A DNA stretch of 64,000 nt from an uncultured Chloroflexia bacterium. GTDB taxonomy: Bacteria; Chloroflexota; Limnocylindria; Limnocylindrales; CSP1-4. The notes beneath the pieces were generated by a model. It saw only the letters and a list, made by a program, of their open reading frames with translations, was not told the origin of the DNA and did no database searches. Of the stretch, positions 1 to 64,000 are shown one piece after another (position 1 is the stretch's first letter; every line of letters starts with the position of its first letter). The translations under genes were made by a program, and so were the position numbers. The stretch lies in NCBI GenBank assembly GCA_963721655.1, contig CAVRKH010000008.1, positions 1,026 to 65,025 on the forward strand, given 5' to 3'.

Positions 1-2
1 TC

Positions 3-857
3 ACGCCGACCTGGTCGCGCGACGGGCTCAACCTCGCGTACTGGCATCGCCCGGAGCCATCCGGGCCATGGGCCCTTGTCGTCGTGGATGCCGCCGGTGC
101 AAATCGGCGGATCCTGGCCGAAGGGGTGTCATTACGTGCTCGCGAGGCAATGTTCAACTGGCCAAGCAATCTGTCCTGGTCGCCCGACGGCAAGGCGATC
201 GCATTCGCCGCCGATGTGGGCGTCGATTCGTCGATCTTCGTCGCCGACCTCGCCTCTGGGTCCGCTCGTCAGATCGTTGACGAGAAGCTGCGCGCGGTCG
301 ATCCCGCGTGGGCGCCGGATGGCTCGGTCATCTCCTTCCAGAGCGAGGCGTCGTCGTCGCTGCATGTCGTGGCGCCTGACGGCTCCGACGAGCGCCAGCT
401 GGGCTGGCTGACTGGTACGTTCCTGTGGCCCGAATGGGCTCCCGACGGGAGTGCGATCGCGGTCGCCGCAGACGTCAACGGCAACGCCGAGATCTTCACC
501 GTGTCGGCCAACGGATCGGTCGTGACCAACGTCTCGAACAACCCGGGCGGCGATTTGTCGCCGAGCTGGTCGCCCGACGGGTCCCGGCTCGCGTGGGGGC
601 GTGCGATGGGGTCAGGAACGCGGGGCTGGGTGGTCGTGGCCAACGCTGACGGCAGCGCCCAGGTGCAACTCGACGAGCCGGCCGATCTGGCGCCGCCAAC
701 GTGGTCGCCCGACGGGAGCCGTGTCTACGGCTACGTGAGCGACGAGGAGGGCAAATTCCAGGCCCTGCTCGTGCTCGACCCGACCGGCGTCACGCCGGCC
801 ATCCAGGTGCCGGCCGAGGGAAACGTCGGGAACGGCAACTGGCAACGACTTCCCTGA
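3..857 (+). CDS. TolB-like PD40/WD40-like beta-propeller repeat protein, 5' end outside window
   Basis: Frame of ORF 84..857 stays open back to the window edge (TPTWSRDG..). It has repeated W(S/A)PDG..(I/L)AF blade motifs. Confidence 0.75.
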   Translation, partial: TPTWSRDGLNLAYWHRPEPSGPWALVVVDAAGANRRILAEGVSLRAREAMFNWPSNLSWSPDGKAIAFAADVGVDSSIFVADLASGSARQIVDEKLRAVDPAWAPDGSVISFQSEASSSLHVVAPDGSDERQLGWLTGTFLWPEWAPDGSAIAVAADVNGNAEIFTVSANGSVVTNVSNNPGGDLSPSWSPDGSRLAWGRAMGSGTRGWVVVANADGSAQVQLDEPADLAPPTWSPDGSRVYGYVSDEEGKFQALLVLDPTGVTPAIQVPAEGNVGNGNWQRLP

Positions 858-873
858 CGAATTGGAGAACACC

Positions 874-1455
874 ATGCGCCGATTGACTCGGTTCCTCGCC
901 ACGCTCTCGTTGGGAGCGGGCCTGCTGCTCGCGGCTGCCCCGGCGTCCCTGGCTGCAAGCGTCGATCCGTCCACGCTCCAACCACCACCACCGCCGGGGG
1001 CGAAATGCCACACGGCGGGCAACCAGGTCATCTGCGACACAATTCTGAACTTCGACCTTGAAAACGAGCCCGACTTCGATCTCCCCTGCGGCACGCTCTA
1101 CCTCACGGGCACCGACTATCGCGAGGGTTTCCGCTTCTACGTCGACGGCAAGATCGTCCGTCGGCATGTCACTGGCGCCTTCAACGTGACTGGCAGCCTG
1201 TCGCCGGCTGGCGACGGACCGACGATCAGGCTCATCGCTCGCTGGAACATTTGGTCGGTGTGGCCCATTCCGGGCGGCGGCGACGACGACGCGGTCGCGA
1301 TCGAGCGGGGCCTGAGCTTGAGAGCTATTGGGCCGGGCCTCGGATCGGACTTCCACATCTCCGGTCAATTCGATCCGTTCGGCAACCACACGGGCCTGTT
1401 CACCGCGTTCTCGGACGAGTCGATGGATGCGCTGTGCGAGGCACTGGCCGCCTGA
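874..1455 (+). CDS. secreted hypothetical protein
   Basis: ORF 862..1455. ATG at 874 follows GGAG. The N-terminus MRRLTRFLATLSLGAGLLLAAAPASLAAS is signal-peptide-like. Confidence 0.65.
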   Translation: MRRLTRFLATLSLGAGLLLAAAPASLAASVDPSTLQPPPPPGAKCHTAGNQVICDTILNFDLENEPDFDLPCGTLYLTGTDYREGFRFYVDGKIVRRHVTGAFNVTGSLSPAGDGPTIRLIARWNIWSVWPIPGGGDDDAVAIERGLSLRAIGPGLGSDFHISGQFDPFGNHTGLFTAFSDESMDALCEALAA

Positions 1456-1486
1456 TAAGAGGGGCTGTAACGCGCAATCGGTATTA

Positions 1487-1586
1487 GCCAGATATCAGTC
1501 GGGGTGATGAGCGGCAAGAGAATCGGGCCTGCAACGCTCGCAAGGGCTCGAATCTCACGCCATACAACATTCCCGCTGATATCTGG
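1487..1586. repeat. perfect 12-bp inverted repeat closing a ~76-nt lower-GC insert (candidate structured RNA or MITE-like remnant)
   Basis: GCCAGATATCAG at 1487-1498 and CTGATATCTGGC at 1575-1586. The stem extends by about 5 more bp (CGGGG/CCCCG-like). Intergenic, upstream of ispH. Confidence 0.35.
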
Positions 1587-1748
1587 CCGTGAACCGCCGC
1601 TTCGAGCTTGCCGTTGATTACCAGGGCTGATGATTGGCCAGAACTGCGCACGTTCTGGCCAAACCGGTCCCGTGGACTGGTCCTGCCGCGCAACCCGGAC
1701 AAGGCGCGCCGACCCGGGTTTTGGCGGTCCCCGTGCGATAATCGACCC

Positions 1749-2723
1749 GTGGGAACAGTCGAAACAGTCCGCATCGCGAAGCGGACCGGGTTCTGCTACG
1801 GCGTGCGCGAGGCGATCGACAAGGCGAAGGAAGCCTCGGCCGCCGGCAAGACCACGCATACCCTCGGTCAGGTCGTCCACAACGAAGGCGTCGTCCGCGA
1901 CCTCCAGTCGCTCGGCATCGAGACCGTGGAGACGCTCGACGACGTCGATGGCGGCGCAGCGGTCGTGATCCGCGCGCACGGCGTCCGGCCGGACGTCATG
2001 GAGCGTGCGAACGAGAAGGGCCTCGAGGTCATCGACGGCACCTGCACCTGGGTGATCCAGGAGCACCGCGAGCTGACGAAGCTGGTCGAGGAGGGCTACA
2101 CCATCGTCCTGCTCGGCACGCCGAAGCACGCCGAGGTCGTTGGCATGCTCGGGTTCGCACCGGACGCGATCGTCGTCGACGAGGAAGAGGAGTGGGACGC
2201 GGCGGTCCCGCGCAAGAAGCGGATGGCGCTCATCTCCCAGTCGACGCAGCCGCCGTGGAAGTTCGAGAAGCTGGCCGCGTTCATGGTCGGTCGCGCCCAC
2301 GAGCTCAAGATCGTCAACACCGTGTGCCCGGTCACGATCCGCCGCCAGCAGGACACGATGGAGATCGCGGCCGAGGTCGATCTGATGGTCGTCGTCGGCG
2401 GCCGCTCGAGCGCCAACACCAAGGAGCTGACCCGGCTCTGCGAGATCGCCGGCACGCACGCGATCCAGATCGAGAACGTGCGCGAACTGACCGATCCCTC
2501 GGTGTTCGACGGCAAGCGCGTCGTCGGCGTCACCGGTGGCACGTCCACGCCGATCGAGGACCTTCGCGACGTCACCGAGCGGATCCTCGAGATGGCCGGC
2601 ACGTCGGACGTCAGTGCCCGCGCCGCCGAGCTCGCACAGGAAGCGCTGCTCGTGGCCGCGACCCCGGCCGGCCGCACGACCTCGCTCCCGACACCGTCGA
2701 CGGCCACCGCAGGCGCGGCGTAG
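1749..2723 (+). CDS. ispH: 4-hydroxy-3-methylbut-2-enyl diphosphate reductase
   Basis: ORF 1608..2723. Conserved part starts at GTG 1749 (VGTVETVRIAKRTGFCYGVREAIDKA.. HTLGQVVHNEGVV.. GGRSSANTKEL). Confidence 0.9.
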   Translation: MGTVETVRIAKRTGFCYGVREAIDKAKEASAAGKTTHTLGQVVHNEGVVRDLQSLGIETVETLDDVDGGAAVVIRAHGVRPDVMERANEKGLEVIDGTCTWVIQEHRELTKLVEEGYTIVLLGTPKHAEVVGMLGFAPDAIVVDEEEEWDAAVPRKKRMALISQSTQPPWKFEKLAAFMVGRAHELKIVNTVCPVTIRRQQDTMEIAAEVDLMVVVGGRSSANTKELTRLCEIAGTHAIQIENVRELTDPSVFDGKRVVGVTGGTSTPIEDLRDVTERILEMAGTSDVSARAAELAQEALLVAATPAGRTTSLPTPSTATAGAA

Positions 2724-2727
2724 GGCG

Positions 2728-4341
2728 GTGAGCCCCGCGAGCAACCCGCTCCCGATCGTCGCGATCGTGGGGAGGCCGAACGTCGGGAAGAGCACGCTCT
2801 TCAACCGGATCGTCGGCGGACGCCCCGCGATCGTCGAGGATCGCGCGCGGACGACCCGTGATCGCCTCTACGGCGACGCCGAGTGGAACGGCCGTCGCTT
2901 CGTCGTCGTCGACACCGGCGGGCTCGAGATCGACCCGAACGACCTGATCGAGGCCAAGGTCCAGGAGCAGGCGCGCCTCGCGATCGCCGAAGCGGACGCG
3001 ATCCTCTTCGTCGTGGACGCCGCGACCGGCCTGACGCCGGCCGATCAGGAGGCGTCGGAGCTGCTGCGCCGCGCGACATCACCGGTGATCGTCGCCGTCA
3101 ACAAGGCCGACAACGACAAGCGCGAGCTCGAAGGAGCCGAGTTCCACTCGCTTGGCTGGGAGGAGACCTACCAGATCTCGGCTTCGCACGGGCGCGGGAC
3201 CGGCGACCTGCTCGACGCGATCGTCTGGGCGCTGCCGCCCGAGAGCGAGCAGGAACAAGCGCGGAAAGCTCGAGAGACAGAGGCCGAGGCGTGGGCCGAG
3301 GAAGTGGCGGCCGGCAAGCTGGAGCCGTTCGTGGTCGACGAGCCCGAGGCCGACGAGGACGGCGTCGATGCCGAAAAGGAGGACGCCGGTGCAGCACGCT
3401 GGGACGCCGCGATGGCGGCCGAGGCCGACGAGCCGGCTGCGATCGCCTTCGTCGGCCGTCCGAACGTCGGCAAGTCGAGCCTCGTCAACGCGCTCCTGGG
3501 CCAGGATCGCGCGATCGTGTCCGAAGTCCCGGGGACGACCCGCGATTCGATCGACACGCGACTCGCCTGGGGCCGAAGCGAGATCGTGCTCATCGACACG
3601 GCCGGGATTCGACGCCGCGGAAAGGTCGCCAGCGGACCGGCCGCCGAACGCTATTCGACCCTCCGCGCGCTGCGCGCCATCGCCCGTGCCGACGTCGCAG
3701 TCCTCGTCATCGACGCGGTCGAGGGGCTGACCGCCCAGGACGCCCACGTGGCCGGCTACGTGCTCGAGGAGGGGAAGGGGCTCGTCGTCGCGGTCAACAA
3801 ATGGGACCTCGTCGAGGAGAAGACCGACCGGAGCTTCGACCAGTACGTGTCGTGGATCCGCGACCAGGCGCCGTTCCTCGAGTTCGCGCCGATCGTCTCG
3901 ATCAGCGCGAGGACGGGCCAGCGCGTCAGCAAGGTGCTCGAGCTTGCCGTGGACATCTGGGGGGAGCGCCGCCGCCGCGTGCCGACCGGCGAGCTGAACC
4001 GCCTGCTGGCGACCGCGACCGAACGCGTCCTGCCGGCGATGAGCCGCGGCCGGCGCCCGAAGATCTTCTACGCCACCCAGGCGGCCGTCGCGCCGCCGAC
4101 GTTCGTGTTCTTCGCGTCGGACGCGTCTTCGGTGCACTTCTCGTACCGGCGCTACCTCGAGAACCAGCTGCGCGAGGCGTTCGGCTTCCACGGCACGCCG
4201 ATCAAGCTGGTGTTCCGCGACCGGGCCAAGGTGCGAGTGCCGCGCCGCCGCAGCACGAGGTCCGGGCGAACTCCGGAGACCGCCCGGAAACCATCGCGTT
4301 CGAAGCCGGCCGCGGGCCGACGGCAGCAGGGTCGCCGCTGA
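2728..4341 (+). CDS. der: ribosome-associated GTPase Der/EngA (two GTPase domains plus KH-like domain)
   Basis: In-frame GTG at 2728 within ORF 2536..4341. Two P-loops (GRPNVGKSTLFN, GRPNVGKSSLVN). Acidic linker between the G domains and an Arg/Lys-rich C-terminal tail. Confidence 0.9.
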   Translation: MSPASNPLPIVAIVGRPNVGKSTLFNRIVGGRPAIVEDRARTTRDRLYGDAEWNGRRFVVVDTGGLEIDPNDLIEAKVQEQARLAIAEADAILFVVDAATGLTPADQEASELLRRATSPVIVAVNKADNDKRELEGAEFHSLGWEETYQISASHGRGTGDLLDAIVWALPPESEQEQARKARETEAEAWAEEVAAGKLEPFVVDEPEADEDGVDAEKEDAGAARWDAAMAAEADEPAAIAFVGRPNVGKSSLVNALLGQDRAIVSEVPGTTRDSIDTRLAWGRSEIVLIDTAGIRRRGKVASGPAAERYSTLRALRAIARADVAVLVIDAVEGLTAQDAHVAGYVLEEGKGLVVAVNKWDLVEEKTDRSFDQYVSWIRDQAPFLEFAPIVSISARTGQRVSKVLELAVDIWGERRRRVPTGELNRLLATATERVLPAMSRGRRPKIFYATQAAVAPPTFVFFASDASSVHFSYRRYLENQLREAFGFHGTPIKLVFRDRAKVRVPRRRSTRSGRTPETARKPSRSKPAAGRRQQGRR

Positions 4342-4369
4342 CGACCCGGTGCTAGACTGCGTTGCCTGT

Positions 4370-4446
4370 CGGGGCGTGGCGCAGTCTGGTAGCGCACCAG
4401 TCTGGGGGACTGGTGGTCGTGGGTTCGAATCCCGCCGCCCCGACCA
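4370..4446 (+). tRNA. tRNA-Pro (anticodon GGG), CCA encoded
   Basis: Hand-folded cloverleaf: acceptor CGGGGCG/CGCCCCG, D stem GCGC/GCGC, anticodon stem CCAGT/ACTGG with loop CTGGGGG, T arm GTGGG-TTCGAAT-CCCGC. Confidence 0.9.
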
Positions 4447-4614
4447 AATTCCCCTCACGAAATGGCACTCGGAGGGCGGAGTGTGCCAGCGCGCATGCAG
4501 CGGCGAGGACGGACAACGCGATGCCGAGGGTGACGGGCCGCAGCACGGCGTCATCCTCGCACGCCGATGAGGTGCTCGAAGAAGCAGGCCTGCCCTCGCG
4601 TGAGCACCGCCTGC

Positions 4615-5331
4615 TTACGTCGTCCGCAAGTTCATACCCGCCAAAATGGTCACTGCGAGTGCCACGACCGGCGGCCCCACCATGGCGAAGGCCAGCGCGA
4701 CTTCCTCCGCGTGGTGGCGGTAGCGACGGATTGGCAACGTAAGACGGAGTCCCGCCTGCGCCAAGAAGAGACCCGAAACCCAGCCGACGACCGCACCCGC
4801 GAAGGCCGCTCCGACCGCGGCAGGGAACGCCGTAACTCCCGTCGCGACGAGCACGATAAGACCGACGATGGCTCCGATGGGTGCGGACAGGAATGTGAAG
4901 CACATCGAAGCCTGTCCAAGGCCAGGGTCGGTGCCCAGGGCCTGCCACCGAAACTGGTGCTCACCTGGGGGGCCGATCCGAGCCAGTGCGCCATTCACGT
5001 CCTGAATGAGCACCGACCGGTCCGCGGTCGATCGCACGACCCACTTCTTGCCGAGCCCGACGCGATCGGTTTGATCAAAGTTCACGACCCAGCCATCCGC
5101 CGTGAGACTTGGGACCACGTCCTTGTCGGACGTCGTGATCCCGAACCCAATGACGTACCCGTCCCGGACAGCGCCGTGCACGAAAATTGCCGCCGTTGGA
5201 GCCCTGGCAGCAGCCCTGGCAGTCGTGGCAGCGAGATTTGGCGTGATATCCCATGCCGTGCCACCGCGCCGTTCGACCTCGCTCAGGGCGGCTTCAAGTG
5301 AAGAGATTCCCGGGCCGTTCGCCGTGTTCAT
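4615..5331 (-). CDS. hypothetical protein with soluble N-domain and C-terminal transmembrane segments
   Basis: ORF 4615..5337, likely ATG at 5331 (MNTANGPG..). C-terminal hydrophobic runs (IGAIVGLIVLVATGV, VVGWVSGLFLA, VGPPVVALAVTILAG). Confidence 0.55.
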   Translation of the reverse strand: MNTANGPGISSLEAALSEVERRGGTAWDITPNLAATTARAAARAPTAAIFVHGAVRDGYVIGFGITTSDKDVVPSLTADGWVVNFDQTDRVGLGKKWVVRSTADRSVLIQDVNGALARIGPPGEHQFRWQALGTDPGLGQASMCFTFLSAPIGAIVGLIVLVATGVTAFPAAVGAAFAGAVVGWVSGLFLAQAGLRLTLPIRRYRHHAEEVALAFAMVGPPVVALAVTILAGMNLRTT

Positions 5332-5372
5332 CCCCAACGGCCTCGGCTCCTCCAGCCGGGGCCGTACCTATC
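5329..5372 (+). repeat. intergenic hairpin repeat, copy 1 (left-hand part only)
   Basis: CATCCCCAACGGCCTCGGCTCCTCCAGCCGGGGCCGTACC. Matches the reverse complement of 9289-9328 with one mismatch. Confidence 0.8.
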
Positions 5373-5425
5373 CCTCGGCTTATCGGCCCGACCGCCCGAG
5401 GCCGCGCGTTAAACTAACGCAGTAG

Positions 5426-5539
5426 GGCGAGTGACCTATTGCTGTCGCCGTCGTCTGACGCCGAGGATTGACGAGCTTCCTCCGCACCGGGGAACACAAA
5501 GAGCCGACGTACCCCAGGACGTCGGCTCTTTCGTTTGTG
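5426..5539 (+). repeat. ~115-nt module, left copy of an inverted pair: 17-nt perfect tip plus long hairpin
   Basis: GGCGAGTGACCTATTGC at 5426-5442 is the exact reverse complement of 7825-7841. Hairpin AAAGAGCCGACGT/ACGTCGGCTCTTT at 5498-5531. The spacer is roughly 60 percent similar to its partner by eye. Confidence 0.75.
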
Positions 5540-5574
5540 GCCGTGGAGGCCCCCCGGACAATCACCGCCGGGGG

Positions 5575-5760
5575 ATGATGGTCTCGCCCGAGGGACCCGA
5601 TAGTCATATCGTCGCGACTGGTCAACCGTTAGGCTGCGACATGTCGAAACCCCATCGCGTTCACCCCCCTCGGGCCGCGATAGGGTCTCACTCTTACAAC
5701 GATCCCGCCGCCGATTCGTTAGGCACAATGCGGCGACACCCTGCAGACGGCCCCCCCTGA
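5575..5760 (+). CDS. possible small ORF (61 codons) directly behind a conserved hairpin
   Basis: Hairpin CCCCCCGGACAATCACCGCCGGGGG (5550-5574) abuts ATGATG. No recognisable family and weak coding look. Confidence 0.2.
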   Translation: MMVSPEGPDSHIVATGQPLGCDMSKPHRVHPPRAAIGSHSYNDPAADSLGTMRRHPADGPP

Positions 5761-6200
5761 CTTGCCGTCGCGCAGGGCCTCGGGGAGGTTAGGTCAGCGG
5801 CAGACAGTGCGCAGTACTGCGAGATGCACGGCGACACTGCGACTACGTGTCGATTTCGCACCTACGGACTTGCCGCACGCCGGACAACGAGGGTGAACAT
5901 GCCGCCGCCTTCGCTCGCATCAGGGACCGATCGAGGGGTCGCGGGTACGGAGTCAACTTGATGCACGACGGATGCATCCACTTGTCTGGATGGAGGGTGA
6001 CTACTCGCGGATCGGTGGCGGACAGACCGGCGTCGACGGCGCCGCGGAGCGACGCTTCACGTCCTGGAGACGGGTGGCCACACGCGCGGGATCACGCTCG
6101 CCAGCGATCCGTCGACGTTCGATGCCCGGAACGCGGAACGCCGACAATGCTAGACTCGATCACCTTCGAGTAGCCAACGGTTCGCCGTTCGGTGAGCCAC

Positions 6201-6295
6201 GGCCCGACCCACGGTCGGGGCCGTACCCTGTCCGCCATGACCGAACCCGCGAAGCGTGAGCGTGCCGCGCTCGACGTCTTGGAGCTCTTCCCGGA
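6201..6295 (+). repeat. intergenic hairpin plus mini-ORF repeat, copy 2
   Basis: GGCCCGACCCACGGTCGGGGCC-GTACCCTGTCCGCC-ATGACCGAACCCGCGAAGCGTGAGCGTGCCGCGCTCGACGTC... The mini-ORF is 49 codons (ATG 6237). Confidence 0.8.
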
Positions 6296-6443
6296 ATGGA
6301 CTCAATCCCAGCGAGCGCCGCGGCCTGCACAACCTGACCGACTGACTCGGCCGCTGACGGCCGACGAGGAGGGGCGGGTTACCTAGCGATACGCCGGCTG
6401 ACGGGATAGACCTTTCCATTGGACTGGTACTCGGCCGCCTCGG

Positions 6444-6776
6444 TCAGGGGCGGAATTCCTTGCCATGGTCGAACACGTAGAGGCCCACCCGGGTGATGTT
6501 GTGCAGGTCGCGCTCCTTGACCGCGTCCGTGCTGCAGACCTGGGTGATCGCCTTCAAGTAGGCGGGGGCGAGTTCCTCGATTTCTTTCGCCCTGACGTCC
6601 GCGATCCGGAGGGTCGCCAAGAGGCGGTCCGCCATAGCGAGGCGCTGTGGCTCGGTCATCTCCCCGGCCCATTGCTCACAGGTCGTCTGGTTGGAACTAT
6701 GTGGCCAGCCAGCGGTGATCGCGCTGACGTCGCACCCAACGAGCACGACTGCGAGCACGGCGATGAGTCGCTTCAT
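6444..6776 (-). CDS. lipoprotein, function unknown
   Basis: ORF 6444..6776. MKRLIAVLAVVLVGC is a signal peptide with lipobox. Confidence 0.6.
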   Translation of the reverse strand: MKRLIAVLAVVLVGCDVSAITAGWPHSSNQTTCEQWAGEMTEPQRLAMADRLLATLRIADVRAKEIEELAPAYLKAITQVCSTDAVKERDLHNITRVGLYVFDHGKEFRP

Positions 6777-7038
6777 CTCCGGAACATCCTGAAGCGCCCC
6801 TCCTCTGATTGTGCGCAGCTTGTTGGACGGACGTTACTCCCGCACTGCGCAGGCGAGGCTCCGCGAGAAGTCCCGCCTGCCGACGTCCCGGGTCTCCCTT
6901 TCCGCGCGAGGTCGATGTAGCGTTCCTGTCGTCAAACCAAACCAAGGAGGTCCCGATGTCAAGGTCACCGGCGCGGAGGGCCGGCCTTCGGACCGGCCCT
7001 CCTTTTTCTCCACCCCATCCATTACTGAGGGCTACCCC

Positions 7039-7465
7039 ATGCGCACCCGGCTTTTTGCCGCTCCGTTCGCGCTCTTTCTCCTGCTGACCTCGGTCGGCAT
7101 CGCCGCCGCGGACACCGTTCCGCTCAGAGGCAAACCTGTCCATCGTCGTCACCTCGGCCACGGTTCAGGTGCAGACGGGCGTCGTTACCGTCACAGGTCA
7201 GATCACGTGCGAGGTCGCCCTCTACGACCTCAGCGCGTCGGTCGATATCTCGAAGGGACGCGTCAGTGGTTCCGGCGACGACATTGGGCTGAGCTGCGCC
7301 GCGGGCGAGACGGTCCCGTTCACGACCTCCTTCTCCGCTGACTCCGGTCGGTTCTCCCCCGGTCCGGTGGAGATGGGCCTTGAGGCCCAAGGTGTGGGTC
7401 ACGGTCAGCGCTATGGCTTTGTAACCGAGGGGCTGAACTCGATCGTTCTCGAACCCACTCGCTAG
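7039..7465 (+). pseudogene. secreted protein, signal peptide out of frame with mature part
   Basis: MRTRLFAAPFALFLLLTSVGIAAADTVP is in the frame of ORF 6811..7341. The mature-looking part (..SEANLSIVVTSATVQVQTGVVTVTGQITCE..) is in the frame of ORF 7169..7465, which is open from 7088. Frame change near 7110-7125. Confidence 0.45.
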
Positions 7466-7721
7466 CCGATCTGTAGAGCCAACAGGAGGGTCGGTCAGCG
7501 GCCGGCCCTTCCGCGGCTTGAGACTGCTCCTCGGCAGCAGGCCACACCAAACCGGCAGGCCAATCGTTACTGGGATGGAGGCCCGCCGGTGCGGCGTTGG
7601 GGGGATACGTCGCAACGCGGGGCTCGATACCCTACGCCGCCGTGCAATACCTACTGACCCGGGCACCGCCTCGCGACGCGCTCCTGCACCTCCGCCACCG
7701 CCGGCGGGCCCTCGGGACAGA

Positions 7722-7841
7722 CAAAGAGCCGACGGTCCCAGGGGGGCTAGACCCGTCGACTCTTTGAGTTTTCCGCCCTGGGGGGCCAAGGCTTCGCGAT
7801 CGTGGGCGTAGAACAGCATTCAGCGCAATAGGTCACTCGCC
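7722..7841 (-). repeat. ~115-nt module, right (inverted) copy
   Basis: Hairpin CAAAGAGCCGACGG/CCGTCGACTCTTTG (7722-7766), then the 17-nt tip GCAATAGGTCACTCGCC (7825-7841). Confidence 0.75.
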
Positions 7842-7996
7842 GTATCCAAATGGCGTCGTGATCCCGCGCCTCCGGGGTCGAAGCTGGTGGGTCCATGTGC
7901 GCTGTGGCGGGCCCGCGCGGTCCGTGCCTCCCCCCAGAGGCCGATCGCGCACGGGCCCCTACCCGAGGCCGACAACCGAAACGCACGTCGTGGGCA

Positions 7997-8164
7997 TTAC
8001 GGCCGTCGAGACCCCCGGCAGGAGCCATCGTCAGCCGACTCGGGTTCGCTGCGGATCATCCGAAACACGCATTTCTTCGGGCGGACCGGCACAGCCTCCG
8101 CCGGAGCCAAATCCAAACGGCAGCGGCATTCGTTGAAGCTTAGGAGAACCCCCGGGCAAGCCAT
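7997..8164 (-). CDS. possible small Cys-rich ORF (55 codons) behind the same conserved hairpin
   Basis: Minus strand reads CCCCGGGCAATCACCGCCGGGG-TAACG-ATG (8191-8162). Peptide is MACPGVLLSFNECRCRLD..KKCVFRM..SC. The stretch is locally AT-richer. Confidence 0.25.
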   Translation of the reverse strand: MACPGVLLSFNECRCRLDLAPAEAVPVRPKKCVFRMIRSEPESADDGSCRGSRRP

Positions 8165-8226
8165 CGTTACCCCGGCGGTGATTGCCCGGGGACTCGCTCG
8201 TGCCTTGGCGCGATCGCCGACCCGGC

Positions 8227-8322
8227 TCAACGATCCGGGAGGAGCTCGATGACGTCGAGGGCGGCACGCTCACGCTTCGCGAGGTCGGTCATGGCGGACA
8301 GGGTACGGCCAGGCGTCTCGGA
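8227..8322 (-). repeat. intergenic hairpin plus mini-ORF repeat, copy 3 (inverted)
   Basis: Minus strand reads GGCCGTACCCTGTCCGCC-ATGACCGACCTCGCGAAGCGTGAGCGTGCCGCCCTCGACGTC... The mini-ORF is 21 codons (8292..8227). Confidence 0.8.
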
Positions 8323-8662
8323 GTGAAGTTGGGCCAGATGGGGCTACTCCGGCGAGGCGGGCGGCGGGCTCAAATTGGGTGAATCCCTTCGGCTTGAAGG
8401 TCCCAATGATCGCCTCCGACTCAGGCTCATAGGTCGCGACCGTTTCGGGCAAGCTCTGGAACAGACAAACCATGAGCATGTCGTCTGCCGCGAACGCGTA
8501 CGCGACGGCGGCCTGCTCCGTTCCCCCGTCGCCCTCCCAGTCCCAGCGGATTTGGACGGTTTCTCCGAGGGGCAACGAGATGTGGTCGGAGACCGGCGTC
8601 GTCGTGATGTTGGGAGCGCGCGCGATCGCGTCGACGTTCTCTTGTTCAAGGGAGAAGAGCAC
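8270..8662 (-). CDS. hypothetical protein whose last ~17 codons and stop codon lie inside repeat copy 3
   Basis: ORF 8270..8662 (GTG start overlapping the upstream stop region). The body looks coding (..QIRWDWEGDGGTEQAAVAYAF..). The tail ..WPYPVRHDRPREA* is repeat-encoded. Confidence 0.5.
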   Translation of the reverse strand: MLFSLEQENVDAIARAPNITTTPVSDHISLPLGETVQIRWDWEGDGGTEQAAVAYAFAADDMLMVCLFQSLPETVATYEPESEAIIGTFKPKGFTQFEPAARLAGVAPSGPTSLRDAWPYPVRHDRPREA

Positions 8663-8663
8663 G

Positions 8664-9044
8664 TCAGCGCGGGACGCCCGCCCGTATCCGCCTGGCTGCG
8701 GCCAACGAACGGCTTGATGCGGTCACCGGCGCGCACGTGGACCGCCCGAATTCACCAGTCAGCCAGCTAGCGACCCAATCGGCGAGGCGCTCGGCCTCCT
8801 GTCGGTCGGTCTTGCCGACTTCGTCGAGGTAAGCCGCCCAGCCGGCTCCGTCGCCGGTCACGTAGGTCCATCCCTCCGGGAACGCGAAGGTGTACGGAAC
8901 GTCGCCCGGGAACGGCTGGGGCGTAGACGGCGCAGCCGAGCCGGTCGTCGCGGAACACGCTGCTCCGAATACGATCGCAACCAGAGCGAGCGCCATACCG
9001 ACGCGGATCACGGGAAGCGCAAGCTGAACGCGACCTCGCCCCAT
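8664..9044 (-). CDS. lipoprotein, function unknown
   Basis: In-frame ATG at 9044 within ORF 8664..9212. MGRGRVQLALPVIRVGMALALVAIVFGAACS carries a lipobox. Confidence 0.55.
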   Translation of the reverse strand: MGRGRVQLALPVIRVGMALALVAIVFGAACSATTGSAAPSTPQPFPGDVPYTFAFPEGWTYVTGDGAGWAAYLDEVGKTDRQEAERLADWVASWLTGEFGRSTCAPVTASSRSLAAARRIRAGVPR

Positions 9045-9288
9045 TTGGCAACCACCCTTCTGAGCCCGCACGCCTGTCAACCAAGAGGTCCGGTCCCGCA
9101 ATTGGCCCAGAACGACGGCGACTGTGACGGGACGCCACGCTCCCTCGGGTTCGCGCCGCCCCACGCGCTCCCTGTGCCCTCCCCTTGGTCGCGGAAGTAT
9201 CGCCATCGGCACGGTCAGGTGCGTCGTTCATCTGACGTAATTCGTTCGGCGGTCATCCTCGTAGGCCGGTGGACAAGGGCATGGAAAG

Positions 9289-9328
9289 GGTACGGCCCCG
9301 GCTGGAGGAGCCGGGGCCGTTGGGGATG
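9289..9328 (-). repeat. intergenic hairpin repeat, copy 4 (inverted partner of copy 1)
   Basis: Plus strand reads GGTACGGCCCCGGCTGGAGGAGCCGGGGCCGTTGGGG-ATG. The ATG (9326) opens a 40-codon ORF. Confidence 0.8.
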
Positions 9329-9621
9329 AGTCTGAGAAGGAGAAGGCTCATTCCCGTGACGACATCCTGGTCGACCCGCGAGCGAGTTTCCACGCCTGAA
9401 CCGCGCAGACCCGCGCGCCGTTTCTTGCTGCCTTTGAGCAACTCGTGACCCCGAACCGAAGCTGGCATCGCCCGTTGGTGTGCGGCTTGGCTTCGGCCAG
9501 TTGGATAGTTCCGGGGACAGTGTTCGGCCCCGCCTGCTGGGACCGGTCGTGGTGAGATCGAGATGGACCTCGCAGAGCTGGAGGCCGAGACGCTCGACTA
9601 CGACCAGCGGGTGCTTGAGTT

Positions 9622-9700
9622 CGGTGCAGGCACCTAGTGGCACCACCTTGGCCGTCTGGGGACTGGTGGTCGTGGGTTCGAATCCCGCTGCCCCGACCAA
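9622..9700 (+). pseudogene. tRNA-Pro remnant: 3' half near-identical to 4400-4447, 5' half degenerate
   Basis: 9654-9700 equals 4400-4447 apart from one G deletion and one C>T. The anticodon stem cannot pair (GCCGT vs ACTGG) and the D arm is not foldable. Confidence 0.75.
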
Positions 9701-9800
9701 TTTATCCCGCTCGAATTTGACCACTCAATGGCCGGAGTGTGTTCCGAAGCGGGAGATCGCGCGCGTGTTTTGCGCCGGAACCGTGTGCAACAGCCGGCGT

Positions 9801-11702
9801 TCAGGGGGCGAGGCGCTGGTAGGAGGCGGTTCCGAAGTGTGAGATCTCGGTCGTGACCGGCTGGAGCTGCCCGGATGGGTCGAACTCGATGATGGTGTTC
9901 TCGTTGGCATTGGGACCCTTGTCAGCGTCCGCGAACGCCAGGCCGAGCAGGCGGGCGCCATCGGGCGACCAGAGCAGCTGGTACGGACTCAACCGGGGAC
10001 CGGGAACGGGGCGCGCGTTCGAGCCGTCGGCATCGGCGACCATGAAGAACGCGTTGGCATAGGAGGTGTCTGGATTCCGAACATATGCGAGGCGCGTGCC
10101 GTCCGGCGACCAGGCCACGCCATTCTCATCCTCGGCGCTGTTCGAGACGTTGCGGAGGTTCCTTCCGTCTGCGTCGACGACGTGCACGTCGCGCAGGTCG
10201 CCGACACCCCGCGCCAGGAACGCGAGCCGCCGACCGTCCGCCGACCATGTGGGCTGCGCGCCCCCGCCCGGGTTCGACCTCGAGTGACCGGACATCGTCT
10301 GTACCCGTGAGTCCCAGATATCGGGCGCAGCCTCGTGGGCGTTCGATCCATCGACATTGATGACCCACAGCGAGTCGAGCGCTTCGCCGCAACAAGTCGT
10401 CCGGTGAAAGGCGATTTGGCGGCTGTCCGGAGACCAGGCCGGATCGCCCCCGAACACGTCCGGCCCGCCGAGCCGCACCGCGCCGGGGTCGTCGATCGCG
10501 CCGATGAGGATCTGCCGTTCCTCCTCGCCGACCGGCCGAGCCGCGACCGCGACGTGACGGCTGTCCGGCGACCAGGCGATCGGACTGTTTTCGGCGAGCC
10601 CTTCGATCACTTGGACGCGCTCGCCACCGTCGGCCGGCATCACGAACACGTCGAACGAGAAGTCCGGCTGCTGCGATTCGAAGGCGATCAGCGTCCCGTC
10701 CGGGGAGTAGGCGGGGAGGGCCTCGAACTCGGGCCCCGAGGTCAGCTGGACCAGCCCTGAGCCGTCGGGGTTCGACGCGAACAGGTCGCCGTTCGCGTCG
10801 AAGGCGATCAGGCCCGGCTTCGCGAGACCGAACGGAGGTGCGGGCCTGCGCGACGAGCCGATCACTGCCAGCACCGTCGCAAGCGCGATCAACAGCAGGA
10901 CGACGGTCACCACTGCGACGACCCTCGGGCTGAGGCTCGCGCGGTTCACCAACCGCCGCGGCCGCCACCGATCGGCGACGAGCAGGCGCGGCCGCTGCCG
11001 GGTCGACTCGACGCCAGCCAGCGCGGCTTCGAGCAGCCCGTCCGGGGCCCGGCCGACGGCCTGCTCGTCGAAGTAGACCCGGAAGTCGCGGTCGAGGTCG
11101 CGCTGGGTGGTCATCGCATCGCTCCCGTCGCGAATCCGCTCGCTGCGGCGTACGTCGGCGTCCAGCTCCGCGCGCATCGCGGCCGTGGCGCGATGGAGGC
11201 GCGACTTGTAGGTGCCGGTCGGGATGTCGAGCATCCGGGCCGCCTCGTCGTCCGACAACTCGAGGTAGTGGTGGGCCACGAGCACCGCTCGGTGCTCGGC
11301 GCTCAGGCCGCGAAATGCCCGGTGGATCGCGTCCCGCGTCTCGAGTGTCCGCGCCGGGTCCGGCGCGCTGTCCTCGACCGCCGGCAGGATCTGTCGCAAC
11401 GCGACCTGCCGCCGCTCGCGCCCGGCCGCCCGGTAGACGCAGCGGACGAGCACCCGGTCGAGCCAGGCCCGGAAGCTGTCCGGGTCGCGGAGCGAGCGCA
11501 GGTCGCGCCACGCCGCGATCAGGGCCTCCTGGACGGCGTCCGAGGCAAGGTCGGGGTCCGCGAGCATGAGCTGCGCGAGGTTGTAGAGCTGGCCGATCGA
11601 CGCGGCCGCCAGGACGCCGAAGGCGTCCCGGTCGCCTCGTTGTGCCCGCTCCACCAGATCCCGCTGCACGCTCGCAATTGCCTCCGGCCTGCTGCTCCGC
11701 AC
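9801..11702 (-). CDS. single ORF joining an ECF sigma-70 factor, a linker, one TM helix and a TolB-like PD40 beta-propeller
   Basis: Uninterrupted 633-codon ORF. Sigma regions 2 and 4 are present (AVQEALIAAWRDLRSLRDPDSFRAWLDRVLV.. IPTGTYKSRLHRA). Internal Met at 11114. TM segment VVAVVTVVLLLIALATVLAVI. PD40 blades (YSPDG.., WSPDS.., WSADG..). Likely start GTG 11669 or 11702. Confidence 0.75.
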   Translation of the reverse strand: MRSSRPEAIASVQRDLVERAQRGDRDAFGVLAAASIGQLYNLAQLMLADPDLASDAVQEALIAAWRDLRSLRDPDSFRAWLDRVLVRCVYRAAGRERRQVALRQILPAVEDSAPDPARTLETRDAIHRAFRGLSAEHRAVLVAHHYLELSDDEAARMLDIPTGTYKSRLHRATAAMRAELDADVRRSERIRDGSDAMTTQRDLDRDFRVYFDEQAVGRAPDGLLEAALAGVESTRQRPRLLVADRWRPRRLVNRASLSPRVVAVVTVVLLLIALATVLAVIGSSRRPAPPFGLAKPGLIAFDANGDLFASNPDGSGLVQLTSGPEFEALPAYSPDGTLIAFESQQPDFSFDVFVMPADGGERVQVIEGLAENSPIAWSPDSRHVAVAARPVGEEERQILIGAIDDPGAVRLGGPDVFGGDPAWSPDSRQIAFHRTTCCGEALDSLWVINVDGSNAHEAAPDIWDSRVQTMSGHSRSNPGGGAQPTWSADGRRLAFLARGVGDLRDVHVVDADGRNLRNVSNSAEDENGVAWSPDGTRLAYVRNPDTSYANAFFMVADADGSNARPVPGPRLSPYQLLWSPDGARLLGLAFADADKGPNANENTIIEFDPSGQLQPVTTEISHFGTASYQRLAP

Positions 11703-11732
11703 GATAGGGGACGCGAATACCGCTTTCGTTCC
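11701..11732 (-). promoter_or_regulatory. candidate ECF-type promoter upstream of the sigma ORF
   Basis: Minus strand reads GGAACGAA-N15-CCCTAT about 30 nt upstream of GTG 11669. Same bipartite spacing as the two plus-strand copies. Confidence 0.35.
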
Positions 11733-11740
11733 ATTTTCTG

Positions 11741-11828
11741 GGCCGGGCGCTGGCGGCGGCGTCCAGTGGAACGAATCGACCCCACGTCATCCCTATAGGT
11801 CGGCAACGGGCCGCCGACGATGGAGCGA
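11741..11828 (+). promoter_or_regulatory. ~88-nt direct repeat copy 1, containing GGAACGAA-N15-CCCTAT and a GTCGGC/GCCGAC hairpin
   Basis: Near-identical to 12349-12433. GGAAC is at 11768-11772. Confidence 0.45.
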
Positions 11829-11839
11829 CGGCAGCGGCC

Positions 11840-12338
11840 AGCACGAGATCGGCGACCTGCCCTATGGCGATCCGAACGTGTCACCCGACGGCGAGCACGC
11901 TGCTGATGCTCGGCTTCGCAGGACGACGACGAGCGCCAGCAGGCGCTCGTCACGGCCAGCATGTCGGGGGGCGACGTCGAGCGGATCACGTCGTTCGCGC
12001 TCGACGCCGCGGGCAAGAGCGACTGGGCGCCGGACCGTCGCCGCGTCACGACGAGCGACAACGCGAACATCCCCGAGCTGTCAGCCAACGTTGTCACGGT
12101 GCCGGCCGACGGCGGCGAGCCGTTCCATGTCACCGAGTACAGCGACCCCGCCGTTCGGGCGTACGTCGGCGGCTACTCGCCGGATGGCAACTGGATCGTG
12201 TTCCGCCTCGAAGACCACGGACAGCACGCCCTGTGCCTGGTGCGTCCTGACGGCACGGGGCTGCGCACGATCATGCCCCTCTCGGACTTCCGGCCCCGAG
12301 GGATCGACTGGGGTCCCCCCGCCGTGCGATCGAAATAG
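11840..12338 (+). pseudogene. PD40 beta-propeller fragment (C-terminal remnant, several frame changes)
   Basis: PNVSPDGEH.. is in the frame of ORF 11878, and LLMLGFAG in the frame of ORF 11864. The rest is ORF 11961..12338 (YSPDGNWIVFRLED..LVRPDGTGL). No intact N-terminus. Confidence 0.4.
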
Positions 12339-12348
12339 ACCTCGGCGC

Positions 12349-12433
12349 GGGCCGGGCGTCGGCGCGTCGAGTGGAACGAATCGACCCGACGTCGTCCCTA
12401 TAGGTCGGCAGCGGGCCGCCGACGATGGAGCGA
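12349..12433 (+). promoter_or_regulatory. ~88-nt direct repeat copy 2, about 80 nt upstream of the 12514 gene
   Basis: GGAAC at 12373-12377, CCCTAT 15 nt later. The sequence is otherwise almost identical to copy 1. Confidence 0.45.
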
Positions 12434-12513
12434 GCCCTCGCCTGAACCTCGAGGGAGTCGACGATGGGGATCAAACGCCGAGCCGCGCATGGGTTGATCT
12501 GGAGGGATCCGTC

Positions 12514-13467
12514 ATGAAGCGGCCGTCGCGCCGCGCGAGTGGAGGGAGGCCGGCCATGCGCCGCGTCAGTGCAATCGTCGGAGTCGTGCTGCTGCTGGTC
12601 CTGATGCTGCCAGCGGCGGCTATCGCTGCTGAACCGGGGGACGAGCCAGACACCGCCATTCCGGTATCAGCCGGCGAGGCCATCTACGACTCCACCGCGA
12701 TGACCTCAAACGCGGCCGTCGACCCGGCCAGTTGCGGCGAGTTCGAGGACTTCAGCAACACGATGTGGTTCTCGTACACTCCGGCCAAGTCCGGCGTGAC
12801 GTTGGTCGACATCAACTCATTCGTGTCCGAGGACGGATCGACGGACTTCCAGGCGATCGCCTTCGTCTACCAGGTCGAGTCGAGCGGCAGCCGGACCCTG
12901 GTCGGCTGCTCGGCCTTCCCGGCGACAGTCGTCTTCAAGGCCTCGGCCGGGACCACCTACCTGATCGTGTCCGCAGCGCTCGACGCCGAGGATACCGGCG
13001 AGCCTGAGTTGTCGGACCACGGTGGCACCTTCAACCTCGCGGTCATTCCGGTTCGCGGGCGCGTCCTGACCTCCCGCGATCATTTCGAAGACTCCTTCGT
13101 CGATGAGTCCGCGAGCGAGCAGTGCGGCACCGAGGTCACGGTCTCGTTCGATGACCGGGTCATGGAGAAGACGTTCGTGACCGCCGACGGCTTCCGGATG
13201 TTCACGTTCTTCGTCGTCGGAAGCACGACCTTCTCGACGGCCGACGGCTCCGAGGTCACCATCGCCTACGCCCAGCCATTCCGCGACACCCTCGACGGGA
13301 CAGTCACGTTCCTCGGGCTGCCGCTCAAGTTGATCGTCGATGGTGAGGTGGTCTCGCTCGACGTCGGCCGGCTGGTCGTCGACGAAGAGGGCAACGTCGT
13401 GTTCGAAGCCGGCTCGCACCAGTTCTTCGGCGAAGGCGTCGACATCTGCGGGCTGCTCGCTGGCTAG
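12514..13467 (+). CDS. secreted hypothetical protein
   Basis: ATG 12514 preceded by GGAGGG, in frame within ORF 11878..13467. Signal peptide is ..VSAIVGVVLLLVLMLPAAAIAAEP. Confidence 0.7.
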   Translation: MKRPSRRASGGRPAMRRVSAIVGVVLLLVLMLPAAAIAAEPGDEPDTAIPVSAGEAIYDSTAMTSNAAVDPASCGEFEDFSNTMWFSYTPAKSGVTLVDINSFVSEDGSTDFQAIAFVYQVESSGSRTLVGCSAFPATVVFKASAGTTYLIVSAALDAEDTGEPELSDHGGTFNLAVIPVRGRVLTSRDHFEDSFVDESASEQCGTEVTVSFDDRVMEKTFVTADGFRMFTFFVVGSTTFSTADGSEVTIAYAQPFRDTLDGTVTFLGLPLKLIVDGEVVSLDVGRLVVDEEGNVVFEAGSHQFFGEGVDICGLLAG

Positions 13468-13554
13468 AAGACACACTCCGCGCAGGCGACGGCCACCCCC
13501 GACCGTCGCCTGAGCGCCCGGGCGGCGGCCAATGTAGCCGTCAGGCTTGAAATC

Positions 13555-13665
13555 GGCCCCGGCCCACGGTCGGGGCCGTTACCCTGTCCACCCTGACCGA
13601 CCCGGCGAAACGCGAGCGCGCTGTCCTCGAGGTGCTCGGACGACTCCCGGATCGTTTCGGCCGTC
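13555..13665 (+). repeat. intergenic hairpin plus mini-ORF repeat, copy 5 (ATG replaced by CTG)
   Basis: GGCCCCGGCCCACGGTCGGGGCC-GTTACCCTGTCCACC-CTGACCGACCCGGCGAAACGCGAGCGCGCTGTCCTCGAGGTG..CTCCCGGATCGTT. Confidence 0.75.
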
Positions 13666-13873
13666 GGCCCGACTTTCTACGATCCCGGGACGCGCCGCTG
13701 GTCGGCGACGTGAGGACGGGGGCGGCCCTGGGCCTTGTCGCCGGGTGGAAAATGGGGCCAAGGAACGACCGTGATCGATCGACGATGATCGGAGTCGTCG
13801 TCGACGCGCTGGGGCCTACTCGGACGTCCTGCTCCCGGCCGTCCCGTCCGTGCGCCTCGAGGAGGGTAGCCGC

Positions 13874-14344
13874 ATGGGCCGCATCCACCACGAGTACCAC
13901 ATCGATGCTCCGCCCGAAGTCGCCTGGGCGCTCGGGCGCGACGCCAATCGGATACCCGAGTGGAATACGACCACGGTGTCGGTCAAGGACGTGAGCGGGC
14001 CGCTCGACCGCCAAGGCGCCACGTACACCGCGGTCTCGAAGATCGCCGGCCGGCCCCTCGAGGTCCAGTGGCAGGTCAAGCAGGTCGACCCAGGCCGCAT
14101 GGCGGAGGTGACGGCGAGCTCGCCCAGAGGAGGGAGTGCCCACCTGATCGTCCGCTACGAACCCGATGGTTCGGGCACGAAGTTCAGCATGGATCTCGAC
14201 TACGAGCTGCCAATGGGGTTCCTCGGCGATGTCGCGGACAAGCTCTTCGCGGAGCGGTCGATGACCCGGGACGTGCAGCACTCGGGCGAGAACTTCAAGG
14301 CGCTCGTCGAAGAGGCGGCGATGGTCCCGACCACATCCGGCTGA
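13874..14344 (+). CDS. SRPBCC (START/polyketide cyclase-like) family protein
   Basis: ATG 13874 after GGAGGG. MGRIHHEYHIDAPPEVAWALGRDANRIPEWN.. is typical of the SRPBCC N-terminus. Confidence 0.7.
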   Translation: MGRIHHEYHIDAPPEVAWALGRDANRIPEWNTTTVSVKDVSGPLDRQGATYTAVSKIAGRPLEVQWQVKQVDPGRMAEVTASSPRGGSAHLIVRYEPDGSGTKFSMDLDYELPMGFLGDVADKLFAERSMTRDVQHSGENFKALVEEAAMVPTTSG

Positions 14345-14492
14345 AGCTCCACCTCCACCCCGTCCAGCTAACGCCCTGGTTCCGTCCGGCCAGACCGCTC
14401 GACACGCGATCGTGCGGGGCCACTCATTCGGGCCCCCGTTACGGCGTCCTGCAGCTCGCTATGCTCAAACGATGTAGCTCGAGGTCCGTGCA

Positions 14493-15047
14493 ATGGGCTG
14501 GCGAGACAAGCTTCTGGGTAAGCAGCCCAGCTTCCCGCACGACGCACCTGACCTGGAGGCGACGATGCCGAGCAGCGTTGCCGGCCGGACGTTGGTCACA
14601 TGGTCAGTTTCAGGCGACCGCTTCTGGGCCAACCTTGACCGACAGGGTGGTGGTCGCCTCCGGTCGGCCCTCGGTCCTGAACTCGACGATGCCGGGTTGC
14701 CGCCAGATTCGATCGCGATGGCCGTCGCGGGTCGCGAGGACAAGAGCCATCCGCCATCCATTGTCTGGGCTATGCGCTTCGGAGAGGAGAGGGCCGCTGC
14801 CTTGCCCGCGCCTGCGACCGCACTCGCGATGGAAGTCATGCACGTCGATGCCAACCAGGGCGCGAATTGGCAGGACGCCATCGTCGCCGACAAGGCGGTT
14901 CTCGTGGGCCATCACAAGATGGTCCGCCAAGACCAACATCACCGCGGGAAGCCCTACGTCTACCTTGGTGGGTGGGCCTTGTACGCTCTCATCGCCGACG
15001 ACGAGGCATGGGCGGCTGAGGTGATTCGACACTTGCCAGCATCCTGA
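14493..15047 (+). CDS. hypothetical protein
   Basis: ORF 14493..15047 with a protein-like composition. No family recognised. Confidence 0.5.
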   Translation: MGWRDKLLGKQPSFPHDAPDLEATMPSSVAGRTLVTWSVSGDRFWANLDRQGGGRLRSALGPELDDAGLPPDSIAMAVAGREDKSHPPSIVWAMRFGEERAAALPAPATALAMEVMHVDANQGANWQDAIVADKAVLVGHHKMVRQDQHHRGKPYVYLGGWALYALIADDEAWAAEVIRHLPAS

Positions 15048-15199
15048 AGCCAATCACGCGGCGACCCATGACCGACCAGCGAACCGAGAGCGTGTCTCGC
15101 TCGACTGCGCCCTCGGGAACGCCTCACGGACGGCTCACGAAGGCGGCTTAGCCAAGGCAAGCCAGCGGTGAGTGGACCCTTCCGCTACGACCGGCGCCG

Positions 15200-15997
15200 C
15201 TAAGCGCGGGCGGGCGCGGACGCGGCGACCGCGTCCCGGGCGGTGAGGACGAGCGGGCCGTCGGCGGTGATCGCCACGGTGTGCTCGACGTGGACGCCCC
15301 GCGACCGGTCCACCGATCGGATCGTCCAGCCGTCGCGGTCGATGACGATCTTCGGGCTGCCCGCCAGGAACCAGGGCTCGATCGCGATGACGAGCCCGGG
15401 CTGCAATGCGAGGCCGCGCCCCGCGACCCCGTCGTTCGGGACGTTCGGCGGCTCGTGCATCACCCGCCCGACTCCGTGCCCGCCGAACGCGGTGTTGACC
15501 TGGTAGCCCGCGCCCCGGATCACGCCGCCGACGGCCGCCGAGACGTCGCCCAGCCGGTTGCCTGGCTGCGCGGCGGCGATCCCCGCGGCGAGCGCCCGCT
15601 CAGCGGTCTCGACCTGACTCAGGTCCTCGTCGCGTGGCGTCCCGACCGGAATCGTGATCGAGGAGTCGGCGACCCAGCCGTCGACCTCCGCGGCGAAGTC
15701 GAGGCTGACGAGGTCCCCGTCCCGCAGCCGCCGGTCGTGCGGCAGCCCGTGGAGCACCGCGTCGTTGATCGAGACGCAGAGCACCTTGCCGAACGGCATC
15801 GCGCCGAACGAGGGGTGGTAGTCGATGTAGCAGCTCGTCGCGCGGCGCTCGCGGATCATCGCGTGCGCGATCCGGTCAAGCTCCAGCGCGTTGATGCCGA
15901 CCCGGGTCCGCTCGGCGAGCTCCATGAGCACCGCCGCGACGAACCGGCCGGCGGGTCGCATCGCCTCGATCTCGGCGCGGCTCCGAAGCTCGATCAC
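15200..15997 (-). CDS. map: type I methionine aminopeptidase
   Basis: ORF 15200..15997. Motifs: DGDLVSLDF, GHGVGRVMHEPPNVPN, IAIEPW, HVEHTVAIT. Confidence 0.9.
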   Translation of the reverse strand: MIELRSRAEIEAMRPAGRFVAAVLMELAERTRVGINALELDRIAHAMIRERRATSCYIDYHPSFGAMPFGKVLCVSINDAVLHGLPHDRRLRDGDLVSLDFAAEVDGWVADSSITIPVGTPRDEDLSQVETAERALAAGIAAAQPGNRLGDVSAAVGGVIRGAGYQVNTAFGGHGVGRVMHEPPNVPNDGVAGRGLALQPGLVIAIEPWFLAGSPKIVIDRDGWTIRSVDRSRGVHVEHTVAITADGPLVLTARDAVAASAPARA

Positions 15998-16073
15998 GCG
16001 CTGATCGTAGGGCTTCGATGTCAGTCGGTCGGCAATGGACCTTCGCGCCCGAGGGCTCAGTGTCCTTGGCGGC

Positions 16074-16565
16074 TCATCCGCGAGGTCGACCGGGCCAGGG
16101 GATGAGCCGTCGGGTCCGCGCCCGGTACGCCGCGTAGTCCGGGAAGCGCTGCTCGAGCCAGGCCTCCTCGCGCACGGACTTCACGAGCAAGAAGGCCGCG
16201 AGCGCCACGGCGAGGGCGACAGCGACGATCGACGCTTGGCCGATCGCCCAGCCGAATGCTGCGAGAATGAGCCCGCCGTAGATCGGGTGGCGAACGAACG
16301 AGTACGCGCCCGTTTCAACGAGGGCGGCACCGTCGCGTGGCTTGGGAAGCGGCGTGAATGCGCCTCTGAGGTCGATGGCTCCACGGACGGCGAGGACGAT
16401 GCCACCGGCGATCAGCACGATCCCGACGACGATGCCCGCGAGGCGCAGCGTCCCGGACCAGTCCGGCCCGAGCGACCAGCCAGCGGCCGCGACGACGACG
16501 AGCAATACGCCCTGGATGAGGACCCATCCCTCCCCACGCGGGCCGAGCGACGGCAGATGCGTCAT
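16074..16565 (-). CDS. isoprenylcysteine carboxyl methyltransferase (ICMT/PEMT-like) family membrane protein
   Basis: Polytopic ORF with FVRHPIYGG..EEAWLEQRFPDYAAY. Confidence 0.75.
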   Translation of the reverse strand: MTHLPSLGPRGEGWVLIQGVLLVVVAAAGWSLGPDWSGTLRLAGIVVGIVLIAGGIVLAVRGAIDLRGAFTPLPKPRDGAALVETGAYSFVRHPIYGGLILAAFGWAIGQASIVAVALAVALAAFLLVKSVREEAWLEQRFPDYAAYRARTRRLIPWPGRPRG

Positions 16566-16766
16566 CCATGGATGCTAGGCGCCCGACGGCCAGCCGCGCG
16601 CCTATCGACGTTGCGTGATCTCCGGCGCCCTTGACGGGCGTCGGAACGGTGCTAGCGTCGGCAGTCGGGGCCAGAGACGGAGCCCGCGACGGCACCGAAC
16701 GCGCTGGCCCTACCGGCCTGCTTCCGGAGCGACAACCGGGAGCGGCGTCGAGGAGGAGGCGCTGGC

Positions 16767-17348
16767 TTGGACGACTCTCAAATCCGGCCAATCTCCGTCC
16801 ACGCATTCCCCACGTCGGATCGTGTCTTCAAGGAGCGCGTTCGCGAAGTTGGCGCAGAGATGCGCGACTCGCCGGCATCCGCGGTCATTGAAGCCCTGGA
16901 GCGGCGCCTTCGTCCGATCCACCCGAACCTGACCGTCCAGCTTCGCGACGACCTGGCAGGTCCGGACTACAGCTCGACCGTCTACGTGTTCCGGGATGGC
17001 GCGGTTCACGACGGGCTCGGACCCGAGTCCTGGACCGAGGAGGCCACCACGGTCCGCGTTGTAACGGATGCGGATGGGCAGTACGTCGAGGCCAACGACG
17101 CTGCGGGTCGCCTGTTCGGTGTGCCGCCGCCTGAGATCCTGGGTCGACGAGCCGGCGAGTTCACACGGCCCGACGCGCGGATCAAGGACGCAGCGGCGCT
17201 ATGGGACGTGCTGCGTTCCACCGGTCGGCTCAACAGCCTGGCCGTTGTCATGCGGCCGGACCAGACGGAGACGCGCGTGGAGTTCCTGACCATCCGCGAT
17301 GGAGACGGCCCGGGCCGGAATGTCACCTACCTTCGAGCCATCGATTAG
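16767..17348 (+). CDS. PAS-domain protein
   Basis: TTG start after GAGGAGGAGG. PAS-like core VVTDADGQYVEANDAAGRLFGVPPPEILGRRAGEF. Confidence 0.55.
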   Translation: MDDSQIRPISVHAFPTSDRVFKERVREVGAEMRDSPASAVIEALERRLRPIHPNLTVQLRDDLAGPDYSSTVYVFRDGAVHDGLGPESWTEEATTVRVVTDADGQYVEANDAAGRLFGVPPPEILGRRAGEFTRPDARIKDAAALWDVLRSTGRLNSLAVVMRPDQTETRVEFLTIRDGDGPGRNVTYLRAID

Positions 17349-17448
17349 TCGGAGCGACGATTGCTCGAAGGCAGCAGCCTTCAGGGCGCGGTTCTGCTTG
17401 GCTGATGCGTTCGAATTCGCACCCAGGTCGATCAGGCTCTATGCACGG

Positions 17449-17523
17449 TCCCGGCTCTCCCCCAGCCGGGGCCGTACTCTGTCCCCCGAGACCGACCCCG
17501 CGAAGCGCGAGCTGCGGCGTTGA
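17449..17523 (+). repeat. intergenic hairpin plus mini-ORF repeat, copy 6 (truncated, ATG replaced by GAG)
   Basis: CCCGGCTCTCCCCCAGCCGGGGCC-GTACTCTGTCCCCC-GAGACCGACCCCGCGAAGCGCGAGC, then divergence. Confidence 0.75.
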
Positions 17524-17907
17524 CGCAGTACAAGCTCCTCAATGCTCTTGCGATCACCGTCGGCTTCGTCCTCGCGGGCTGCTTCGCGAGATTCCGCAGT
17601 CGGTCCCTGCACCCTTCAGATCGAGGCCAATGAGAATGGGCACCGCGTCCTGGAGCCGCCCTACAGTGTTCGCCTGGGACCGGGCAGCGACCCCACCGTC
17701 CTGTACGTCTCCGGGACAGGCTGGATGCAAGCGAGCATCGTCTTCCGACATAGCTCTGGCTACGAGAACAGCTGGCAGCTAACTCGGCACGACATCACCG
17801 GGAACACCACGGGCTTCCCTGTCAACCGGCCCGGGCAGTGGCAGGTTCGAATGTCCGACCCGGTCAGCGGGTGTGTGCAAGAGTTTGCCGTCGAGGTAGT
17901 TGAATGA
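17520..17907 (+). pseudogene. small lipoprotein, lipobox out of frame with mature part
   Basis: TTG 17520 frame gives LTQYKLLNALAITVGFVLAGC. The mature part is ORF 17542..17907 (..DSAVGPCTLQIEANENG..). Frame change near 17585-17600. Confidence 0.45.
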
Positions 17908-17960
17908 CCGACCCCGCGAAGCGCAGGCGTGCCATTGCCCGGCGACGCAGTTCTCCCGAG
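17904..17960 (+). repeat. intergenic mini-ORF repeat, copy 7 (no hairpin)
   Basis: ATGACCGACCCCGCGAAGCGCAGGCGTGCC... The ATG 17904 overlaps the TGA 17905-17907 of the upstream gene. The mini-ORF is 48 codons. Confidence 0.75.
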
Positions 17961-18204
17961 GCCGTCCGCCGCAACGCGTATTGGCGGATGTTCGGGATGC
18001 GGCCTCGCGTTCCTCGCATTGGGCGTGGCGATCATTTCATGGCGTCCTGATCCGCAGGGTTCGCAACGCTCGAACGAGCGTCCGTGGCGACGAGTGACCT
18101 TGTTGCCCTGGCCTCACACCCCCGGGTTCGCTAGCTCCCCGGCGAGGATGCTGTACGATTCCCGTCCTTCACGGGGAAGAATCGCGCCGAGCTGGAGGAC
18201 CCCA

Positions 18205-20057
18205 ATGTCCAGCCTTCGTGACCGCACATCTCGCTTCGGCGTCCTGGCGGCCCTTGGTGCCACGTTCGCTCTTGGCGCGTCGACCGTGCTGGCGTCGTCG
18301 CCAGGCGTCGACGTTCGGCTCTCGAACGACTTCCCGGACGGCGGCTACGTGAGCGCCGACGACATCGCCGGGCTTCCGCATTACTCCGACGACACGCTCG
18401 ACGAATGCTCGCGCGCCCGAGGGCGCCAGAACGAACCCGCCCTCGCGATCAATCCGCGCGACAGCCGGGTCATGATCGGATCCGCGAACGATTACTGCGG
18501 AACGTTCAACGACGGCGATGACGACGACGGAGCGCCAATCGCGTCCGGCCCCATCTGGCTCGGCTACTACCGCTCCGAGAACGCGGGCGAATCCTTCGTC
18601 AGCTCGCTGGTCCCGGGATATCCGGGCGACACGTCGACCCTGGGCCAGTTGGCCAGGATTCGAACGGCGAGCGCCGGCGATCCAGTCGCCGCGTGGGACG
18701 CCGACGGCCGCGTGTTCATGGGCGCCGAATCGAGCGACGACCCCGCCGGCTCGAAGAAGACGTTCGGCGACGAGTGGGTCGCCAGATACGTCAATCCCGA
18801 CGGACCCGATGGCGACACCATCAACGACGGCAGCCGCTTCGCCGGCTCGGTCGTGGTCGCCAAGGGGTCCTCCGCGCCGAACCTGCTCGGCAAGTTCCAC
18901 GACAAGACGGCGATCGAAGCCGACCGCACGGACACCTCGTGCCGCGGCAACGTGTACTTCGCGTGGTCGCGCTTCACGGGCAACGGCGACACGGCGGGTG
19001 GGCATCTACTTTGTCCGCTCGACCGATCACGGCGTCACGTTCTCGCAGCCGATGAAGCTGACCGCTGGCGTGCACGACGTCCAGCTGCCCGAGATCTCGA
19101 TCACCGGCAACGGCCACGTGTACGTGACCTACCGACAAATCGAGGACAGCGGCCACCAGGTCGACAGCGTCGGGGTCGTGAAGTCGACCGACTGCGGCAA
19201 GACCTTCTCGAGGCCGGCGACGATCACGAACGTCGCCGCCATGGGCCTGACCGACGCCCTGCTCGGGGGCGGCAACGCCCGCGACTGCGGGGACGGGGTC
19301 GGGACCGGCTGCGAGAGCGGGTACACCTTCTTCCGCGCCGACACCGGTCCGCGCGCCACCGCCGACCAGGCCGACACCAATCATGAATGGGTCTACGTGG
19401 CCTACGAGGCGATCGTCCCGGGCACGGAGGTCGACACGGGCACGACCTTCGGCTGGGCAGACGAGCAGGGTGCCGGTGGCCAGTCGGCCGTCTACTACGT
19501 TCGATACGACGGCGCGGCGAACACCCACACGACGCCTGAACGCATCTCGCCCATCAGTGACGGCCAGCAGCTGTACCCGGACCTCGCCGTCGACGACGGC
19601 GTCGTCCATGCGCTCTGGTGGGACACCCGAAACGACGCGAACAACGACGCCACGTCGATGCTCGTGCGACCGCCAGGCAACGACGCGGACGGCAACGTCG
19701 GGCCGTCGTTCGACGTGTACGCGGCCACCCGGCCCACGGACGGTGGCTCGTGGACATCCGACGTGCAACTGACCGACTTCACCTCCAATGGCCAGTGGGA
19801 GCAGTTCGGGGGCCGGACGGTCCCGTTCGGTGGCGACTACCTGCTGGATCGATTCGCAGGACGGCACGACGTTTGGGACGTGGACGGATTGGCGGAACAC
19901 GGTCCCCGGCACCGACCTTCGCGAGGAGGAGGAGGACGAGACCGGGGCGGACGTGCTCCAGTGTCGGTTCGACACGGGTGACGGCGTCATCTCCGGCGAC
20001 ACGTGTCCGCGAGACGGCGGGCTCGACCAGGACATCTACGGCGACGCCGCGCCGTAG
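18205..20057 (+). pseudogene. secreted BNR/Asp-box (sialidase-fold-like) protein, two frame changes
   Basis: Signal peptide MSSLRDRTSRFGVLAALGATFALGAS (ORF 17929 frame). Asp-boxes STDHGVTF and STDCGKTF (ORF 18518 frame). C-terminus lies in ORF 19788..20057. Breaks near 18985-18995 and 19840-19850. Confidence 0.6.
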
Positions 20058-20117
20058 TCACCGAGCTACGGATCGCTGAGGCCCGCAGCAGCACGGACGT
20101 TGCGTCGTTCACGGTTC

Positions 20118-20209
20118 TGGGCCGTGCCCTGTCCGCCATGACCGATGACGTGGCGAGGCGTGGGCGTGCCGCGCTCCAGGGTCTTTCTTCCGGGGTCGCG
20201 AGCGGCTAG
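20118..20209 (+). repeat. intergenic hairpin plus mini-ORF repeat, copy 8
   Basis: GGGCCGTGCCCTGTCCGCC-ATGACCGATGACGTGGCGAGGCGTGGGCGTGCCGCGCTCCAGGGTC... The mini-ORF is 23 codons (ATG 20138). Confidence 0.7.
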
Positions 20210-20354
20210 ACTTCCGCGACCCAGAGGAGGGCACCGGAGCCGCGCGGGGGACGTTTCCCAGCAGCGCGACAAGCCGTCACGGTCGCCGGTCGCGCTGGGC
20301 CAATGGCGAGACCGATCCTCGGGAGTTGGGCGTGCGCGCCCAGGGAGGTGTCAA

Positions 20355-20790
20355 GTGAAGCGCCTTTCATTGGTTCTCGGCGCCCTGCTGCTCGGGCTGT
20401 TCGTGGCTGCTCCGACCGGTCCAGGCTGCTCCGGCAGCGACGGCGTTTACCGGGGAATGGATCGGCGAGGATCCTGCGCCGCCCGACGGCGATGGCAGTA
20501 CCGTCCATCTCTTCGTCTCCGGGGGCGACCACCCGCGGGTCGAGTTCACCGACGAGTTCGGCACGGTCTGCGAGGACGTCGGGTCGCCCGTCACCGTCTT
20601 CTCGAGCATGCTTCGGGGATTCGTCGATGGCGACACGCTGTTCGCTCTGTTCAACGTCGCGAAGTGCGGTCCTGTGACGATCAAATTCCTGACCGGAGAG
20701 CAGGCGATCTGGACCCTCGACGACCAGGGGAATGCCGATCCAGCGGACGACACGCTCTTTGACGGAAGCGTCGTCTGGCATCGGGTGTAG
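20355..20790 (+). pseudogene. small lipoprotein, lipobox out of frame with mature part
   Basis: GTG 20355 after GGGAGG gives VKRLSLVLGALLLGLFVAAPTGPGC. The mature part (TGEWIGEDPAPPDGDGSTVHLFVSGG.. to ORF 20608..20790) is in another frame. Break near 20440-20450. Confidence 0.5.
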
Positions 20791-20842
20791 AGCCTCCTCG
20801 ACTCTCGGTCCCGGACTCGCGACCCCGGGTCGCGCGGCTCAC

Positions 20843-20885
20843 GGCCCCGGCTTCGGTCGGGGCCGTACCGCGTCGAAGCGCGTGA
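20843..20885 (+). repeat. intergenic hairpin repeat, copy 9 (internally deleted)
   Basis: GGCCCCGGCTTCGGTCGGGGCC-GTACC-GCGTCGAAGCGCGTGA. Confidence 0.65.
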
Positions 20886-21085
20886 CTACCCCAGGCAGCC
20901 TCGATGAGATCGAGCAGAAGCGCGAGGTGACGCTGCCCAGAGACGCCTCGCACTCGACCGGCAGCCGGATCGCCTGCCGCACCGTGCTCGAACGCAGCAA
21001 CATGTCGCGCGTCGGTCTGCATGGTTGATGTGTAGGAACCAGCTCCTGGATCGATCAGGCTGTCTGTATCCAGGAGGACGAGCAC

Positions 21086-21196
21086 ATGAACGAAATGGAC
21101 CGCTTCAGGTTCAATGTCAGTTGGTATCTCTACAAGTTGCGAGCGTGGTGGCGTGATGCCAAGGCTGTGAAGACGCCGCCTCCGCCGCTTCGTTAG
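21086..21196 (+). CDS. possible 36-codon small protein
   Basis: AGGAGGA lies 7 nt before ATG 21086. Peptide is MNEMDRFRFNVSWYLYKLRAWWRDAKAVKTPPPPLR. Locally lower GC, followed by a GC hairpin. Too short for the ORF track. Confidence 0.35.
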   Translation: MNEMDRFRFNVSWYLYKLRAWWRDAKAVKTPPPPLR

Positions 21197-21221
21197 GCCG
21201 CCGCTGGGAATCGCGGCGGCC
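21196..21221. terminator. GC-rich hairpin between convergent genes (terminator-like, no clear U-tract)
   Basis: GGCCGCCGC-TGGGAATC-GCGGCGGCC. Confidence 0.3.
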
Positions 21222-21231
21222 TTCGGGAGGG

Positions 21232-21589
21232 CTAGCCTTCGGCAGCTCGCTCGGCGGCCTGGCGATATCGGTCGTGCGCTGCCGCTTCCTCGACATCCGC
21301 GATCGCCGAGGCGCGACGTCGTATCGGCGGAGTCAATGCGAGCCGCTTCCACCGCGAGCCGCGATGCCGTTGCCGTCTTGGTCGCGGACGACTCTGCCAG
21401 CTTTGACGACTCAAGGGCCGCCCTGGCGGCCGTTGCAGTTGCCATCGCAGCAGTGGCCGCCTCCTCGGCGGCAGCCGCCGCGGTCTCCGCTGCCAGCCGC
21501 CCACGGCGAGCGACGGCAGCCGAGCGCTCGGCCTCGCGCCACCCGTTGAGCGCACTCGCAGTGCTGAGCGTCTCGTCTTCGTCCGTCAT
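21232..21589 (-). pseudogene. Ala-rich coiled-coil protein (paralogue of 63282..63683), one frame change
   Basis: ATG 21589 after GAGGAGAGG gives MTDEDETLSTASALNGWREAERSAAVA... The C-terminus ..ASAIADVEEAAAHDRYRQAAERAAEG* is in the frame of ORF 21232..21555. Break near 21310-21330. Confidence 0.45.
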
Positions 21590-21653
21590 GCCCTCTCCTC
21601 GGTAAGACCTCGGGATGAGGCCATTCGACACGCAAGGGTACGCCCCTATGTGC

Positions 21654-22316
21654 TCAGGGGCGAACTTCGTCGAGAAGCGCGCCGGCCGCGTCGTAGCCGC
21701 GCACCACGACGTCCGGCGGCGGGCCCGGATCTCCGAGACTGGCCCGGCGGCACGTTGGAAGGCCACCATCCGGCGAACCAGCCGTTCTCGAGCGTGGCGA
21801 GGATCGGCGGGACCACCGACGGGCTCGATCTCGACCGATGCGATGCCCGGTCCGGCACGGCCGATCACCGACCATCCCTGGACCTTCAGGCTGCCGCCGC
21901 CGATGGACCCGACCTGGGCTTCCGCGAGCTCGGTCGCTTCGATTGGTGCCAGCTGCTCGACGCCGTTTCCATCCAACCGCCGCCTGCGCCGTTGATCTGT
22001 CCGGCGGCAGTGATCTCCAGCGCGTCGCACGTGCCAGCTCCCTGGCCGACCATGCGCACCACGGCGACCGCTCCGCCACGAACGTCGACGAGCGCCGCGA
22101 CGCTTGCCGGGCCCTAGCTCCATGTCGCGGCGACAGCCTTGTTCGACGCGGCTGCGCAGGGCCGGCTCGAGAACGAACGGCCGCGGCTGCCACGGGCCGA
22201 TGAGCTGCTGCAGGGACGCCGGGGCCGGCCCGCACGGCGAATGGGGTGTCTTCTCCTCCGCAGGCGGCAGCGAGGAGCAGCCCGACGGCGAGGATCGCGA
22301 GCGGGACGCGAGCCAT
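21654..22316 (-). pseudogene. lipoprotein, at least four frame changes
   Basis: MARVPLAILAVGLLLAAAC carries the lipobox. Protein-like stretches then alternate between all three minus frames: SLQQLIGPWQPRPFVLEPAL, GPASVAALVDVRGGAVAVVRMVGQ, VEQLAPIEATELAEAQVGSIGGGSLKVQGWSV, PILATLENGWFAGWWPSNVPPGQ, DVVVRGYDAAGALLDEVRP*. Confidence 0.5.
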
Positions 22317-22561
22317 GGCCCCTCCGAGATGGATGCCGCCGCACGATACGCCCTCGTCGGCGTCAGATTGACAGGTTGTGCGGGCGTCGGCCCGCCCTAT
22401 GCTCTCGCCGTGACGATGGAGCCAGCGTCCGCCCGAGGACGACGACGCCACCGGGAGTCCCGGGGAGGCGCCTCCCGAACCCGTCACCGATGCGCGGCCC
22501 GCGCCGCTGCCCTGGGAGCACACGGTCGAAGCCGCACCATCCGTCACGCTCGAGCCGCAGG

Positions 22562-23132
22562 ATGTCGACCCAGGCGGCCGAGGTCCCCTGGACCCAGGCC
22601 GAAGACCACGCTCGCGACGTCCCGGGCGCGCCGGGGCTGATCTACGCCGGCGTCCTGCCACGGAGCCTGGCGTGGTTCGTCGACGGGTTCGTCATCGCCC
22701 TCCTCTCGCTCGTGATCCTCGGCGTCCTGATCGCCCTGATCGTCGGCACGCCAGAGCAGGGCGATACGACCCTGAGCACGATCACGTGGGTCGGGATCGC
22801 GGTCATTGCCGCGGTGTACTTCATCGTGTTCTGGACCGGCCGCAAGCGGGCGACGCCGGGCATGCGGCTGCTCAGCCTGCAGGTCGGCAACGTCGAGACG
22901 GGCGCCACCCTGACGCCGGACCAGGCCGCGATTCGGGTCGCTGCGCTCGGCATCGTGATCTGGCCGCTCGTTGCCGTGCCCACGATCGGCGTCGTCGGGG
23001 GTTTCGCGTTGTTCGTCTGGCCGCTCGTGCTGCTTGCCTCGACGGCGCCTGAACGCCCGCCGGCGGGGCATCCACGACCGGATTGCCGGGACCGCCGTGG
23101 TTCAGCCGGGTGGGGCAACGTCGTCGTCCTGA
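22562..23132 (+). pseudogene. RDD family membrane protein, one frame change near the C-terminus
   Basis: ATG 22562 in ORF 22139..23287 (..YAGVLPRSLAWFVDGFVI..). The expected ending RGIHDRIAGTAVVQPGG.. is in another frame. Break near 23050-23065. Confidence 0.6.
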
Positions 23133-23346
23133 ACCGGAACGCATCCGGAACTGGCGTTTTGACGTATCTCCATGTGTCCGGGTCAGATCCGGCCGACCAT
23201 CGCACCCTCCTGGGGGTTCGGGATCCCGCGGCAATCCCTCTGCCGCGGGGTCCCGACGTCTCGACCGTCGGTACACTCGACGCGTGACAACGAGCGAGCG
23301 CGCGGCAGGATTGCCGACCGAAGGCCAGTTGACCGGCCTCGGGGAC

Positions 23347-24815
23347 ATGGACCCCGACGAGTTCCGCGCCGCGGCGCACGCGGTCGTCGACCTCATGGCC
23401 GACTATCTCGAAACGGTCGACGCGCGGCCGGTCCTGCCGCCGATCGAGCCCGGTAGCCTGCGCGGCCGATTTCCCGAGACCGCGCCCGAGGATCCGGAGG
23501 CGCTGGACGCGATCCTCGCCGACTACGGCAGGCTGGTCGAGCCGAACGCGACCCACTGGCAGCACCCGGGCTTCATGGCCTATTTCGCCTCGACGGCCTC
23601 CGGGCCCGGGATCCTCGGCGAGATGCTCACCGCGGCACTCAACCAGAACCCGATGCTGTGGCGCACGTCGCCGATCGGGACGGAGCTCGAGGGCGTGGTC
23701 GTCGACTGGCTCCGGCAGGGCGGTCGGGCTTCCGGAGGGGTTCGATGGCCTGCTGACCGATACCGCCTCCACCTCGACGCTCATCGCACTCGCGGCGGCG
23801 CGCGAGGCGGCCGGAGTCGATGCGTCGGCCGAGGGCCTTCCGGCACGGCGCGACGTGCCGCCGCTCCGTGTCTACGCCTCGGCCGAGGCCCACAGTTCGG
23901 TCGAGAAGGCGTGCATGACGCTCGGGCTCGGCCGTGCGTCGCTGGTGCGGATCCCGGTCGACGAGCGGTTCGCGCTCCGCCCGGAGTCGCTCGAGGCCGC
24001 GATCGAGGCCGATCGGGCCGCGGGCCGCCTGCCGATCGCGATCGTGGCGACGGTCGGGACGACGTCGTCGACATCGGTCGACCCCGTCGCCGCCATGGCC
24101 GACATCGCCGAACGCGAGCGGACGTGGCTCCACGTCGATGCGGCGTATGCGGGCGCGGTCGCGCTGGTGCCCGAGCTGCGGGCACCGTTCGAAGGCTGGG
24201 AGCGCGCCAATTCGATCGTGGTCAATCCGCACAAGTGGCTGTTCACGCCGCTCGACGCATCGCTGCTGCTCACGCGCCGCATGGACCGGCTCGCCGCGGC
24301 GTTCAGCCTCCATCCCGAGTACCTGCGGACGCTCGACCGCGTCGCGCCGGTCCGCGACTACACGGATTACACGCCCCAGCTCGGTCGGCGCATGCGCGCG
24401 CTGAAGCTGTGGATCCAGCTGCGCTGGTTCGGCCTGGAGGGAATCCGCCGGCGGATCCGCCATCACCTCGAGCTCGCGGCCCGACTTGCGGCGGAGGTCG
24501 AGGCCAACCCCGACTGGGAGCTGCTGGCGCCCGTCCCGTTCTCGACCGTCTGTCTTCGATGGCGACCGGCGCGCCTCGTGGGCAGGGAGCGGGACGCGAC
24601 GGTTGCCGCCGCGCTGGATGCGCGCGAACGCCGCGATCATGGATGCGGTGAACCGCTCCGGGGAGGCGTTCCTGTCGCATACGCGCCTCGACGGCCGGTT
24701 CACGATCCGCGTCGCGATCGGCAACCCGCGGACGCAGGGGCGCCACGTCGAGCGCGTCTGGGAGCTGCTCCGCGAGGCCGCGGCGACGGTCGAGGCGACA
24801 ACGGCCCTGCCGTGA
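23347..24815 (+). pseudogene. group II pyridoxal-phosphate-dependent (aromatic amino acid type) decarboxylase, two frame changes
   Basis: N-part HWQHPGFMAYFAS is in ORF 23083..24651. The middle with NPHKWLFTPLDAS is in ORF 23855..25399. The C-end ..AIMDAVNRSGEAFLSHTRLDGRFTIRVAIGNP.. is in ORF 24486..24815. Breaks near 23715-23720 and 24600-24625. Confidence 0.7.
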
Positions 24816-25399
24816 GTCCGGCGCCCACCCCGCACGACGTCATCTTCTTCGCGAGCCCGGACGAGCTCCGCGCGTGGTTCGAGGAGCACCATGCCGAGGC
24901 CGACGAGCTGTGGGTCGGCTACCACCGCAAGGCCACCGGCCGGCCGACGATCACGTGGCCGCAGGCCGTCGACGAGGCGCTGTGCGTCGGCTGGATCGAC
25001 GGGGTGCGTTACCGCCTCGACGAGGAGCGTCACGCCCAGCGCTTCACGCCCCGCCGCAAGGGAAGCATCTGGAGTGCCGTCAACACGAAGCGCGCCCAGG
25101 AGCTGATCGACGAGGGACGCATGGGCCCGGCCGGACGGAAGGCGTTCGAAGCGCGGTCCGAGGAGCGGACGGCGGTCTACTCGTACGAGCGGGCGACGGC
25201 CGCGTTCAGCGACGACCAGCAGCAGCGCTTCGAGGCGGACGCGGCGGCCTGGGCCTTCTGGGAGGCGCAGCCGCCGTCGTATCGCCGCGCCATCACGCAC
25301 TGGGTGTCGAGCGCGAAGCGCGAGGAGACCCGCGAGCGACGGTTCCTGAAGCTGCTCGAGGACTCCCGGGCGGGGCGGAGGACCGGCCCCTTCGCCTGA
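24812..25399 (+). CDS. YdeI/OmpD-associated family protein
   Basis: GTG 24812 overlaps the TGA of the decarboxylase frame. FFASPDELRAWFEEHHAEADELWVGYHRK.. is typical of YdeI. Confidence 0.7.
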   Translation: MSPAPTPHDVIFFASPDELRAWFEEHHAEADELWVGYHRKATGRPTITWPQAVDEALCVGWIDGVRYRLDEERHAQRFTPRRKGSIWSAVNTKRAQELIDEGRMGPAGRKAFEARSEERTAVYSYERATAAFSDDQQQRFEADAAAWAFWEAQPPSYRRAITHWVSSAKREETRERRFLKLLEDSRAGRRTGPFA

Positions 25400-25413
25400 G
25401 ACCCGCGCTCGGC

Positions 25414-25933
25414 CTACCAGAGGCGGGGGCGGCCGAACCTCGATCGGGACGGTGCCGGCCGTGTCGCCGTGGCAGTCCGGCCGGGATAGGCGGCCGGCCG
25501 TCGCGCGAGCTCCGTGTAGATCTCCTGGCGGAACGTGAGCCCCGCGGGCGCCCGAGCGAGCCACTCGAGGTAGTCCGGGTCGTGCGCCGCGAGCTCACTG
25601 ACCGTCCAGCCGGCGTAGCGCCCGAAGCGAGAGCGTGCGCCCGCGCGGGTCGACGCCCCGGCGGGCTGCAGCAGCGGAGATCGGTCCGGTCGGCGCGGGC
25701 GGCGGCGTGCTGCCATGCCCCGCGGGCCGTTGCGTAATTCGTCGCGTGGCGTCGTACGCCAGGCGCGTTTCGTCCCGCCCGAGGACGCTCCACGCCTCGT
25801 TGAGCGCGGCCATCTTCGACCCGTCGCCCCCGAAGTCCGGGTGGTGGCGGCGGGCGAGGTCGCGGTAGGCGGCCTGGATCGCGGATCGGTTCGCGTCGGG
25901 TGAAACGCCGAGGACGGCATAATGGTCGGCCAT
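25414..25933 (-). pseudogene. J-domain (DnaJ-like) protein, one frame change
   Basis: MADHYAVLGVSPDANRSAIQAAYRDLARRHHPD is in ORF 25595..26242. The C-part FGRYAGWTVSELAAHDPDYLEWLARAPAG.. is in ORF 25414..25959. Break around 25640-25700. Confidence 0.6.
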
Positions 25934-25957
25934 TGCCCTTTGAGTCTTGGGGTGGCC

Positions 25958-27526
25958 ATGCTTCAGCTCCCATCCCCCGGAAGTCACGGGGCGCGCTCGT
26001 CCGAAGCGCGTACGTTGACGCGCCTTCCCCTGCACCCGGTCCTGTTTGCCGCGTACGCGGTCCTCTTCCTGTACGCGCAGAACCTGAGCGAAGTCCTGCT
26101 CGTCGACATCGGCGCGCCGCTCGCGCGGGCCGTGCTCGGGGCGGCGGCCGCGCTGCTCCTGCTGGCGTTGCTCTACCGCTCCCCGGAGCGCGGCGCGATC
26201 GTCGCGTCGGCCCTCGTGGTCGCGTTCTTCGCCTTCGGCCACGTCGCGTCCGTGCTCGACTCGAGGGCCTCGGACGCCGCCCAGCTCGCGGCCTGGCTCG
26301 CTGCTGATCGTGGTCGCTGCCGTCTACGCGGCGCGGGCAGGCTCGGTGGCGCGCGTGACGCGCGGGCTCAACCTGGTCGCGGTCGTGCTGGTCGTCCTTG
26401 CCGCGATCACGATCGTCCCGTATGAGGCGCAGCGGGCCGGCCGTGCCCCGGTCTCGGTGGCGGGGCCACTGACTGCCGCCTCGGGCGCGACCCATGCGCC
26501 CGACATCTACTACCTCGTCTTCGACCGGTACGGCTCGGCGGACGCGATCGAACGCCGCTTCGGGATCACCGGCAACGACCTCTATGACTGGCTGGCGTCG
26601 CGCGGCTTCCAGGTCCCGCGCCGACAGCCGCGGCGCCTACCGCGCGACCGACTTCTCGCTCGCCGCGATCCTGAACATGCAGTACCTCGACAACCTGACC
26701 GAGGAGATCGGCCGAGTGAGCGACGATCGGACGCCGGCCCACGCGATGCTCGCGCAGCACGCCGTCGGTCGGTTCCTCAAGGAGCAGGGGTACCGCTACT
26801 ACCACATCGGGGCGTGGTTCGAGGCGACGGCATCGATCCCGATCGCCGACGAGAATCTGAGCTTCGACACCACGAGCGAGTTCGAATCGGTGTTGCGCGA
26901 CACGACGATCGTGCCGGCGATCGAGCAGCTCGTCGGCGTGCAGACGCCCGAGACGACGTTCCGCGACCGCCATCGCGAGGGGACGCTGTTCGCGTTCCGG
27001 CAGCTCCACCGGCTGGCCGACGGCGCCCGGCCCGAAGTTCGTGTTCGCGCACGTGCTGCTGCCGCACGATCCGTACGTGTTCCGTGCCGACGGGTCGGTC
27101 ATCCCCGAGGAGGAGTCGAAGCGCGAGGAGGAGAAGGACCTGTACCGAGGCCACCTGGCGTTCGCCAACGCGAACATCAAGTCGATCGTGGACGACCTGC
27201 TGTCCGGGCCCGACGACGAGGATCCGATCGTCATCGTGCAGGCCGACGAGGGCCCGCTGTTCTGCCGCAGCGTCGACTGCCCGGAGGAGAGCGTGGAATA
27301 CGCAGCGACCCGCTTCGGGGTGCTGAACGCCCTGTACCTGCCAGGGTTCGACGGCCAGCTGCCGGCAACGTTCAGCACGGTCAATACGTTCCGGACGATC
27401 TTCCGCGAGTACTTCGGGGCGGACCTGCCGGACCTGCCGGTCCACAGCTACTCATGGCCGGACAACGACCACATCTACGACTTCCGCGACATGACCGACC
27501 TTCTGGAGCAGCGCGACACGCCATAA
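25958..27526 (+). pseudogene. membrane-anchored sulfatase/LTA-synthase-like (alkaline phosphatase superfamily) protein, three frame changes
   Basis: TM region is in ORF 25922. It continues in ORF 26310 (..DIYYLVFDRYGS..), ORF 26494 (..YYHIGAWFEAT..) and ORF 27041..27526 (FAHVLLPHDPYVF..VIVQADEGP). Breaks near 26300, 26620 and 27030. Confidence 0.55.
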
Positions 27527-27563
27527 TGGCCGCGCCCATCGCATCACGGAGGTCGTCCACGTC

Positions 27564-27954
27564 GTGCCGCCGATCGACGAGCTGACCCGCATCGAGCCCG
27601 TCCTGCTCGACCGTCTCGAGCACCAGGGCATCTTCACGACCGGCCTGCTGCTGGAGGTGTCGGAGACACCGACCCGCCGCCAGACGCTCGCCGACCAGGT
27701 CAAGGCGACGCCGAACGACGTGCTCGACGTGGCGGGACGAGGCGCTGATGCTCAACCTGGCCGGCTTCGGGGAGGACGAGCACCAGCTGCTGATCCAGTC
27801 CGGGATCGAAGGGCTGCGCGACATCCTCGCGCTCAGCGTCGACGAGTTCCGCGAACGGCTCGCCCGCGGGGCGACCGAGCTGAAGGTGGACCCACCGAGC
27901 GACCTGACGATCCAGAGCTGGTGGGATCAGGCGCGCACGCTCGAAGAGGAGTAG
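27564..27954 (+). pseudogene. DUF4332-like helix-hairpin-helix protein, one frame change
   Basis: ORF 27564 N-part (..LLDRLEHQGIFTTGLLLE..) joins ORF 27748..27954 (MLNLAGFGEDEHQLLIQSGIEGLRD..). Break near 27720-27730. Confidence 0.5.
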
Positions 27955-28016
27955 GCGCAGGACTGGTACTCAGTCGCTCCTTGCCATCCTCATCCCGCCG
28001 CAGATTTGATGCCTGC

Positions 28017-28829
28017 CTAGGCGCTCGCGATGGCGCTTCGTTGGTCAGCGGTGTTCCGTCCCAGGTTGGAGCCGGTCGCGGCGACCAATCCGAGTACGAC
28101 GAGCCACGCCACAACGGCGGTCATCGAGAAGGCCAGCAACGGCACGGTGGTATCGATGAGCGGAGCGACACCAATCGCGACGGTGTCGTACATCGCGTGT
28201 ACGAACGTCACGACTGGCACTGATTCGCGTGATCCGTTGAAGACGAAGGACATGATCACGCTGATCGCGATCAGCTGGATCGTGCTGACGGCGACGTAGG
28301 CGAGCGGCGCGTCGGCGTTGCCGGCGAGCGCAACCCAGTGGAACGCGGCCCAGATCAGCCCAAGGACGAGGGCCGCGGCGAGCGGGCTCATCCGGTCCTG
28401 GAGCGTTGGCAGCGCGTAGCCACGCCAGCCGATCTCCTCGCCGAAGTTGGTCACGAGGAAGAGTGGCAGCAGCGCAATGAGCTCGGGGTGCCACGGGAAA
28501 CTACCTCCCCAGAGGGTGGCAATCGCCACACCGACAAGGTGTGCGAGCGGCAGGATGAGCAGCCCCACCACGTACCACTGCCACCCGACGCGCACCCGCG
28601 TGAGGCGTCGACGCCACGCGAGACGTTCGTGGGGTGTGCCAGCCACGCGAAGCACGAACCAGGCCATGATCGCCGGGACGTAGCTGACAGGGATCGCGAT
28701 GAGCGGCAACACCAGCGGGTTCGACGACAGCTGGGCGGATGCGATTGTCACGAGCCACCCAAGGCCGACCGATCCGACAAAAAACGTGGCAAGCGGGCGG
28801 CGAATGATCAACGCTTTGACGGGTCCCAT
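28017..28829 (-). CDS. CPBP family intramembrane glutamic endopeptidase (CAAX protease/Abi type)
   Basis: Polytopic ORF with the NFGEEIGWRGY motif and the downstream AAFHW motif. Confidence 0.75.
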   Translation of the reverse strand: MGPVKALIIRRPLATFFVGSVGLGWLVTIASAQLSSNPLVLPLIAIPVSYVPAIMAWFVLRVAGTPHERLAWRRRLTRVRVGWQWYVVGLLILPLAHLVGVAIATLWGGSFPWHPELIALLPLFLVTNFGEEIGWRGYALPTLQDRMSPLAAALVLGLIWAAFHWVALAGNADAPLAYVAVSTIQLIAISVIMSFVFNGSRESVPVVTFVHAMYDTVAIGVAPLIDTTVPLLAFSMTAVVAWLVVLGLVAATGSNLGRNTADQRSAIASA

Positions 28830-28965
28830 CTCAGGCTCCCTTCGCCATGCGTCGGCGGTCCGCGGCGATCATCTTGGACCACCATCCGTCGACGTCCGAG
28901 TGTCCGGAGGCACAGTCGGTGATTGCTTCGCGAAGTGGGCGCTTCGCAAGTGGGCGCCCCGCGAT

Positions 28966-29688
28966 CTACGCGGCTGTTGCCTCCACGTGCTCCGTGTCTG
29001 GACGCCGCGGTCCCACGCCTGCCGATTCGCCACCTTTGGCGCCTTCGATCAGGAGCCACACGAACGGAAGCAAGAGGCTGAGGACCCCGAGACTCGGGAT
29101 ACTGATTGCGAGGATGATGCCAGCCAGGCTGATCAGGTGATACGCCGTGATGATGGGAATGAGGGCCCACCCAAGGAGCCGTGTCCTGCCTTCGGTGCCC
29201 AGCAGCAGGAGACCCAGGAACCAGACGTCGATGCCGAGCACGAGCACAAGTTCCGGCCAATTCCCAAGCAGACCGAAGGCGAGGTCGTCCAGGGCGGCGT
29301 TCTCGGGAAAGAGACGGCTGACCGCCTGCAGGAGAAAGACCACGGCAAACGCGCCCGCGGATAGCGCCCCAATCACGTTGATCCAGCGGGGCAGCGCGAA
29401 GTCGAAGACTGCCCGGACGAAAAGCAGCATCCCGGTGCCCAGGACAACGTGAACGACGATCTCGGGCGCGCTCTCCCCGAGTGCCGAGGACGCCACTGCC
29501 AGGGGTATGGACGCAGCATCGTGACAGCGGCCGCAACGGCCCAGTGGATCGCATGGCGCATCCCCCGGTCGATAGGATTCCAGGTAGCAGTGGGTCAACA
29601 GTGACGCTCCTCGTCTGATCCCGAGGGACCTATCACCCCGGGATGGGAGCGATGTGGTCTCGGCCACACGGCCGCCGCACTTAGCCAA
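28966..29688 (-). CDS. polytopic membrane protein, N-terminus uncertain
   Basis: ORF 28966..29688. The first ~65 codons are Cys/Arg-rich and unconvincing. A TM-like start (MRHAIHWAVAAAVTML, ATG 29561) sits in another frame, so there is either a frame break near 29510 or an internal start. Confidence 0.5.
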   Translation of the reverse strand: MAKCGGRVAETTSLPSRGDRSLGIRRGASLLTHCYLESYRPGDAPCDPLGRCGRCHDAASIPLAVASSALGESAPEIVVHVVLGTGMLLFVRAVFDFALPRWINVIGALSAGAFAVVFLLQAVSRLFPENAALDDLAFGLLGNWPELVLVLGIDVWFLGLLLLGTEGRTRLLGWALIPIITAYHLISLAGIILAISIPSLGVLSLLLPFVWLLIEGAKGGESAGVGPRRPDTEHVEATAA

Positions 29689-29897
29689 ATTCCCATGCAG
29701 GGAACGTTAGGCCGGATCTGACGCGCTCTCGAGGGGTCCGGCGGCCTCGAACGGCTGATTCGGGGCGAATCCACGCCAATTTCCCGGCTGGCGGGAATCT
29801 GGCCGAAGCACGTCCGCTTGATGGCCTAAGCGCCCGGGGGTGCGAATTTGGCCAGGTTTGCAGGGCGGCATCCGGCGCACCACGGCTACCATGCTGC

Positions 29898-30608
29898 GTG
29901 AGCGCCATCGAACCGGAACAGTCGTGGCGCGGCCCCGTGGCGACGATCCTCGTCGGCATCGCGACGGCGATCGTCATCGTGAGCGTGGCGATCGCGCCGT
30001 TCCTGAGCTCGCCGTGGCTCGCGTTCGAGCAGGGCCGGGCTGAGGCCACGGCCTGGACCGGCTTCTCGGAGGCCGAGCTGGCCCGGGTGACCAACGCGAT
30101 CGTCGAGGACCTCGTCGTCGGACCGGCCGATTTCGACGTCTCCGTGGATGGCTCACCGGTCCTCAACGAGCGCGAACGCGGCCACATGCGCGACGTGCGA
30201 ACCGTGTTCGTGGGGCTGTGGGTCCTGACCGGAGTCGCGCTCATCGTGCTCGGGCTCGCCGCGCTCCTCGACCGGCCGCGCTTCTGGCGAGGCGTCCGGC
30301 GCGGCGCGGCCGTGCTCGCGGTGGGCGTCGTGGTCCTCGGTGTCGTCGCGCTGGTCGCATTCGACACCCTGTTCGAGACCTTCCACCGGCTGCTCTTCGC
30401 CGGCGGCAGCTACACGTTCGACCCCGCGTCGGATCGACTCGTCCAGCTGTTCCCGTTCGTGTTCTGGCAGGAGACCGCGATGGCGGTCGGCGTGGTGATC
30501 GTGGGGCTGTCGGCCCTGTTGTGGTGGATTGGCGGGGACCGGGAACGTGCCGCGCACCGGGCTGCGGCCACCGGCAGTTCGGCCAACCCGGCCCCGGAGA
30601 GCATATGA
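29898..30608 (+). CDS. TIGR01906/DUF1461 family integral membrane protein (Lit-like)
   Basis: N-terminal TM, ERERGHMRDVRTVF motif, and three further TM segments. Confidence 0.55.
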   Translation: MSAIEPEQSWRGPVATILVGIATAIVIVSVAIAPFLSSPWLAFEQGRAEATAWTGFSEAELARVTNAIVEDLVVGPADFDVSVDGSPVLNERERGHMRDVRTVFVGLWVLTGVALIVLGLAALLDRPRFWRGVRRGAAVLAVGVVVLGVVALVAFDTLFETFHRLLFAGGSYTFDPASDRLVQLFPFVFWQETAMAVGVVIVGLSALLWWIGGDRERAAHRAAATGSSANPAPESI

Positions 30609-31948
30609 CCGCCACCATCGACCGCCTGCTGTCCGTCGAAGAGGCCCGCGCAGGCGTCCTCGCCGCGATCACGGGTCCCGTCGGAACAGAAACGATCGCG
30701 ACCGCGGACGCCCTCGGCCGGGTGCTCGCGGAGCCGGTCGTCGCCAGGGTCTCGCTGCCGCCGTGGGACAACTCGGCGATGGACGGCTACGCGGTCCGGG
30801 CCGCCGACACGGTTGGCGCGTCCGAGGAGCACCCCGTCCGGCTCGTGGTGACCGGCGACGTGCCGGCCGGGAAGGCGGCGACGGGCACGGTCGGTCCCGG
30901 CGAGGCGTTCCGCATTGCGACCGGTGCCCCGATCCCGCCCGGCGCCGACGCGGTCGTCCAGGTCGAAGCCACGACGCCACTCGACACGGACGGCACGCCC
31001 GGTCCTCGCGGCCGCGATGCCACGGGTCCGCTACCGGCCGCGTGTCTCGTCCACGAACGAGTCGAACCCGGCGAGGCAATCCGCGCGCGTGGCAGCGACC
31101 TGGAGGAGGGGACCACGCTCCTCGAGCCGGGTCGCCGCCTCAGCGCACCGGCGATCGCGCTCGCCGCCGGGGCGGGCGTCGCGCAGCTCACCGTCCATCG
31201 CCGCCCCGTGGTTGCCGTGCTGGCCACCGGCGACGAGGTCCGGCCGCCCGGCGAACCGCTCGGCGAGGCCGGCATCCCCGACGCGAATGGTCCCGGACTT
31301 CGCGCGCTGCTCACCGCGGCCGGCTGCACGCCGCTGGATCTCGGCATCGCCCGCGACGACCTCGATGACGTCCTCGGGCGGTTGCGGCATGCGCTCGACG
31401 AGGGCGTCGACGCGATCATCGTGTCCGGCGGGGTCTCGGTCGGCCCGTTCGACGTCGTGAAGACCGCGATCGAAACGATCGGCCGGATCGACCTGTGGCG
31501 GGTTGCCGTCCAGCCCGGCAAGCCGTTCGCCTTCGGGACCGCGGCGCGACCGGCCGGCGGTCCCGACGCGCTCGTGTTCGGCCTCCCGGGCAACCCGGTT
31601 TCGAGCTTCGTCACCTTCGAGCTGTTCGTGCGCCCTGCGCTTCGCCGGCTCGCCGGCCGCCGCGATCTGTTGCGCGCCGCGGAAAAGGCGACGCTGCTCG
31701 AGCCGGTGCGCAAGAGTCACGGCAGGCGGGCGTTCATCCGCGTGATCAGCGAGCGTGACGATGCCGGAACGCCGCTCCGGGATGCGGATGGCCGCGTGAA
31801 GGTCAGGCTCGCCGGCGGCGCGGGCGGGCAGGGGAGCCATGTCATCTCGGCCCTCGCGAAGGCCGATGCACTTGCGATCATTCCGGAGGCCGACGACGAG
31901 TTGCCGGCCGGTGCCCCGGTTGCCCTGTGGTGGCTGGACGAAACGTGA
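30605..31948 (+). CDS. moeA: molybdopterin molybdenumtransferase
   Basis: ATG 30605 overlaps the previous stop. [12 protein letters not shown].. [17 protein letters not shown].. [10 protein letters not shown].. Confidence 0.85.
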
Positions 31949-31961
31949 CCGAGGAGGAGCG

Positions 31962-32558
31962 ATGGACCGCAAGCCCCCCCGCGCCGAGCGACGTCGGCTG
32001 ACCCACGTCGACCGGTCGGGGCGGCCGCGGATGGTCGACGTCTCGGCCAAGCCGTCGACGGCGCGCCGAGCGGTCGCCGAGGCGGCGGTCGCAGTGAGCC
32101 AGGAGACCCTCAGCCTCGTCATCGACGGCGGTGGCCCGAAGGGCGACGTGCTGGGCGTGGCCGAGATCGCCGGGGTCATGGCCGCGAAACGGACCTCGGA
32201 GCTGATCCCGCTGTGCCATCCGCTGCCACTCACCGACCTGCTCGTGGCCATCACGCCGGACCGTGCCGCGGGTCTGCTGCGAATTCGTGCCGAGGCCGCG
32301 ACCACCGGTCCGACCGGCGTCGAGATGGAGGCACTCACCGCGGCGTCGGTCGCGGCCCTGACCGTGTACGACATGGTCAAGGGCGTCGAGAGGGGCGTCG
32401 AGATCCGCTCGGTCCGCCTCGTCTCGAAGAGCGGCGGCAAGAGCGGCGACTGGACGCGGCCCGCGGACGACGCCGCCGAGCTCACCGCGCCGCCGCGTCG
32501 CCGGCCCGGAGACCGCGTCGCCGGCCGGGTGGGCTCGAAGCGGAAGCGGCCGTCGTGA
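31962..32558 (+). CDS. moaC: cyclic pyranopterin monophosphate synthase accessory protein
   Basis: ATG 31962 after [26 protein letters not shown].. [10 protein letters not shown].. VYDMVK. Confidence 0.85.
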
Positions 32559-33103
32559 CGGAGGGGGACTCGAAGGCGGCCGCGCCCGAAGAGCCGGCCC
32601 GCACGGCATTCGTGCTGACCGCCAGCGACCGCGGAGCAGGCGGGGACCGCGAGGACACGTCCGGCGCTGACGTGAGCCGCCGCCTCGAGCAGCTCGGGTT
32701 CCGCGTGGAGCGGATGATCGTCCCGGACGAGAAGGGCCGGATCTCCCGGGCGCTCGCGGCAGCCGCGGTCCGCCACCCGCTGGTCGTGACCACCGGCGGA
32801 ACGGGCCTGACCCCGCGCGACGTGACGCCGCAGGCCACCAAGGCCATCGTCGACTACGAGGTGCCGGGGATGGGCGAGGCGATGCGCGCGGCCGGTCGGG
32901 CGAAGACACCCTTCGCGGACCTGTCCCGTGGCGTTGTCGGCGTGCGCGGCCGCGCGCTGATCATCAACCTGCCGGGCAGCCCGAAGGGCGCGATCGAATC
33001 GCTCGAGGCCCTCGTGCCGCTGCTCGACCACGCGCTCGAGACGCTGGCCGGGCCGCACGACCACGGAGCCAGCCCGCAGCCGAAGCGGACGCCGTCGGGC
33101 TGA
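32555..33103 (+). CDS. MogA/MoaB family molybdenum cofactor biosynthesis protein
   Basis: GTG 32555 overlaps the moaC stop. [19 protein letters not shown].. [10 protein letters not shown]. Confidence 0.75.
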
Positions 33104-33105
33104 CC

Positions 33106-35235
33106 GTGTTCGAACCGTTCGCCGAGGTGCCCGGCTACCCGCTGGTCTTCGTGCTGTTCTGGGGCGCAGCGGCGTTCTTCGCGCTCGCGATGGCCCGCCA
33201 CCTGCGGGTCTTCGCCGCGGCGCGCGCCGCCGGCCCGAGCCCGTTCGCCGACATCCCGCAGCGGTTCGCCGGCCTGGTCCAGTACGCGTTCGTCCAGAGC
33301 CGGATGTTCCGCGACCTGCGCGCCGGGCTCATGCACGCGGGCATCTTCTGGGGCTTCATCCTGCTCACGATCGGGACCGCCAACATCGTCACGGGCGGCC
33401 TGATCGAGACCGTGCTGTCGATCCCGTTCGACGGCCTCGTGTGGGCCGCCGTCAGCGCGATGCAGAACGTCGTCGCGGTGATCGTCCTGGTCTGCATCGC
33501 CTGGGCGTTCTGGCGCCGCCTGGTGACGAAACCGGCTCGGCTGACCTTCAACCGCGACGCCCTGATCATCCTCGGGATGATCGGCGGGGTCGTCGCCACC
33601 GAGCTGCTGGCCGAATCGTTCGAGTTCGCCCTGTACGGCGACCAGCCGGGTGCCTTCGTGTCGGCGGCGCTGGCCGTGCCGCTCCGGTCGACGCTTTCAG
33701 AGGGCGCGCTCGAAACCGGCTTCGCCGTGCTGTGGTGGGGCCACATGCTCCTTGTCGCGGCGTTCCTCGCCTACCTGCCGTTCTCGAAGCACCTCCACAT
33801 CGCCTCGAGCTTTCCGAACATCTGGTTCCGCAAGCTGCGCCCGCGCGGTGAGCTGCCGAAGCTCGACATCGAGGACGAGACCGCGACGTTCGGGCTGCGG
33901 ACGCTCCAGGACCTCGGCTGGAAGGACCTGCTCGACGGCTTCACGTGCACCGAATGCGGGCGATGCCAGGAGGCCTGCCCGGCCTGGAACACCGGCAAGC
34001 CGCTCAACCCCAAGACCTTCATCATGGGCATCCGGGACATGTCGGTCGAAGCCGAGCACGGCGTCGACCTCATCCCGAACTCGCCGATCGTGCGCGACAC
34101 GTACGGGCTCGACGACACGCAGCCGAATGCGGAGGCGCTCGCCCGGCCGATCGTCGACACCGCGATCCCGTACGAGGCGGTCTGGGATTGCGTCACCTGC
34201 GGGGCGTGCGTCGAGGCCTGCCCGGTGCTCATCGAGCACGTCGACAAGATCGTCGGGCTGCGCCGCAACCTGGTGCTCGAGGACTCGCGCTTCCCGCAGG
34301 AGCTGACCACCGCGATGCGGGCCATGGAGGGCCAGGGCAACCCGTGGGGTCAGCCCGCGTCGGCGCGGCTCGACTGGACGAAGCCGTTGCCCTTCGACGT
34401 GCGCACGGTCGCGGAGGTGCAGTCGGCCGGGGAGCTCGACGGGCTCGAAGTCCTGTACTGGGTCGGCTGTGCGGCCGCCTTCGACCCGCGGAACCAGAAG
34501 GTGGCCCGGGCGGTGGCGACCTGCCTGCATGCCGCGGGCGTGTCGTTCGCGGTGCTCGGCCAGGAGGAGTCGTGCACCGGCGACCCGGCTCGCCGGATGG
34601 GCAACGACTACGTGTTCCAGATCCTCGCGTCGGGCAATGTCGACACGCTGAACCGTTACGGGATGGGGGAGCGGACGATCGTCACGGCGTGCCCGCATTG
34701 CTTCAACACGATCGGCAACGAGTACGGCCAGCTCGGCGGCTCGTACCGGGTCGTGCATCACTCCACGTACCTCGCCGAGCTGGTCGCGTCGGGCCGGCTG
34801 GCGACACTCCCCGAGGATGCGACGTCGGAGACCGGCGACCACCGGCCGGGGAGCGTGACCGTTCACGATTCCTGCTACCTGGCCCGCTACAACGGGGTCA
34901 TCGCGGCTCCCCGGGACGTGCTCGGCGCGGCGGGCGTGGCAATCACGGAAATGGAGCGGTCGGGCCGCCAGACGTTCTGCTGCGGAGCCGGCGGCGGCCG
35001 GATGTGGATGGAGGAGACGCGCGGGACGCGGATCAACGCGGAGCGCGCCCGCGAGGTCATCGAGACCGGCGCCGACGCGGTCGCCACCGCCTGCCCGTTC
35101 TGCATGGTCATGCTGAGCGACGGCCTCGCCGCGGCCGATGGTGGCGGCCGGAGCGTGGCGACGCTCGACATCAGCGAGGTGCTCGCATCGCGGATCGCGG
35201 CCGCCCCACCGGAGCGCCAGCTGCCGGTCGTCTGA
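33106..35235 (+). CDS. membrane-anchored (Fe-S) oxidoreductase with two 4Fe-4S motifs and two CCG domains (EtfD/HdrD/GlpC-like)
   Basis: N-terminal about 5-6 TM helices. [12 protein letters not shown] and [12 protein letters not shown] motifs. Cys-rich CCG-type segments (..ESCTGDP.., ..CPHCFNT.., ..FCCGAGGG.., ..CPFCMVM). Confidence 0.8.
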
Positions 35236-35403
35236 GGTCGCGCCGCCGCACGCGCCGCGCGGTTTGTGCCAGATACGCACCACACGCGTGCTAGGCGTCG
35301 GATCAGGGTGGATCGCGGTCGGGATAGTCGCTACGGCACGGGGCTTTCGGCTTGGATCGCGCCACACGCATCACACGCGTAATGGCAAGGACCGTGGCCG
35401 GGA

Positions 35404-35631
35404 TCAGCCCGGCAGGCGCTTCCCGCAGGACACGCAGGTCGCGTCGGTGACGAGGTTGCCCATCCCGCAGTAGGGACAGCGCTTCATGCCTTCGGTCGCG
35501 ACCGCGAAATGGCCCTCGACGTCGCCGGCCGTCGCTTCCGCCTCGTGGCGCTCGCGCCGCAACAGGCTCAGCACGGCGAGCAGTCCGAGTACCGCGGCTC
35601 CGATCAGCACGAGCAGGGTCAGGTCGTCCAT
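35404..35631 (-). CDS. small membrane protein with C-terminal zinc-ribbon
   Basis: TM segment LTLLVLIGAAVLGLLAVLSLL, then CPYCG..N12..CVSCG. Confidence 0.55.
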   Translation of the reverse strand: MDDLTLLVLIGAAVLGLLAVLSLLRRERHEAEATAGDVEGHFAVATEGMKRCPYCGMGNLVTDATCVSCGKRLPG

Positions 35632-35783
35632 GAGCGCCTCCTGGCGGCTGGAGTCATGCCCCGCGCGACTCGCCGCCTGGACCCGAAATGTACGCCTTGC
35701 AGAAACGCACCGGCAAACCCGGTTTCACGTTGCGGCGGCATGTCAAACGGAGTCTGCCAAGACCGCTGATGCGCGCTGCTACG

Positions 35784-36971
35784 ATGCCCGTGGTGACTGC
35801 CCCGCCGCCCGGCCCCGGCTCCGCCTACCGACTGACCGATGAGCAGTCGATGCTGCGCGACGCCGTCCGCGTCCTGGCCGACGAGCAGATCGCGCCGCGA
35901 GCCGCCGAGATCGACCGGACCGCCGAATTCCCCCAGGACGTGCGCGCGCTCCTCGCCGCGCACGACATCCTGGCGCTGCCGTTCGCCGAGCGCTTCGGCG
36001 GGCTCGGTGGGGAGCTCCTGACGCTGTGCCTCGCCATCGAGCAGATCAGTCGCGCCTGCGCCACGAGCGGCCTGATCCTGGCCGTGCAGGAGCTCGGAGC
36101 GCTGCCGATCATCCTCGCCGGCTCCGAGGAGCAGCAGGAACGCTGGCTGCCGGATCTCGCGGCAGGCCGGCAGCTGATCGCGTTCGCGCTGACGGAGGCC
36201 GAGGCGGGCTCGGACGTCGCCGCGACGCGGACCCGTGCCACCCGCGACGGCGACGCCTACGTCATCGACGGCTCGAAGCGGTTCATCAGCCACGGCTCGG
36301 TGGCCGACCTGATCACGGTCTTCGCGCTGACCGACCCGGAGGCGCCACGCTCCAAGCGGCTGTCGTGTTTTGTTGTCGAGGTCCCGACCGAAGGGTTCTC
36401 GGTGCCGCGCATCGAGCACAAGATGGGGATCCGCGGCAGCCCCACGGCCGAGCTGGCGTTCAACGGCGTCCGGATCCCGGCCGCGAACCGTATCGGCGAC
36501 GAGGGCGACGGCTTCGCGATCGCGATGCGCACGTTCGAGCGCTCGCGACCCGGCATTGCCGCCCAGGCGGTGGGGATCGCACAGGGCGCGCTCGAGGTCG
36601 CCACGCGCTACGCGCAGGAGCGGCGGCAGTTCGGGCAGCGCATCGGCGATCTCCAGATGGTGGGCGCGATGCTCGCCGACATGGACGCCGCGACCGAGGC
36701 CGCCCGCCAGCTGCTGTACAAGGCGTGCGCGGAGATCGACGCCGGGTCGCCGGACGCCGGTCGATGGGCGGCGATGTGTAAACTCGTGGCCGGTGACACC
36801 GCCATGCGGGTCACGACCGACGCCGTCCAGGTGCTCGGCGGATATGGCTACATCGACGAGTTCCCAGTCGAGCGGATGATGCGCGACGCGAAGATCACCC
36901 AGCTCTACGAAGGCACTCAGCAGGTGCAGCGTCTCGTGATCGCCAGGTCATTGCTCGGCAAGGACGCCTGA
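35784..36971 (+). CDS. acyl-CoA dehydrogenase
   Basis: ATG 35784 in ORF 35688..36971. LTDEQSMLRDAVR.., FALTEAEAGSD, ..YEGTQQVQRLVIAR. Confidence 0.85.
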   Translation: MPVVTAPPPGPGSAYRLTDEQSMLRDAVRVLADEQIAPRAAEIDRTAEFPQDVRALLAAHDILALPFAERFGGLGGELLTLCLAIEQISRACATSGLILAVQELGALPIILAGSEEQQERWLPDLAAGRQLIAFALTEAEAGSDVAATRTRATRDGDAYVIDGSKRFISHGSVADLITVFALTDPEAPRSKRLSCFVVEVPTEGFSVPRIEHKMGIRGSPTAELAFNGVRIPAANRIGDEGDGFAIAMRTFERSRPGIAAQAVGIAQGALEVATRYAQERRQFGQRIGDLQMVGAMLADMDAATEAARQLLYKACAEIDAGSPDAGRWAAMCKLVAGDTAMRVTTDAVQVLGGYGYIDEFPVERMMRDAKITQLYEGTQQVQRLVIARSLLGKDA

Positions 36972-37031
36972 CGGGGGAGCCCGCCATTCGGCCTGCCACC
37001 ACGCCCAAGGGCAGGGGAGGGTACCCGCTTC

Positions 37032-37832
37032 GTGCGCATCGTCGTTCTCGTCAAGCCAGTCCCCGATCCCGCGTCGGGCGCCGAGCGCCTCGGGCCGGAC
37101 GGCCGGCTTGACCGGGCCGCCGGGCCCGCCGTCGTCAACGGCAACGACGAATACGCGCTCGAAGCGGCGCTCAAGCTCGTCGAAGCGCATGGCGGCGAGG
37201 TGACGCTCGTGTCGATGGCGCCGGCGAATGCGCCCGAGACGATGCGCAAGGCACTCGCGATGGGCGCCGCGAGCGGCGTCCACGTGACCGATCCGGCCCT
37301 CGAGGGTTCGGACATCGTGTCCACGGCACGCGTCCTGGCGGCGGCGCTCGAGGGCCTCGAGTTCGACCTCGTGCTTGCCGGCGTCGACACCTCGGACGGG
37401 GTGTCGGGCGTCGTGCCGGCGGGCGTCGCGGCGCTGCGGCGGCTGCCGTACCTGTCGTACGCGGCGAAGATCGAGCCCGACCCGGGAGCCGGCACCGTCC
37501 GCGTCCAGCGCATCAGCCCGACCGGGTACGACGTGCTCGAGGCCCCGATGCCCGCGCTCATCTCCTGCACACAGGCCCTCGGCGAGCCGCGCTACCCGTC
37601 GCTCAAGGGGATCATGGCCGCCCGCTCGCGCACGATCGACACCCGCGCGCTGGGCGATCTCGGCGTCGATGGCGCGGGTGTGGGCGGGGCCGTGACGACC
37701 ACCGCGGTCGTCGACTCGCGGCCGCCCGAGGCCCGGGCCGCCACACGGGTCGTGCGCGAGGCACCCGAGGAGGCCGCCAGGCAGGTCGTCGCGTTCCTCG
37801 CCGAGCGTCGCCTGGTCGGGGGTGCGCGCTGA
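37032..37832 (+). CDS. etfB: electron transfer flavoprotein beta subunit
   Basis: VRIVVLVKPVPD.. is typical of the EtfB N-terminus. Stop overlaps the etfA start. Confidence 0.85.
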   Translation: MRIVVLVKPVPDPASGAERLGPDGRLDRAAGPAVVNGNDEYALEAALKLVEAHGGEVTLVSMAPANAPETMRKALAMGAASGVHVTDPALEGSDIVSTARVLAAALEGLEFDLVLAGVDTSDGVSGVVPAGVAALRRLPYLSYAAKIEPDPGAGTVRVQRISPTGYDVLEAPMPALISCTQALGEPRYPSLKGIMAARSRTIDTRALGDLGVDGAGVGGAVTTTAVVDSRPPEARAATRVVREAPEEAARQVVAFLAERRLVGGAR

Positions 37833-38809
37833 TGGGCGGCATCTACGTGATCGGCGAGGTGACCGCCGACGGGCACCTCGCGAACATCTCGGCGGAGGTC
37901 GCCACGCTCGCACGGAACGTCGCCGCGGAGGGCGGCCAGCAGGTCTCGGGGATCGTCGTCGCGGCCGATCCGCAGCCGGCGGCCGAGGAGCTCGCCCGCT
38001 ATCTGCCGCGCGTCCTGACGGTCACCGAACCGGCCGCCGCCGACCGGCCGTGGTCGATGGTCGCGGCCGAGCGGATTGCCCGCATCCTGGGCGACGACGT
38101 CCGCGAGTTCGAGTTCGTCGGCGCCGGACCCGACGGCCGGGATTTCGCCGGGGCGCTGTCCGCGCTCATGGGCTGGGGCGTCCTGGGCAACGCCGTCGCG
38201 GTCACCTGGGCGGACGGCTCGCCGGTGGTCGAGATGAGCGTGTTCGGCGGCAAGCTGACGACGACGAGCCGGTTCACGACCGACGCGGGCATCGTCACGG
38301 TGCGCCCGAACGTGGTGACCGCGCAGCCCGCGGACACGGCCGGGACCGTGGAGCCGTACGTGTCGGAGGAGCCCCTCGAGCAGCCGTCCGTCAAGGTCGT
38401 GGAGCGCATCTCCGAGGCGTCGGCGGCAGTGCCGATCGAGGAGGCCAAGATCATCGTCGCCGGCGGGCGGGGCGTCGGTGGAGCCGAGGGCTTCGCGCTG
38501 GTCGAGGAGCTCGCCGAGGCAATGGGCGGGGTCGTCGGGGCGACCCGGGCGGCGGTCGATTCGGGCTGGATCCCGTACAGCCAGCAGATCGGCCAGACCG
38601 GCAAGATCGTGAAGCCCCAGCTGTACTTCGCGCTCGGGATCAGCGGCGCCATCCAGCACAAGGTCGGCATGCAGACGGCGGGCACGATCGTGGCCGTCAA
38701 CCGCGACCCCGACGCGCCCATCGCCGAGTTCGCCGACATGGTCGTGGTCGGTGACCTGTTCGACGTCGGCCGGGCAGTGCTCGCCGAGCTACGCTCCCGG
38801 TCGGGCTGA
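37832..38809 (+). CDS. etfA: electron transfer flavoprotein alpha subunit
   Basis: ..IIVAGGRGVG.. GATRAAVDSGWIPYSQQIGQTGKIVKPQLYFALGISGAIQH. Confidence 0.85.
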   Translation: MGGIYVIGEVTADGHLANISAEVATLARNVAAEGGQQVSGIVVAADPQPAAEELARYLPRVLTVTEPAAADRPWSMVAAERIARILGDDVREFEFVGAGPDGRDFAGALSALMGWGVLGNAVAVTWADGSPVVEMSVFGGKLTTTSRFTTDAGIVTVRPNVVTAQPADTAGTVEPYVSEEPLEQPSVKVVERISEASAAVPIEEAKIIVAGGRGVGGAEGFALVEELAEAMGGVVGATRAAVDSGWIPYSQQIGQTGKIVKPQLYFALGISGAIQHKVGMQTAGTIVAVNRDPDAPIAEFADMVVVGDLFDVGRAVLAELRSRSG

Positions 38810-38821
38810 GGCAGCGGCGGC

Positions 38822-39418
38822 ATGGAACCGGTCCTCCTGCTGCCCCTGCTGGCATTCATCGCGTTGGCCGCGCTGTCGCTGATCGTCCTCCGCCGCGCCG
38901 GTCGGCTCATCGCCACGACCCGTGAGATCCAGGGCTTCCGTGCCGCGGTCCGCGACCTCGACGCACGGATCGGGATGTCGCTCGACGGCGCCGCGCAGCG
39001 GATCGACTCGGTCCGCCGTCAGCAGCTCTCGGCGGATGGCCTGGGCGACACGATCAGCGCGACCAGCGACGCGATCGGGCGCTACACCGATGAGGCACGC
39101 GCCCTCAAGGGGCCGCCCGAGGCGGCCGCCATCGCGGTCGACATCGTGACGGACCTCGGCCGCGCCAGGCGGGCGATCGACATGGTCGAGCACGGCGCGA
39201 CGATCCTGGCCTCCGTCCGCCGCGGTCAGCGCGAGCTCGAGGCGCAAACCTCGATCAAGCGCGGCTATCTCAACCTGATCCACGCTCGCGAGGCGATCGC
39301 CCGGCACGCCGCCCGGGCGGAAGCGCTCGATCCCGGCCGCTCCCCGAAGCGCACCTGGCAGCCGCTGGCGCCCGAGCTTGGCGAGGCTCACGACGACGCC
39401 TCGAACCACACCATCTAG
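38822..39418 (+). CDS. hypothetical protein with N-terminal TM helix
   Basis: ORF 38822..39418. MEPVLLLPLLAFIALAALSLIVL is followed by a helical-looking domain. Confidence 0.5.
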   Translation: MEPVLLLPLLAFIALAALSLIVLRRAGRLIATTREIQGFRAAVRDLDARIGMSLDGAAQRIDSVRRQQLSADGLGDTISATSDAIGRYTDEARALKGPPEAAAIAVDIVTDLGRARRAIDMVEHGATILASVRRGQRELEAQTSIKRGYLNLIHAREAIARHAARAEALDPGRSPKRTWQPLAPELGEAHDDASNHTI

Positions 39419-39452
39419 TGGTATCCTCCCGGTAGACCACTACCCCTAGTGG
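39406..39452. promoter_or_regulatory. two tandem NrdR-box-like 16-bp palindromes
   Basis: CCACACCATCTAGTGG (39406-39421) and CCACTACCCCTAGTGG (39437-39452). Both are CAC-N8-GTG, with centres 31 bp apart, directly upstream of nrdR. Confidence 0.6.
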
Positions 39453-39472
39453 TATGTGCCAGCAGGAGAAGG

Positions 39473-39949
39473 ATGCGCTGCCCCCAGTGCGGGACGCGGG
39501 ACACCCGCGTCATCGACTCGCGCGACCTCGACGACTCAGCGACGATCCGCCGCCGCCGTGAATGCGCCTCGTGCGCGACCCGGTTCACGACCTACGAGCG
39601 CGTCGAGGCGGCGCGCCTGGTCGTCGTCAAGCGCGATGGGACGCGCCAGGAGTTCGATCGGTCGAAGCTCGTCTCCGGCCTGCGCAAGGCGCTGACGCGA
39701 CGACCGGTGCCGGACGGCGCGGCCGAACAGGCCGCCGACGAGATGGAGGCCGAGCTGCGGGCGGCCGGCGTCTCGGAGATCCCGTCGTCCCGGGTTGGTG
39801 CCCTGGCCATGGAGCAGCTGCGCGCGATCGACCACATCGCGTACATCCGGTTCGCCAGCGTGTACCAGAGCTTCGAGGATCTCGAGGACCTCAAGCGCGA
39901 GGTCGACACGCTGTACGCCGAGAAGGGCGACGGGAGCGGCCGCACGTGA
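39473..39949 (+). CDS. nrdR: transcriptional repressor NrdR
   Basis: ATG 39473 after AGGAGAAGG. MRCPQCG..DTRVIDSR.. C..C..RFTTYE (zinc ribbon), then an ATP-cone (..IAYIRFASVY). Confidence 0.9.
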   Translation: MRCPQCGTRDTRVIDSRDLDDSATIRRRRECASCATRFTTYERVEAARLVVVKRDGTRQEFDRSKLVSGLRKALTRRPVPDGAAEQAADEMEAELRAAGVSEIPSSRVGALAMEQLRAIDHIAYIRFASVYQSFEDLEDLKREVDTLYAEKGDGSGRT

Positions 39950-40002
39950 GCGGCGCTCTGCGGGGATGACCACGGTGGCCTGAAGGGGTCCTCCCGAGAC
40001 AG

Positions 40003-41181
40003 GTGCTCCGGGAGTTCATCGAGGCGGGCTACATCGTCTCGGACACCGAGATCCCGGATCGCAATCTCCAGCCGGCGAGCATCGACCTGACGCTTGGACC
40101 CGTCGCATACCGCCTTCGGAGCAGCTTCCTGCCTTCCAACGGGAAGGTCCGCGAGAAGCTCAGGGACTACCACATGGGCGACCTCGACCTGTCCGGCGAT
40201 GGGGCGGTGCTCGAGCAGGACCGGCCGTACCTGATCCCGCTCCAGGAGCGCGTCCGACTGCCCGCTGGCATCCGCGGCCGGACGAACCCGCGGAGCTCGA
40301 CCGGCCGGCTCGACGTCTTCACCCGCGTCATCACCGACAACGGCGCGCACTTCGACGAGGTCCGTGACGGCTACGAGGGAGAGCTCTTTCTCGAAGTCGT
40401 CCCGATGTCATTCACGGTCAAGGCCCGAGCCGGGATCACCCTGAACCAGTTGCGCCTGGTGTCCGGTCAGGCTCGGCTGTCGGACGGCGACCTGATCGAG
40501 CTGAGCCGGACCGACCCCATCGTGTTTCCGGGCTCGTCGTCGCTGCCGGGCGATCGCGCGGTCGTCGCCGACGGGCTGTTTCTCAGCGTCGACCTGTCCG
40601 GACAAGGGAAGTCGTTCGCCGGGTACCGCGCTCGACGGAGCAGCGCGCTCCTGGAGCTCGACCGGGTCAAGGCGTATCAGGTCGCGGACTACTGGGATCG
40701 GGTCGAGCCGAAGGACGGCCGGCTCATCCTCGACTCCGGCGAGTTCTACCTGCTCGTCTCGCGCGAGCGGGTTCGGGTGCCACCGGACTACGCTGCGGAG
40801 ATGGCTGCCTACGATCCGACGAGCGGCGAGCTTCGAACCCACTACGCGGGCTTCTTCGATCCCGGGTTTGGCGACGTGGCAGGTGACGCCCCTGGAACGC
40901 CGGCGGTGCTCGAAGTGCGGGCCCACGATGTCCCGTTCTCGCTCGAGCACGGGCAGCGCCTGTGCAAGCTCACCTTCGAGCGGATGTCGACCCGCCCCGA
41001 CCAGCTGTACGGCGCCGGGCTCGGCTCGTCCTTCCAGCGGCAGTACCTCGCCCTGAGCCGTCAGTTCCGCGCCGATCAGGCGGGCGTACCCAAGCCGCGC
41101 ATCCGGACACGCGTCGACCAGGCACCGCTCGCACTGGTGCAGGAAGCGCCGGCCCCGCTGCCGGTGTCCCCGCGCGAGTAG
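40003..41181 (+). CDS. long-form 2'-deoxycytidine 5'-triphosphate deaminase-like protein
   Basis: GTG 40003. ..NLQPASIDLTLG.. GRTNPRSSTGRLDVF.. This is a two-lobe DCD-like layout of about 390 aa. Confidence 0.6.
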   Translation: MLREFIEAGYIVSDTEIPDRNLQPASIDLTLGPVAYRLRSSFLPSNGKVREKLRDYHMGDLDLSGDGAVLEQDRPYLIPLQERVRLPAGIRGRTNPRSSTGRLDVFTRVITDNGAHFDEVRDGYEGELFLEVVPMSFTVKARAGITLNQLRLVSGQARLSDGDLIELSRTDPIVFPGSSSLPGDRAVVADGLFLSVDLSGQGKSFAGYRARRSSALLELDRVKAYQVADYWDRVEPKDGRLILDSGEFYLLVSRERVRVPPDYAAEMAAYDPTSGELRTHYAGFFDPGFGDVAGDAPGTPAVLEVRAHDVPFSLEHGQRLCKLTFERMSTRPDQLYGAGLGSSFQRQYLALSRQFRADQAGVPKPRIRTRVDQAPLALVQEAPAPLPVSPRE

Positions 41182-41189
41182 GTCCGCCC

Positions 41190-42044
41190 GTGAACGACGC
41201 AGTCGACTGGGCCCGCGACCTCGGTGGCGGCACGCGCGTCTCGCTCGTCCAGGCCGGCACGTTCCGGTCCGACGCCGGGGCGCTGTTCGGGCCGGTGCCC
41301 TGGCTGCTGTGGAACCGCTGGGTCACCGACGAGATCGACGATGAGAACCGCCTGCTCCAGGCGCTCAATTGCCTGTTGATCGAGACGCCCGCCGGTCGGG
41401 TCCTCGTGGAGACCGGCATCGGCGACCGGCTGGACGAGAAGACCCGGGCCATGCGCGGCTACGAGGGGCCGTGGGTGGTCGCCGCCCTCGAGAACGCGGG
41501 CTTCGAACCGGAGTCCGTCGACGTCGTCGCGATGAGCCACCTCCACTTCGACCATGCCGGGGGCCTGCTGCGGTCCGATGGTTCGCGCGCCTTCCCGAGG
41601 GCCAGCATCGTGGCCCAACGTTCCGAGTGGGAGATCGCGCTCGGCGACAACCCGCGGCTCGTGGCGAGCTACATCCAGCCGGAACTGCGGCTCGTGCGCG
41701 ACTGGGGTGCCGAGGGCTGGGCCGAGGGCGAGAAGGAGCTGCTCCCCGGGGTGACCGCCATCCCCACCGGCGGGCATTCGACCGGCCACCAGGCCATCGT
41801 CGTGCGCGCGCCCGGCAGCCGTCCGCTCGCGTTCTTCGGCGACCTGTGCATGCGCCCGTGGGCCGCGAACCCGCGCTGGGTGTCGTCGTTCGACGACTTC
41901 CCGCTCGACTCGGTCATGGTCAAGGCGTCGCTCTTCGCGCAGGCCGCCGACGAGGACTGGATCGTGGTGCTGTCCCACGAACGCGACCAGCCGATCGGGC
42001 GCCTGGTCCGCGACCGGGACCGCTTCCGCTACGAGGCGGACTGA
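41190..42044 (+). CDS. MBL-fold metallo-hydrolase
   Basis: GTG 41190 in ORF 40962..42044. The SHLHFDHAGG motif is present. Confidence 0.75.
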   Translation: MNDAVDWARDLGGGTRVSLVQAGTFRSDAGALFGPVPWLLWNRWVTDEIDDENRLLQALNCLLIETPAGRVLVETGIGDRLDEKTRAMRGYEGPWVVAALENAGFEPESVDVVAMSHLHFDHAGGLLRSDGSRAFPRASIVAQRSEWEIALGDNPRLVASYIQPELRLVRDWGAEGWAEGEKELLPGVTAIPTGGHSTGHQAIVVRAPGSRPLAFFGDLCMRPWAANPRWVSSFDDFPLDSVMVKASLFAQAADEDWIVVLSHERDQPIGRLVRDRDRFRYEAD

Positions 42045-42732
42045 GAGGGAGTTGCGGTCGCGTCCGGCAGGATCGCCTCGACCCGCTGGGATGCGCCCTC
42101 GACGCTCAGTGGCCCCTGGGCGACGAAGCGGATCGCGCCGTCCGGGTCGATGAAGAACTGGGTCGGCAGCGCGTAGACCCGGTACTCGTGGAACACGTGT
42201 CCTGAGCCATCGAAGCCGACCGTGTACTCCAGGTCGATAGCGCTCGCGGTACTCGCGCACGTCGTCGGCGGTCGTCTCCTGGACGCTGACCCCGACGACT
42301 TCGAGGCCCTGGTCCTTGTACTTCTCCGCGACCTCGCGCAGGACCGGCGTCTCGCCCTGGCACGGCGGGCACCAGCTCGCGAAGAAGTTGACCCAGACCG
42401 CCTTGCCGCGCAGGTCCGAGAGGCGGACCGGGTTGCCGTCGACGTCGTGCAGCTGGTACGTCGTGCCGTCCGGCGAGAGCGATGTCGAAATCGGGCGCGA
42501 GGTCGCCGACGTGCAGCCCTTCGACCGCCTCGCCGATGATGAACGGGGTCGCCTGCGGGTCCTCGAACATCGGGCCGCCGGCCGTGTTCCCGAGCGGCGT
42601 CGTCGCGATGGTCAACCCGACGATCGCCACGACCACCGCGCCGAACGCGATCAGCAGCTGCCGCCCGCTGAACGGGCCGATGAGCCCGCGCCGCTCCGGC
42701 GTGTGCCGGAACGCCGGTCGCTGGTCGGCCAC
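42029..42732 (-). pseudogene. TlpA/ResA-like membrane-anchored thioredoxin, two frame changes
   Basis: N-terminal TM plus ..DLAPDFDI is in ORF 42106..42732. The core LSPDGTTYQLHDVDGNPVRLSDLRGKAVWVNFFASWCPPCQGE is in a second frame. The end ..YALPTQFFIDPDGAIRFV.. is in the frame of ORF 42029..43483. Breaks near 42480-42490 and 42235-42250. Confidence 0.65.
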
Positions 42733-43548
42733 TCAGATGCCCGACAGGAACGTGAAGCGCTGGGGCAGCAGCGACAGCCAGTCCATCATCATCGCGATGC
42801 CGATCGCGACCACGAGCAGCCCGCCGATGATCGACACCGCGCGGCCGTGGCGCACCAGCGGCCGGAGGATCGCCGGCGCGCGGTCGAAGGCGAACGCGAT
42901 CGCCAGGAACGGCAGGCCGAGCCCGGCCGTGTAGGCGACGAGCAGGATCGCGCCCTGCGCGACGGTCGTCGACGTCGCGGCCAGCGTCAGGATCCCGCCG
43001 AGGATGATCCCGATGCAGGGCGTCCAGCCGATCGCGAAGATGGCGCCGAGCCCGAACGACGCGAGCCAGCCGCCCCGCGAGGTCACGAGCCGCCCACCGA
43101 GCCGCTGCCCGAACCCTCCGCCACCCGGGGTTGCGAAGGCCACCGAACCCGTCGCGGTCGCGACCGATTCGGCGGCGCCGGCGTCGAGCGGCCGCCAGGT
43201 CCGCTCGAGGATCGGGATCCGCACGAGCCCCGTCAGGCTGATGCCCAGGATCACGAGGATCAGGCCGCCAATCCAGCGAAGCTGGTCCATGTACTGGGCG
43301 AAGCCGCTGGCGGCATACGTGGCGGTGACGCCCAGCAGCGTGAAGACGGCCCCGAAGCCCAGCACGTAGGCGAGGCCGTGGCGGAGCGCCGTCCAGCGCG
43401 TCGGCGGTGCGCCCGAGGCGTTCGACGCCACCGCGACCGCGGTCAGCTGGCCGACGTACGCGGGGACGAGCGGCAGCACGCACGGCGACAGGAAGCTGAC
43501 CACGCCGGCCGCCAGCGCGACGAGGATCGTGAGGTCGGTGCCGCCCAT
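42733..43548 (-). CDS. ccdA: cytochrome c biogenesis protein CcdA (DsbD-family thiol-disulfide transporter)
   Basis: Six-TM ORF with ..FLSPCVLPLVPAYV.. and ..GWTPCIG.. Confidence 0.8.
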   Translation of the reverse strand: MGGTDLTILVALAAGVVSFLSPCVLPLVPAYVGQLTAVAVASNASGAPPTRWTALRHGLAYVLGFGAVFTLLGVTATYAASGFAQYMDQLRWIGGLILVILGISLTGLVRIPILERTWRPLDAGAAESVATATGSVAFATPGGGGFGQRLGGRLVTSRGGWLASFGLGAIFAIGWTPCIGIILGGILTLAATSTTVAQGAILLVAYTAGLGLPFLAIAFAFDRAPAILRPLVRHGRAVSIIGGLLVVAIGIAMMMDWLSLLPQRFTFLSGI

Positions 43549-43552
43549 GGAG

Positions 43553-43834
43553 CTAGCCGCGCGCGGCGGCGGGCACGTCGAGGACGTCGGCGAGGAGCCG
43601 TCGGATGCGGGCCGGGCTGGTGGCGAGCTCGAGCCGCCGGTCGCGGAGCTCGATCACCGGGATGGTGGCCATGAACGCGCGCTGCCAGTCCTCGTTCGTG
43701 TCGATGTCGCGCTCGACGAGGGTCGGGGAGGGGAGGCCGGCCGCTTCGCGTTCGGCCAGCAGCTGGACGAGGGCGGTGCGCGTCTCATCGCACAGGTGAC
43801 AGCCCGCGCGGGCATACAGGTAGAGGTCGTCCAT
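43553..43834 (-). CDS. glutaredoxin-like protein (DUF836 type)
   Basis: MDDLYLYARAGCHLCDET.. has a CxxC motif in a 93-aa protein. Confidence 0.7.
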   Translation of the reverse strand: MDDLYLYARAGCHLCDETRTALVQLLAEREAAGLPSPTLVERDIDTNEDWQRAFMATIPVIELRDRRLELATSPARIRRLLADVLDVPAAARG

Positions 43835-44079
43835 CGGTCGGCCATTCTAGTCCGTAGACGCTTCGAACCGGCCGGACGCTCTCTGGGACGCCGGCCGGCA
43901 CCGAAGCAGGTCATCGCAGGGAGGGGCGATGTCCTGAGCCCCTGACGACGGCCGTTCGCGCGCCGGTTCCGCACCGAAGGTTGCACGTCGGTATCGACGG
44001 CGGGCGTACGCTTCGCCCAATCCGGCGTCCAGTTCGCGCTGACGGGGATGGCGCCGCGATCGCGCTCGAGGGTGTACCC

Positions 44080-44583
44080 ATGCGAACCAACCGTCATTCG
44101 TCGCGGGCCATCGTCCTTGTCCTTGCCGCCGCGCTGGTGGCCCTGGCTGCCGCGAGCCCCGCGGCGGCAGCGACACCGATCGCCGTCGAGATCGTGTCGC
44201 ATATGGACTTCAACCAGGAGGGCGGGTTCAACACCGGGGACTTCGAGGCCAGCGGCCCGGCCGTCGACCAGGGCCTGATCTGCGAGTCCGGGACCGTCGA
44301 GGACACTCGGCTCATCCTCGCTGGGTTCCAGAGCCGCGTCGGCAAAATCCAGATCCCGGTCCGCAAGACGTTCACATGCGACGACGGCAGCGGCGAGATC
44401 TTCATCAAGATCCAGGTCCACCTCGATCTCAATGCCCAGACCGAGACGTTCAGCTGGGTGGTCCTTGGCGGGACTGGCGACTATTCGGATCTGCACGGCA
44501 GCGGCGGCGGCACGACCGTCGGCGACGGCTCCGATCCGCAGACCGGAAACTTCAACAACTACGTCGGTTTCCTGATCGGCTGA
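44080..44583 (+). CDS. secreted hypothetical protein
   Basis: ATG 44080 in ORF 43981..44583. Signal peptide is MRTNRHSSRAIVLVLAAALVALAAASPAAAA. Confidence 0.6.
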   Translation: MRTNRHSSRAIVLVLAAALVALAAASPAAAATPIAVEIVSHMDFNQEGGFNTGDFEASGPAVDQGLICESGTVEDTRLILAGFQSRVGKIQIPVRKTFTCDDGSGEIFIKIQVHLDLNAQTETFSWVVLGGTGDYSDLHGSGGGTTVGDGSDPQTGNFNNYVGFLIG

Positions 44584-44646
44584 ACGCCTCGCCACCGGTG
44601 GCGCGTGTCCAAGGCCGCAGCGCGGCACGCGCTACCATGCCTTCAG

Positions 44647-44722
44647 GCCCCCGTAGCTCAGTGGATAGAGCGCAGCCGTCCTAAGGCTGGCGTCGGCGGT
44701 TCGAATCCGTCCGGGGGCGCCA
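44647..44722 (+). tRNA. tRNA-Arg (anticodon CCT), CCA encoded
   Basis: Acceptor GCCCCCG/CGGGGGC, D arm GCTC-AGTGGATA-GAGC, anticodon stem CAGCC/GGCTG with loop GTCCTAA, T arm GGCGG-TTCGAAT-CCGTC. Confidence 0.9.
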
Positions 44723-44987
44723 TACCCACGCAGCTTCCCCGACGAACGGGCGACCAGGCAGGGTCCACTCGATTCCGCCTAGACGGTCCCTGGCTACTGA
44801 ACGCCCGACGGCCCTGACGGCGACGGTCTCTCGGTGCGCCAGGCATGGAAGGGAGATCCCGGGGTGGCCTCTCACGTGACGCCGTCCGAGCTGCGTGCCT
44901 GCAGCGAAACCTGGCCGGTCGACCCGGTCGGCGGCAGCTCCTTGCCGCGGAAGACCTCGACCACGCGCTCGGTCGATGAGCTGGACG

Positions 44988-45974
44988 TCAGGCGGGGGCG
45001 AGCGCGTACACCCGGTGCCGGCCGGCAATCCCCTTGAGCTCCACCTCGCGACCCTCGAGGAACGTTACCGCCGGGGTCGAGGCGTGGACGAGCTCGTACA
45101 CGGCGCTGGACACGAGCACCTCGCCGCCGATCGCCTGTCCCGCGACGCGTGCCGCGAAGTGCACGGTGCTACCGATGTATTGCTCGGCCTCCTTGATCGC
45201 GTCGCCCGTGTGGATGCCGATCCGCACGCGGATCGGCGGCGCGAGGTCGCCGAACTCTCGCTCGATCTCGAGCTGGATCGCCTGCGCGCACGCGACCGCC
45301 CGGCGGGCGCTCGAGAAGGCCAGCATCGACCCGTCGCCCTGCGTCCCGGCGACGGTGCCGCCGTGGGCGGCCGTCACCGCCTCGATGAGCCGGTTGTGGC
45401 GCCGGATGACCTCGAGCCAGGCCCGGTCGCCGAGGCGGGCGAGCATGGGTGTCGAGTCGACGATGTCGGTGAACATGATCGTGACCGTGCCATCGACGGC
45501 CAGCGAAGCCGACAGGTCCGGCCGCTCGCGCTGGATCGTCCGCTCGAGCTCGTCGAGCGAGACGGTGAGCGACCGGCCGAGGGTCTCCAAATTCGATCGC
45601 GCGAACGACCAGTGGACGTGGACGACCTTCCACTCCCCTCGCTCGAGGTGGAGGATGTAGGTCGCGCGCGACTCGAGCGCTTCGCCCTCCCAGCTGATCA
45701 ACTCCTTCACCCCGGCCCAGCCGACCGACCCTTCCTCCCAGGCCTGGATCTCGGTGGCCGTGACCGGGAAGGCGCCGGTCTCCTGCATCTGTCGGGCCCA
45801 GATCGCGCGGGTCTCGCTGCCCCGAAACCACTCGGCGGGGTCAGTGCCGATCATCAGGGTGCCAGCGTGGTCGGAAAGCCGCCCGAGGTACGCCTCTTCG
45901 TCGCCCGCCGCGATCGCGATGGTCCACCGCTCGACGACGCGACGGATCTCCTCGGAGGGCTCCACGCGGCGCAT
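44988..45974 (-). CDS. class III adenylate/guanylate cyclase with N-terminal SnoaL/DUF4440-like domain
   Basis: ..VTIMFTDIVDSTPMLARLGD.. GTQGDGSMLAF.. RIGIHTGDAI.. Confidence 0.8.
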   Translation of the reverse strand: MRRVEPSEEIRRVVERWTIAIAAGDEEAYLGRLSDHAGTLMIGTDPAEWFRGSETRAIWARQMQETGAFPVTATEIQAWEEGSVGWAGVKELISWEGEALESRATYILHLERGEWKVVHVHWSFARSNLETLGRSLTVSLDELERTIQRERPDLSASLAVDGTVTIMFTDIVDSTPMLARLGDRAWLEVIRRHNRLIEAVTAAHGGTVAGTQGDGSMLAFSSARRAVACAQAIQLEIEREFGDLAPPIRVRIGIHTGDAIKEAEQYIGSTVHFAARVAGQAIGGEVLVSSAVYELVHASTPAVTFLEGREVELKGIAGRHRVYALAPA

Positions 45975-46082
45975 GGTGCGACACCGATGCCGATGGACGC
46001 AACCCGCCGGTCGGCGTTCGAACCTATCGTCACGCGACGACCGATGAACGGTGACCCGAGGTCGGAACGTTCGTGACTGGGA

Positions 46083-47414
46083 TCACGAGATCTCGGTGTG
46101 CTGTGCTGATCCACGAACTCCGGCCAGATCATCCTGGGACGAGGGTTGGGGACAGCTCACTTCGAGATACCAGTCCGCGCTCGTTGGACTGGGGGGTCGA
46201 GCCGCCCGCCACGGAGCGCCGTTGCCATCGCCGGCGACACGGAGGGCTCGTGTTCGCACGCGAGCGCGGCGTCGGCATCTGTCCCGCCTGCGACGGACCA
46301 TCGTACGCCGACGACAGTCGACAGGGGTCGTACAGCCCGCTGCGCTGTCGCCGTAGCCGATCCCTGAGGACCGTGCCATCGCCGGAGCAACGAGGCCGTG
46401 CTGCCGCAGCACGTTGACCATCTGTCCGCGGCGGCGCGACGTCGCGATCGCCGCCGACCGGGTCGAGCAGGCTCCGACTGCCACCACCGGTCGTCCCCGG
46501 TCAGGAGCTCGAGCAGTCACTCGCCAGGTCGACGCCAGCACGTGCCATCGGCGTGCACTAGCCACGGTCCGGACGCCGTCAGTCCGGTGCCCGGCGTAGC
46601 CGTCGACCACGTCCGACTGCAGGTCGCACGAGCGGTCGTGCACCGACGTCCGCCGATCGGAGCGCATCGCGCAGCTCACGTCGTCGACAGCTCGGCGGTC
46701 GCGGATCCCGACCGGAGTCGTGGCCGCCCGACGCCTGCCGCAGGCGCGACGGCATGGCGCGATCCCGGCATCGCCGAGGCGGACGTCCACGTGACGCGAG
46801 TCGCGCTGCCGCGATCAGCTCGCCAGCGTCCGCGATCGATCCGCGGTACGATGCGTCGACACGCTGCAGGACCGGCTCGGACGAGCGATGTCGGGTCAGG
46901 TCCGCGACCGGCGTCGACTGCGTGCCGGACGTCGGCCGTCCTCTTCAGACCGCTCGATGGCCGCCACCACGAGCACCCGGCCATCAGGAGCCGCACCGCG
47001 GCCGTGAGAGCGGGCGTGCCCATCGACCCGGTCGGGATCCAGACACGTCGGACCCGCGACAGGGATCGGACTTGCGGATGGTGCGCGACTCGCTCGGGGA
47101 CGTCGCCTGGCGATGCCGTGGCGACCGCAATCACCGATGGTTCAGGCACAGGCGGGACGACGGTCGGCAGCCGCAGAAGCCGGAGCCCGCCGCCAACGCC
47201 CCGCCGACGAGCACAGGGCTGCGGCCGCGAGAAGCGTGATGCCGCGGCCCCGGCCGAACCGTCGGGCTGGGAAGGTCCTGGTCCAGCCGGGCCGCTGGCG
47301 CAGAGTCCGGGCGCGATCCATGACCGTGGCGTGGAACCCCGCCGGCGCGCTCGCGGGCGCTTCGGTCTGGAGCCACTGCTCCAGGTCCCGTTCGAACTGC
47401 GCGTTCGGGTTCAT
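46083..47414 (-). pseudogene. membrane-anchored partner of the ECF sigma at 47411..47968, with Kelch-like repeats, many frame changes
   Basis: ATG 47414 overlaps the sigma stop (ATGA). MNPNAQFERDLEQWLQ..RQRP is followed by TM-like LLAAAALLVGGALAAGSG in another frame. Fragments such as PDGRVLVVAA and VAGGTDADAAL are scattered over all three frames. The 3' limit is uncertain. Confidence 0.4.
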
Positions 47415-47968
47415 CGGGCCACCTCCACGGCGCCCACGGCGGGTCGCTCATCGGCGTCGAGGGCCGCCCGCATCGCCTGCGTCGCCCTGCTGAGACGGGA
47501 TTGCATCGTGCCGAGCGGGATCGCCAGCGCCTCGGCGGACTCGGCCAGCGAGAGGCCGAGGTAGTGGTGGAGGACGATCACGGCCCGCTGCTCTGGCGAC
47601 AGGCGCTGGAAGCCCCGGTCGAGCTGGTCACGCACGGCCACGGCGCGCTGGGCGTCGGGCGTCGTCGGCTCCAGCGTCGCGTCGAGGGCGAGCTCGACGA
47701 CCGCCCGCTGTCGGCCCCGTTTCGCGGCGCGGTAGCAGGCACGGACGAGCAGTCGATGCAGCCAGGCGTCGAACCGGTCCGGGTCACGCAGACCGCGTAC
47801 GTCGAGCCAGGCTTGGAGGAGCGCATCCTGCACGGCATCGGCGGCGTGCTCGTCGTCGCGGAGGATGAGCCGGGCGGCCCCGAAGAGCCGATTGGTCGTG
47901 CCGACGGTCAATGCCGAGAAGGCATCGAGATCTCCCCTCTGCGCCCGAACCACGAGGTCTCGCTGCAT
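47411..47968 (-). CDS. ECF (extracytoplasmic function) sigma-70 factor
   Basis: MQRDLVVRAQRGDLDAF.. AVQDALLQAWLDVRGLRDPDRFDAWLHRLLV.. IPLGTMQSRLSRA. Confidence 0.85.
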   Translation of the reverse strand: MQRDLVVRAQRGDLDAFSALTVGTTNRLFGAARLILRDDEHAADAVQDALLQAWLDVRGLRDPDRFDAWLHRLLVRACYRAAKRGRQRAVVELALDATLEPTTPDAQRAVAVRDQLDRGFQRLSPEQRAVIVLHHYLGLSLAESAEALAIPLGTMQSRLSRATQAMRAALDADERPAVGAVEVAR

Positions 47969-48184
47969 CGGTCAACCTTCGGCGTGGCGGTCGTCTGGCC
48001 GCTCTGTCCAGTCTGGGGCAGGACCGAACTGGTTTGTTCCATCTTCGCGAGTCGCTGGGTGTTCAGCGTGCACTAGGGAGCGCGCCGGACCTACCTCGTC
48101 TGGGCCGTCACGCGACGCCTGCGTACCATGCGAGCGCGTCGGCATGTGACCGCCGTTCCCCCAGGACCGTCCGGGGGCGCCAGT

Positions 48185-48683
48185 TCATGCCTCGGACGTT
48201 GGCTCCGATGTCGACGTGAGCAACTCCCAATCGTCGGGGACCGTCGTCGGGTCGTATACGTCCGGCTCGCGTTGGAGCGCGAGGGCCCGGCGCGCGGCCG
48301 TCGGCAGGGTCGCGAGGTCGGCGGCGCGGCGCAGGTAGTCGGCGAGGATCGCCTCGTCGACGTCGATGGATGGCTCGAAGGTGAAGTAGCGGAACTGCTT
48401 CAGCCGCTCCTCGGCGCCGTGCAGCAGCCGTTCGGGGTCCGCGAGCAACGTGCCGTGCTCGAAGCCGAGGTGGATGTGCTTCCGCTCGGGTCCGATCCAG
48501 GCGAAGTTCCGGACGCGTTTGCCCTCGGGCAGCGAGTAGGCGATCCAGCGCCAGCCGGGGCGGATCGTCTCCGACGGTGCCAGCGACCGTGCGAAAGATC
48601 AGCGATCGGAGCGCCATGCCGGTCTCGCGGATGGCGTCGGGATAGTCGTCGAGCATGAACTCGACGGGCTGCGGCTCTTCCAT
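48185..48683 (-). pseudogene. DUF1801-type protein, one frame change
   Basis: MEEPQPVEFMLDDYPDAIRETGMALRSLIFRTVAGTV is followed in a second frame by ETIRPGWRWIAYSLPEGKRVRNFAWIGPERKHIHLGFEHGTLLADPERLL.. (ORF 48185..48448). Break near 48565-48575. Confidence 0.6.
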
Positions 48684-48755
48684 GGCGGGATCATGCGACC
48701 CGTTGTCGCCGCGTCGTGTCAGGATTGGATGACCCTGAGGAGCGTGAGGAGCGAG

Positions 48756-49133
48756 ATGAAGGTTGACGGCATCACGTGGCACGCGGTCGTGCTCGAGGCT
48801 GAGCCGTTTGCCGCCACCCGCACATTGCTGACGGAGACCATGGGCCTGTCGCCCGTGCTCGAGATGGAAGGGTGGTCGCTGTTCGGCATGCCGAACGGTT
48901 CGATCATCGACCTGTACGCTCCCGAGGCTGCGGAAGGGATATGCCCGTGGGGCCTCAACGACGGCGTCGTCTTCGGCTTCCGGGTGGACGACATCCAGAC
49001 TGCCTCCCAGGAGCTGGAGGCGGCCGGCTGCGAGCTTCTCGGTGACGTCAACTTCATCGAGCAGCTGAACTATTCCTGGCGCCACTTCCGTGGCCCCGAT
49101 GGCCGCGTTTACGGGATCAACCAGCAGCACTGA
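48756..49133 (+). CDS. VOC (glyoxalase/bleomycin resistance/dioxygenase) family protein
   Basis: ATG 48756 in ORF 48693..49133. MKVDGITWHAVVLE.., with a second beta-alpha-beta-beta-beta module. Confidence 0.65.
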   Translation: MKVDGITWHAVVLEAEPFAATRTLLTETMGLSPVLEMEGWSLFGMPNGSIIDLYAPEAAEGICPWGLNDGVVFGFRVDDIQTASQELEAAGCELLGDVNFIEQLNYSWRHFRGPDGRVYGINQQH

Positions 49134-49180
49134 CGGTTCAGCCAGTTCGTCCGATAGGAGCGCATTTCCGGGAGTCGCGC

Positions 49181-49543
49181 ATGAAGGTCGGATACGTCGT
49201 GCTGTACGTGAATGACGCGGAGGCCTGCCGCAGGTTCTGGGTCGAGCAGATCGGCATGGTCGAGAAGCGGCGGTCCGAGGCGGGGACGTTCACGATCGCG
49301 CAGGTCGGGTTCGCCGACCAGCCGTTCGCGTTCGAGCTCGTGCCGCTCGAGCTGATGAAGGACAACCCGGACGGCCTCGACCTCGCGACACCGTCGATCG
49401 CCTTCACCGTCGACGACCTCGAGGCCACGCGCGCCGCCCTCGTCGAACGCGGGGTCCAGGCGACGGACGTGGGCGATCACCAGGGCACGGCGAGCTTCGC
49501 CTTCTCGGATCCCGAGGGCCGCTGGTTCGCGGTGACGCAGTGA
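49181..49543 (+). CDS. VOC (glyoxalase) family protein
   Basis: [26 protein letters not shown].. ..[14 protein letters not shown]. Confidence 0.7.
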
Positions 49544-49976
49544 GCACGACGACCGAACACCGGATCTTCTCGATGACCGTGGCCTCGGTCTACCCGCTCT
49601 ACCTCGCGAAGGTGGAGAAGAAGGGCCGCACGCAGGACGAGCTCGACGCCGTGATCCGCTGGCTCACGGGATTCGACGAGCGAGCTCGAGCGGCACCTCG
49701 CCGCCGGCACGACCTTCGCGGACTTCTTCGCGGTGCGCGACTGAACCCGAACGCGGGCTGATCACAGGCGTGATCTGCGGAGTGCGCGTCCAGGAGATCG
49801 AGGACCCGCTCATGCAGCAGATCCGCTACCTCGACAAGCTCGTGGACGAGCTCGCGAAGGGCCGGGCACTGGAGAAGGTGCTCCGCACCTGGAGGCGGTC
49901 AGGCCCGCGCGACGACGCCGTCGCGAACCGGGTGGTCAGCGGGTTCATCGCGTACGGCAGCGGGCGGTCGGGCTGA
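49540..49976 (+). pseudogene. DUF2200-like protein, three frame changes within ~100 nt
   Basis: [39 protein letters not shown] (frame a), [17 protein letters not shown] (frame c), RLNPNAG (frame a), [35 protein letters not shown] (frame b). Confidence 0.55.
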
Positions 49977-51251
49977 GCTTGGCTTCAGGAGCCCGAACTC
50001 CGCTTGTCGCAGCAGCTCGGCGAGGCTCGCCGTGGCCAGCACCAGGGCGAGGTTCCGGCCCGCGCACTGTGCGCCGCCTCGTGAGAAGAGGTTGAGCGAC
50101 CAGTCGGAGTCCCCGGACCCGTCGAGCCAGATCTCCGGCGCCAACCGGTTCGCGTACGGGAACCTTCGCGCGCGATGGAATACGGCTGCGGGGATCAGCA
50201 CGCGAGTTCCGGCGGGCACGGTTGTGCCGTGCCATTCGGTGTCGGTCGTTGTCCGCCGGACGAGCGTCGGCGCCGCCGGCCACAACCGGATGCTCTCCTG
50301 GACGCACGCCCGAACGAAGCGAAGATCCGCCAGTCCGGCGACCGTGCCGCGGCCGTGGGTCGCATCGGCGGCGGCAATCTCCTCGACAGCCTGTGCCCTC
50401 GCCGCGGGATACGTGGCCAGCAGCGCCAACGTATTGGCGACGACGGTCCGCACGGCATCGAGCGCCATGAGCCAGAACGGGACCTGGCCGTTCGGGTGCG
50501 TCTCCTGCGCCTGCGGCGCGCTCGGGAAGAGACTGACAAGCGTGCCGGGCTCGGCGGCGTCGACGTAGCCCCGGATCCGCTCGTCCATCGACGCCCGGAG
50601 CCTTGCATTCCGGCCGCGATTCCACACCTTCAGGCCGAGCCAGTTGCCGTCCTCGCGCAGGCGGCTGTGCTCCTCGCTCAACTCGGTGTCATCGGCCGCC
50701 GCGTCGCCGAGCACGCAGCGGCGGCTGATCCGACGGAAGCCTGCGAGCGATCGCTCGTAGTCCAGGACGCCGGCCGTCGCGAGCATTGCCGTGATCTCCT
50801 GGCCGACGATCGCGAGGAACCGCTCAGCGAACCGATGCGGCTCGTGGCCGTAGTCGAGCACCGCCTCGTTGAACGGGCGGCGCTGGACGCGGAGGGACGG
50901 CGGTGACGCGTTGAGCGCGTCGGGCGCGAACGGTTCGAGCGCGCGCTGCTTCTCGCGGGCGTCCAGCGCGAACACCTCGACGGGCGAGTCGAGGACGCGG
51001 CGAACGTCCTCTGTCGTCAGGATCAGGAGCGTCTCCCCGAGGGCGCCGCGGAGCAGCAGGGAACGGCCGTCATGCCGCCCGGAGAGCCGCTCCACCGTCG
51101 CCACGGCCCACTGCCCGGTGTTCAGGCGGGTGGCGAGCTCGGTCCAGAACGGCTGCGGGATCAGGGCTCCGCGGAGCAGGCTCGGGAGGGCGTAGGTCAG
51201 CGTGAAGCGGGCGTTCTCGAGGAGCGAGGCCCGCGGGAGCCCGGTCGTCAT
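49899..51251 (-). CDS. cytochrome P450
   Basis: ATG 51251 within ORF 49899..52025. ExxR (VQESIRLWP) and heme loop [14 protein letters not shown] are present. Confidence 0.8.
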
Positions 51252-52096
51252 CCCGCCACGTCGCTGAGCTCGCCGGGCGCCGGTTGATCGGTCGGCCGAC
51301 GCCGATCCTGGAGCACGTGGAACGCGGCCATGACGCCGGTCCCGACCGCCAGCGCCACGGCGAACCCGATCGGCGTCCCCCGTCCCGGCAGGAACTCGTC
51401 GCGGTAGAGGACCGTGACCACGAGCAGGGCGACGCCGTTGAGGATGAACAGCCTGGCCGCGGTCCGGATCTCGTCCCAGTCCTGCGCGAAGGCCATCGTC
51501 CCGCACCACACCGACCAGCCGAGGAACCACGCCGAGACCATCCGCGCGTCGAGCGGATTGAGCTCCCAGGCCCAGCGGGTCGCCGCAAACTCCGGGTTGA
51601 GGAGGAGGAGGAGGCCGTTCATCAGGAGCAGGCCGGTGACGAGGACGAGAAACCGCTTGAACCAGATGTCGATCGGACCACCGGAGATCGGTGCCGGCGC
51701 CGAGAACGTGCCCCGCGGGATGAGGTAGATCATGACGACGGGCTCGAAGATGTAGAGGACGATCCAGATGTGGGCGAGCGGCGTCTCGAACGGGTTCCAG
51801 TGGAACTCCTCTGCGTGCCAGTACGTGGCGAACAGGAGGACCCCGGTGAACACGAGGTTGCCCCACACGATCCAGCGAAGCCGCAGCCAGCTCCGCTCGA
51901 ACGCCGCGTTGAGGAAGAAGAACGTCCGGAACACGTAGCCGGCGCCGATGAACACCTGCGCGAAGCGCGGCTCGATGTCCCAGGCGAAGTAGGGCGGGAC
52001 GAACTGCGGGAAGAAGAGGAACCACACCGCGAACCAGGCCGCAGCGGCGGCACCGAGCAGACCCCAGCCGAGGCGTGCCGGTTGTGCCACGTCCAT
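51248..52096 (-). CDS. aromatic-rich polytopic membrane protein, function unknown, translationally coupled to the P450
   Basis: ORF 51248..52096. Its stop TGA overlaps the P450 ATG (ATGA). About 7-8 hydrophobic segments rich in W/F/Y. Confidence 0.6.
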   Translation of the reverse strand: MDVAQPARLGWGLLGAAAAAWFAVWFLFFPQFVPPYFAWDIEPRFAQVFIGAGYVFRTFFFLNAAFERSWLRLRWIVWGNLVFTGVLLFATYWHAEEFHWNPFETPLAHIWIVLYIFEPVVMIYLIPRGTFSAPAPISGGPIDIWFKRFLVLVTGLLLMNGLLLLLNPEFAATRWAWELNPLDARMVSAWFLGWSVWCGTMAFAQDWDEIRTAARLFILNGVALLVVTVLYRDEFLPGRGTPIGFAVALAVGTGVMAAFHVLQDRRRPTDQPAPGELSDVAG

Positions 52097-52206
52097 CGCT
52101 CCCCCTCCTCGCCGGACCGCGGAGCCGCGCGCTCGGCGACAGATTACGCCTCGGCGCCGGCGAAATCTCAGAACACGCCTTGCAAAACTGATCGGACTGG
52201 GTTAAC

Positions 52207-52226
52207 GTACAACCAGATGGTTGTAC
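52207..52226. promoter_or_regulatory. perfect 9-2-9 palindrome overlapping the ArsR start codon (candidate operator)
   Basis: GTACAACCA-GA-TGGTTGTAC. The ATG at 52217-52219 lies inside it. Confidence 0.5.
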
Positions 52227-52558
52227 TTCAAGCAGAGAGCGACGAGACGCTCAACCAGCTGTTCCGTGCCCTGGCCGATGGCACGCGACGCGACATCCTG
52301 GCGCGGTCGCTCACGGAAACGCCGTCGGTGTCGGCTCTCGCCGCGCGCTACGAGATGAGCTTCGCCGCGGTGCAGAAGCACGTCGCCGTGCTCGAGCGCG
52401 CGGGTCTCATTCAGAAGCGTGCAAACGGCCGCGAGCAACTGGTCTCCACCAACCATGCGCGGCTCCAGCGCGCCGGCGAGCTCCTCGACGAGTTCGAATC
52501 GATCTGGCGTCAGCGACTGGCGCAGCTCGACGATGTTCTGCTACCGAAAGGAACGTGA
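52217..52558 (+). CDS. ArsR/SmtB family transcriptional regulator
   Basis: ..LFRALADGTRRDILARSL..SVSALAARYEMSFAAVQKHVAVLERAGLI.. (winged HTH). Confidence 0.8.
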   Translation: MVVLQAESDETLNQLFRALADGTRRDILARSLTETPSVSALAARYEMSFAAVQKHVAVLERAGLIQKRANGREQLVSTNHARLQRAGELLDEFESIWRQRLAQLDDVLLPKGT

Positions 52559-53055
52559 TCATGCCGCTCACTTCGGTCACCAAGGATCCCGCGACGCTCA
52601 GCCTCACCGTCGTCGGCGACTATCCGGTTCCGCAAGAGCGCCTGTGGGAGGCCTTCGCCGACCCGCGCCAGCTCGAGCGCTTCTGGGGACCACCGTTCGC
52701 GCCTGCCACGTTCACGCGCCATGACTTCACGGTTGGCGGTCGCGCCGAGTACTTCCTGACCGGGCCGGCAGGGGAGCGGTGGAGCGGCTCCTGGAAATTC
52801 ACGGCGGTGAATCCAACGACCTACTTCGAAGCGCTGGACGGCGACGACAACGTCGATGACGAGAACATGCCGGCGGCGATGCGGTTCGCCTTCGAAGCCA
52901 CGCCGACGGGATCGCGCTTCACGTGCGTCACGACATTCTCGAGCGTCGAGGCCATGGAGCAGACGATCCCGGGGATGGAGGAAGGGCTGCGGGCGGCTCT
53001 GCCGCAGCTCGACGCCTTGCTTGCGGAACCGAATCTCGTGGGGAATCGAACATGA
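52555..53055 (+). CDS. SRPBCC/AHSA1 (activator of Hsp90 ATPase homolog 1-like) family protein
   Basis: GTG overlaps the ArsR stop. ..ERLWEAFADPRQLERFWGP.. is typical of the ArsR-linked AHSA1 family. Confidence 0.7.
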   Translation: MIMPLTSVTKDPATLSLTVVGDYPVPQERLWEAFADPRQLERFWGPPFAPATFTRHDFTVGGRAEYFLTGPAGERWSGSWKFTAVNPTTYFEALDGDDNVDDENMPAAMRFAFEATPTGSRFTCVTTFSSVEAMEQTIPGMEEGLRAALPQLDALLAEPNLVGNRT

Positions 53056-53561
53056 CGTCGCCTGACAACGGAAAGCGGCAAGCACGCAAAGCCACCAAGC
53101 AAACGGCCGCGCAAGGCAACGTCCTCACGACGCTGCCGGCCGCCATGACTGGCAGGGCAAGCCCCGCGAAGGCCGCCGTCGGCGACAAGCCGGTCTTTGC
53201 CTACATCAGCAGCCTGCCGCAGCCGCAGCGCTCCATCGCCGAACGCGTCGACGCCCTGGCGGCCGAGACGCTGCCGGACCTGCAGCGCAGCGTGAAGTGG
53301 GGCATGGCGTTCTATGGCGTCGGCGACGGCTGGTGCTTCTCGTGCGGCGGCTTCGCCGGCCACGTCAAGCTCACGTTCGGGCGCGGCACGTCGCTCACGC
53401 CCGTACCGCCAGTTACGCCGATCGGGATGGGCAAGGACTCGCGCGGCGTGGACCTCGAATCAGTGGACGACCTCGACGAACGCCAAGTCGCGTCGTGGAT
53501 GAAGCAGGCCACGGCCATCCCCGGTTTCGGGAAGACGATGAGCCACGCAACGGCCGACTGA
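53052..53561 (+). CDS. DUF1801 (YdhG-like) domain protein
   Basis: ATG 53052 overlaps the previous stop. ..QRSVKWGMAFYGVGDGWCFSCGGFAGHVKLTF.. Confidence 0.65.
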   Translation: MTSPDNGKRQARKATKQTAAQGNVLTTLPAAMTGRASPAKAAVGDKPVFAYISSLPQPQRSIAERVDALAAETLPDLQRSVKWGMAFYGVGDGWCFSCGGFAGHVKLTFGRGTSLTPVPPVTPIGMGKDSRGVDLESVDDLDERQVASWMKQATAIPGFGKTMSHATAD

Positions 53562-53768
53562 CCAGTGAGGACGCTCAAGATCATCGAGCACATCTCGCTA
53601 AGGTCGCCGGGCCTTTGAAGACCGGATAGATCGCGAGCCGACGTGACCACGAGCGCGACCTTCCCCTGCGCGGCCTCGGGGCCCCTCCAGGTTGAGCTCC
53701 TTATCCGTGCCGGGCGGCACGTCCCATCGCCGCGCGCATTCCCGCGCGTCCTGGCGGAAAGGAGCATT

Positions 53769-54260
53769 TTGAGAGTTCCCACCACGCACGGCCTCCGGGC
53801 CATCGCGATCGCGACCCTCGTCGTGATCGGCGGCCTGGCCGCCGCTTCCCCGGCCTCCGCCGCGACGGACGTCCCGAACACGGGCGCCCGTGTCGCCCGG
53901 ATCGCGCTCAACCAGCGCGGAGACCAGTACGCCCTTGGCGGCATTGGTCCGAGCAGGTTCGACTGCTCAGGCCTCGTGCTGTACGCCTACCGCAAGGCCG
54001 GCGTCGGTAGCCGGATCGGCGGTGGCCACTCGGCCCGCGGCATGTATCTCTGGGGTAAGAGCCACGGTCTCACCTCCCGCTCGCATCCGCGCGTCGGCGA
54101 CGTCGTGATCTACGGGCGGGGCTCGCACGCCGGGATCTACATCGGGAATGGCCGGGTCGTCCACGCCCTCAACCGGCGAGTCGACATCGTCGTTACGAGC
54201 CTGCACGGCATCACGACGCCGTTCACCACGTTCATCCACACGCGCATCCCGCACGGCTGA
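53769..54260 (+). CDS. NlpC/P60 family peptidoglycan endopeptidase (secreted)
   Basis: Probable TTG 53769 after AAGGAG, in ORF 53643..54260. Signal peptide present. The catalytic region is RFDCSGLVLYAY.. GDVVIYGRGSHAGIYIGNGRVVHA. Confidence 0.75.
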   Translation: MRVPTTHGLRAIAIATLVVIGGLAAASPASAATDVPNTGARVARIALNQRGDQYALGGIGPSRFDCSGLVLYAYRKAGVGSRIGGGHSARGMYLWGKSHGLTSRSHPRVGDVVIYGRGSHAGIYIGNGRVVHALNRRVDIVVTSLHGITTPFTTFIHTRIPHG

Positions 54261-54330
54261 ACACGGGCCGCGGTCGCTGCGAGCGCGCCGGTTTATGCGC
54301 TCGCAACGGTCCGCCCGTCAGGGTTCGACG

Positions 54331-54934
54331 ATGGATATCAAAGAGACGTTCATCGCCGCGAACAGCGCCCTGACCGATCTGGTCCTGCGCGTGCGGCCGG
54401 AACACCTGGCCCTCGAGGTGCCGGCCTACGCCCGCTTCCATGACGGTCAGACGCTGCGCACCTCGTTGAACATCATGGCCTACGAGAACCAGTGCGTTCC
54501 CAGGGTCCTCGAGGGCGAGACGGGACTCGTGACGAACCCGGACTTCGACGGCGATCTTCTCGGCGACGATGTGGCGGGCAACTACGAGCGCCTCGCTACC
54601 GAGGCAAACGCATCCGTCCGCGCCCACGCCGACCTCGATCGGATCGTCCACATGTCATACGCCGACGTCCCTGCGAGCGGCTACCTGTCCGATATCTCGC
54701 TCAACCGAACCATGGCCCTCTACGACGCCGCGGCATTGACCGGCCTGGAGCCACACCTCACCGACGAGGTGATCGCGAGCTGTCCACGCGATCGCGTCGC
54801 AAAACGGCGAACTCCTGCGGAAGATGGGGATCTTCCCGCCCGAGATCGCCGTTTCGGGCGACGCCGCCCCGGAGGATCGCTTCCTGGCCTACATCGGCCG
54901 ACAGCCCAGGGACAGGTCCGCGGCCGTCAGCTGA
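54331..54934 (+). pseudogene. DinB/TIGR03086-like metal-binding protein, frame change near the C-terminus
   Basis: ATG 54331 in ORF 54148..55218. The plausible end NGELLRKMGIFPPEIAVSGDAAPEDRFLAYIGRQPRD..* is in another frame. Break near 54780-54810. Confidence 0.5.
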
Positions 54935-54952
54935 TCCGTCCTGAGCGAGTGC

Positions 54953-55765
54953 TCAGATGCCGGCCGCGTTCTGATCGAGGATGCCTTGCGCGGCATCTGC
55001 CCCTGCCTTCGTCGGCCGGCCCCGAAGGATCCACTCGAACCCGACCGCGATCAGCGCACCGACGATCGGGCCAACGAGGTAGACCCAGTAGTGCGTCAGG
55101 TCGCCACCGACGAGCATCGGTCCAAGCGAGCGAGCCGGGTTCATCGATGCGCCGGACACCGGCGCGCCCCACACGGACACGAGGCCGATGTACGCGCCGA
55201 TGGCGAGCGCCCCGTTGAACCCCACGTTGCGCGGCGCCGGCGGCCGTGCCGAGGACCACGCTGACGAGACAGAGCGTGAGCACGGCCTCGGTGAGGACCG
55301 CCGTCCCATCCGACACGCCCTGACCGGGCTCGGTGGCACCGTTGAGGATGCCGCCGTAGGCCAGCTGCAGGAAGACCGAGGCCAGGATCGCTCCGAGGAC
55401 CTCGGCCACGATGTAGCCAGGTACCCGCCGCCACGGGAAGTTGCCCGGACCGCGAAGGCCAGCGTGACCGCTGGGTTGAGGTGCGCCCCCGAGATCGTCC
55501 CCATGAAGAAGATGATCCCCATCACCATCATGCCCGGGGCCAGCGCCTTCATGGCCAGGGTCAGGTCGCCGCCGATGGGCAGGGCGCCGATCACGCCGCC
55601 GCCGGCGGCGACGAGCACGAGCAGGAACGTGCCCCACACCTCGGCGAACAGGCGCTTGAACTCGAGGCTGGAGTCGTCGAAATCGACTTCGCTCTTGCGC
55701 ACCGACTCGGATCGGCGAGCGAGCCAGGCCAGGATCGGCTCACCGGTTTGCGTCGCGACGGTCAT
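54953..55765 (-). pseudogene. MIP-family channel (aquaporin/GlpF-like), two frame changes
   Basis: Both NPA boxes (HLNPAVTLA, SMNPARSLGP) are in ORF 54953..55837. The middle helices (NFPWRRVPGYIVAEVLGAILASVFLQLAYGG..LTLCLVSVVLGTAAGA) are in ORF 54927..55637. Breaks near 55440 and 55240. Confidence 0.7.
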
Positions 55766-55880
55766 CGTGTCCCTCCCTTTGCGATGCCGCTCGGCACACC
55801 CGTCCGCCATCGGACGCTCAGTGTGACAAAACGGCAACCGGCCAAACGCACGGACTCGGCGCGACGCGTAGCCTAGGGAG

Positions 55881-57249
55881 GTGAAGAGCGACTGGCCGGC
55901 GGGTCATCTGCCATCCCGAGAGGAGCGCACCGCGGCGGGGGCGAAGACCCGGATCAGTTCGCCGCCGGCTTCCCTCGGAACGTGGTCGCCGAATCCCGAT
56001 CGCGTCGACCCGATCGAGCTGCTCGAGAGCCAGGCGACCACGCGCCTGCAGGATCTCGTGCCGGTCCGCTATGGCCGGATGTCGATCTCGCCGTTCACCT
56101 TCTACCGAGGTGCGGCCTTGCCGATGGCATCGGATCTCTCTGCGGCAGGACCGAATTCCGGTATCACGGTCCAGCTCTGCGGCGACGCACATCTGTCGAA
56201 TTTCGGATTGTTCGCTTCGCCCGAGCGCGACCTTGCTCTTCGACATCAATGACTTCGACGAAACCATCCCCGGGCCATTCGAATTCGACCTCAAGCGTCT
56301 CGCGGCGAGCCTCGTGGTCGCCGGTCGAGAGCTCGGCCTGAGCGCCCACGATGCGCGGCACACGGTCCACCGTGCCATGCGCTCATACCGCGATCGCATG
56401 GCGGGCTACGCGACGATGCGCGCCATCGATGTCTACTACGCGCGCGTCGATGCCAGCGGGGTCCTCGCCTACGCAAACAAGGCTGCGCGCGGGATGATCA
56501 AGAGGACGGTCAAGGCGACCGCCCATCACGACTCCGTCCACGAACTGCCCAAGCTCACCTCGCTCGTGGACGGCAAGCGCCGCATCGTGGAGCATCCACC
56601 GACGCTCATCAAACTCCGCGACATGACCCAACCACTGGCCAATTCGGCTCTGCGGGCATACCGCGAGACGCTGCAGGAGGACCGGCGTGTCCTCATTGAC
56701 CGGTATCGCCTGGCGGATTACGCGCTCAAGGTCGTGGGCGTCGGCAGCGTCGGGCTCAGCGCCTTCGTCGGCCTGATGACCGGTGGCTCGGACGACGATC
56801 CGCTGTTCCTCCAGGCCAAGCAAGCGGAGGCGTCGGTGTACGAGCGATATCTCGGACCGAGCGAACACGCGAGCCATGGCGAGCGGGTCGTGACAGGTCA
56901 GCGTCGCCTCCAGGCAGCAGGCGACATCCTTCTCGGCTGGACGGTCGGTGAACGAGGTCAACACGTCTACATTCGGCAGCTCCAGGACCAGAAGGGCAGC
57001 GCGGTCATCGACACGATGACGGCGGAGGACCTCGCGACATGGGGCGAACTCTGCGCATGGGCCCTCGCCCGCGGTCATGCCCGGTCGGGCGACCCTGCCA
57101 CGATCGCCGGCTACCTCGGGACCGACAAAGAGTTCGAGCATGCGATGGCGACGTTCGCCGAGGCCTACGCGGACCAGAACGAGCAGGACCACGCGGCGTT
57201 GCTGGCGGCCATCAAGAGCGGTCGGATCTCGGCCGTGCAGGGGGTCTGA
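55881..57249 (+). pseudogene. DUF2252 family protein, one frame change
   Basis: ORF 55881..56252 (..FYRGAALPMASDL..CGDAHLSNFGLFASPER) joins ORF 56071..57249 (LLFDINDFDETIPGPFEFDLKRLA..). Break near 56229-56232. Confidence 0.7.
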
Positions 57250-57368
57250 ATCCTGGCCGGCTGCGGATAGCGCCACACGCGCCGACGCGGCAGACCCGTG
57301 GCCTGCCGCGTCGATCGATGTGATACGCGCTCCGTCGCTGGGTCGATCCGGACGACCCGACCGATCGG

Positions 57369-57706
57369 CTACCGAAGGTCGAAGCGACCCCGCTGCTGGG
57401 TGAACGACGGAGCGCCGATCGTCAGGTTGGCCCCGAAACCGTCGCGTGCCACCGTCGAGTCGTGCGGCTGCGCGACGCTGAGCGGCCGGCTGTAGCGGAA
57501 ACTGTCTCGCGCATCGGGCGCCAAGCCGTGCGACAGCGTGTGGTGACCGCCGCCGGCTGTGCGGTCGCGGCGCCGATCCCTGCGGAAGCCGCAGCGCCGA
57601 TCAGGCCGCCCGCCAGGAGCGTGGCCGCCAGCAGCGCACCGAGGCCGGCGCGCGGGAGCGAGACCTGGCTCTTCTCCAACTTCTGTGTCGTCATCCCTGC
57701 CGTCAT
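57369..57706 (-). pseudogene. small secreted protein, one possible frame change
   Basis: A signal-like N-part is in ORF 57422..57706. A plausible mature part (HTLSHGLAPDARDSFRYSRPLSVAQPHDSTVARDGFGANLTIGAPSF..) is in ORF 57369..57785. Confidence 0.35.
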
Positions 57707-57854
57707 GGTTCCCCTGCCTCCATTTCGTCTTGTTGTGCCGACCGTCTTGGCGGTGGCTCCGATGACACGACATTGACGGGGGCACGGGCAGGCAGCATCG
57801 GTCGGACGCCTTATAGGCCCAACAAAGTTTGCCTAGGCGGAACGACCCAATTCC

Positions 57855-58362
57855 CTACGGCGCGGTCCCGGGAGCACGCGAACGCGTCCGGCTCTTCGCC
57901 TCGATGTCGCCGCGGTGGGCGTCGTAGTGACCGATCAGGACCAGCTCGATCGTCTCCGCGAGCACCTGGGATCGGGCGCGCGGCGGCCGAGTGGGCAGGT
58001 TCAGCTGCTCGTCCGTGAGCCCGAGGATGAGCTCGATTCCTTCCTCGGTTCGACGGCGCAGCAGCGCGACCGCCTCCTGTGGCGACAGGTCGGTGGTGAG
58101 CTGCTTTCGTTCGAGGACCGGACGTCGCGATGGCACCTTCTGGCCGATCGTGAGGCGGACGATCCACTGGTGATAGCCGGCGGCCTCGATGACGTGCTCG
58201 ACGTCCTTGCCGATCGACCACACGCCGGGTGCCGGAATGTGCCGCCACCGATCCGGCTCGATGTGCGCGATGACCGAGATCAGCGCGGCGGCAGCCTCGT
58301 CGAGTCGCGCCGCGAGCGTCGCCGCGCGCTCCGACCGCGCACTGCTCGTCCACGCGGCGCAT
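57855..58362 (-). pseudogene. DinB-family protein, one frame change near the N-terminus
   Basis: The frame of ORF 57855..58223 stays open upstream (ERAATLAARLDEAAAALISVIAHIEPDRWRHIPAPG) but has no start codon there. The ATG 58362 (MRRVDEQ..) is in another frame. Confidence 0.5.
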
Positions 58363-58660
58363 TCTTTGCGGACGCTGGCATGACGTCAACGGTCGCGGAC
58401 TCCACCAAAACGGGTGGTGTCGCACGGTCATGCACGGGTAATATCCGGGTTCCGGCGGGGGAATCCGATCGAGGCCCCGCGGCCGGCAGCCGCCATCCCG
58501 CCTTGTATCGCCGGAACAGGGGAGGGCCGCCAACAGTTCGTCCCACTGCCCACCATCAGCGCGAGGGTTGACCTTGGCTGGGGAGTCCAATCGCGACCCG
58601 GACCGCGACTCTGCACTTTCGCTGAGCGGTCGAAACAGCACCACACGAGGAGCAAACCAC

Positions 58661-59821
58661 ATGAGCGATCAGGAGCAGGTGCCCGAGACCCTGGCGGTCT
58701 TCGTCCTGGATAACGGAGCGGCGGCGAAGCGCCTCCTCGAGGCGGTCGACAAGATCGACGAGGTCAACGACAACGTGCAGATCGTCGACGCCGCGATCGT
58801 CGATCGGACGAAGCGGCGTGGTGCCGTCAAGGTCCACCAGACGCGGGACCGGGGGGCATTGAAGGGCGGCGTCCGTGGCACGGCGATCGGGGTGGTCGTG
58901 GGCACGATCATCGCGGGCCCGGCGGGAGCGGTCGTGGCCGGCGCGGCCGGCGGGCTCCTCCACAGTCTCCGCAGCCGCTTCCACGACATCGGCATCGACG
59001 ACAAGTTCATGAAGCAGGTCGCGAAGGAGATCGAGAAGGGCAAGAGCGCCCTGTTCGTGCAGTACACGGGCACCTGGGCCGCGTCGATCGGGTTGGTCGA
59101 GCAGGCGATCCAGGCCGAGAACGCCCTGCTCATCACGAGCACGCTGCCCGCCGAGACCGCGGCTGCACTGAGGGCGCTGGTCGAGCCCGCCGCCGAATCA
59201 CTGGGTGGCGACGAGGTGGTCGCCGACTTCGAGATCGAGGTCGAGGAAGCCCCGGAGGAGGAGGCCGCGCCGGCAGAGGAGGCCGCCCCTGTGGCAGCGG
59301 CGGCCGGCGACGACCTGACCCAGCTGGTCGGGATTGGACCCAAGGCAGCGGGTGCCTTGACCGCGGCCGGGATCGCGACCTACGCCGCGCTGTCCGAAGC
59401 GAACGAGCCGCAGATCCGCCGAGCACTCCACGATGCCGACATGACGCCACCGGGCAACGTGTCGACGTGGCCCATGCAGGCATCCCTCGCCAGCAAGGGC
59501 GACTGGCAGGGCCTGATGAAGCTCAACGAGAAGCAGCGAGCCACTGCAAAGCCAGCCGCACCGCGGACTGACGCTGCCGCCGCGGCTCCGCCCGACGACC
59601 TGACCCAGATCAACGGCATCGGTCCGCGGATCTCCACGATCCTGAACGAGGGCGGGATCACGACCTACGCCGACCTGCAGCGCGCGAACACCGGAGAGCT
59701 GCGCCAGATCATCGCGGTCGGTGGAGCCCTGCCGCCCTCGAGCCTCGAGAGCTGGCCGACGCAGGCCTCCTACGCGGCGCGCGGTGATTGGTCAGGTCTG
59801 GCGACCTACAACCGCCGCTGA
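58661..59821 (+). CDS. DUF1269-like glycine-zipper membrane protein fused to two helix-hairpin-helix repeats
   Basis: ATG 58661 after GAGGAG. ..GGVRGTAIGVVVGTIIAGPAGAVVAGAAGG.. is followed by an acidic linker and 2 x (DDLTQ(L/I)(V/N)GIGP...W(P)(M/T)QAS(L/Y)A(S/A)(K/R)GDW). Confidence 0.65.
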   Translation: MSDQEQVPETLAVFVLDNGAAAKRLLEAVDKIDEVNDNVQIVDAAIVDRTKRRGAVKVHQTRDRGALKGGVRGTAIGVVVGTIIAGPAGAVVAGAAGGLLHSLRSRFHDIGIDDKFMKQVAKEIEKGKSALFVQYTGTWAASIGLVEQAIQAENALLITSTLPAETAAALRALVEPAAESLGGDEVVADFEIEVEEAPEEEAAPAEEAAPVAAAAGDDLTQLVGIGPKAAGALTAAGIATYAALSEANEPQIRRALHDADMTPPGNVSTWPMQASLASKGDWQGLMKLNEKQRATAKPAAPRTDAAAAAPPDDLTQINGIGPRISTILNEGGITTYADLQRANTGELRQIIAVGGALPPSSLESWPTQASYAARGDWSGLATYNRR

Positions 59822-59872
59822 CATCGCACGGTCCCACGCCCGGGTCGAAGGGCCCGGGCGTGGGACGAGGAT

Positions 59873-60272
59873 TTGCCTGTGGCGAAAACGATCGTCAACA
59901 CCCCGGACGCCCCCGGGTCGGCGTCTCACGGCACGTTTCCGTACAGCCAGGCCGTGATCGCGGGCGGGCTCGTCTTCGTCAGTGGCCAGGGCCCCTTCGA
60001 TCCCGCGACCGGGTCGATCGTCGGTTCGACCATCCAGGAGCAGACCCGGCAGGTCCTGCGCAACTGCGACGCCATCCTCCGCGCCGCAGGGAGCTCGATG
60101 GACAAGGTCGTGAGCGCGACCTTCATCCTCCGCGCACCCGGAGGACTTCGCCGGGATGAACGAGGAGTGGGCTCGCTGGTTCACGACCGATCCGCCGGCT
60201 CGGCAGGGCGCCGCGCATCCCCTGGACATCGAGGGGTTCCGGATCTCGATCGCGCTCGTCGCCGAAGCCTGA
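59873..60272 (+). pseudogene. RidA/YjgF family protein, one frame change
   Basis: ..YSQAVIAGGLVFVSGQGPFDPATG.. is in ORF 59873..60331. The expected end DFAGMNEEWARWFTTDPPARQGAAHPLDIEGFRISIALVAEA* is in another frame. Break near 60135-60140. Confidence 0.65.
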
Positions 60273-60327
60273 GCGACATGAGACCGGCCCCCGTCAGGGA
60301 CAGGGACCGGTCTGAGCAACGGGAGCG

Positions 60328-61490
60328 CTAGCCGCCGAGGCTGGCCGGGAGCGAGATCTCGCCTTCCTCGACGGGCACGAAGCCCCCATTCACGACCTCT
60401 TCGTCTCGGAATGGCATTGACGAATGCCGCGCAGCCTGCGCCCGCGGGCGACGACGGGTCCTCGAACCAGAGGATCACCTGCTGGGGTGAGCCGTCGCGG
60501 ACGATGACTGCGGACCGCGTGCCGACCGCCTGCCCTTCGGATGTCGACTGGATGATCTCGCCTCCAAGGATCCAGGTCGTGTCATCGAACATTCGGGAGC
60601 ACTCGAGCCCGATCGTGAACCGGTCTGATGCGATGGCGACGGTTGCCGTTCCGGCAAGCCGCGAGCCGATCGCCGACGCATCCGCGTTGACAGTTGCGCT
60701 CTGGTCCCCGAGGGGGAACGTGACCTGTCCGCTGACCGGTGTTGCAGCGCTGGGCGGCAGCGTGATCCCGCCTTCCTTGACTTGCCCGATCATGTCCTGA
60801 CCTTCAACGGCAGAGTCCGGAATATTCCTGACGAACTGCGCGCAGTCATCCCAGGTTCCTTCCGCCTGCCCGTAGAGATTGACCTGCTGTGGCGAAGTGT
60901 CGCGGACGGTCACGGCCAGCCATTGTCCGACCGGCCCCCCTCCACCCGAGGATTCCTCGACCGCACCAGCAAGGAACCAGGTCTGGTCGTCGAACTGACG
61001 CGCGCATTGGAGCCCGACCGTGTTTTCGCCGTCACCGACATCGCCTTCGCTGACATACGTGATCACGGCGCTCCCGGAGAGTCCGGTGATGGTGTCTCCT
61101 GCGACCGCAGTACCCAGGGTGAGCCGTCAGCCAGCGCATCCATGACGACGGTGATCTCACGGTCGGCGTCGAACGTGAATTGCCCGGTGACCGGACTGAG
61201 CGTGGCCGAAGGGGCGGGTGAGCTGGTTTCGACCGGCACACCGACGATCGCGTCACCGGGCAGGAATCGAGCTCCCCACCACAACCGCGATGAGAACGAC
61301 GGCCGCAACGGCCGCCAATCTTGATGAACGCATTCATTGTCTGGGACCTCCACGGCGACCACCTGGATCGCCGCTGGGGCGTCGAGGGCAGCTCGGACAA
61401 CACGGCATCCAGGACGCGGTCCGGGATCCCATTCGAGCCAGCCTCCAGCCAGGACCGGACGATGCGGTTGGCGTCGCGTTCGGAGTTCAT
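60328..61490 (-). pseudogene. membrane-anchored partner of the ECF sigma at 61487..62039, about five frame changes
   Basis: ATG 61490 overlaps the sigma stop. MNSERDANRIVRSWLE..PQRR. The TM segment (AAVAAVVLIAVVVGSS), FLPGDAIVGVPVETSS.. and two repeated domains (..GLQCARQFDDQTWFLAG.. / ..GLECSRMFDDTTWILGG..) alternate between three frames. Confidence 0.5.
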
Positions 61491-62039
61491 TGGGCTACCT
61501 CCCGCGCCACCGGTCGCGCGTCGGCGTCGAGGGCCGCGCGCAATGCACGCATCGCGTAGAAAAGTCGGGATCGAACGGTGCCGACGGGAACGCCGAGCGC
61601 CTCGGCGACGTCGACGAGCGAAAGGTCAAGGTGGTGGTGCAACACGACGACTGCGCGGTGGTCGACCGACAGCCGCCGGAACGCACGCTCCAGCTGGTCG
61701 CGGTCAGCGACGGTCGCGATGTCATCGGAAGCGGATGATTCGTCGAAGTGCATGACGCGGAGGTTCGGCGCCAGGCGCCGAGTCTTCTTCACCTCGGAGT
61801 AGCACGCACGGACGAGCAGGCGGTAGGCCCAACCGTCGAAGCGTGCGGGATCGCGAAGCTGTGGGAGGTCTCGCCAGATGGTCGAGCAGCGCCTGCTGCG
61901 TCGCATCGTCGGCGAGGTCGACGTCGCGAAGGATCCGGTGAGCGATGGCATGCAGCCGGTTGCCGATGACGACGGCGAGGCTCGCGAACGCCCCCTCGTC
62001 ACCGTGTTGCGCCTGCACGACCAGCTCGGTGGTGTCCAC
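61487..62039 (-). pseudogene. ECF sigma-70 factor, one frame change inside region 2
   Basis: VDTTELVVQAQHGDEGAF..DDATQQALL is in ORF 61722..62078. ..IWRDLPQLRDPARFDGWAYRLLV..VPVGTVRSRLFYA is in ORF 61487..62368. Break near 61875-61880, judged by alignment to the two paralogues. Confidence 0.7.
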
Positions 62040-62171
62040 GCCGCTCCCTTGATGAGCGCCCGGCCAGTCCGGGTGCATCTATAGGTGTATGGGAGCCGGG
62101 GCAGGCTGCGCGACTCAATCTGTTCCAAACTGCCCGGCAACGGGGTATGCGACACGAGGAACTGAGGGCGC

Positions 62172-63195
62172 GTGACGGAACCGCGATTGGCCCTTGGCCG
62201 CAGCGAAATTCTGGCGCATCGGCGGATGGTCGGATCGCTCGACGTGCGGCTCCCGGCCGGCACGGCATCGCTCGAGCGCGCCGCGTGGGCGGGACTCCAG
62301 GACAGCATGCCGCGCGCCGCCCTGCTCTCGATCCACGCGCGCGTTGAGGGCACGACGCCCGTCGGCACTGGAGGATCCGTCCCTCGTCCAGGTGTGGGGC
62401 CCGCGCTACAGCACCTACGTCATCGCGGCCGCCGACCGAGCGGTCTTCACGCTCGGCCGCCTGCCGGACGAGGGCAAGGCGCGCCGCCGCGCCGAGGACA
62501 TGGCGAACCGCCTGGACGCGTTCCTCGCCGGTCGCGCGATGGGCGACGTGGAGGCCGGTCGCGGCGTCGGTGTCAATCCGAGCGCGCTCCGCTACGGGGC
62601 GCCGACCGGGCGAATCCTGATCCGCTGGGACGGCGCCCGGCAGCCGACGGTCTGGACCGTGCCACCGCCGGCGATCGATCCGGTCGAGGCCCGCCACGAG
62701 CTCGCTCGCCGCTACCTTCATGTGTTCGGGCCAGGCACGCCGGAGGCATTCGCCGCGTGGGCGGGCATCTCGGCGGCGTCCGCGCACACGGCATTCGCGG
62801 CCCTCGGGTCTTCGCTCGTGCCCGTCCGGACGCCGATCGGCGACGGCTGGATCCTGGCCGCGGATGAGGCGACGTTCCGTGCCCCGCCGATCCCCGCAGC
62901 GCCGGCGAGGCTCCTCCCCAGCGGCGACACGTTCTTCCTGCTCCAGGGCGCCGACCGCGAGCTCCTCGTCCCCGACGCGGACCGCCGGGCGATGCTCTGG
63001 ACATCGCGCGTGTGGCCAGGCGCCGTCCTCGTCGAGGGCGAGGTCGTCGGAACGTGGCGGCGCTCGCAGGCGGTCGTCAGCATCGAGCCCTGGAGGAAGC
63101 TGACGGCCGCCCAACGGAACGCCATCGAGGAGGAGGCAGCGTCGATGCCGCTGCCCGGTATGGCGGGGTCGATCCGGGTGCGCTGGCCGCTCTAG
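62172..63195 (+). pseudogene. winged-helix DNA-binding domain protein (YcaQ/AlkZ-like family), one frame change
   Basis: The N-part is in ORF 62172..62867 (..LQDSMPRAALLSIHARVEG). It continues in ORF 62194..63195 (SALEDPSLVQVWGPRYSTYV..). Break near 62358-62362. Confidence 0.55.
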
Positions 63196-63281
63196 CGCCG
63201 CTCGATTCGACCCTCCAAGGCTGAAGCGGACACAGGATCAGTCTTCGCGGCTCTGTAACGCGCCGTCATGGCCTACTGACC

Positions 63282-63683
63282 GTGCCGGACGCTCGAGTCA
63301 GCATGCTTGTGAACGTGGACGACGAACGACTGAGCACGGGCGAGCTGTTGATGCAGTGGCGAGACGCGACGCGGGCCGCGGAGCTCGCCGAGCGCCTGGC
63401 CGAGATCGCAGCGCAAGCCGCGGACCAGGCCGATCGGGGCGCGCTGGCGTCGGATCAGATCGCCCGGATGGCCGAGAAGGCTGCCGTCGCCGCGGAGCGC
63501 GCTGCGCGGAGCGCACGAAAGGCGGCAGGGCAGGCCGCCGAGCTCGCCGTCGAGAACCGCGAGCAACGCCTGCGCGGCGCGGACGAGGCGCTCGTGACCG
63601 CTCGAGCGTCCGAGACGGAGGCGCGCGATCGCTTCCAGGATGCGGAACGGGCGACCAACCACCGTCAAGGACTGCCTCGCTAG
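63282..63683 (+). CDS. Ala-rich coiled-coil protein (paralogue of 21232..21589)
   Basis: ORF 63282..63683. DDERLSTGELLMQWRDATRAAELAERLAEIAAQAADQA.. resembles DEDETLSTASALNGWREAERSAAVA... Confidence 0.5.
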   Translation: MPDARVSMLVNVDDERLSTGELLMQWRDATRAAELAERLAEIAAQAADQADRGALASDQIARMAEKAAVAAERAARSARKAAGQAAELAVENREQRLRGADEALVTARASETEARDRFQDAERATNHRQGLPR

Positions 63684-63700
63684 CACGTACCATCTCGCGC

Positions 63701-64000
63701 ATGACAGCCGACGGGATCCGCGCCGCGATCGAGGCGGCAACCGGCCATTACGCCGCGCACCCTGAAGAGGCACGCTCGACCGACAGCGAAGCGAGGGCGT
63801 CGCTCGTCAACGGGCTTGTCATCGAGGTCGAGGGACCTGCCGGGGAGCACTTGACCACCGACATGGTTCGGTCGGTGGGCGGGACCGGTACCGCCCCGTC
63901 ACCTGGCTGGTTGCTCCGGGCGGCCGAGGCCAGTTGCGTCACCACCTTGATCGCGATGCGTGCCGCCGTCCTTGGTATCACCCTCGAAACCGTCGAAGTC
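63701..64000 (+). CDS. OsmC-like protein, 3' end outside window
   Basis: ATG 63701, open to the window edge. ..SLVNGLVIEVEGPAGEHLTTDM..GGTGTAPSPGWLLRAAEASCVTTLIAM.. Confidence 0.55.
   Translation, partial: MTADGIRAAIEAATGHYAAHPEEARSTDSEARASLVNGLVIEVEGPAGEHLTTDMVRSVGGTGTAPSPGWLLRAAEASCVTTLIAMRAAVLGITLETVEV

Follow-up and report, generated by a model that had tools for sequence, protein, structure and literature searches.

Frame breaks in a 64-kb Limnocylindria contig window are very probably residual long-read consensus errors and not signs of gene decay

Many proteins encoded in the 64,000-nucleotide stretch of DNA analyzed here (the window), from a soil member of the Chloroflexota, class Limnocylindria, become recognisable only when the reading frame is changed within the gene, which raises the question of whether these genes are decaying in the organism or were broken during assembly. 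An earlier note counted about 25 such genes and offered two readings, pseudogenisation of the Mycobacterium leprae type and indel errors of a long-read or metagenome assembly. Using profile matches, intact homologues or contigs of the same species, we verified approximately 26 frame breaks, which fall in 15 genes (decarboxylase, sulfatase-like, BNR/sialidase-like, J-domain, DUF4332, TlpA-like, DUF1801, DUF2200, aquaporin, DUF2252, RidA, ECF sigma, AlkZ/YcaQ-like, dcd and, as a probable case, RDD). The breaks lie where the earlier note had placed them and its counts agree with ours for the decarboxylase (2), the sulfatase-like (3), aquaporin (2), TlpA-like (2), BNR (2) and DUF2200 (3) genes. 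Roughly eight further loci, lacking both a Pfam family and a close homologue, are candidates in which codon usage alone switches frame. The switch at 838/839 proved to be an ordinary gene boundary at which a new signal peptide begins. The candidate loci include the following.

46.1-47.4 and 60.4-61.5 kb: candidate anti-sigma partners, codon-usage frame switch only
7.0-7.3, 8.3-8.9, 11.9-12.4, 21.3-22.1 and 54.3-54.9 kb: other candidates, codon-usage frame switch only

Comparisons were made with four same-species long-read contigs (L161, L162, L166 and L168, which have Flye-style names and ENA accessions of the form ERZ250395xx) at 96-98.6% nucleotide identity to the window, falling to 94% over 55.8-58.6 kb. 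At 94-98.6% identity these contigs represent other strains and not the same DNA, and at any one site a real, strain-specific lesion is formally possible. Short-read contigs of the same species were also available, one from SPAdes (L167) and two from MEGAHIT (L163, L164). Breaks are dense in two patches of the window, 17.5-28 kb and 46-63 kb, and the broken genes between 18 and 28 kb are the following.

18205..20054, plus strand: BNR/sialidase-family gene, ~614 aa, in three frames, with +1 breaks in two places (around 18974-18996 and 19842)
23199: RDD gene, break probable, extra A at this position
23290..24812, plus strand: PLP-dependent (aromatic amino acid type) decarboxylase, one extra G each at 23722 and 24622
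25552..25927, minus strand: J-domain protein, extra G at 25627
26028..27523, plus strand: sulfatase-like membrane protein, split over four frames, with one extra base at each of 26301 (C), 26618 (G) and 27017 (C)
27564..27951, plus strand: DUF4332 protein, one extra base at 27728/27729

Each decarboxylase junction is spanned by 20 relatives, both extra bases are missing from L168, and the repaired protein matches Pyridoxal_deC over positions 1-373/375 as a single stretch, with 98% identity to an intact homologue (P0001). Intact 614-aa homologues of the BNR/sialidase protein, one of which (P0121) is 89% identical, align over residues 1-264 (frame 1), 255-544 (frame 2) and 544-614 (frame 3). For the sulfatase-like gene, ORFs of two related loci (L065 and L084) chain over the three +1 junctions, L168 lacks all three bases, and the Sulfatase profile match of the repaired protein crosses a junction. 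The DUF4332 junction is spanned by 42 relatives and the repaired protein covers profile positions 3-122/122; the extra base is missing from L168 and from L162, which encodes an intact 129-aa protein. The J-domain protein has DnaJ (1-63/63) in one frame and ExoX-like_C in a different frame, with further extra bases in or around the gene at 25407, 25483, 25933 and 25992, and L168 carries none of the extra bases.

Between 42 and 63 kb the broken genes, together with one possible case, are these.

42041..42732, minus strand: TlpA-like thioredoxin (WCPPC), in three frames, extra base at ~42471-42475 and extra A at 42237
48188..48723, minus strand: DUF1801 protein, one extra C (48571) and one extra G (48636)
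49561..49886, plus strand: DUF2200 protein, three deletions within 75 nt
54956..55903, minus strand: aquaporin (MIP), a -1 break and a +1 break that compensate each other, near 55445 and 55230
56043..57246, plus strand: DUF2252 protein, extra A at 56230
58341: one DinB gene, break possible, a one-base difference from L166 that is not polarised
59850..60269, plus strand: RidA (L-PSP), +1 break near 60138
61491..62078, minus strand: ECF sigma factor, +1 break near 61880
62224..63192, plus strand: AlkZ-like (YcaQ-like) protein, +1 break near 62365

The two TlpA-like junctions are spanned by 27 and 29 relatives and the repaired protein matches AhpC-TSA over 1-123/124; the lesion at ~42474 is missing from both L161 and L162, in which this gene has other, private indels. 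A single frame of the DUF1801 gene holds just profile positions 24-84/85, and L166, whose DUF1801 protein is 143 aa long, lacks both extra bases. The DUF2200 lesions (-2 at 49680; -1 at 49734, GG to G; -1 at 49754, GGGG to GGG) divide the profile between positions 1-67 in one frame and 62-111 in a second. This gene is the one window break locus covered by the short-read check: all four missing bases are present in both long-read L166 and short-read L167, the latter at 98.2% identity to the window and encoding an intact 107-aa protein, in frame as expected of a long-read consensus error. In the aquaporin the MIP profile ends lie in the ORF at 54956-55903 and the middle helices (profile 81-152) in the ORF at 54930-55739. 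The DUF2252 profile is split between frame +2 (1-65) and frame +0 (59-391), and L166, with an intact protein of 454 aa, lacks the extra A. The RidA profile match (9-71/121) stops at 60124 with the remainder in the next frame, and an ORF of L018 chains over the junction, while repair extends the ECF sigma region 2 match from 33-70 to 7-70/71 and the AlkZ-like match from 28-325 to 5-325/329, in both cases crossing the junction.

Between these gene groups lies a block in which the window has almost no breaks.

29874..39965, plus strand: core block of Lit, moeA, moaC, mog, EtfD-like, acyl-CoA dehydrogenase, etfBA, a 198-aa gene and nrdR, without a coding frame break in the window
39966..41178, plus strand: dcd-like gene, with a hidden +1 break from an extra C at 39973 after codon 2

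The patchiness described in the earlier note is borne out by approximately 15 single-base insertions in 23.16-27.96 kb against one coding break in 29.9-42.0 kb, and no junction in the core block is supported by >60 relatives. The claim that 29.9-42.0 kb is free of breaks was nevertheless mistaken, as the dcd lesion had been missed: the window reads ATGACCA[C]GGTGG, where the bracketed C puts the ATG out of frame, and L161 and L162 read ATGACCAGGTGG, encoding MTRWPEGVLPRQ... (404 aa).

If the breaks reflected genuine patchy pseudogenisation, accessory and exported genes would be losing their frames while selection kept the core operons, and this contig does resemble the M. leprae case in carrying many broken genes beside intact housekeeping operons, with its breaks concentrated outside the moeA-to-nrdR block and its broken regions lying partly in strain-variable islands adjoining tRNA genes. 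The broken genes themselves do not look like pseudogenes. Pseudogene decay in bacteria is deletion-biased and produces mixed lesion types. The window lesions are almost exclusively single-base insertions, mostly of G or C, with few one- or two-base deletions and with neither nonsense codons nor larger deletions. Seven repaired proteins carrying 12 frameshifts contain no internal stops, repaired proteins give full-length Pfam matches across their junctions, and the two searched against the database are, at 98% and 89% identity, close to intact homologues. The third-position share of substitutions gave no sign of relaxed selection in the broken genes: relative to L168 this share is 66% in broken and 71% in core genes (p = 0.50) and divergence is 0.027 and 0.030, respectively, even though there are up to three frameshifts per gene.

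Inheritance of the lesions speaks against pseudogenisation as well. At each comparable site (23722, 24622, 25627, 26301, 26618, 27017, 27728, 39973, 48571, 48636, 49680, 49734, 49754, 56230 and ~42474) the window lesion is missing in same-species long-read contigs (L161, L162, L166 or L168). The single exception is the extra A at 42237, which is present in L161 and missing from L162. The sister assemblies have different lesions of their own, core genes included, with private single-base insertions in moeA, moaC-mog, EtfD, acyl-CoA dehydrogenase, etfB and etfA (L161, L162, L168). In a four-way alignment over 30055-34397 the window has no indels, L161 has six, L168 eight and L162 one, and over 37766-39551 the short-read contigs L163 and L164 align to the window without gaps; L161 and L162 both carry an extra base at 38324, where L163 and L164 agree with the window. 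The 23.2-28 kb stretch, dense in the window, is clean in L168, and 29.9-34.4 kb, clean in the window, is dense in L168. The proposed division into an intact core and broken accessory genes does not hold, being contradicted by dcd in the window and by core operon genes in L161, L162 and L168, and it is reversed in L168.

The pattern follows sequencing technology. We surveyed 64 Limnocylindria loci around EtfD and counted a frameshift when at least five other loci supported it. The 29 long-read loci (413 kb) yielded 76, of which 64 are +1 and several fall within EtfD itself, and the 35 loci of short-read or other non-MFD origin (317 kb) yielded none (Fisher p = 5e-10). The +1 bias is common to these long-read loci and to the window, where 23.16-27.96 kb has 15 single-base insertions versus two deletions. 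Genuine pseudogenisation, with no frameshifts in short-read assemblies of the class against 76 in long-read ones, with lesions that sister strains have not inherited and with core genes broken in the sister assemblies, is in our judgment very improbable.

A strong +1 bias would also be expected if the genes were functional as written and the breaks were read through by programmed +1 ribosomal frameshifting of the prfB type or by transcriptional slippage, and the net shift is indeed +1 at most window sites. The breaks have no shared slippery or homopolymer context and, unlike prfB-type sites, no conserved shift site or stimulatory motif; their positions vary among same-species assemblies and the bias is limited to long-read assemblies. 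At the break sites the reading frame is unbroken in orthologues from this species and class, and for practical purposes we reject recoding, to which we assign almost no probability.

Lesions that are private, long-read-specific and located in genes without relaxed selection lead us to conclude that the frame breaks are, with a probability of about 0.93 on these sequence comparisons, residual consensus errors of a long-read metagenome assembly and not decaying genes. Of the two readings in the earlier note, indel error is strongly supported and M. leprae-style pseudogenisation is not, and the organism most probably carries these genes intact. The window itself appears to be a Nanopore assembly, a technology that we infer, and behaves like a Nanopore-only metagenome contig produced by Flye and a single Medaka round, the route taken for the Microflora Danica (MFD) long-read MAGs, which were assembled with Flye --meta --nano-hq and one Medaka round without short-read polishing (PMC12313526). 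Their authors' check for Nanopore-associated sequencing errors found lower coding density in some lower-coverage MAGs (PMC12313526), and near-finished Nanopore R10.4 assemblies require about 40-fold coverage (Sereika et al. 2022, PMC9262707). The window shares with Nanopore-only assembly errors (IDEEL-type truncated proteins; PMC9262707, PMC12313526) its ORF-breaking single-base indels, long-read-specific and private to each assembly, in genes that are otherwise perfectly conserved. It differs from the classic Nanopore error, deletion in long homopolymers, in having mostly G/C insertions outside homopolymers, with some recurrent sites. Among 32 polarised insertions the inserted base equals its neighbour in 14, about the chance expectation, with no long runs and no shared motif, and contraction of a G run is seen in just two window lesions (49734 and 49754).

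Under the assembly-error reading, the errors would be mostly single extra bases, usually G or C and unlinked to homopolymers, arising in multi-kb patches placed differently in each independent assembly of the species. By chance a good patch would fall here over the moeA-to-nrdR block and bad patches at 17.5-28 and 46-63 kb, and this placement would create the impression of a protected core and decaying accessory genes. Local read depth or strain heterogeneity would set the patch positions, and the low-coverage or strain-variable regions named in the earlier note are a plausible cause of the errors. A possible but rather unlikely variant is that the artefact comes from microdiversity and not from low depth, with collapsed strains yielding a mosaic consensus and indels where the polisher merges diverged haplotypes. 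Several strains at 96-98.6% identity do occur in different samples, colinearity with same-species strains is lost at the tRNA-Arg cassette, and insertions recur at the same sites in independent assemblies (30155, 31075, 33090 and 38324), yet the densest patch, 23.2-28 kb, is not especially variable, being colinear with L168 at 96-97% identity.

There is a slim chance that a minority of lesions is genuine and masked by more numerous assembly errors, or that the recurrent same-site insertions mark a DNA-modification context that misleads basecalling. The strain-variable cassettes by tRNA-Pro and tRNA-Arg and the multi-frame anti-sigma genes are candidates for genuine lesions. If such a minority were real, accessory-gene decay would be ongoing in this soil Limnocylindria population.

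On the preferred reading of consensus error the breaks have no biological significance, and their value is as a data-quality warning. In their conserved genes, long-read-only MAG contigs of this clade, GTDB species representatives included, carry approximately 0.2 supported frameshifts per kb, and indels locally exceed 3 per kb. With such errors pseudogenes would be overcounted and gene calls split or fused, and the result could pass for reductive evolution; comparing reading frames with those of short-read or sister assemblies settles such cases fast.

Coding frames of the window DNA, whose GC content ranges from 65 to 73%, were assigned with a codon-usage Viterbi model, and same-strand frame switches were evaluated by a junction test in which single ORFs of relatives chain over the switch. 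Raw tblastn chaining was drowned by shadow-frame ORFs (69% GC), a problem cured by restricting the chains to codon-usage frames. Junctions 23719 and 24627 were spanned in 20 loci each, junction 27730 in 42 loci, and junctions 42235 and 42474 in 29 and 27 loci, respectively; L065, a relative's locus, crosses junctions 26300, 26617 and 27028, and a second such locus, L084, backs all three. Pfam profiles were split among single-frame pieces for DUF2200, the aquaporin, DUF2252, RidA, an ECF sigma factor and the J-domain protein, while each repaired protein gave a single full-length profile match over its junctions, as follows.

Profile matches of repaired proteins
Repaired decarboxylase: Pyridoxal_deC 1-373/375
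Repaired TlpA-like protein: AhpC-TSA 1-123/124
Repaired DUF4332 protein: DUF4332 3-122/122
Repaired ECF sigma factor: Sigma70_r2 7-70/71
Repaired AlkZ/YcaQ-like protein: AlkZ-like 5-325/329
Repaired sulfatase-like protein: Sulfatase 47-243/301

Because the BNR gene has no good Pfam model, it was checked against intact 614-aa homologues (89% identity), which align in frames 1, 2 and 3 successively. Verified breaks are nearly all net +1, from a single extra base, and long homopolymers are not involved. On this evidence the list of frame-broken genes in the earlier note is essentially right, with two amendments: the frame switch at 838/839 is an ordinary gene boundary, and the 29.9-42.0 kb stretch, described there as free of breaks, hides one, an extra C at 39973 that throws the start codon of the dcd-like gene (39966-41178, plus strand) out of frame. 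Breaks in approximately eight multi-frame loci without homologues are putative. Pfam confirms ispH, der, the ECF-sigma/PD40 fusion, map, the P450, the SnoaL-cyclase and others. The fusion is an unusual architecture in which one 633-aa ORF (9804-11702, minus strand), unbroken in the window contig, contains both the ECF sigma regions (2 and 4) and PD40 beta-propeller repeats.

Same-species contigs, all 94-98.7% identical to the window at the nucleotide level, allowed individual lesions to be compared site by site. Looking up exact copies of the 198-aa protein encoded at 38822-39415 yielded L161 and L162, contigs with Flye-style names that belong to two ENA assemblies, together with three short-read contigs, and additional look-ups retrieved L166, L167 (a short-read contig) and L168. 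Exact copies of the EtfD, acyl-CoA dehydrogenase, etfA, sigma factor, PEMT, map and ccdA proteins gave no hit, and a 50-mer around 23719 had no exact match in genome_contigs or metagenome_contigs. Relative to the long-read contig L168, the window carries 15 extra single bases and lacks two between 23.16 and 27.96 kb, and its extra bases account for every break in the decarboxylase, J-domain, sulfatase and DUF4332 genes; L168 encodes an intact 494-aa decarboxylase. Likewise, L166 has an unbroken DUF2252 gene without the window's extra A at 56230, and it also lacks both extra bases of DUF1801 (48571 and 48636). DUF2200 bears three lesions, as had been claimed, and all three are deletions found in neither L166 nor L167. 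The TlpA-like gene is disrupted in all three long-read assemblies at positions that differ in part; an initial reading of the L161 copy as intact (208 aa) was dropped, since its C-terminus is out-of-frame text. In L168 (1-2330), approximately 670 bp of the 3' part of the decarboxylase gene is apparently doubled (window 24145-24817 is matched twice), from which a second, 215-aa Pyridoxal_deC call stems; this duplication is probably another assembly artefact.

The earlier note had also proposed that core operons are spared and accessory genes hit. In a four-way alignment of 30055-34397, the window shows no indels, L161 six, L168 eight and L162 one, and between 34.4 and 42.0 kb the acyl-CoA dehydrogenase, etfB and etfA genes of L161 and L162 contain additional insertions that are private to these contigs. 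As L168 is clean at 23.16-27.96 kb and carries its eight indels at 30055-34397, the core-spared pattern is confined to the window assembly and is reversed in L168. The short-read contigs L163 and L164 align to the window without a gap over 37766-39551, and so lack the extra base present at 38324 in both L161 and L162.

Genuine pseudogenisation of the type seen in Mycobacterium leprae would be expected to leave other marks, and we sought these as internal stops, loss of codon-position bias, raised divergence and low homologue identity; none was seen. Seven repaired proteins carrying 12 frameshifts contain no internal stop, and the decarboxylase, once repaired, matches an intact protein at 98% identity. 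Substitutions relative to L168 at codon positions 1/2/3 number 26/5/60 in window-broken genes and 19/20/96 in core genes (p = 0.50), with divergences of 0.027 and 0.030, respectively. A gene that combines three independent frameshifts with a full purifying-selection signal is not decaying. Together with same-species contigs that lack the window's lesions, apart from an extra A at 42237 also present in L161, and short-read loci that are clean, the absence of stops and the retained third-position bias lead us to reject pseudogenisation.

As a control for technology, 64 Limnocylindria loci around EtfD were compared all-against-all by the junction test; a break was counted if at least five other loci supported it and the loci contradicting it were less than half as numerous. 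Every locus fetched with the EtfD-like protein (709 aa) belonged to Chloroflexota, class Limnocylindria, and the closest matches were long-read MAGs from Microflora Danica (MFD), at no more than 88% amino-acid identity. The 29 MFD long-read loci contained 76 supported frameshifts in 413 kb (64 of them +1, several within EtfD itself) and share the window's insertion signature, whereas the 35 non-MFD loci, from short-read or other assemblies and mostly with MEGAHIT or SPAdes names, contained none in 317 kb; 20 of 29 and 0 of 35 loci were affected, respectively (Fisher p = 5e-10). Breaks of the window type therefore characterise those long-read assemblies and not the clade.

Two tRNA genes lie beside variable regions.

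4370-4446: tRNA-Pro
44647-44722: tRNA-Arg

Approximately 47 nt from the 3' part of tRNA-Pro is directly repeated at 9653-9699 with two differences, flanking a 5.25-kb island with a poor codon-usage signal and no ORF longer than 244 aa. Pfam searches of 17 ORF pieces from this island (4.4-9.7 kb) returned no match, and thus no recognisable integrase; the island could be an integrated element, either heavily error-laden or novel. A second copy of the final 16 nt of tRNA-Arg lies at 48167-48182. Colinearity with L161 and L162 is lost exactly at 44720 and is restored at 48177 in L162 and L166, delimiting a 3.46-kb variable cassette (SnoaL-cyclase, anti-sigma, ECF sigma). The cyclase (44972-46036) is 98% identical, with no gaps, to that of L047, a relative's locus whose EtfD shares only 68% amino-acid identity. 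Similarly, map (15214-16010) shares 95% identity with L084 and other loci, and 90-95% with several MFD MAGs, without flanking synteny, so that these loci are uninformative for the left region. The ArsR-AHSA1-DUF1801 block (52176-53541) is 90-95% identical to L084 and to a further relative's locus, L086; a window deletion at 52770, read from L086, was dropped, as the window AHSA1 gene is intact by Pfam and the extra T belongs to L086. Such islands, whose nucleotide identity to otherwise distant MAGs is very high, suggest recent gene transfer among soil Limnocylindria. Between its EtfD and acyl-CoA dehydrogenase genes (window position 35398), L161 also contains a 1214-bp insertion, at approximately 5347-6572 of L161, that bears a gene with a faint DUF6923 match and is missing from the window and L162.

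MFD long-read MAGs were built from Nanopore reads alone with Flye --meta --nano-hq, followed by one Medaka round, and the authors screened the catalogue for potential Nanopore-associated errors, coding density being reduced in some lower-coverage MAGs (PMC12313526). Approximately 40-fold coverage is needed before Nanopore R10.4 assemblies approach finished quality (PMC9262707). We infer that the window is a Nanopore-only contig of this kind, in which the breaks would be leftover consensus errors grouped in kb-scale patches, and local depth or strain mixing may lie behind the patches. The error signature, G or C insertions outside homopolymers, is unusual, and the surroundings of 32 polarised insertions, searched for motifs and homopolymers, showed neither. 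At 30155, 31075, 33090, 38324 and 42237, independent same-species long-read assemblies coincide in the position of an extra base; the base inserted at such recurrent sites (L161, L162, L168) sometimes differs between assemblies, with no motif found. This recurrence points to site-specific systematic errors that are not purely random. A few lesions in the window may be genuine. Assembly indel error, the other cause raised in the earlier note, is strongly supported by the same-species comparisons, the technology control and the lack of decay signs; as a strongly supported assembly artefact, the frame breaks are of low biological interest.

Follow-up and report, generated by a model that had tools for sequence, protein, structure and literature searches.

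A partial copy of tRNA-Pro(GGG) and a mosaic, integrase-less interval beside the intact gene in a soil Limnocylindria genome

The window, a stretch of 64,000 nucleotides, comes from a MAG (76% complete) of a soil bacterium in the Chloroflexota class Limnocylindria. The genome is little studied, and to our knowledge mobile elements are almost undescribed in this class. Near one end of the window, an intact tRNA-Pro(GGG) gene is followed 5.2 kb downstream by a second copy of its 3' part, with genes for lipoproteins, an exported protein, and a membrane protein in between. The features of the locus, in window coordinates, are as follows.

4370-4446, plus strand: intact tRNA-Pro(GGG) (ARAGORN; 64.3 bits with the Rfam tRNA model)
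4400-4446, plus strand: left copy of the repeat, from tRNA position 31 to the 3' end; putative attL
4447-4487, plus strand: 40-nt block 3' of the tRNA, conserved in the contig C9 version of the locus and in genomes G001 and G003
4447 to ~22600, no strand: full flexible region 3' of tRNA-Pro (~18 kb) as judged against sister species
4486-4565, minus strand: truncated head of a lipoprotein gene (R1), with a ribosome-binding site and ~25 codons encoding a signal peptide and an LAAAC lipobox; cut at 4486
4615-5337, minus strand: membrane protein of 240 amino acids, orphan family
5328-5368, plus strand: left copy of the outer inverted repeat, a GC hairpin and then GGCCGTACC; pairs with 9289-9329
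6219-6295, plus strand: truncated head of a small-protein gene (R2), with a hairpin, TACCCT-N7-ATG, and the first ~20 codons (MTEPAKRERAALDVLELFPEW) of the family
6444-6776, minus strand: lipoprotein of 110 amino acids with an LVGC lipobox; the best codon-position GC signal of the interval
7038-7509, plus strand: module of about one gene, made up of the coding sequence of an exported protein (start codon ATG at 7040, stop at 7465) and a 3' hairpin
8234-8310, minus strand: R2 head, inverted partner of 6219-6295 (77 nt, 92% identity)
8270-8662, minus strand: 130-codon open reading frame, in another frame and downstream of the next gene
8664-9050, minus strand: lipoprotein gene with a signal peptide and an FGAAC lipobox
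9060-9329, minus strand: hairpin (9289-9329, right copy of the outer inverted repeat) and a conserved leader of ~240 nt
9654-9741, plus strand: putative attR, made up of tRNA-Pro sequence running from position 31 through CCA (9654-9700) and then the 40-nt downstream block in diverged form
9769-11808, minus strand: ECF sigma factor and PD40 anti-sigma factor pair, the right flank common to four versions of the locus

An earlier note, made from the letters of this DNA alone, had listed a membrane protein, two lipoproteins, two small exported proteins, and nested inverted repeats between the two tRNA copies. That inventory was roughly right: a membrane protein, lipoproteins, an exported protein, and nested inverted repeats were found. 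The 240-residue membrane protein has only 5 close homologues among 5.8 billion proteins, and the 110-residue lipoprotein at 6444-6776 matched no Pfam or PHROG family. In the window copy of the exported-protein gene at 7040-7465, one extra T near 7124 creates a 1-nt frameshift, and the lipoprotein gene and 130-codon frame that together span 8270-9050 may be a single gene with an indel.

The repeats within the interval correspond to promoters or 5' coding heads of paralogous genes. Full-length copies of the R1 gene occur in two other islands of this genome (C14 and C15) and on a related contig, L030 (L030 9746-10165 and C14 128512-128091 are 91% identical), and a full R2 gene encoding 110 amino acids lies at C14 125046-124714. 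The leader within 9060-9329 sits upstream of the lipoprotein gene at 8664-9050 and has homologues at window positions 20204-20343, at C15 65734-65962, and in G003. The two copies of the outer inverted repeat are 41 nt long and 97.6% identical. On the layout of the repeats and the PF00589 search, an integron or attC array was considered and rejected: the repeats lie on both strands as nested inverted pairs, correspond to gene heads, and are not accompanied by an integrase.

The direct repeat that had been claimed for 4400-4447 and 9654-9700 is real. Positions 4400-4446 recur in the same orientation at 9654-9699/9700, and the copies are identical at 46 of 47 positions; as described earlier, they differ by a GGGGG run in the anticodon loop that is one G shorter in the second copy and by one C>T change. 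A 39-mer (GACTGG...GACCA) taken from the tRNA 3' end matches without mismatch at 4408-4446 and with one mismatch at 9661-9699; two such matches occurred in none of 100 dinucleotide-preserving shuffles. Relatives of the source genome are Nanopore MAGs (PMC12313526), and single-base homopolymer indels occur elsewhere in this assembly, so the missing G may be a consensus error. The weaker similarity reported past both copies was recovered by BLAST and local alignment, which joined 4400-4485 and 9654-9741 at 83% identity over 89 columns.

To the left, the repeat ends abruptly. At tRNA position 31, identity falls from 46/47 to no significant similarity: the resemblance of 9622-9653 to the 5' half of the tRNA was equalled or exceeded by 72 of 500 shuffles. 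This segment, which the earlier note had called barely tRNA-like, is not tRNA-like: it gave no match to the Rfam tRNA model, its fold lacks an acceptor stem, and ARAGORN called no tRNA in 9600-9720. A complete, foldable second tRNA was ruled out on these grounds for 9622-9700. To the right of the intact tRNA, the 40-nt block is the last stretch common to all versions of the locus and is similar to the beginning of P' in viral attP sites (CACGAAATGG box). Its weak fold and lack of a T-run make a terminator role conjectural.

We scanned 251 genomes of the family, 66 of which carry the tRNA 3' 39-mer. A second direct copy lies 1.1 to 13.9 kb away in eight of the 66 carriers, and in all eight the left edge of the repeat falls within the anticodon arm, at tRNA positions 24-31 (31 in the window). 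In G246, the copies enclose a small terminase subunit, a replication initiator, and, beside the tRNA, an intact integrase of 397 amino acids (phrog_1, E=1.6e-67). In G014, the C-terminal remnant of an integrase lies beside a second tRNA-Pro copy, which ARAGORN called as a tRNA and which scored 20.5 bits with Rfam, against a gathering score of 29. The genes between the copies differ in every genome.

Three viral contigs in IMG/VR carry an attP core that starts at GTCTGGGGG, the same base as in the window (position 31). These sites lack a full tRNA, are flanked on both sides by arm-type direct repeats, and lie 230 to 370 nt from an integrase. Viral sequence after the CCA resembles the 40-nt block of the window, and two of the attP sites match the T-arm variant of the window exactly. 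The left arms of attR are homologous among G003 (same genus), G023, G090, G182, and G246 (scores of 9 to 35, mostly 14 to 35). The window arm resembles the core-proximal 20 nt of the G246 arm (score of 12 versus 7.0 ± 1.3, reached by 2 of 500 shuffles), a similarity that is short, and it lacks the tandem arm repeats found ~100 nt upstream in the other genomes.

These comparisons support the earlier proposal that the repeat is an attL/attR-type scar of tyrosine-recombinase integration. If the tRNA-Pro region had been duplicated as a segment, or if a tandem tRNA gene pair had decayed, a second copy would have arisen without site-specific recombination, and the similarity that extends ~40 nt past the tRNA end could be explained. 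The second tRNA-Pro call in G014 and the two tRNA-Gln(CTG) genes that lie 5.5 kb apart in the source genome could be read the same way. We nevertheless regard duplication as highly improbable: it does not predict the abrupt edge at position 31, nor the confinement of that edge to positions 24-31 in eight genomes and to 31 in three viral attP sites. The G014 copy falls below the Rfam threshold and adjoins an integrase remnant, and intervening genes are not shared among genomes. No relative was found in which a tandem pair of functional tRNA-Pro genes encloses the same genes, the finding that the earlier note had named as pointing to duplication.

An artefact of assembly deserves mention because the locus is present twice in the source genome, on contigs C8 and C9, which form an assembly bubble, and because nearby genes are disrupted by single-base indels. 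In a strain-mixed long-read MAG, the half tRNA could be a chimeric join. This is very unlikely, in our judgment: the second copy has substitutions of its own, and the sequence on either side of it is unique; an exact copy or a full tRNA would be the likelier product of a chimeric join; and the same architecture appears in seven other independently assembled genomes.

The 5.2-kb interval contains no detectable integrase, transposase, or phage gene, as had been noted. A six-frame search of the window with PF00589 gave no match, nor did tblastn with the G246 integrase. Across all six frames of the interval, no Pfam family matched at E<=0.1 and no recombinase remnant was detected; ten open reading frames had no match in PHROGs, and neither an excisionase nor a transfer gene was found. 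With no hallmark genes by either the PHROG or the six-frame Pfam comparison, a prophage or phage satellite was rejected as a description of the present interval.

The view of 4448-9653 as one discrete insert, which the earlier note had put forward, is not supported. Versions of the locus differ from 4488, past the 40-nt block, to ~9768, and the content of the interval is mosaic. Three other versions (C9, L029, and L030) have the same flanks, with 92 to 97% identity across the four, and contain different inserts without attR. The first 850 nt of the window interval are 95 to 97% identical to L029 and L030, homology to both stops at 5333, and the only segment unique to the window version is ~5334-9768. 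The ECF sigma/anti-sigma flank is itself accessory and is absent from sister species; in G004, G001, and G005, orthologues of window positions 22.6 to 23.2 kb lie only 2.3 to 3.3 kb after the tRNA. No empty site, with the tRNA followed by the right flank, was found in relatives.

Individual modules are also found outside the locus. The module at 7038-7509 is 98% identical to a segment of G003:C6, while core genes of the two species are ~91 to 93% identical; modules are 97 to 98% identical between lineages, and the source genome has modules of the interval in further tRNA-linked islands (C14 and C15).

The putative attR lies at the right end of ~5334-9768, the one segment that no other version shares, and it may have been imported already fossilized, with that segment, by homologous recombination in the flanks with another strain. 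Four versions with 92 to 97% identical flanks and different inserts are the pattern expected of such replacement. This account is a variant of the main explanation that keeps an integrase origin, and we consider it unlikely: a copy of the downstream block followed 27 nt on by the shared flank is what integration in situ beside the anti-sigma gene predicts.

Another reading is that the interval is a living, non-autonomous element. Elements flanked by att sites that lack integration genes (cis-mobilizable elements, CIMEs) can transfer with a helper (PMC5704250), and an integrase-less satellite of this kind could be moved in trans by phage or satellite integrases specific for tRNA-Pro(GGG), spreading exported-protein genes. 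The near identity of the att copies, the cognate attP and integrase pairs in viral contigs (two with the T-arm variant of the window), and modules more similar across lineages (97 to 98%) than core genes (~92%) all favor it. It is an improbable account all the same. Between lineages, homology stops where modules stop (5333 and 7038/7509) and does not extend over the whole attL-attR unit, versions with the same left 850 nt have no attR, and the MAG, at 76% completeness, yielded no intact phage-type integrase. If the loss of the G is real, it falls in the anticodon loop, the presumed overlap region, and would block recombination of attL with attR. A slightly more doubtful form of the idea makes the interval a putative functional hitchhiker, cargo between working att sites that Limnocylindria phage or satellite integrases would excise and reintegrate in trans; if true, it would be a minimal cargo satellite carrying surface-protein genes from species to species.

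We conclude that 9654-9741 is probably the fossil attR of a tyrosine-integrase element whose integrase was later lost and whose interval was overwritten by modules. The attP of a phage-type element, made up of the tRNA sequence from position 31 (in the anticodon loop) to the 3' end and some downstream sequence, would have recombined with tRNA-Pro(GGG). Integration would have restored a complete tRNA on the attL side, and the copy that it displaced would have come to lie at attR, 27 nt short of the sigma/anti-sigma operon. Later, presumably by deletion, the element would have lost its integrase along with whatever phage or transfer genes it had. Gene-sized modules would then have overwritten the interval; these encode small lipoproteins, exported proteins, and membrane proteins, have common promoter and leader repeats, and appear to circulate among other tRNA-linked islands in this lineage. 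What is left would be a remnant between two att sites, non-autonomous and probably immobile, within a hypervariable hotspot of ~18 kb.

Because neither an empty site nor a version of this island with its integrase came to light, we infer integration at this locus by analogy. Nothing in the present cargo is phage-like or points to a particular parent element. One counterpoint is that the copy of the downstream block matching the genus consensus sits at attL. An anticodon-loop crossover would make attL element-derived, which fits only if attP carries the 40-nt block, as the viral attP sites suggest.

The tRNA sublocations used by integrative elements were reportedly classified by Williams (Nucleic Acids Res, 2002). 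Like elements that cross over in the anticodon loop, the locus has a direct repeat that begins in that loop and takes in the tRNA 3' part, an intact tRNA at one end, a partial copy at the other, and cognate attP and integrase pairs in viral contigs and G246. Unlike them, it has no integrase, excisionase, or phage or transfer genes, its cargo is unrelated to that of its integrase-bearing relatives, and its repeat runs ~40 nt past the tRNA. The locus also resembles a CIME in keeping attL and attR with integration and transfer genes gone, at a site that shows accretion and decay. The CIME category, however, was drawn up for decayed Firmicutes ICEs and IMEs, whereas the parent here was more likely a phage or satellite, and module-level mosaicism argues against movement as a whole unit. 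Lopez-Perez and Rodriguez-Valera are said to have described additive flexible genomic islands beside tRNA genes, mainly in marine Proteobacteria. Such islands share the hypervariable tRNA-adjacent region, small envelope and exported-protein genes, conserved flanks, and swapped content; the window differs in belonging to a soil Limnocylindria and in having a recognizable fossil attR inside the hotspot.

The locus thus appears to be a decayed, remodeled island of an ordinary, known kind, and it leaves the current understanding of integrative elements unchanged. It offers an example of a tRNA-linked island that has lost its integrase and become a strain-variable gene hotspot. The by-products may be worth more than the island: tRNA-Pro(GGG) emerges as a recurrent integration site in the family, attP links three uncultivated viral contigs to these hosts, and a pool of exported-protein modules appears to be swapped between species faster than core genes diverge.

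The closest parallel within the same genome is an island at tRNA-Leu(TAA) (C14:123971-129553), which shares R1 and R2 modules and an ECF sigma/anti-sigma pair with the window and has a 72-nt tRNA-derived attR. It differs in its tRNA target and in having, immediately downstream of the tRNA, an integrase pseudogene that is truncated at its 5' end. Integrase fragments also adjoin tRNA-Lys(CTT) and tRNA-Pro(TGG) in this genome.

The 3' part of the tRNA-Pro(GGG) gene recurs once in the window as a truncated copy. ARAGORN called two tRNAs in the window, one of which was tRNA-Pro(GGG) at 4370-4446, and called nothing near 9650. Nucleotides 9654-9700 directly repeat 4400-4446 (GTCTGGGGGACTGG...CCGACCA), with the G-run of the anticodon loop shortened by one G and one C>T change, and a weaker likeness (83% over 89 columns) continues for about 40 nt past the tRNA end, to 4485 and 9741. 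Two sites in the window, and no more, match the 39-mer that begins GACTGG and ends CCA, with 0 and 1 mismatch; two such matches were found in 0 of 100 dinucleotide-preserving shuffles. Every detail of this arrangement described in the earlier note, namely, the direct repeat, its fainter extension, and a 5' half that hardly resembles a tRNA, was confirmed. The 32 nt to the left of the second copy do not match the Rfam tRNA model and fold without a cloverleaf, and their likeness to the tRNA 5' half was equalled or exceeded in 72 of 500 shuffles. These properties argue against a tandem tRNA duplicate at this locus. Below, attL denotes 4400-4446 and attR the partial copy from 9654.

Many relatives of the source MAG that were recovered via the Der protein are "MFD" MAGs (Chloroflexota, Candidatus Limnocylindria/Limnocylindrales), which come from Danish soils and sediments sequenced deeply with Nanopore technology (PMC12313526). 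Single-nucleotide homopolymer indels are frequent in these Nanopore-type assemblies, and the G missing from the anticodon-loop run of attR may for that reason be a consensus error.

Among 251 family genomes scanned for the tRNA 3' 39-mer, 66 contained it, and in 8 of these, including the sister species G003 (copy spacing, 13.9 kb), the same contig carried a second direct copy at a distance of 1.1 to 13.9 kb. Local alignment of both copies placed the start of the repeat at tRNA positions 24-31, in the anticodon arm, in all eight; position 32 was often mismatched, so that identity effectively starts at CTGGGGG in the loop. In family genome G246, an intact 397-aa integrase (phrog_1, E=1.6e-67) immediately follows the tRNA, and the 10.5-kb interval also holds a replication initiator and a small terminase subunit. 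The 1.1-kb interval of a second family genome, G014, retains an integrase remnant of 47 C-terminal residues, and the second tRNA-Pro called there by ARAGORN scored 20.5 bits against an Rfam gathering score of 29. The G246 element (L022, G246:C69:40235-50838), bounded by tRNA-Pro and its attR, had no detectable structural genes beside the integrase, the replication initiator, and the small terminase subunit, an architecture like that of a phage satellite.

Three IMG/VR viral contigs (L031, L032, and L033; UViG_3300005764_000147, 3300046722_000057, and 3300049440_000027) carry the same core, starting GTCTGGGGG. All three lack a full tRNA, show arm-type direct repeats flanking the core on either side, and encode an integrase 230 to 370 nt downstream; these cores are therefore attP sites. 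The viral DNA right after CCA (e.g., ATTCCTGAGCACGAATGG) resembles the 40-nt block that follows the tRNA in the window, which explains why the repeat similarity runs past the tRNA end. Because L032 and L033 share with the window its exact T-arm variant, we regard them as candidate phages of this genus or of a closely related one. The arms to the left of attR are mutually homologous in G003, G023, G090, G182, and G246 (scores of 9 to 35, most 14 to 35); the window arm matches only the core-proximal 20 nt of G246 (score of 12 versus 7.0 +/- 1.3, reached in 2 of 500 shuffles). Taken together, the G246 integrase and the G014 remnant, the fixed start of the repeat, the viral attP sites, and the homologous arms argue that the partial copy is a relic attR, generated by a tRNA-Pro(GGG)-specific tyrosine integrase.

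The DNA between the two sites contains the following features.

Features of the interval (window coordinates, strand in parentheses)
4447-4487: 40-nt block, conserved within the genus
4486-4565 (-): R1, a lipoprotein-gene head repeat (ribosome-binding site plus ~25 initial codons encoding a signal peptide with a LAAAC lipobox), truncated at 4486
4615-5337 (-): membrane protein, 240 aa, with only five close homologues among 5.8 billion proteins
5328-5368/9289-9329: outer inverted repeat pair, nested with the inner pair
6219-6295/8234-8310: inner inverted repeat pair R2 (hairpin, then TACCCT-N7-ATG, then about 20 small-protein codons)
6444-6776 (-): lipoprotein
7040-7465 (+): exported protein, frame broken by one extra T
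8270-9329 (-): lipoprotein with a ~240-nt conserved leader

The absence of recombinase genes asserted in the earlier note was borne out by every search. Pfam searches of all six frames of 4447-9655 (stops as X) returned no family at E<=0.1; individual interval ORFs had no Pfam family beyond noise. PHROG gave no match to the ten interval ORFs at E<=0.01, tblastn with the G246 integrase gave none in the island at E<=10, and a six-frame PF00589 search of the whole genome found six places, none of them in the window. The PHROG and six-frame Pfam results speak against a prophage or satellite. An integron array of cassettes was also rejected: the repeats occur in both orientations, and they represent the promoters and first codons of genes from paralogous families. 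Elsewhere in the MAG, integrase fragments at C9:237102-237281 are separated from tRNA-Lys(CTT) by 150 nt, and those at C1:77038-77440 from tRNA-Pro(TGG) by about 600 nt; the phage-type integrases seen are all fragments, and only two Xer-like genes appear intact.

We compared the locus with its other versions. In the same MAG, C9:13667-10892 matches window 1710-4487 at 97% and C9:6426-4387 matches window 9769-11808, the ECF sigma/PD40 anti-sigma pair (-), at 92%; between these blocks, C9 has 4.47 kb of unrelated DNA and no attR. The left C9 block differs by four 1-nt indels, which break ispH and der in the C9 copy, and by 74 substitutions, mostly at third codon positions (mostly synonymous). 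The window occupies 1026-65025 of contig C8, which begins exactly at the site of an insertion in G003 relative to C9. Given the mostly synonymous differences and this starting point, C8 and C9 are probably two strain versions of one locus that were split by the assembler, and the same evidence led us to reject a true within-genome duplication of ispH-der-tRNA-Pro. The duplicated stretch from ispH-der-tRNA-Pro to the sigma/anti-sigma pair most likely reflects a two-strain assembly bubble, which would inflate the marker-gene "contamination" of this MAG (3.39 Mb, 21 contigs, 70% GC).

Two further versions, ENA contigs L029 and L030, were retrieved via the membrane protein. Both match window 4486-5333 (R1 and the membrane-protein gene) at 95-97% and the sigma/anti-sigma block at 91-97%, with other DNA and no attR in between. 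L030 has an extra 1.6 kb between the 40-nt block and R1, comprising two lipoprotein genes, one of them the full-length R1 gene, and a small ORF. Because L030 keeps the full-length gene at this point, window 4486 is a deletion junction. The idea that this deletion removed the integrase was rejected: the 1.6-kb L030 counterpart contains none, and the junction is no proof of integrase loss at that point.

In sister species G004, G001, and G005, the orthologues of window 22.6-23.2 kb lie only 2.3 to 3.3 kb past the tRNA, the intervening DNA is unrelated, and the sigma/anti-sigma pair is absent. No empty site was found in the relatives, the sister species lacking the sigma/anti-sigma flank. These orthologue positions and the missing pair point to a flexible region of about 18 kb (4447 to ~22600) to which attR is internal. 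The distal end of this region has no further tRNA-Pro fragment, and tblastx alignments between the C9 end and the window reflected nothing but base composition (70% GC). The earlier note had proposed 4448-9653 as an inserted or once-mobile segment; the att scar stands, and the C9, L029, L030, and sister-species comparisons indicate that the interval does not form a single discrete unit. In a further sister species, contig G002:C3 stops at 187219, exactly at the tRNA-Pro 3' end, which suggests that the downstream region there is also unassemblable, being variable or repetitive.

R1, R2, and the lipoprotein leader also occur in three other places: a tRNA-Leu(TAA) island on C14, a tRNA-Gln(CTG) island on C15, and window 13.5-20.3 kb. 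On C14, tRNA-Leu(TAA) is immediately followed by an integrase pseudogene truncated at its 5' end (PF00589, 45.5 bits, model positions 3-149), and the island has a 72-nt tRNA-derived attR at 123971-124042. Within C14:123971-129553 there are also a full R1 lipoprotein gene, a zinc-ribbon ORF, an ECF sigma/anti-sigma pair, and a full R2 small-protein gene. C15 carries two tRNA-Gln(CTG) genes (56975-57049 and 62551-62626), 5.5 kb apart and 84% identical; downstream of the second lie two R1 lipoprotein genes in tandem and an island of >10 kb that shares these repeat modules. A 472-nt unit at 7038-7509 (the exported protein and a 3' hairpin) is 98% identical to G003:C6:186718-187188, with unrelated flanks, whereas core genes of the two species are ~91-93% identical; likewise, R1 and the membrane-protein gene match L030 at 97.3%, versus 92.5% for ispH-der. 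The modules are better conserved between lineages than the core genes are, and the island cargo appears to be drawn from a shared module pool.

The att architecture, the cognate attP and integrase pairs, the lack of recombinases, and the mosaic make-up are direct observations. From them we infer the order of events and the present immobility. Ancestrally, tRNA-Pro would have adjoined the anti-sigma gene. An element with an attP holding the tRNA-Pro 3' part would have inserted there through strand exchange within the anticodon loop, yielding attL (the rebuilt tRNA) and attR; integrase and backbone would later have been lost, and the interval reshaped through deletions and the swapping of gene-sized modules. 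The 40-nt block matching the genus consensus lies at attL, the element-derived side under a simple model, and fits that model only if it belongs to attP, as is suggested by the viral sites. The locus resembles a decayed tRNA-integrated island and is situated inside a tRNA-adjacent flexible hotspot. Structurally, it corresponds to a CIME, in which att sites are retained and integration genes are gone (PMC5704250), and it adds a further case of a decayed tRNA-linked island, from an under-studied phylum. We consider it very unlikely that the interval is still a trans-mobilisable, cargo-only element.

The interval has a GC content of 64-69% (genome, 70%), and the codon-position GC signal is weak over most of its length. 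The extra T near 7124 throws the mature portion of the exported protein out of frame with its signal peptide; the G003 copy has no such frameshift. A full 110-aa R2-family member was located on C14. About ten copies of GGCCGTACCCT-N7-ATGACCGA occur in tRNA-linked islands with a GC hairpin in front (including window 6219-6260, 8310-8270, and 9297, C14:122823, and C15:70778); the small-protein family reads MT[DE]PAKRERAALD..., and many copies comprise only the first 60 to 80 nt. The TACCCT-N7-ATG spacing suggests that TACCCT may be the -10 box of a leaderless small-protein mRNA. A riboswitch in the island leader was considered and rejected: Rfam was empty across 4440-9800, and only a paralogous leader at 20240-20326 (+) scored, as a sub-threshold c-di-GMP-II-GAG match (38.9 bits, gathering score of 40, E=1.9e-4). 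That match falls in a leader of ~140 nt that is conserved and precedes lipoprotein genes, and related leaders occur at window 9060-9204 (-) and in two G003 loci (L002, 2022-2172; L021, 1919-2061).

Follow-up and report, generated by a model that had tools for sequence, protein, structure and literature searches.

What is the short repeat, comprising a GC-rich hairpin, a conserved motif, and the head of a mini-ORF, that recurs in this DNA from an uncultured Chloroflexia bacterium: a mobile element, a recombination site, or part of a gene? The initial annotation of the window, i.e. the entire 64,000-nucleotide stretch analysed, listed nine copies, all of which hold the described sequence, and proposed a MIRU/REP-like mobile or recombinogenic module whose conservation lies in the DNA or RNA, not in a protein. 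A tenth copy, at 15068-15112, can be added (Table 1). With up to 3 mismatches allowed, the core ACCGACCCNGCGAAGCGYGAGCG is found five times, at 6240, 8267 (minus strand), 13596, 17491, and 17907, compared with 0.02 expected matches; none of 100 shuffles reached five. A nhmmer profile built from the copies recovered the six that bear heads (E 5e-26 to 2e-14) and, as had been reported, found none beyond 21 kb. Self-comparison by blastn gives identities, relative to the 6201 copy, of 92% (6219-6295 versus 8310-8234), 83% (6203-6277 versus 13558-13633), 84% (6210-6272 versus 20110-20176), 82% (6208-6269 versus 17459-17519), and 87% (6237-6266 versus 17904-17933), and of 98% between the hairpins at 5328-5368 and 9329-9289. 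The spacing between copies is 0.4-7 kb. The proposed three-part organization is thus recurrent and has a real, structured hairpin, but it is not complete throughout: the copies at 5329 and 9289 consist of the hairpin and GTACC and lack the head, and that at 20843 has only a scrap of one.

Table 1. Copies of the repeat in the window, with their parts and the evidence for each.
Position	Strand	Parts	Evidence
5331..5372	+	Stem-loop GGCCTCGGC-tcctcca-GCCGGGGCC, then GTACC; no head	RNAfold, -19.5 kcal/mol
6201..6400	+	Stem-loop, GTACCCTGTCCGCC box, and family-A gene with internal deletion	
8230..8310	-	Box and family-A head of 21 codons, then stop; hairpin lost	tblastn, residues 1-20
9284..9326	-	Stem-loop and GTACCCTTTCC box; no family-A head	RNAfold, -22.5 kcal/mol
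13555..13710	+	Stem-loop, box, and family-A remnant with CTG for ATG	tblastn
15068..15112	+	Decayed head, ATGACCGACCAGCGAACCGAGAGCGTGTCTCGCTCGAC; no hairpin	nhmmer, E 0.0077
17449..17513	+	Stem-loop, TACTCT box, and head of ~8 codons with GAG for ATG	
17904..17933	+	Family-A head of 10 codons; ATG overlaps TGA of lipoprotein-like gene (ATGA)	
20100..20176	+	Degenerate hairpin, TGCCCT box, and diverged head MTDDVARRGRAAL..	nhmmer, E 3.5e-18
20843..20885	+	Stem-loop, GTACC, and scrap of head (GTCGAAGCGCGTGA; GCGTCGAAGCGCGTGA)	RNAfold, -18.7 kcal/mol

The mini-ORF head is the N terminus of a real protein family of ~122 residues (here called family A, represented by P0001), encoded by paralogous genes in multiple copies. 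In related Limnocylindria-like metagenome genomes, the hairpin, the box, and the ATGACCGACCC head run on into an intact, strongly conserved ~122-aa ORF; the same hairpin and box precede intact or almost intact genes at L099:6001 and in L081 and L086. The proteins begin MTDPAKRERAALDVLELLPxxW... and form 195 clusters, mostly of 121-124 aa, with 411 representatives found by profile search; no match to the family was found in Pfam, NCBIfam, PHROG, or PADLOC. The AlphaFold model (mean pLDDT 91) predicts a helix, three strands, a long helix, and a short helix, and has no significant neighbour in the PDB. Only a narrow clade of soil Limnocylindria-like Chloroflexota has family A; when 185,579 species genomes were scanned with a peptide pattern, the head turned up in just three, all related metagenome genomes. 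One of these has at least 12 head copies on 6 contigs and, at L084:3001-3366, an intact 121-aa ORF. Differences per codon position number 78:124:384 among intact family-A genes and 28:25:103 between the window heads and intact genes. This third-position excess, together with the intact ~122-aa members in related genomes, indicates that the head is coding, and so contradicts the view that DNA or RNA rather than protein is conserved. The initial annotation had named a match to the 5' end of a gene as an observation against its proposal, and family A provides such a match.

Every copy in the 64-kb window is a remnant: it has been cut off after 8-40 codons, carries a frameshift or an internal deletion, or has recombined onto another gene. 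The break points differ from copy to copy. None includes a complete ~120-codon family-A ORF; by residue ~40 each has run into a stop or a frameshift or is no longer homologous. By tblastn, family A matches the window heads over residues 1-21, 1-20, and 1-26 plus 23-39 (E 6e-8 to 1e-5), and for the remnants at 17491 and 17904 the match covers 7-10 residues (2-8 and 1-10). In the 6201 copy, codons 1-21 (6237-6299) match and directly abut a C-terminal remnant, ..RPLTADEEGRVT*RY.., where residues 105-121 match weakly; the DNA directly past the stop matches the read-through tail of P0018. The 13555 copy, which is 80% identical to L086/L090 over 170 nt, matches residues 1-26 and, after a frameshift, residues 23-39, where homology ends. 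The 17449 head is fused 5' of a lipoprotein-like gene (about 17520-17907), with homologues at L218:832-1254 and L085:2642-2998, and the 20843 copy lies 50 nt past a + strand gene ending at 20790; in L095, first a hairpin and next a family-A gene come after the homologue of that gene. The mini-ORF lengths first given (49, 21, 48, and 23 codons) are correct, as is the replacement of ATG by CTG at 13593 and GAG at 17488; ATG is also lost at L101:4116 (CTG) and at L084:2066 and L085:1175 (ATC). The tail ..YPVRHDR(T/P)REA* is indeed shared, simply being the same DNA in another frame. The genes said to be headed on the opposite strand by GGAGGAG...ATG are not supported: for ORF 4615-5337 (minus strand), relatives match residues 82-234 only and the start with the best score is 5181, and the 59-codon ORF at 9269-9448 has in-frame stops in paralogous copies.

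The repeat probably represents decayed starts of family-A genes, together with a linked stem-loop and promoter-like box, the outcome of ordinary decay and recombination within a variable island. This accessory island lies downstream of tRNA-Pro and is a recombination patchwork, built from a few modules that recur, in shuffled order, in a related genome. In one subgroup of family-A genes, the stem-loop and GTACCCTGTCCGCC box are the native upstream region. Recombination between heads of 80-90% identity, combined with deletions, would yield promoter-proximal stumps and occasional chimeras, and so account for the many partial copies within 16 kb. The ratio of 5' stumps to 3' remnants in the window is about 8 to 1, an excess that is not predicted by random decay alone.

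The stem-loop is a separate, low-copy element upstream of the head. It has a GC stem of 9-11 bp and a loop of 4-9 nt, with a total length of ~25-30 nt and folding energies of -15 to -22 kcal/mol (RNAfold). Across 18 copies, 94% of the stem is paired. Each of the 13 variant cells reads as G·U or U·G on the + strand, with a single G-C to A-U change besides. Covariation of the stem is without statistical support, 216 of 500 shuffles doing as well. The hairpins at 13555, 17449, and 20843 lie 50-100 nt past + strand genes, and it may be that the GC stem forms in + strand RNA, so ending or insulating the transcript of the preceding gene. No U-tract follows the hairpin, GTACCCTG coming next, and consensus scans at the hairpin copies called neither a sigma-70 promoter nor a terminator. 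U-tract-less ('I-shaped') intrinsic terminators have been described for high-GC bacteria, and the window hairpins, stable GC stem-loops located 50-100 nt past a gene and lacking a T run, are candidates for this type; by contrast, the source genome also has canonical terminators with T-tracts, e.g. at 6975-7002. A c-di-GMP-II-like element lies downstream of the 9284..9326 copy on the same strand.

The TACCCT box lies 7-8 nt ahead of the ATG at 6201, at 8227, and at many related loci, and the TANNNT-to-ATG spacing is constant, at 7-8 nt, before several different genes, with no GGAG-type Shine-Dalgarno motif. Three well-supported window genes similarly have TAnnAT 6-7 nt before the first start codon, without a Shine-Dalgarno sequence. 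In the leaderless-mRNA promoters of Actinobacteria and Deinococcus, a TANNNT -10 element precedes A/GTG by about 6-8 nt; to our knowledge, such promoters have not been demonstrated in Chloroflexota. By sequence and position, TACCCT is a putative -10 hexamer of the TANNNT type, in the pattern of a leaderless-type promoter, with the difference that the stem-loop occupies the -35 region. If it acts as a -10 element, transcription would start at or next to the A of the ATG, and the mRNA would lack both a leader and a Shine-Dalgarno sequence.

The hairpin, box, and head also open genes other than family A, i.e. two unrelated lipoprotein-like genes, L218:832 (MTDPALRKRLAALGIAAGFVLAGC) and L099:11424 (MTNPAKLAPAALLAITLLLGAC), and the membrane-protein gene L091:4510, so the 5' module may lead a life of its own. 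Taken further, a selectable, portable cassette could run from the hairpin through the -10 box and the ATG to the end of the first ~6-12 codons; grafted by recombination onto different genes, it would provide each with transcript termination or insulation, a leaderless promoter, a start codon, and a positively charged N terminus, and would persist because it is useful. The constant distance from box to ATG, the surplus of 5' stumps, and the three different 5' ends of three relatives of one lipoprotein-like gene are all consistent with this proposal. Among known systems, the Borrelia upstream homology box lipoprotein families (erp/ospE/ospF/elp) have a near-identical promoter and 5' coding end, including the start of the signal peptide. 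Both cases involve unrelated or diverged genes with a common promoter region and 5' end, and recombination among multi-copy loci; the present one differs in being in another phylum, in being chromosomal rather than in plasmid families, and in that most copies are dead stumps. A cassette maintained for its usefulness is nonetheless unlikely, given the loss of the ATG in several copies, the copies with nothing usable downstream (the 6237 head faces a convergent gene), and the break points that differ copy by copy; the resemblance may also be partly coincidental, since many genes of high-GC genomes begin with MT(D/E/N)P.

Less probable again is a REP/BIME- or MIRU/MITE-like non-coding element that spreads independently of any gene, a reading that has been largely refuted. 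A GC-rich palindrome with a short conserved motif next to it, the presence of both orientations in the window, the scattering over several contigs of a related genome, and the hairpin-only copies at 5331, 9284, and L099:5930 would fit such an element. The head, however, is the coding sequence of a real gene, Tandem Repeats Finder detected no tandem array of the module in 4300-21500, and the module is missing from 80 syntenic loci of related species. Neither terminal inverted repeats nor shared flanks were found; when 15 copies were aligned with their flanks, homology was confined to the stretch between ~12 nt upstream of the ATG and the stop codon. With these unshared flanks and varying 3' break points, there are no discrete ends, which speaks against a MITE. 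The repeat family had been left unnamed, and in Rfam only tRNAs reach the gathering threshold, with no family overlapping any copy even at E up to 1.

REPs are non-coding, present in hundreds of copies, often clustered in alternating orientation, and linked to RAYT transposases. The window unit resembles the REP/BIME elements of enterobacteria and pseudomonads in being a short, GC-rich, imperfect intergenic palindrome with a conserved flanking motif, and its stem-loop, too, probably acts in RNA, 3' of the upstream gene. It differs in being attached to a gene start, at ~5-15 copies per genome, and in the lack of a transposase in the ORFs tested. Exact hairpin-boxes number about 4-5, rather than tens to hundreds, in the one related genome that carries them, the other ~100 matches among the 185,579 species genomes being single chance matches in unrelated taxa. 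No RAYT (Y1/HUH) transposase was matched by Pfam among 20 ORFs of the 64-kb window; family A itself has a single conserved His, hence no HUH motif, and Foldseek gives no TnpA match. MIRUs of mycobacteria are tandem direct repeats (VNTRs) of 46-100 bp inside operons; the window copies share with them an intergenic site and a small ORF whose ATG overlaps an upstream stop, but are dispersed singletons. The ATGA overlap at 17904, correctly noted at the outset, is how a conserved pair of genes is normally joined, the same lipoprotein-like and family-A genes overlapping identically in L085, and, as the upstream stop is overlapped only there, a MIRU-type mini-ORF coupled to both flanking genes is ruled out. 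Of the original proposal, recombination stands, as a patchwork, whereas a mobile module, with no arrays, low copy number, and no discrete ends, does not.

It is more improbable still that the copies are att or attC-like recombination sites, each marking the junction of an islet acquired downstream of tRNA-Pro. The region does begin at tRNA-Pro, 4400-4485 recurs at 9654-9741, the + orientation predominates among the copies, and the hairpins come after genes, as attC sites do. Integron cassette arrays, however, have an IntI integrase, and their single-gene cassettes are bounded by attC sites 57 bp long or longer; no integrase domain was found in any window ORF tested, the perfect GC stems and short loops fall far below attC length, and the intervals between copies span several genes, lying on both strands, one of them for methionine aminopeptidase, all of which speaks against an integron attC/cassette array. 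The copies are also 70-92% identical, not near-identical, and break at differing points.

Least credible is an assembly or sequencing artefact in which indel errors make intact genes look broken, because, although the closest public relatives are long-read metagenome genomes, in which single frameshifts (as in L083 and L086; cf. 13655-13660 and near 17575 in the window) could be sequencing errors, most window copies miss hundreds of gene bases, beyond the reach of such errors, which excludes an artefact for seven of the eight heads, the exception being the frameshifted 13555 copy.

Overall, the locus looks like the product of ordinary gene decay and recombination rather than a new mobile element. 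Were the cassette proposal true, 5' ends would be swapped among family A, lipoproteins, and a membrane protein in variable islands of Limnocylindria-like Chloroflexota, and the many stumps would be by-products of that swapping. As decayed family-A starts, the repeats are of modest interest, revealing a lineage-specific gene family and a patchwork of 5' ends.

The repeat units at 5329-20885 of the window, composed of a stem-loop, a TACCCT box and a head (not always all three), probably derive from a multi-copy, lineage-specific gene family in decay, as promoter-proximal remnants and chimeras that lie, together with the family's upstream stem-loop/promoter region, in an accessory island scrambled by recombination. 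The phenomenon belongs to a known kind, but the gene family itself is uncharacterised. The window has a G+C content of 66-73%, and its housekeeping neighbour proteins share 70-82% identity with metagenome genomes whose labels read uncultured Chloroflexia or Candidatus Limnocylindria; an actinobacterial origin, first suggested by the G+C content, was rejected on this ground. The core ACCGACCCNGCGAAGCGYGAGCG occurs 5 times, against 0.02 expected. All nine copies listed in the initial annotation are present, with the mini-ORF lengths, the CTG or GAG in place of ATG, and the ATGA overlap that it described; six copies with a head come up in an nhmmer profile search (E 5e-26 to 2e-14), which likewise gives none after 21 kb. 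The main head-bearing copies are pairwise 82-92% identical over 55-77 nt, and the stump at 17904 is 87% identical over 30 nt. A tenth head had been missed, and the opposite-strand gene proposed to start in the hairpin loop is unsupported.

The head is the 5' end of a protein-coding gene, referred to here as family A. A search with the back-translated peptide of 185,579 species, one genome each, detects the head in three metagenome genomes only, all of them related. In CAVVPT01, one of these, at least 12 copies are spread over six contigs, and six of them fall within 50 kb. At one CAVVPT01 locus (L084:3001-3366) the head runs on into a real ORF of 121 aa. Among 5.8 billion proteins, 195 clusters were found, most of 121-124 aa, all unnamed and none with a Pfam domain; 411 profile matches among 1.84 billion representatives include divergent full-length members (32-48% identity) and many fragments. 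Differences by codon position (1:2:3) are 78:124:384 among intact family-A genes, 7:8:26 among the window heads and 28:25:103 between the two sets, and the head sequence has therefore evolved as protein-coding DNA. The earlier view that DNA or RNA is conserved rather than a protein is contradicted by this third-position bias, which window heads and intact genes share.

The AlphaFold model of family A (mean pLDDT 91) consists, in this order, of a helix, three strands, a helix of 44 residues and a further short one; Foldseek finds nothing in the PDB at E up to 0.001, only a weak resemblance to double-stranded-RNA-binding domains. Pfam, NCBIfam, PHROGs and PADLOC give no match, the viral contigs searched do not contain the family, and sequence-profile matches in the PDB to designed Kelch-like repeats are spurious. 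Seven genomic contexts have no constant partner gene, the neighbours including a restriction-modification gene, Tn7-like genes, two-component systems and, mostly, hypothetical accessory genes. A toxin-immunity role, raised by a weak GH-E nuclease match beside L084 (E 0.013), was set aside, the match being unrepeated in other contexts.

When read by tblastn with the full family-A protein, the window copies are stumps only, with a different break point in every copy (see table). Intact, frameshifted and 5'- or 3'-truncated copies likewise occur side by side in related genomes, where the apparent excess of 5' fragments is biased because the search patterns were N-terminal; in the window, searched free of that bias, 5' stumps are clearly dominant.

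Coordinates and state of the repeat copies and other elements (L-handles denote related loci, in their own coordinates)
Feature	Coordinates	Strand	Description
Family-A copy	6237		residues 1-21 joined to C-terminal scrap (RPLTADEEGRVT-stop), internal deletion
Family-A copy	8292	-	residues 1-21, then stop
Family-A copy	13593		CTG start, residues 1-26, frameshift, residues 23-39, then unrelated DNA
Family-A copy	17488		~8 codons, GAG instead of ATG
Family-A copy	17904		10 codons
Family-A copies	20138, 15068, 20870		diverged scraps
Tenth head	15068-15112	+	decayed, without hairpin, ATGACCGACCAGCGAACCGAGAGCGTGTCTCGCTCGAC
Inverted hairpin-only pair	5331 / 9284		98% identical
Lipoprotein-like gene	17488-17907	+	lipobox ..GFVLAGC; homologous to L218:832-1254 and L085:2642-2998
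Shared island segment	18152-20057		1.9 kb, 89% identical to related genome
Noncoding module	17360-17440	+	~80-116 nt, usually precedes stem-loop; also in L081, L090, L091, L095, L099
Noncoding module	9442-9366	-	
Noncoding module	20978-21061	+	
c-di-GMP-II / c-di-GMP-II-GAG riboswitch aptamer-like RNA	20240-20326	+	multi-copy
c-di-GMP-II / c-di-GMP-II-GAG riboswitch aptamer-like RNA	~9078-9168	-	
Further riboswitch-like copies	L081:2157-2245, L095:4313-4398, L098:981-1067, L099:9693-9783, L099:7671-7756		
tRNA-Pro	4370-4446		
3' part of tRNA-Pro(GGG) and ~40 nt downstream, repeated	4370-4485 / 9654-9741		5.25 kb away; 83% over 89 nt, 46-nt core 96%
89-nt direct repeat	11740-11828 / 12349-12433		90% identity, ~600 nt apart; within or upstream of ORF 11878-13467
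Similar stretches	11146-11577, 47442-47876, 61512-61713		63-71% alike
Sigma-70 / PD40 beta-propeller gene	9801-11702	-	contains 11146-11577
Stem-loops with loop insertion	L081:2040-2100, L085:2560-2620, L086:2260-2310		~38 nt, GCGCGTTCGCTCCGTCGWGACAGCGAGACGGWCGGCGA
Genes preceded by TAnnAT	15997, 16565, 35793		methionine aminopeptidase, PEMT/ICMT-like methyltransferase, one further gene

In the chimeric 17449 copy, the stem-loop and box are followed by 22 nt of A-type head, and this unit stands ~30 nt upstream of a lipoprotein-like gene. This gene has the A-type head with GAG for ATG and what looks like a +1 frameshift near 17575, and is either a pseudogene or affected by a sequencing error. 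Its relatives carry other 5' ends, a clean hairpin, box and ATGACCGACCCC start in L218, and a different box with a GTG start in L085; L218 was the single locus to come up when metagenomes were scanned for the exact box and head. An unrelated lipoprotein-like gene (L099:11424) and a membrane protein gene (L091:4510) also start with box and head. The differing 5' ends of relatives and the presence of the head on unrelated genes show that the 5' module does undergo recombination. The 5' module might itself be a useful portable cassette, in which case it would resemble the Borrelia lipoprotein gene families, where upstream and leader regions are shared; such a role is judged unlikely.

The proposal of a MIRU/REP-like mobile module fares worse. 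In an alignment of 15 copies that took in 200 nt of upstream and 240 nt of downstream sequence, similarity sets in ~12 nt before the ATG and ends at the stop codon, and neither inverted termini nor shared flanks were found; there are no tandem arrays of the repeat, and none of the copies is overlapped by an Rfam family, whether at gathering threshold or at E up to 1. The module was not found at 80 syntenic loci of related species, and its exact 26-nt form has no match in the collected genome contigs, which therefore do not include the source genome. An exact scan of all species genomes for CGGGGCCGTACCCTKTC gave 112 stretches; among the 80 of these listed, CAVVPT01 is the only repeated source, with 4, and the remainder are single chance matches in unrelated taxa. 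On these counts the hairpin-box is not a high-copy REP-like family; the tandem arrays that define MIRU, the discrete ends of MITE and, in the ORFs tested, the integrase that goes with attC were likewise looked for and not found.

The stem-loop and box, counted over the window together with related loci, occur about 20 times and read ACGGCCCCGGC-loop-GCCGGGGCCGT, then ACCCTGTC(C/G)GCC, then ATG. The 11-bp stem is 94% paired across 18 aligned copies, which include one G-C to A-U change; covariation was not significant in a shuffling control, because the stem hardly varies. Each of the 13 variant cells is a G·U or U·G pair on the + strand and would be an A·C mismatch if read on the other, an asymmetry that points to a role of the stem in + strand RNA. 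The hairpins at 13555, 17449 and 20843 lie 50-100 nt downstream of + strand genes; no T-tract follows the hairpins, and consensus scans call neither promoter nor terminator there. TACCCT, which fits TANNNT, lies 7-8 nt before the ATG, a spacing that holds before different genes, and there is no Shine-Dalgarno motif. From hairpin position, strand asymmetry and box spacing, we infer a putative leaderless-type promoter directly preceded by a stem-loop that would act as a terminator or insulator. Three solid genes of the window have TAnnAT 6-7 nt before the first start codon and no Shine-Dalgarno motif, which suggests leaderless mRNAs in this Chloroflexota lineage. Separately, in a related genome some stem-loops carry an insertion in the loop; the insertion forms a hairpin of its own and turns up again upstream of riboswitch-like elements.

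Coding signal is weak from tRNA-Pro to ~21 kb, and this island is pieced together from modules that CAVVPT01 also has, but in different order: stem-loop and head, the noncoding module, the c-di-GMP-II-like RNA, a pair made up of a lipoprotein-like gene and then family A in which the ATGA overlap is conserved, and the 1.9 kb segment. Within the noncoding module, a small hairpin, TTGCYCRAAGGCRGCAA, shows a compensatory change from U-A to C-G; an apparent opposite-strand peptide is broken by stops in some copies, and the module could be a 3' UTR or a small RNA. The riboswitch-like copies all score just below Rfam gathering (33.7-46.8 bits vs 40 or 53.5), the two in the window being 72% identical, and each has a TAGACT or GATACT box ~7 nt upstream; they may be a lineage-specific variant riboswitch of the same variable islands. 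The tRNA-Pro repeats bracket an islet with four module copies, in whose larger ORFs no integrase domain was found. An 89-nt direct repeat lies in or upstream of the ORF at 11878-13467. Of the three similar stretches, which loci of a related genome also match, one falls in a sigma-70 / PD40 gene, so they probably reflect a paralogous sigma-factor or propeller gene family.

A striking 'intergenic repeat' of an uncultured lineage can thus be debris of a paralogous gene family; unrecognised, such copies would enter annotations as spurious mini-ORFs or a new family of repeats. Family A is an uncharacterised, predicted well-folded ~122-aa family, multi-copy and fast-decaying in soil Chloroflexota. 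That unrelated lipoprotein-like genes have a 5' end in common offers a small example, open to checking, of recombination exchanging promoters and gene starts, and there are sequence-level hints that the lineage may use leaderless-type promoters behind stem-loops lacking a U-tract, a hypothesis that is testable.

Follow-up and report, generated by a model that had tools for sequence, protein, structure and literature searches.

An apparent fusion of an ECF sigma factor with a PD40 propeller membrane protein in a soil Chloroflexota contig is most likely due to one extra base at an ATGA-coupled gene pair

In the RpoE-RseA and SigW-RsiW operons, the gene of a group IV sigma factor with only regions 2 and 4 is followed by that of a protein that crosses the membrane once, its N-terminus lying in the cytoplasm and its sensor domain on the extracytoplasmic side. 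Canonical ECF/anti-sigma operons also have overlapping stop and start codons, and the ATGA overlap implies co-translation. Naturally fused ECF proteins, namely IutY (ECF243), SCO4117 (ECF52), ECF48, ECF53 and, with WD40-like C-terminal repeats, ECF57, have also been described (PMC8999054). The locus analysed here lies in a window of 64,000 nucleotides from a contig of an uncultured Chloroflexia bacterium (CAVRKH010000008.1), and it resembles the operons in gene content, predicted membrane topology and stop/start overlap. As read in the contig, it is a single ORF of 633 codons at 9801-11702 on the minus strand, listed with a GTG start at 11702. Its features are as follows.

9801..11702, minus strand: fused ORF, 633 codons from GTG 11702 and 622 from the likely true start GTG 11669 (ORF list, sequence, orthologue starts)
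11115..11669, minus strand: ECF sigma gene, region 2 at ~11409-11594 and region 4 at ~11181-11333; without the extra base 185 aa, ending in VRRSER(I/F)ATGAMR and a stop (Pfam, NCBIfam, PDB, reconstruction)
11133..11136, minus strand: site of the single extra base, reading G-A-T-T, one base more than in orthologues, which brings sigma into the partner phase (DNA alignments, BLASTN gap lists)
11122..11126, minus strand: Shine-Dalgarno-like GGGAG, 7 nt upstream of the partner ATG; GGAG/GGGA kept in close orthologues (alignment with invariant G76 G77 A78)
11111..11114, minus strand: ATGA junction, with the partner start ATG at 11114-11112 and the old sigma stop TGA at 11113-11111, now out of frame (sequence)
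9801..11114, minus strand: partner gene, 437 aa, predicted cytoplasmic N-terminus, TM helix and extracytoplasmic propeller (orthologues, AlphaFold2, Foldseek, Pfam)
10929-11114, minus strand: partner N-terminal segment with the conserved motifs DR..F..Y, APDGLL and TRQRP; RQRP at 10989-11000
~10854-10928, minus strand: hydrophobic partner TM helix, partner residues 63-87
~9804-10817, minus strand: predicted extracytoplasmic TolB-like PD40 beta-propeller (Pfam PD40, AlphaFold2, Foldseek)
11710..11732, minus strand: weak ECF-type promoter-like GGAAC-N14-CGTC, ~40 nt upstream of GTG 11669 (pattern search)

An earlier note, made from the letters alone, described the ORF as running uninterrupted from sigma regions 2 and 4 through Met197, the motif RQRP and a TM helix into a PD40 propeller, and the ORF list, Pfam and AlphaFold2 confirmed this description. 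Pfam placed Sigma70_r2 at residues 37-98 (E 7.5e-10) and Sigma70_r4_2 at residues 124-174 (E 2.5e-9), and detected PD40 with an E value of 1.7e-27. The real start of the sigma gene is probably GTG 11669, from which the product begins MQRDLVERAQ as in the orthologues, and the fused ORF would then have 622 codons. Exact-product look-ups with the 633-aa ORF, the 622-aa ORF and the sigma factor of a second, paralogous module of the window returned no identical protein on record. The 633-codon frame is present in the sequence, but it is owed solely to one extra base upstream of the stop/start overlap; as this base directly causes the ORF, whether an ORF of such length could arise by chance is beside the point. 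We consider the fusion ORF most likely to be a consensus indel error on an ordinary coupled operon of an ECF sigma factor and a putative membrane anti-sigma factor from soil Chloroflexota.

Since 11702-11114 = 588 = 3 x 196, ATG 11114-11112 is in-frame codon 197, and the next base is A 11111; the coordinates thus bear out the observation that ATGA is present at 11114-11111 with the sigma frame in phase with the ATG. The BLASTN gap lists comparing the coding sequence of the window with each of the orthologous loci L011, L012 and L013 contained exactly one indel that was not a multiple of three and not compensated nearby, and the list for L014 placed the same extra base in the window. DNA alignments demonstrated that the base is absent from six orthologous loci (the four above, L015 and L025) and is private to this contig. 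In a reconstruction, dropping any one base of 11134-11136 gave a sigma factor of 185 aa with a tail, ATGAMR, identical to that of L025, and the TGA of the restored gene overlapped the partner ATG. The alignments with the six loci therefore uphold the proposal that a single-nucleotide indel fused the sigma gene and its partner, but not the position proposed for it, about 45 nt upstream of the old stop. Because LDADVRRSER is conserved in the orthologues, the frame of the ORF itself is the ancestral one upstream of 11136, and the indel thus lies at 11133-11136, ~20 nt (7 codons) before the ATGA. Similarly, the alternative frame at the sigma end does read YAAASGFATGAMR followed by a stop, as had been stated, but the ancestral sigma tail comprises the last six residues only.

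The inserted base belongs to no run longer than two (TT), and inspection of 11111-11140 revealed neither a slippery heptamer nor a long homopolymer. Programmed recoding, in which ribosomal frameshifting or transcriptional slippage would give separate and fused products, has in its favour only that the ATGA overlap sets two frames side by side; the orthologues make two proteins without recoding, and we regard this explanation as extremely improbable. Programmed frameshifting was discarded, since the junction has no slippery sequence and the DNA of the window itself encodes the fusion. The GGGAG at 11122-11126 may function as the ribosome-binding site of the partner, as its spacing and conservation suggest. 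The lineage has a G+C content of 69%, and in close orthologues no stop interrupts the partner frame over 90-750 nt ahead of its ATG; with the frame open there at high G+C, any net +1 insertion upstream of the partner ATG gives such a fusion.

The sigma part is, by its sequence, an ECF (group IV) sigma-70 factor with regions 2 and 4 only. It scored 58 bits against NCBIfam TIGR02937 (sigma70-ECF), above the cut-off of 42.9, and its best NCBIfam match, TIGR02983 (SigE-fam_strep), reached 99.5 bits, below the cut-off of 141.55; SigH, SigW, RpoE and SigL were its matches among PDB sequences. The sigma orthologues are 185-196 aa long, and 112 of the 120 best sigma homologues fall within 180-204 aa. 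The window contained 12 matches to the pattern GGAAC-N13-18-CGTC, where 8.95 were expected; as this is no enrichment, the promoter-like motif upstream of the sigma gene is insignificant alone and a weak lead. A scan for sigma-70 promoters and terminators detected nothing near the locus.

By its sequence and modelled fold, the partner belongs to the PD40 (WD40-like) beta-propellers. It scored 95 bits against Pfam PD40 (cut-off 20.9), AlphaFold2 modelled the propeller with a pLDDT of mostly 85-94, and the best Foldseek matches in the PDB were TolB structures (E about 1e-14) and S9-peptidase propellers. The score against TIGR02800 (TolB) was 91 bits, far under the cut-off of 343, with the propeller part alone matching, and the locus is surrounded by the sigma factor and unrelated genes; the partner does not appear to be the TolB of a Tol-Pal system. 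Partner residues 1-105 had no Pfam match even at E <= 5, a profile of 15 partner N-termini searched against PDB sequences gave chance matches alone (E > 4), and AlphaFold2 predicted two helices with low pLDDT in the N-terminal segment. Residues 1-62 contain neither Cys nor His, whereas zinc-binding (ZAS) anti-sigma domains have His/Cys, and the sequence does not place the partner among class I/ZAS anti-sigma factors. The partner is a putative cognate membrane anti-sigma factor or sensor. The same N-terminal motif and TM helix precede different ectodomains in the three paralogous modules of the window and in 10 further MAG loci, and the proteins carrying them are always encoded directly downstream of an ECF sigma gene. 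The motif APDGLL...TRQRP, which seems to match no described anti-sigma domain, is the sole, mildly new aspect of the operon. As a separate observation, the sequence MTTQRDL of partner-type proteins resembles MQRDLV of the sigma factor.

The closest intact partner orthologues (P0001-P0010, P0012 and P0013) share 74-91% identity with the partner, are 436-441 aa long and begin at the same Met. In the gene calls of L011-L014, L025 and JGI sample 3300041967, a sigma gene of 185-188 aa overlaps its partner by 4 nt. The stop/start overlap occurs in all 15 family loci compared (32-91% identity), as ATGA or GTGA in 14 and as TGATG in one. None of the 150 best-scoring proteins out of 1.84 billion representatives spans sigma to propeller, and at least 13 distinct family representatives align their own residues 1-4 to residue 197-198 of the query. 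Exact searches of genome and metagenome contig collections with the junction DNA patterns, T or TT allowed, gave no match, nor did an exact search with a downstream 35-mer. Contig scans with a single partner protein (genome and metagenome) found only distant PD40 proteins, and the relatives were found by an alignment-based scan. A look-up of P0013 yielded no record.

These results bear on the suggestion of the earlier note that the ORF could encode a genuine one-polypeptide, membrane-tethered sigma factor. An evolved protein of this kind, in which the ECF sigma factor, a membrane anti-sigma segment and a PD40 sensor are joined and the sigma factor is freed by regulated proteolysis, as in IutY (ECF243) or SCO4117 (ECF52), is plausible in principle, because fused ECF/anti-sigma proteins and WD40-like ECF extensions have been described (PMC8999054). 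Furthermore, a distant relative, P0053, has a continuous sigma-TM-double-propeller ORF of 980 aa (32% identity) that is found in short-read assemblies and has no ATGA remnant. However, neither an orthologue with an intact frame nor, among the 150 best matches, any family representative is fused: every close intact orthologue has separate sigma and partner genes, and the orthologues restore the stop at 11113-11111. The conserved overlap, the invariant start Met of the partner and the dependence of the fusion on a single private base also speak against an evolved fusion, which we judge very unlikely. By its sequence the locus does not appear to join the ECF groups with a fused C-terminal anti-sigma/TM extension, in which the single polypeptide is conserved.

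The closest relative, L014, has 94-98.7% nucleotide identity and synteny over ~21 kb. L012, a short-read style scaffold, also has no extra base. Synteny upstream of the sigma gene differs, since a divergent gene of 179-195 aa present in the orthologous loci is missing from the window. Elsewhere in the window, the gene for a PLP decarboxylase is frameshifted at ~23718, with Pyridoxal_deC profile positions 1-89 and 104-373 in different frames, and a gene of 443 aa that is intact in L014 is distributed over three frames at 18718-20054. A GC3 hidden-Markov frame map was too coarse alone and was used only where protein-level evidence agreed. The partners of both paralogous modules are also broken by frameshifts.

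47411..47968, minus strand: module 2 sigma gene, sharing its TGA with the partner ATG at 47414 in an overlap; a frameshift within the TM helix disrupts the partner
61032..62050, minus strand: module 3, with the sigma end TGA at 61487-61489 and a partner N-terminal fragment ORF at 61032-61490 from ATG 61490

The ATGA overlap reported for these two modules (47411/47414 and 61487/61490) was found in both. The partner of module 3 contains at least two frameshifts, and its ectodomain goes on in an ORF at 59792-61066. Among related sequences, P0021/L015, P0274 and P0217 are sigma-partner read-throughs that continue into out-of-frame junk, and every sister assembly shows its own set of private indels in the same genes, a pattern typical of technical noise. 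The sister contigs are named contig_N in Flye style, and the family relatives found in GTDB come from the Microflora Danica MAGs, a set assembled from Nanopore reads only, with Flye and Medaka (PMC12313526). The contig is not uniformly noisy, because no frameshift interrupts the 1.3 kb of the partner gene here, while L014 and L015 contain a great many. We infer a technical rather than a biological origin of the insertion, and the source of the extra base is probably a noisy, long-read assembly.

A recent, real frameshift private to this strain, which would replace the last 6 residues of the sigma factor with a 7-residue linker (IRDGSDA) and the whole partner, probably in addition to free partner made from the internal ATG, would also account for the uninterrupted ORF with its intact partner part, the retained GGAG before the ATG and the ancestral tail that the old frame still encodes. 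As ATGAMR is still encoded there, any real insertion event would be very recent; the fusion would not be an evolved design but would have no effect, do slight harm or mark a stage on the way to a pseudogene. However, L014, whose flanks reach 98.7% nucleotide identity, has no insertion, the many further frameshifts in enzyme genes would not be expected to be tolerable for a free-living bacterium, and the differing private indels of the sister assemblies affect the same genes. We therefore consider a private mutation unlikely, though less so than an evolved fusion. The private insertion, the other frameshifts and the conserved GGAG 7 nt before the ATG favour instead the other possibility raised in the earlier note, namely that this is one more indel of the contig and that the internal ATG still serves to make the partner.

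Considering these results, we propose the following scenario, in which an indel error was introduced into the consensus sequence of an ordinary two-gene operon. The first gene would encode an ECF sigma factor of 185 aa and end on a TGA that overlaps the ATG of the second gene, allowing translational coupling through ATGA. The second gene would encode a single-pass membrane protein of 437 aa with a cytoplasmic N-terminus, one TM helix and an extracytoplasmic propeller. The N-terminal segment of the partner may hold the sigma factor at the membrane, and the propeller may sense an envelope cue that leads to sigma release, both the signal and the release step being presumed. Seven codons ahead of the ATG, the base added at 11133-11136 would shift the sigma frame into the partner frame and thereby create the one 633-codon ORF. 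The organism almost certainly makes two separate proteins.

The operon beneath the apparent fusion is a real but ordinary module of an ECF sigma factor and a membrane partner of soil Chloroflexota. As stops in other frames are rare at high G+C, one indel close to an ATGA overlap mimics a convincing multi-domain fusion, which calls for caution; public protein collections already contain several junk fusions of these two genes (P0021, P0274 and P0217). It is improbable that the extra base is real and that the strain has a membrane-tethered ECF sigma-PD40 fusion, a snapshot of how fused ECF proteins arise from ATGA-coupled pairs by one indel. P0053 could be an older, fixed example of fusion in the same wider family. 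If the fusion were true, it would be a new member of a class already described, the fused ECF/anti-sigma proteins.

The paralogous modules, with their common N-terminal motif and different ectodomains, add to the likeness of the locus to canonical ECF/anti-sigma operons. For the ~45 conserved N-terminal residues of the partner (APDGLL, TRQRP), which presumably bind the sigma factor, comparison detected no similarity to class I/ZAS anti-sigma domains, Pfam families or PDB entries. The partner resembles TolB/PD40 proteins and S9 peptidase propellers in its PD40 repeats and best Foldseek matches, but differs from them in having no TolB N-terminal domain, Tol-Pal context or peptidase domain and in that an N-terminal TM helix serves as its anchor and its gene accompanies that of a sigma factor. 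The ORF of the contig resembles the chimeric ORFs of long-read assemblies at high G+C in its private single-base indel and in the many frameshifts of the contig, although the indel lies outside a long homopolymer and the window itself is only probably of long-read origin. With the fused ECF proteins (IutY, SCO4117, ECF48, ECF53 and ECF57) it shares the order of sigma factor, linker, TM helix and extracytoplasmic domain. However, ECF48, ECF52 and ECF53 have a ZAS zinc finger, which this locus does not have, and in the fused ECF groups the fusion is conserved group-wide, whereas here a single contig has it, owing to one extra base.

The ORF that the earlier note had described as an ECF sigma factor, membrane anchor and PD40 propeller in one reading frame was found exactly as stated at 9801-11702 on the minus strand, with a GTG start and 633 codons in the ORF listing of the window, and it scored above the cut-off of the ECF superfamily model TIGR02937 (NCBIfam). 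Its Pfam matches were as follows.

Residues 37-98 of the fused ORF: Sigma70_r2
Residues 124-174 of the fused ORF: Sigma70_r4_2
Fused ORF: PD40 repeats (E 1.7e-27)

The in-frame ATG at 11114-11112 is codon 197 (11702 - 11114 = 588) and is followed by A at 11111, giving ATGA, and the RQRP motif is encoded at 11000-10989. In both paralogous modules of the window, modules 2 and 3, the TGA of the sigma gene overlaps the ATG of the partner, the membrane gene downstream of it (47411/47414 and 61487/61490, respectively), again in agreement with the earlier reading. The alternative frame before the junction in the fused ORF reads YAAASGFATGAMR and then a stop.

The suggestion that this ORF is a genuine one-polypeptide sigma factor was not supported, because a search of the whole ORF against 5.8 billion proteins returned no fused orthologue and the overlap of separate genes was kept in all 15 loci having both. 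The closest relatives with intact frames (P0001-P0010, P0012, and P0013; 74-91% identity, 436-441 aa) aligned to the final 69% of the query alone, which is the partner portion beginning at Met197, and all started at the equivalent Met. When 1.84 billion representative proteins were scanned in full with HMMER, the 150 best hits included no protein spanning sigma to propeller, and the alignments of at least 13 distinct family representatives began at query residue 197-198 and at residues 1-4 of the representatives themselves. Furthermore, 112 of the 120 best sigma homologues were 180-204 aa long. Five orthologous loci (L011, L012, L013, L014, and L025) carry a sigma gene of 185-188 aa with a 4-nt overlap with the partner gene, and a JGI contig showed the same arrangement according to gene calls alone. 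A further 10 Chloroflexota MAG loci with both genes emerged from an alignment-based scan of GTDB genomes; most of these MAGs are Microflora Danica entries labelled 'uncultured Chloroflexia', and one is Candidatus Limnocylindria. In the 15 loci (32-91% identity), the sigma frame was always +1 relative to the partner frame, and the stop/start overlap was ATGA or GTGA in 14 and TGATG in one.

In DNA alignments of the junction with six orthologous loci (L011, L012, L013, L014, L015, and L025), the window carried a single additional base relative to each of them, in GAGCGG-ATT-CGCG at 11133-11136. Compared with the three cleaner loci, L011-L013, this was the sole coding-sequence indel that was neither a multiple of three nor offset by a nearby opposite indel, and the identical extra base was visible against L014, the closest relative. 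Deleting one base at 11133-11136 restored a 185-aa sigma factor ending in LDADVRRSER(I/F)ATGAMR, with a tail like those of the orthologues (LATGAMR in L025 and VAMGAMR in L014). The earlier inference of a single-nucleotide indel upstream of the ATGA was thus correct as to the indel itself, though its position is approximately 20 nt (7 codons) rather than approximately 45 nt upstream. The 'AAASGF' stretch read in the alternative frame does not derive from the ancestral sigma, because the conserved frame upstream of the insertion is the ORF's own (LDADVRRSER).

The alternative offered earlier, that the fusion is one more indel of the kind found along this contig, gained support from the private nature of the extra base and from further frameshifts. 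Frame-disrupting indels were present in all three sigma/partner modules, breaking the ORF in two of them, within or just past the TM helices of the module 2 and 3 partners, and joining the ORFs in the third. An intact 443-aa gene of L014 corresponded to three plus-strand frames in the window at 95-99% identity (18718-18987, 18974-19843, and 19842-20054), with shifts near 18987 (window +7 nt) and 19843 (window +1 nt). A PLP-dependent decarboxylase gene at approximately 23335-24815 (+) was also split over three frames, Pfam Pyridoxal_deC positions 1-89 lying in one and 104-373 in the next, with a break at approximately 23718 and another shift near 24551. The downstream gene for a sulfatase-like membrane protein, at approximately 25904-27526 (+), apparently occupied four frames, of which Pfam backed the last piece alone, and weakly.

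The closest relatives, ENA assemblies with contigs named contig_N, and the window are separated by many private 1-nt indels, including where identity reaches 98.7%. A GTPase gene, probably Der/EngA, lies within a 490-codon ORF at 2883-4355 (+) in the window, whereas L014 (17998-18837) has a truncated version of 279 aa, whose gene call matched Pfam GTP_EFTU, MMR_HSR1, and KH_dom-like; each assembly therefore has indels of its own that the others do not share, which points to technical noise more than to inherited pseudogenes. L015 has frameshifts of its own, including an additional A, private to it, located 38 nt upstream of the insertion in the window, and its product P0021 (L015 3001-4065) is a sigma-partner read-through continuing into out-of-frame junk, as are, independently, P0274 and P0217 in public collections. 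Such read-through 'proteins' look like a recurrent annotation artefact of the gene pair. In close orthologues, 90-750 nt of open partner frame precede the partner ATG, so any net +1 insertion there yields a fusion ORF. The relatives of this family in GTDB are MAGs built from Nanopore reads alone, using Flye and Medaka (PMC12313526). On this indirect evidence, the fusion is most probably a consensus indel error; we consider the main alternative, a real private mutation, improbable.

The sigma factor is of the standard ECF type, with SigH, SigW, RpoE, and SigL among its best PDB sequence matches. An AlphaFold2 model of the partner (18-sequence alignment, mean pLDDT 70.6) gave two short low-confidence N-terminal helices (residues 4-15 and 27-37), a TM helix (63-87), and then a well-predicted beta-propeller, with TolB and S9 peptidase propellers as top structural matches. 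TolB itself was ruled out, with TIGR02800 far under its cut-off and neither the TolB N-terminal domain nor a Tol-Pal context present. The cytoplasmic N-terminus of the partner carries the conserved motifs DR..F..Y, APDGLL, and TRQRP, with Q40, R41, and P42 invariant, and a weaker version of this pattern precedes different ectodomains in distant MAG loci and in the other two modules.

47414 downwards (-): module 2 partner motif, ..ERDLEQWL..AP..RQRPGW, frameshifted at the TM helix
61490 downwards (-): module 3 partner motif, ..RIVRSWL..IPDRVLD..TPQRRSRW, frameshifted at the TM helix

The module 3 ectodomain is an internally repeated domain other than PD40, with no match in a Pfam search. Because of this modular design, the invariant adjacency to an ECF sigma gene, and the stop/start overlap, we infer that the partner is a membrane anti-sigma factor or sensor, whose N-terminus would sequester the sigma factor and whose propeller may sense an envelope cue leading to its release. 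Searches of Pfam and, with a sequence profile, of the PDB detected no resemblance between the N-terminus and known anti-sigma domains, and the ZAS His/Cys motif is absent from it. A GGAG conserved 7 nt upstream of the partner ATG suggests independent initiation, in line with the earlier proposal that the partner is still made from the internal ATG.

Upstream of the sigma gene, a 70-nt direct repeat (94% identical; 11759-11828 and 12364-12433, starts 605 nt apart) flanks a segment missing from L013 and L014, each of which has a single repeat copy. On its plus strand the segment carries the C-terminal part of a PD40-like gene (ORF 11961-12338; Pfam PD40 at E 0.018 only) and, lying beside the sigma promoter region, could reflect local rearrangement, duplication or mis-assembly. 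ECF-type GGAAC-N14/15-CGTC motifs occur at 11710-11732 (-), approximately 40 nt ahead of the probable start of the sigma gene, and at 12373-12396 (+), within the repeat and towards the divergent genes. They could be a candidate autoregulated promoter and a target promoter, respectively; the pattern was not enriched across the window (12 matches versus 8.95 expected).

In the wider family, P0053 (L038 323-3265 and L039 194-3136) is a continuous 980-aa ORF with an ECF sigma factor, a partner-type N-terminal motif, a TM helix, and two PD40/WD40-like propellers, and aligned to the window ORF at 32% identity across 91% of its length. Its DNA was identical in the MEGAHIT-style contig ERZ27248591 and the Logan contig SRR1586268, both possibly derived from the same reads, and its junction has neither a Met nor an ATGA or GTGA remnant. 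P0053 may be a genuine natural fusion. Natural ECF/anti-sigma fusions have been described as IutY/ECF243, SCO4117/ECF52, ECF48, and ECF53, and ECF57 comprises ECFs with WD40-like extensions (PMC8999054). Membership of such groups rests on a conserved fusion, whereas the fusion in the window proved not to be conserved when tested; if real, it would add a member to an already described class of fused ECF proteins.
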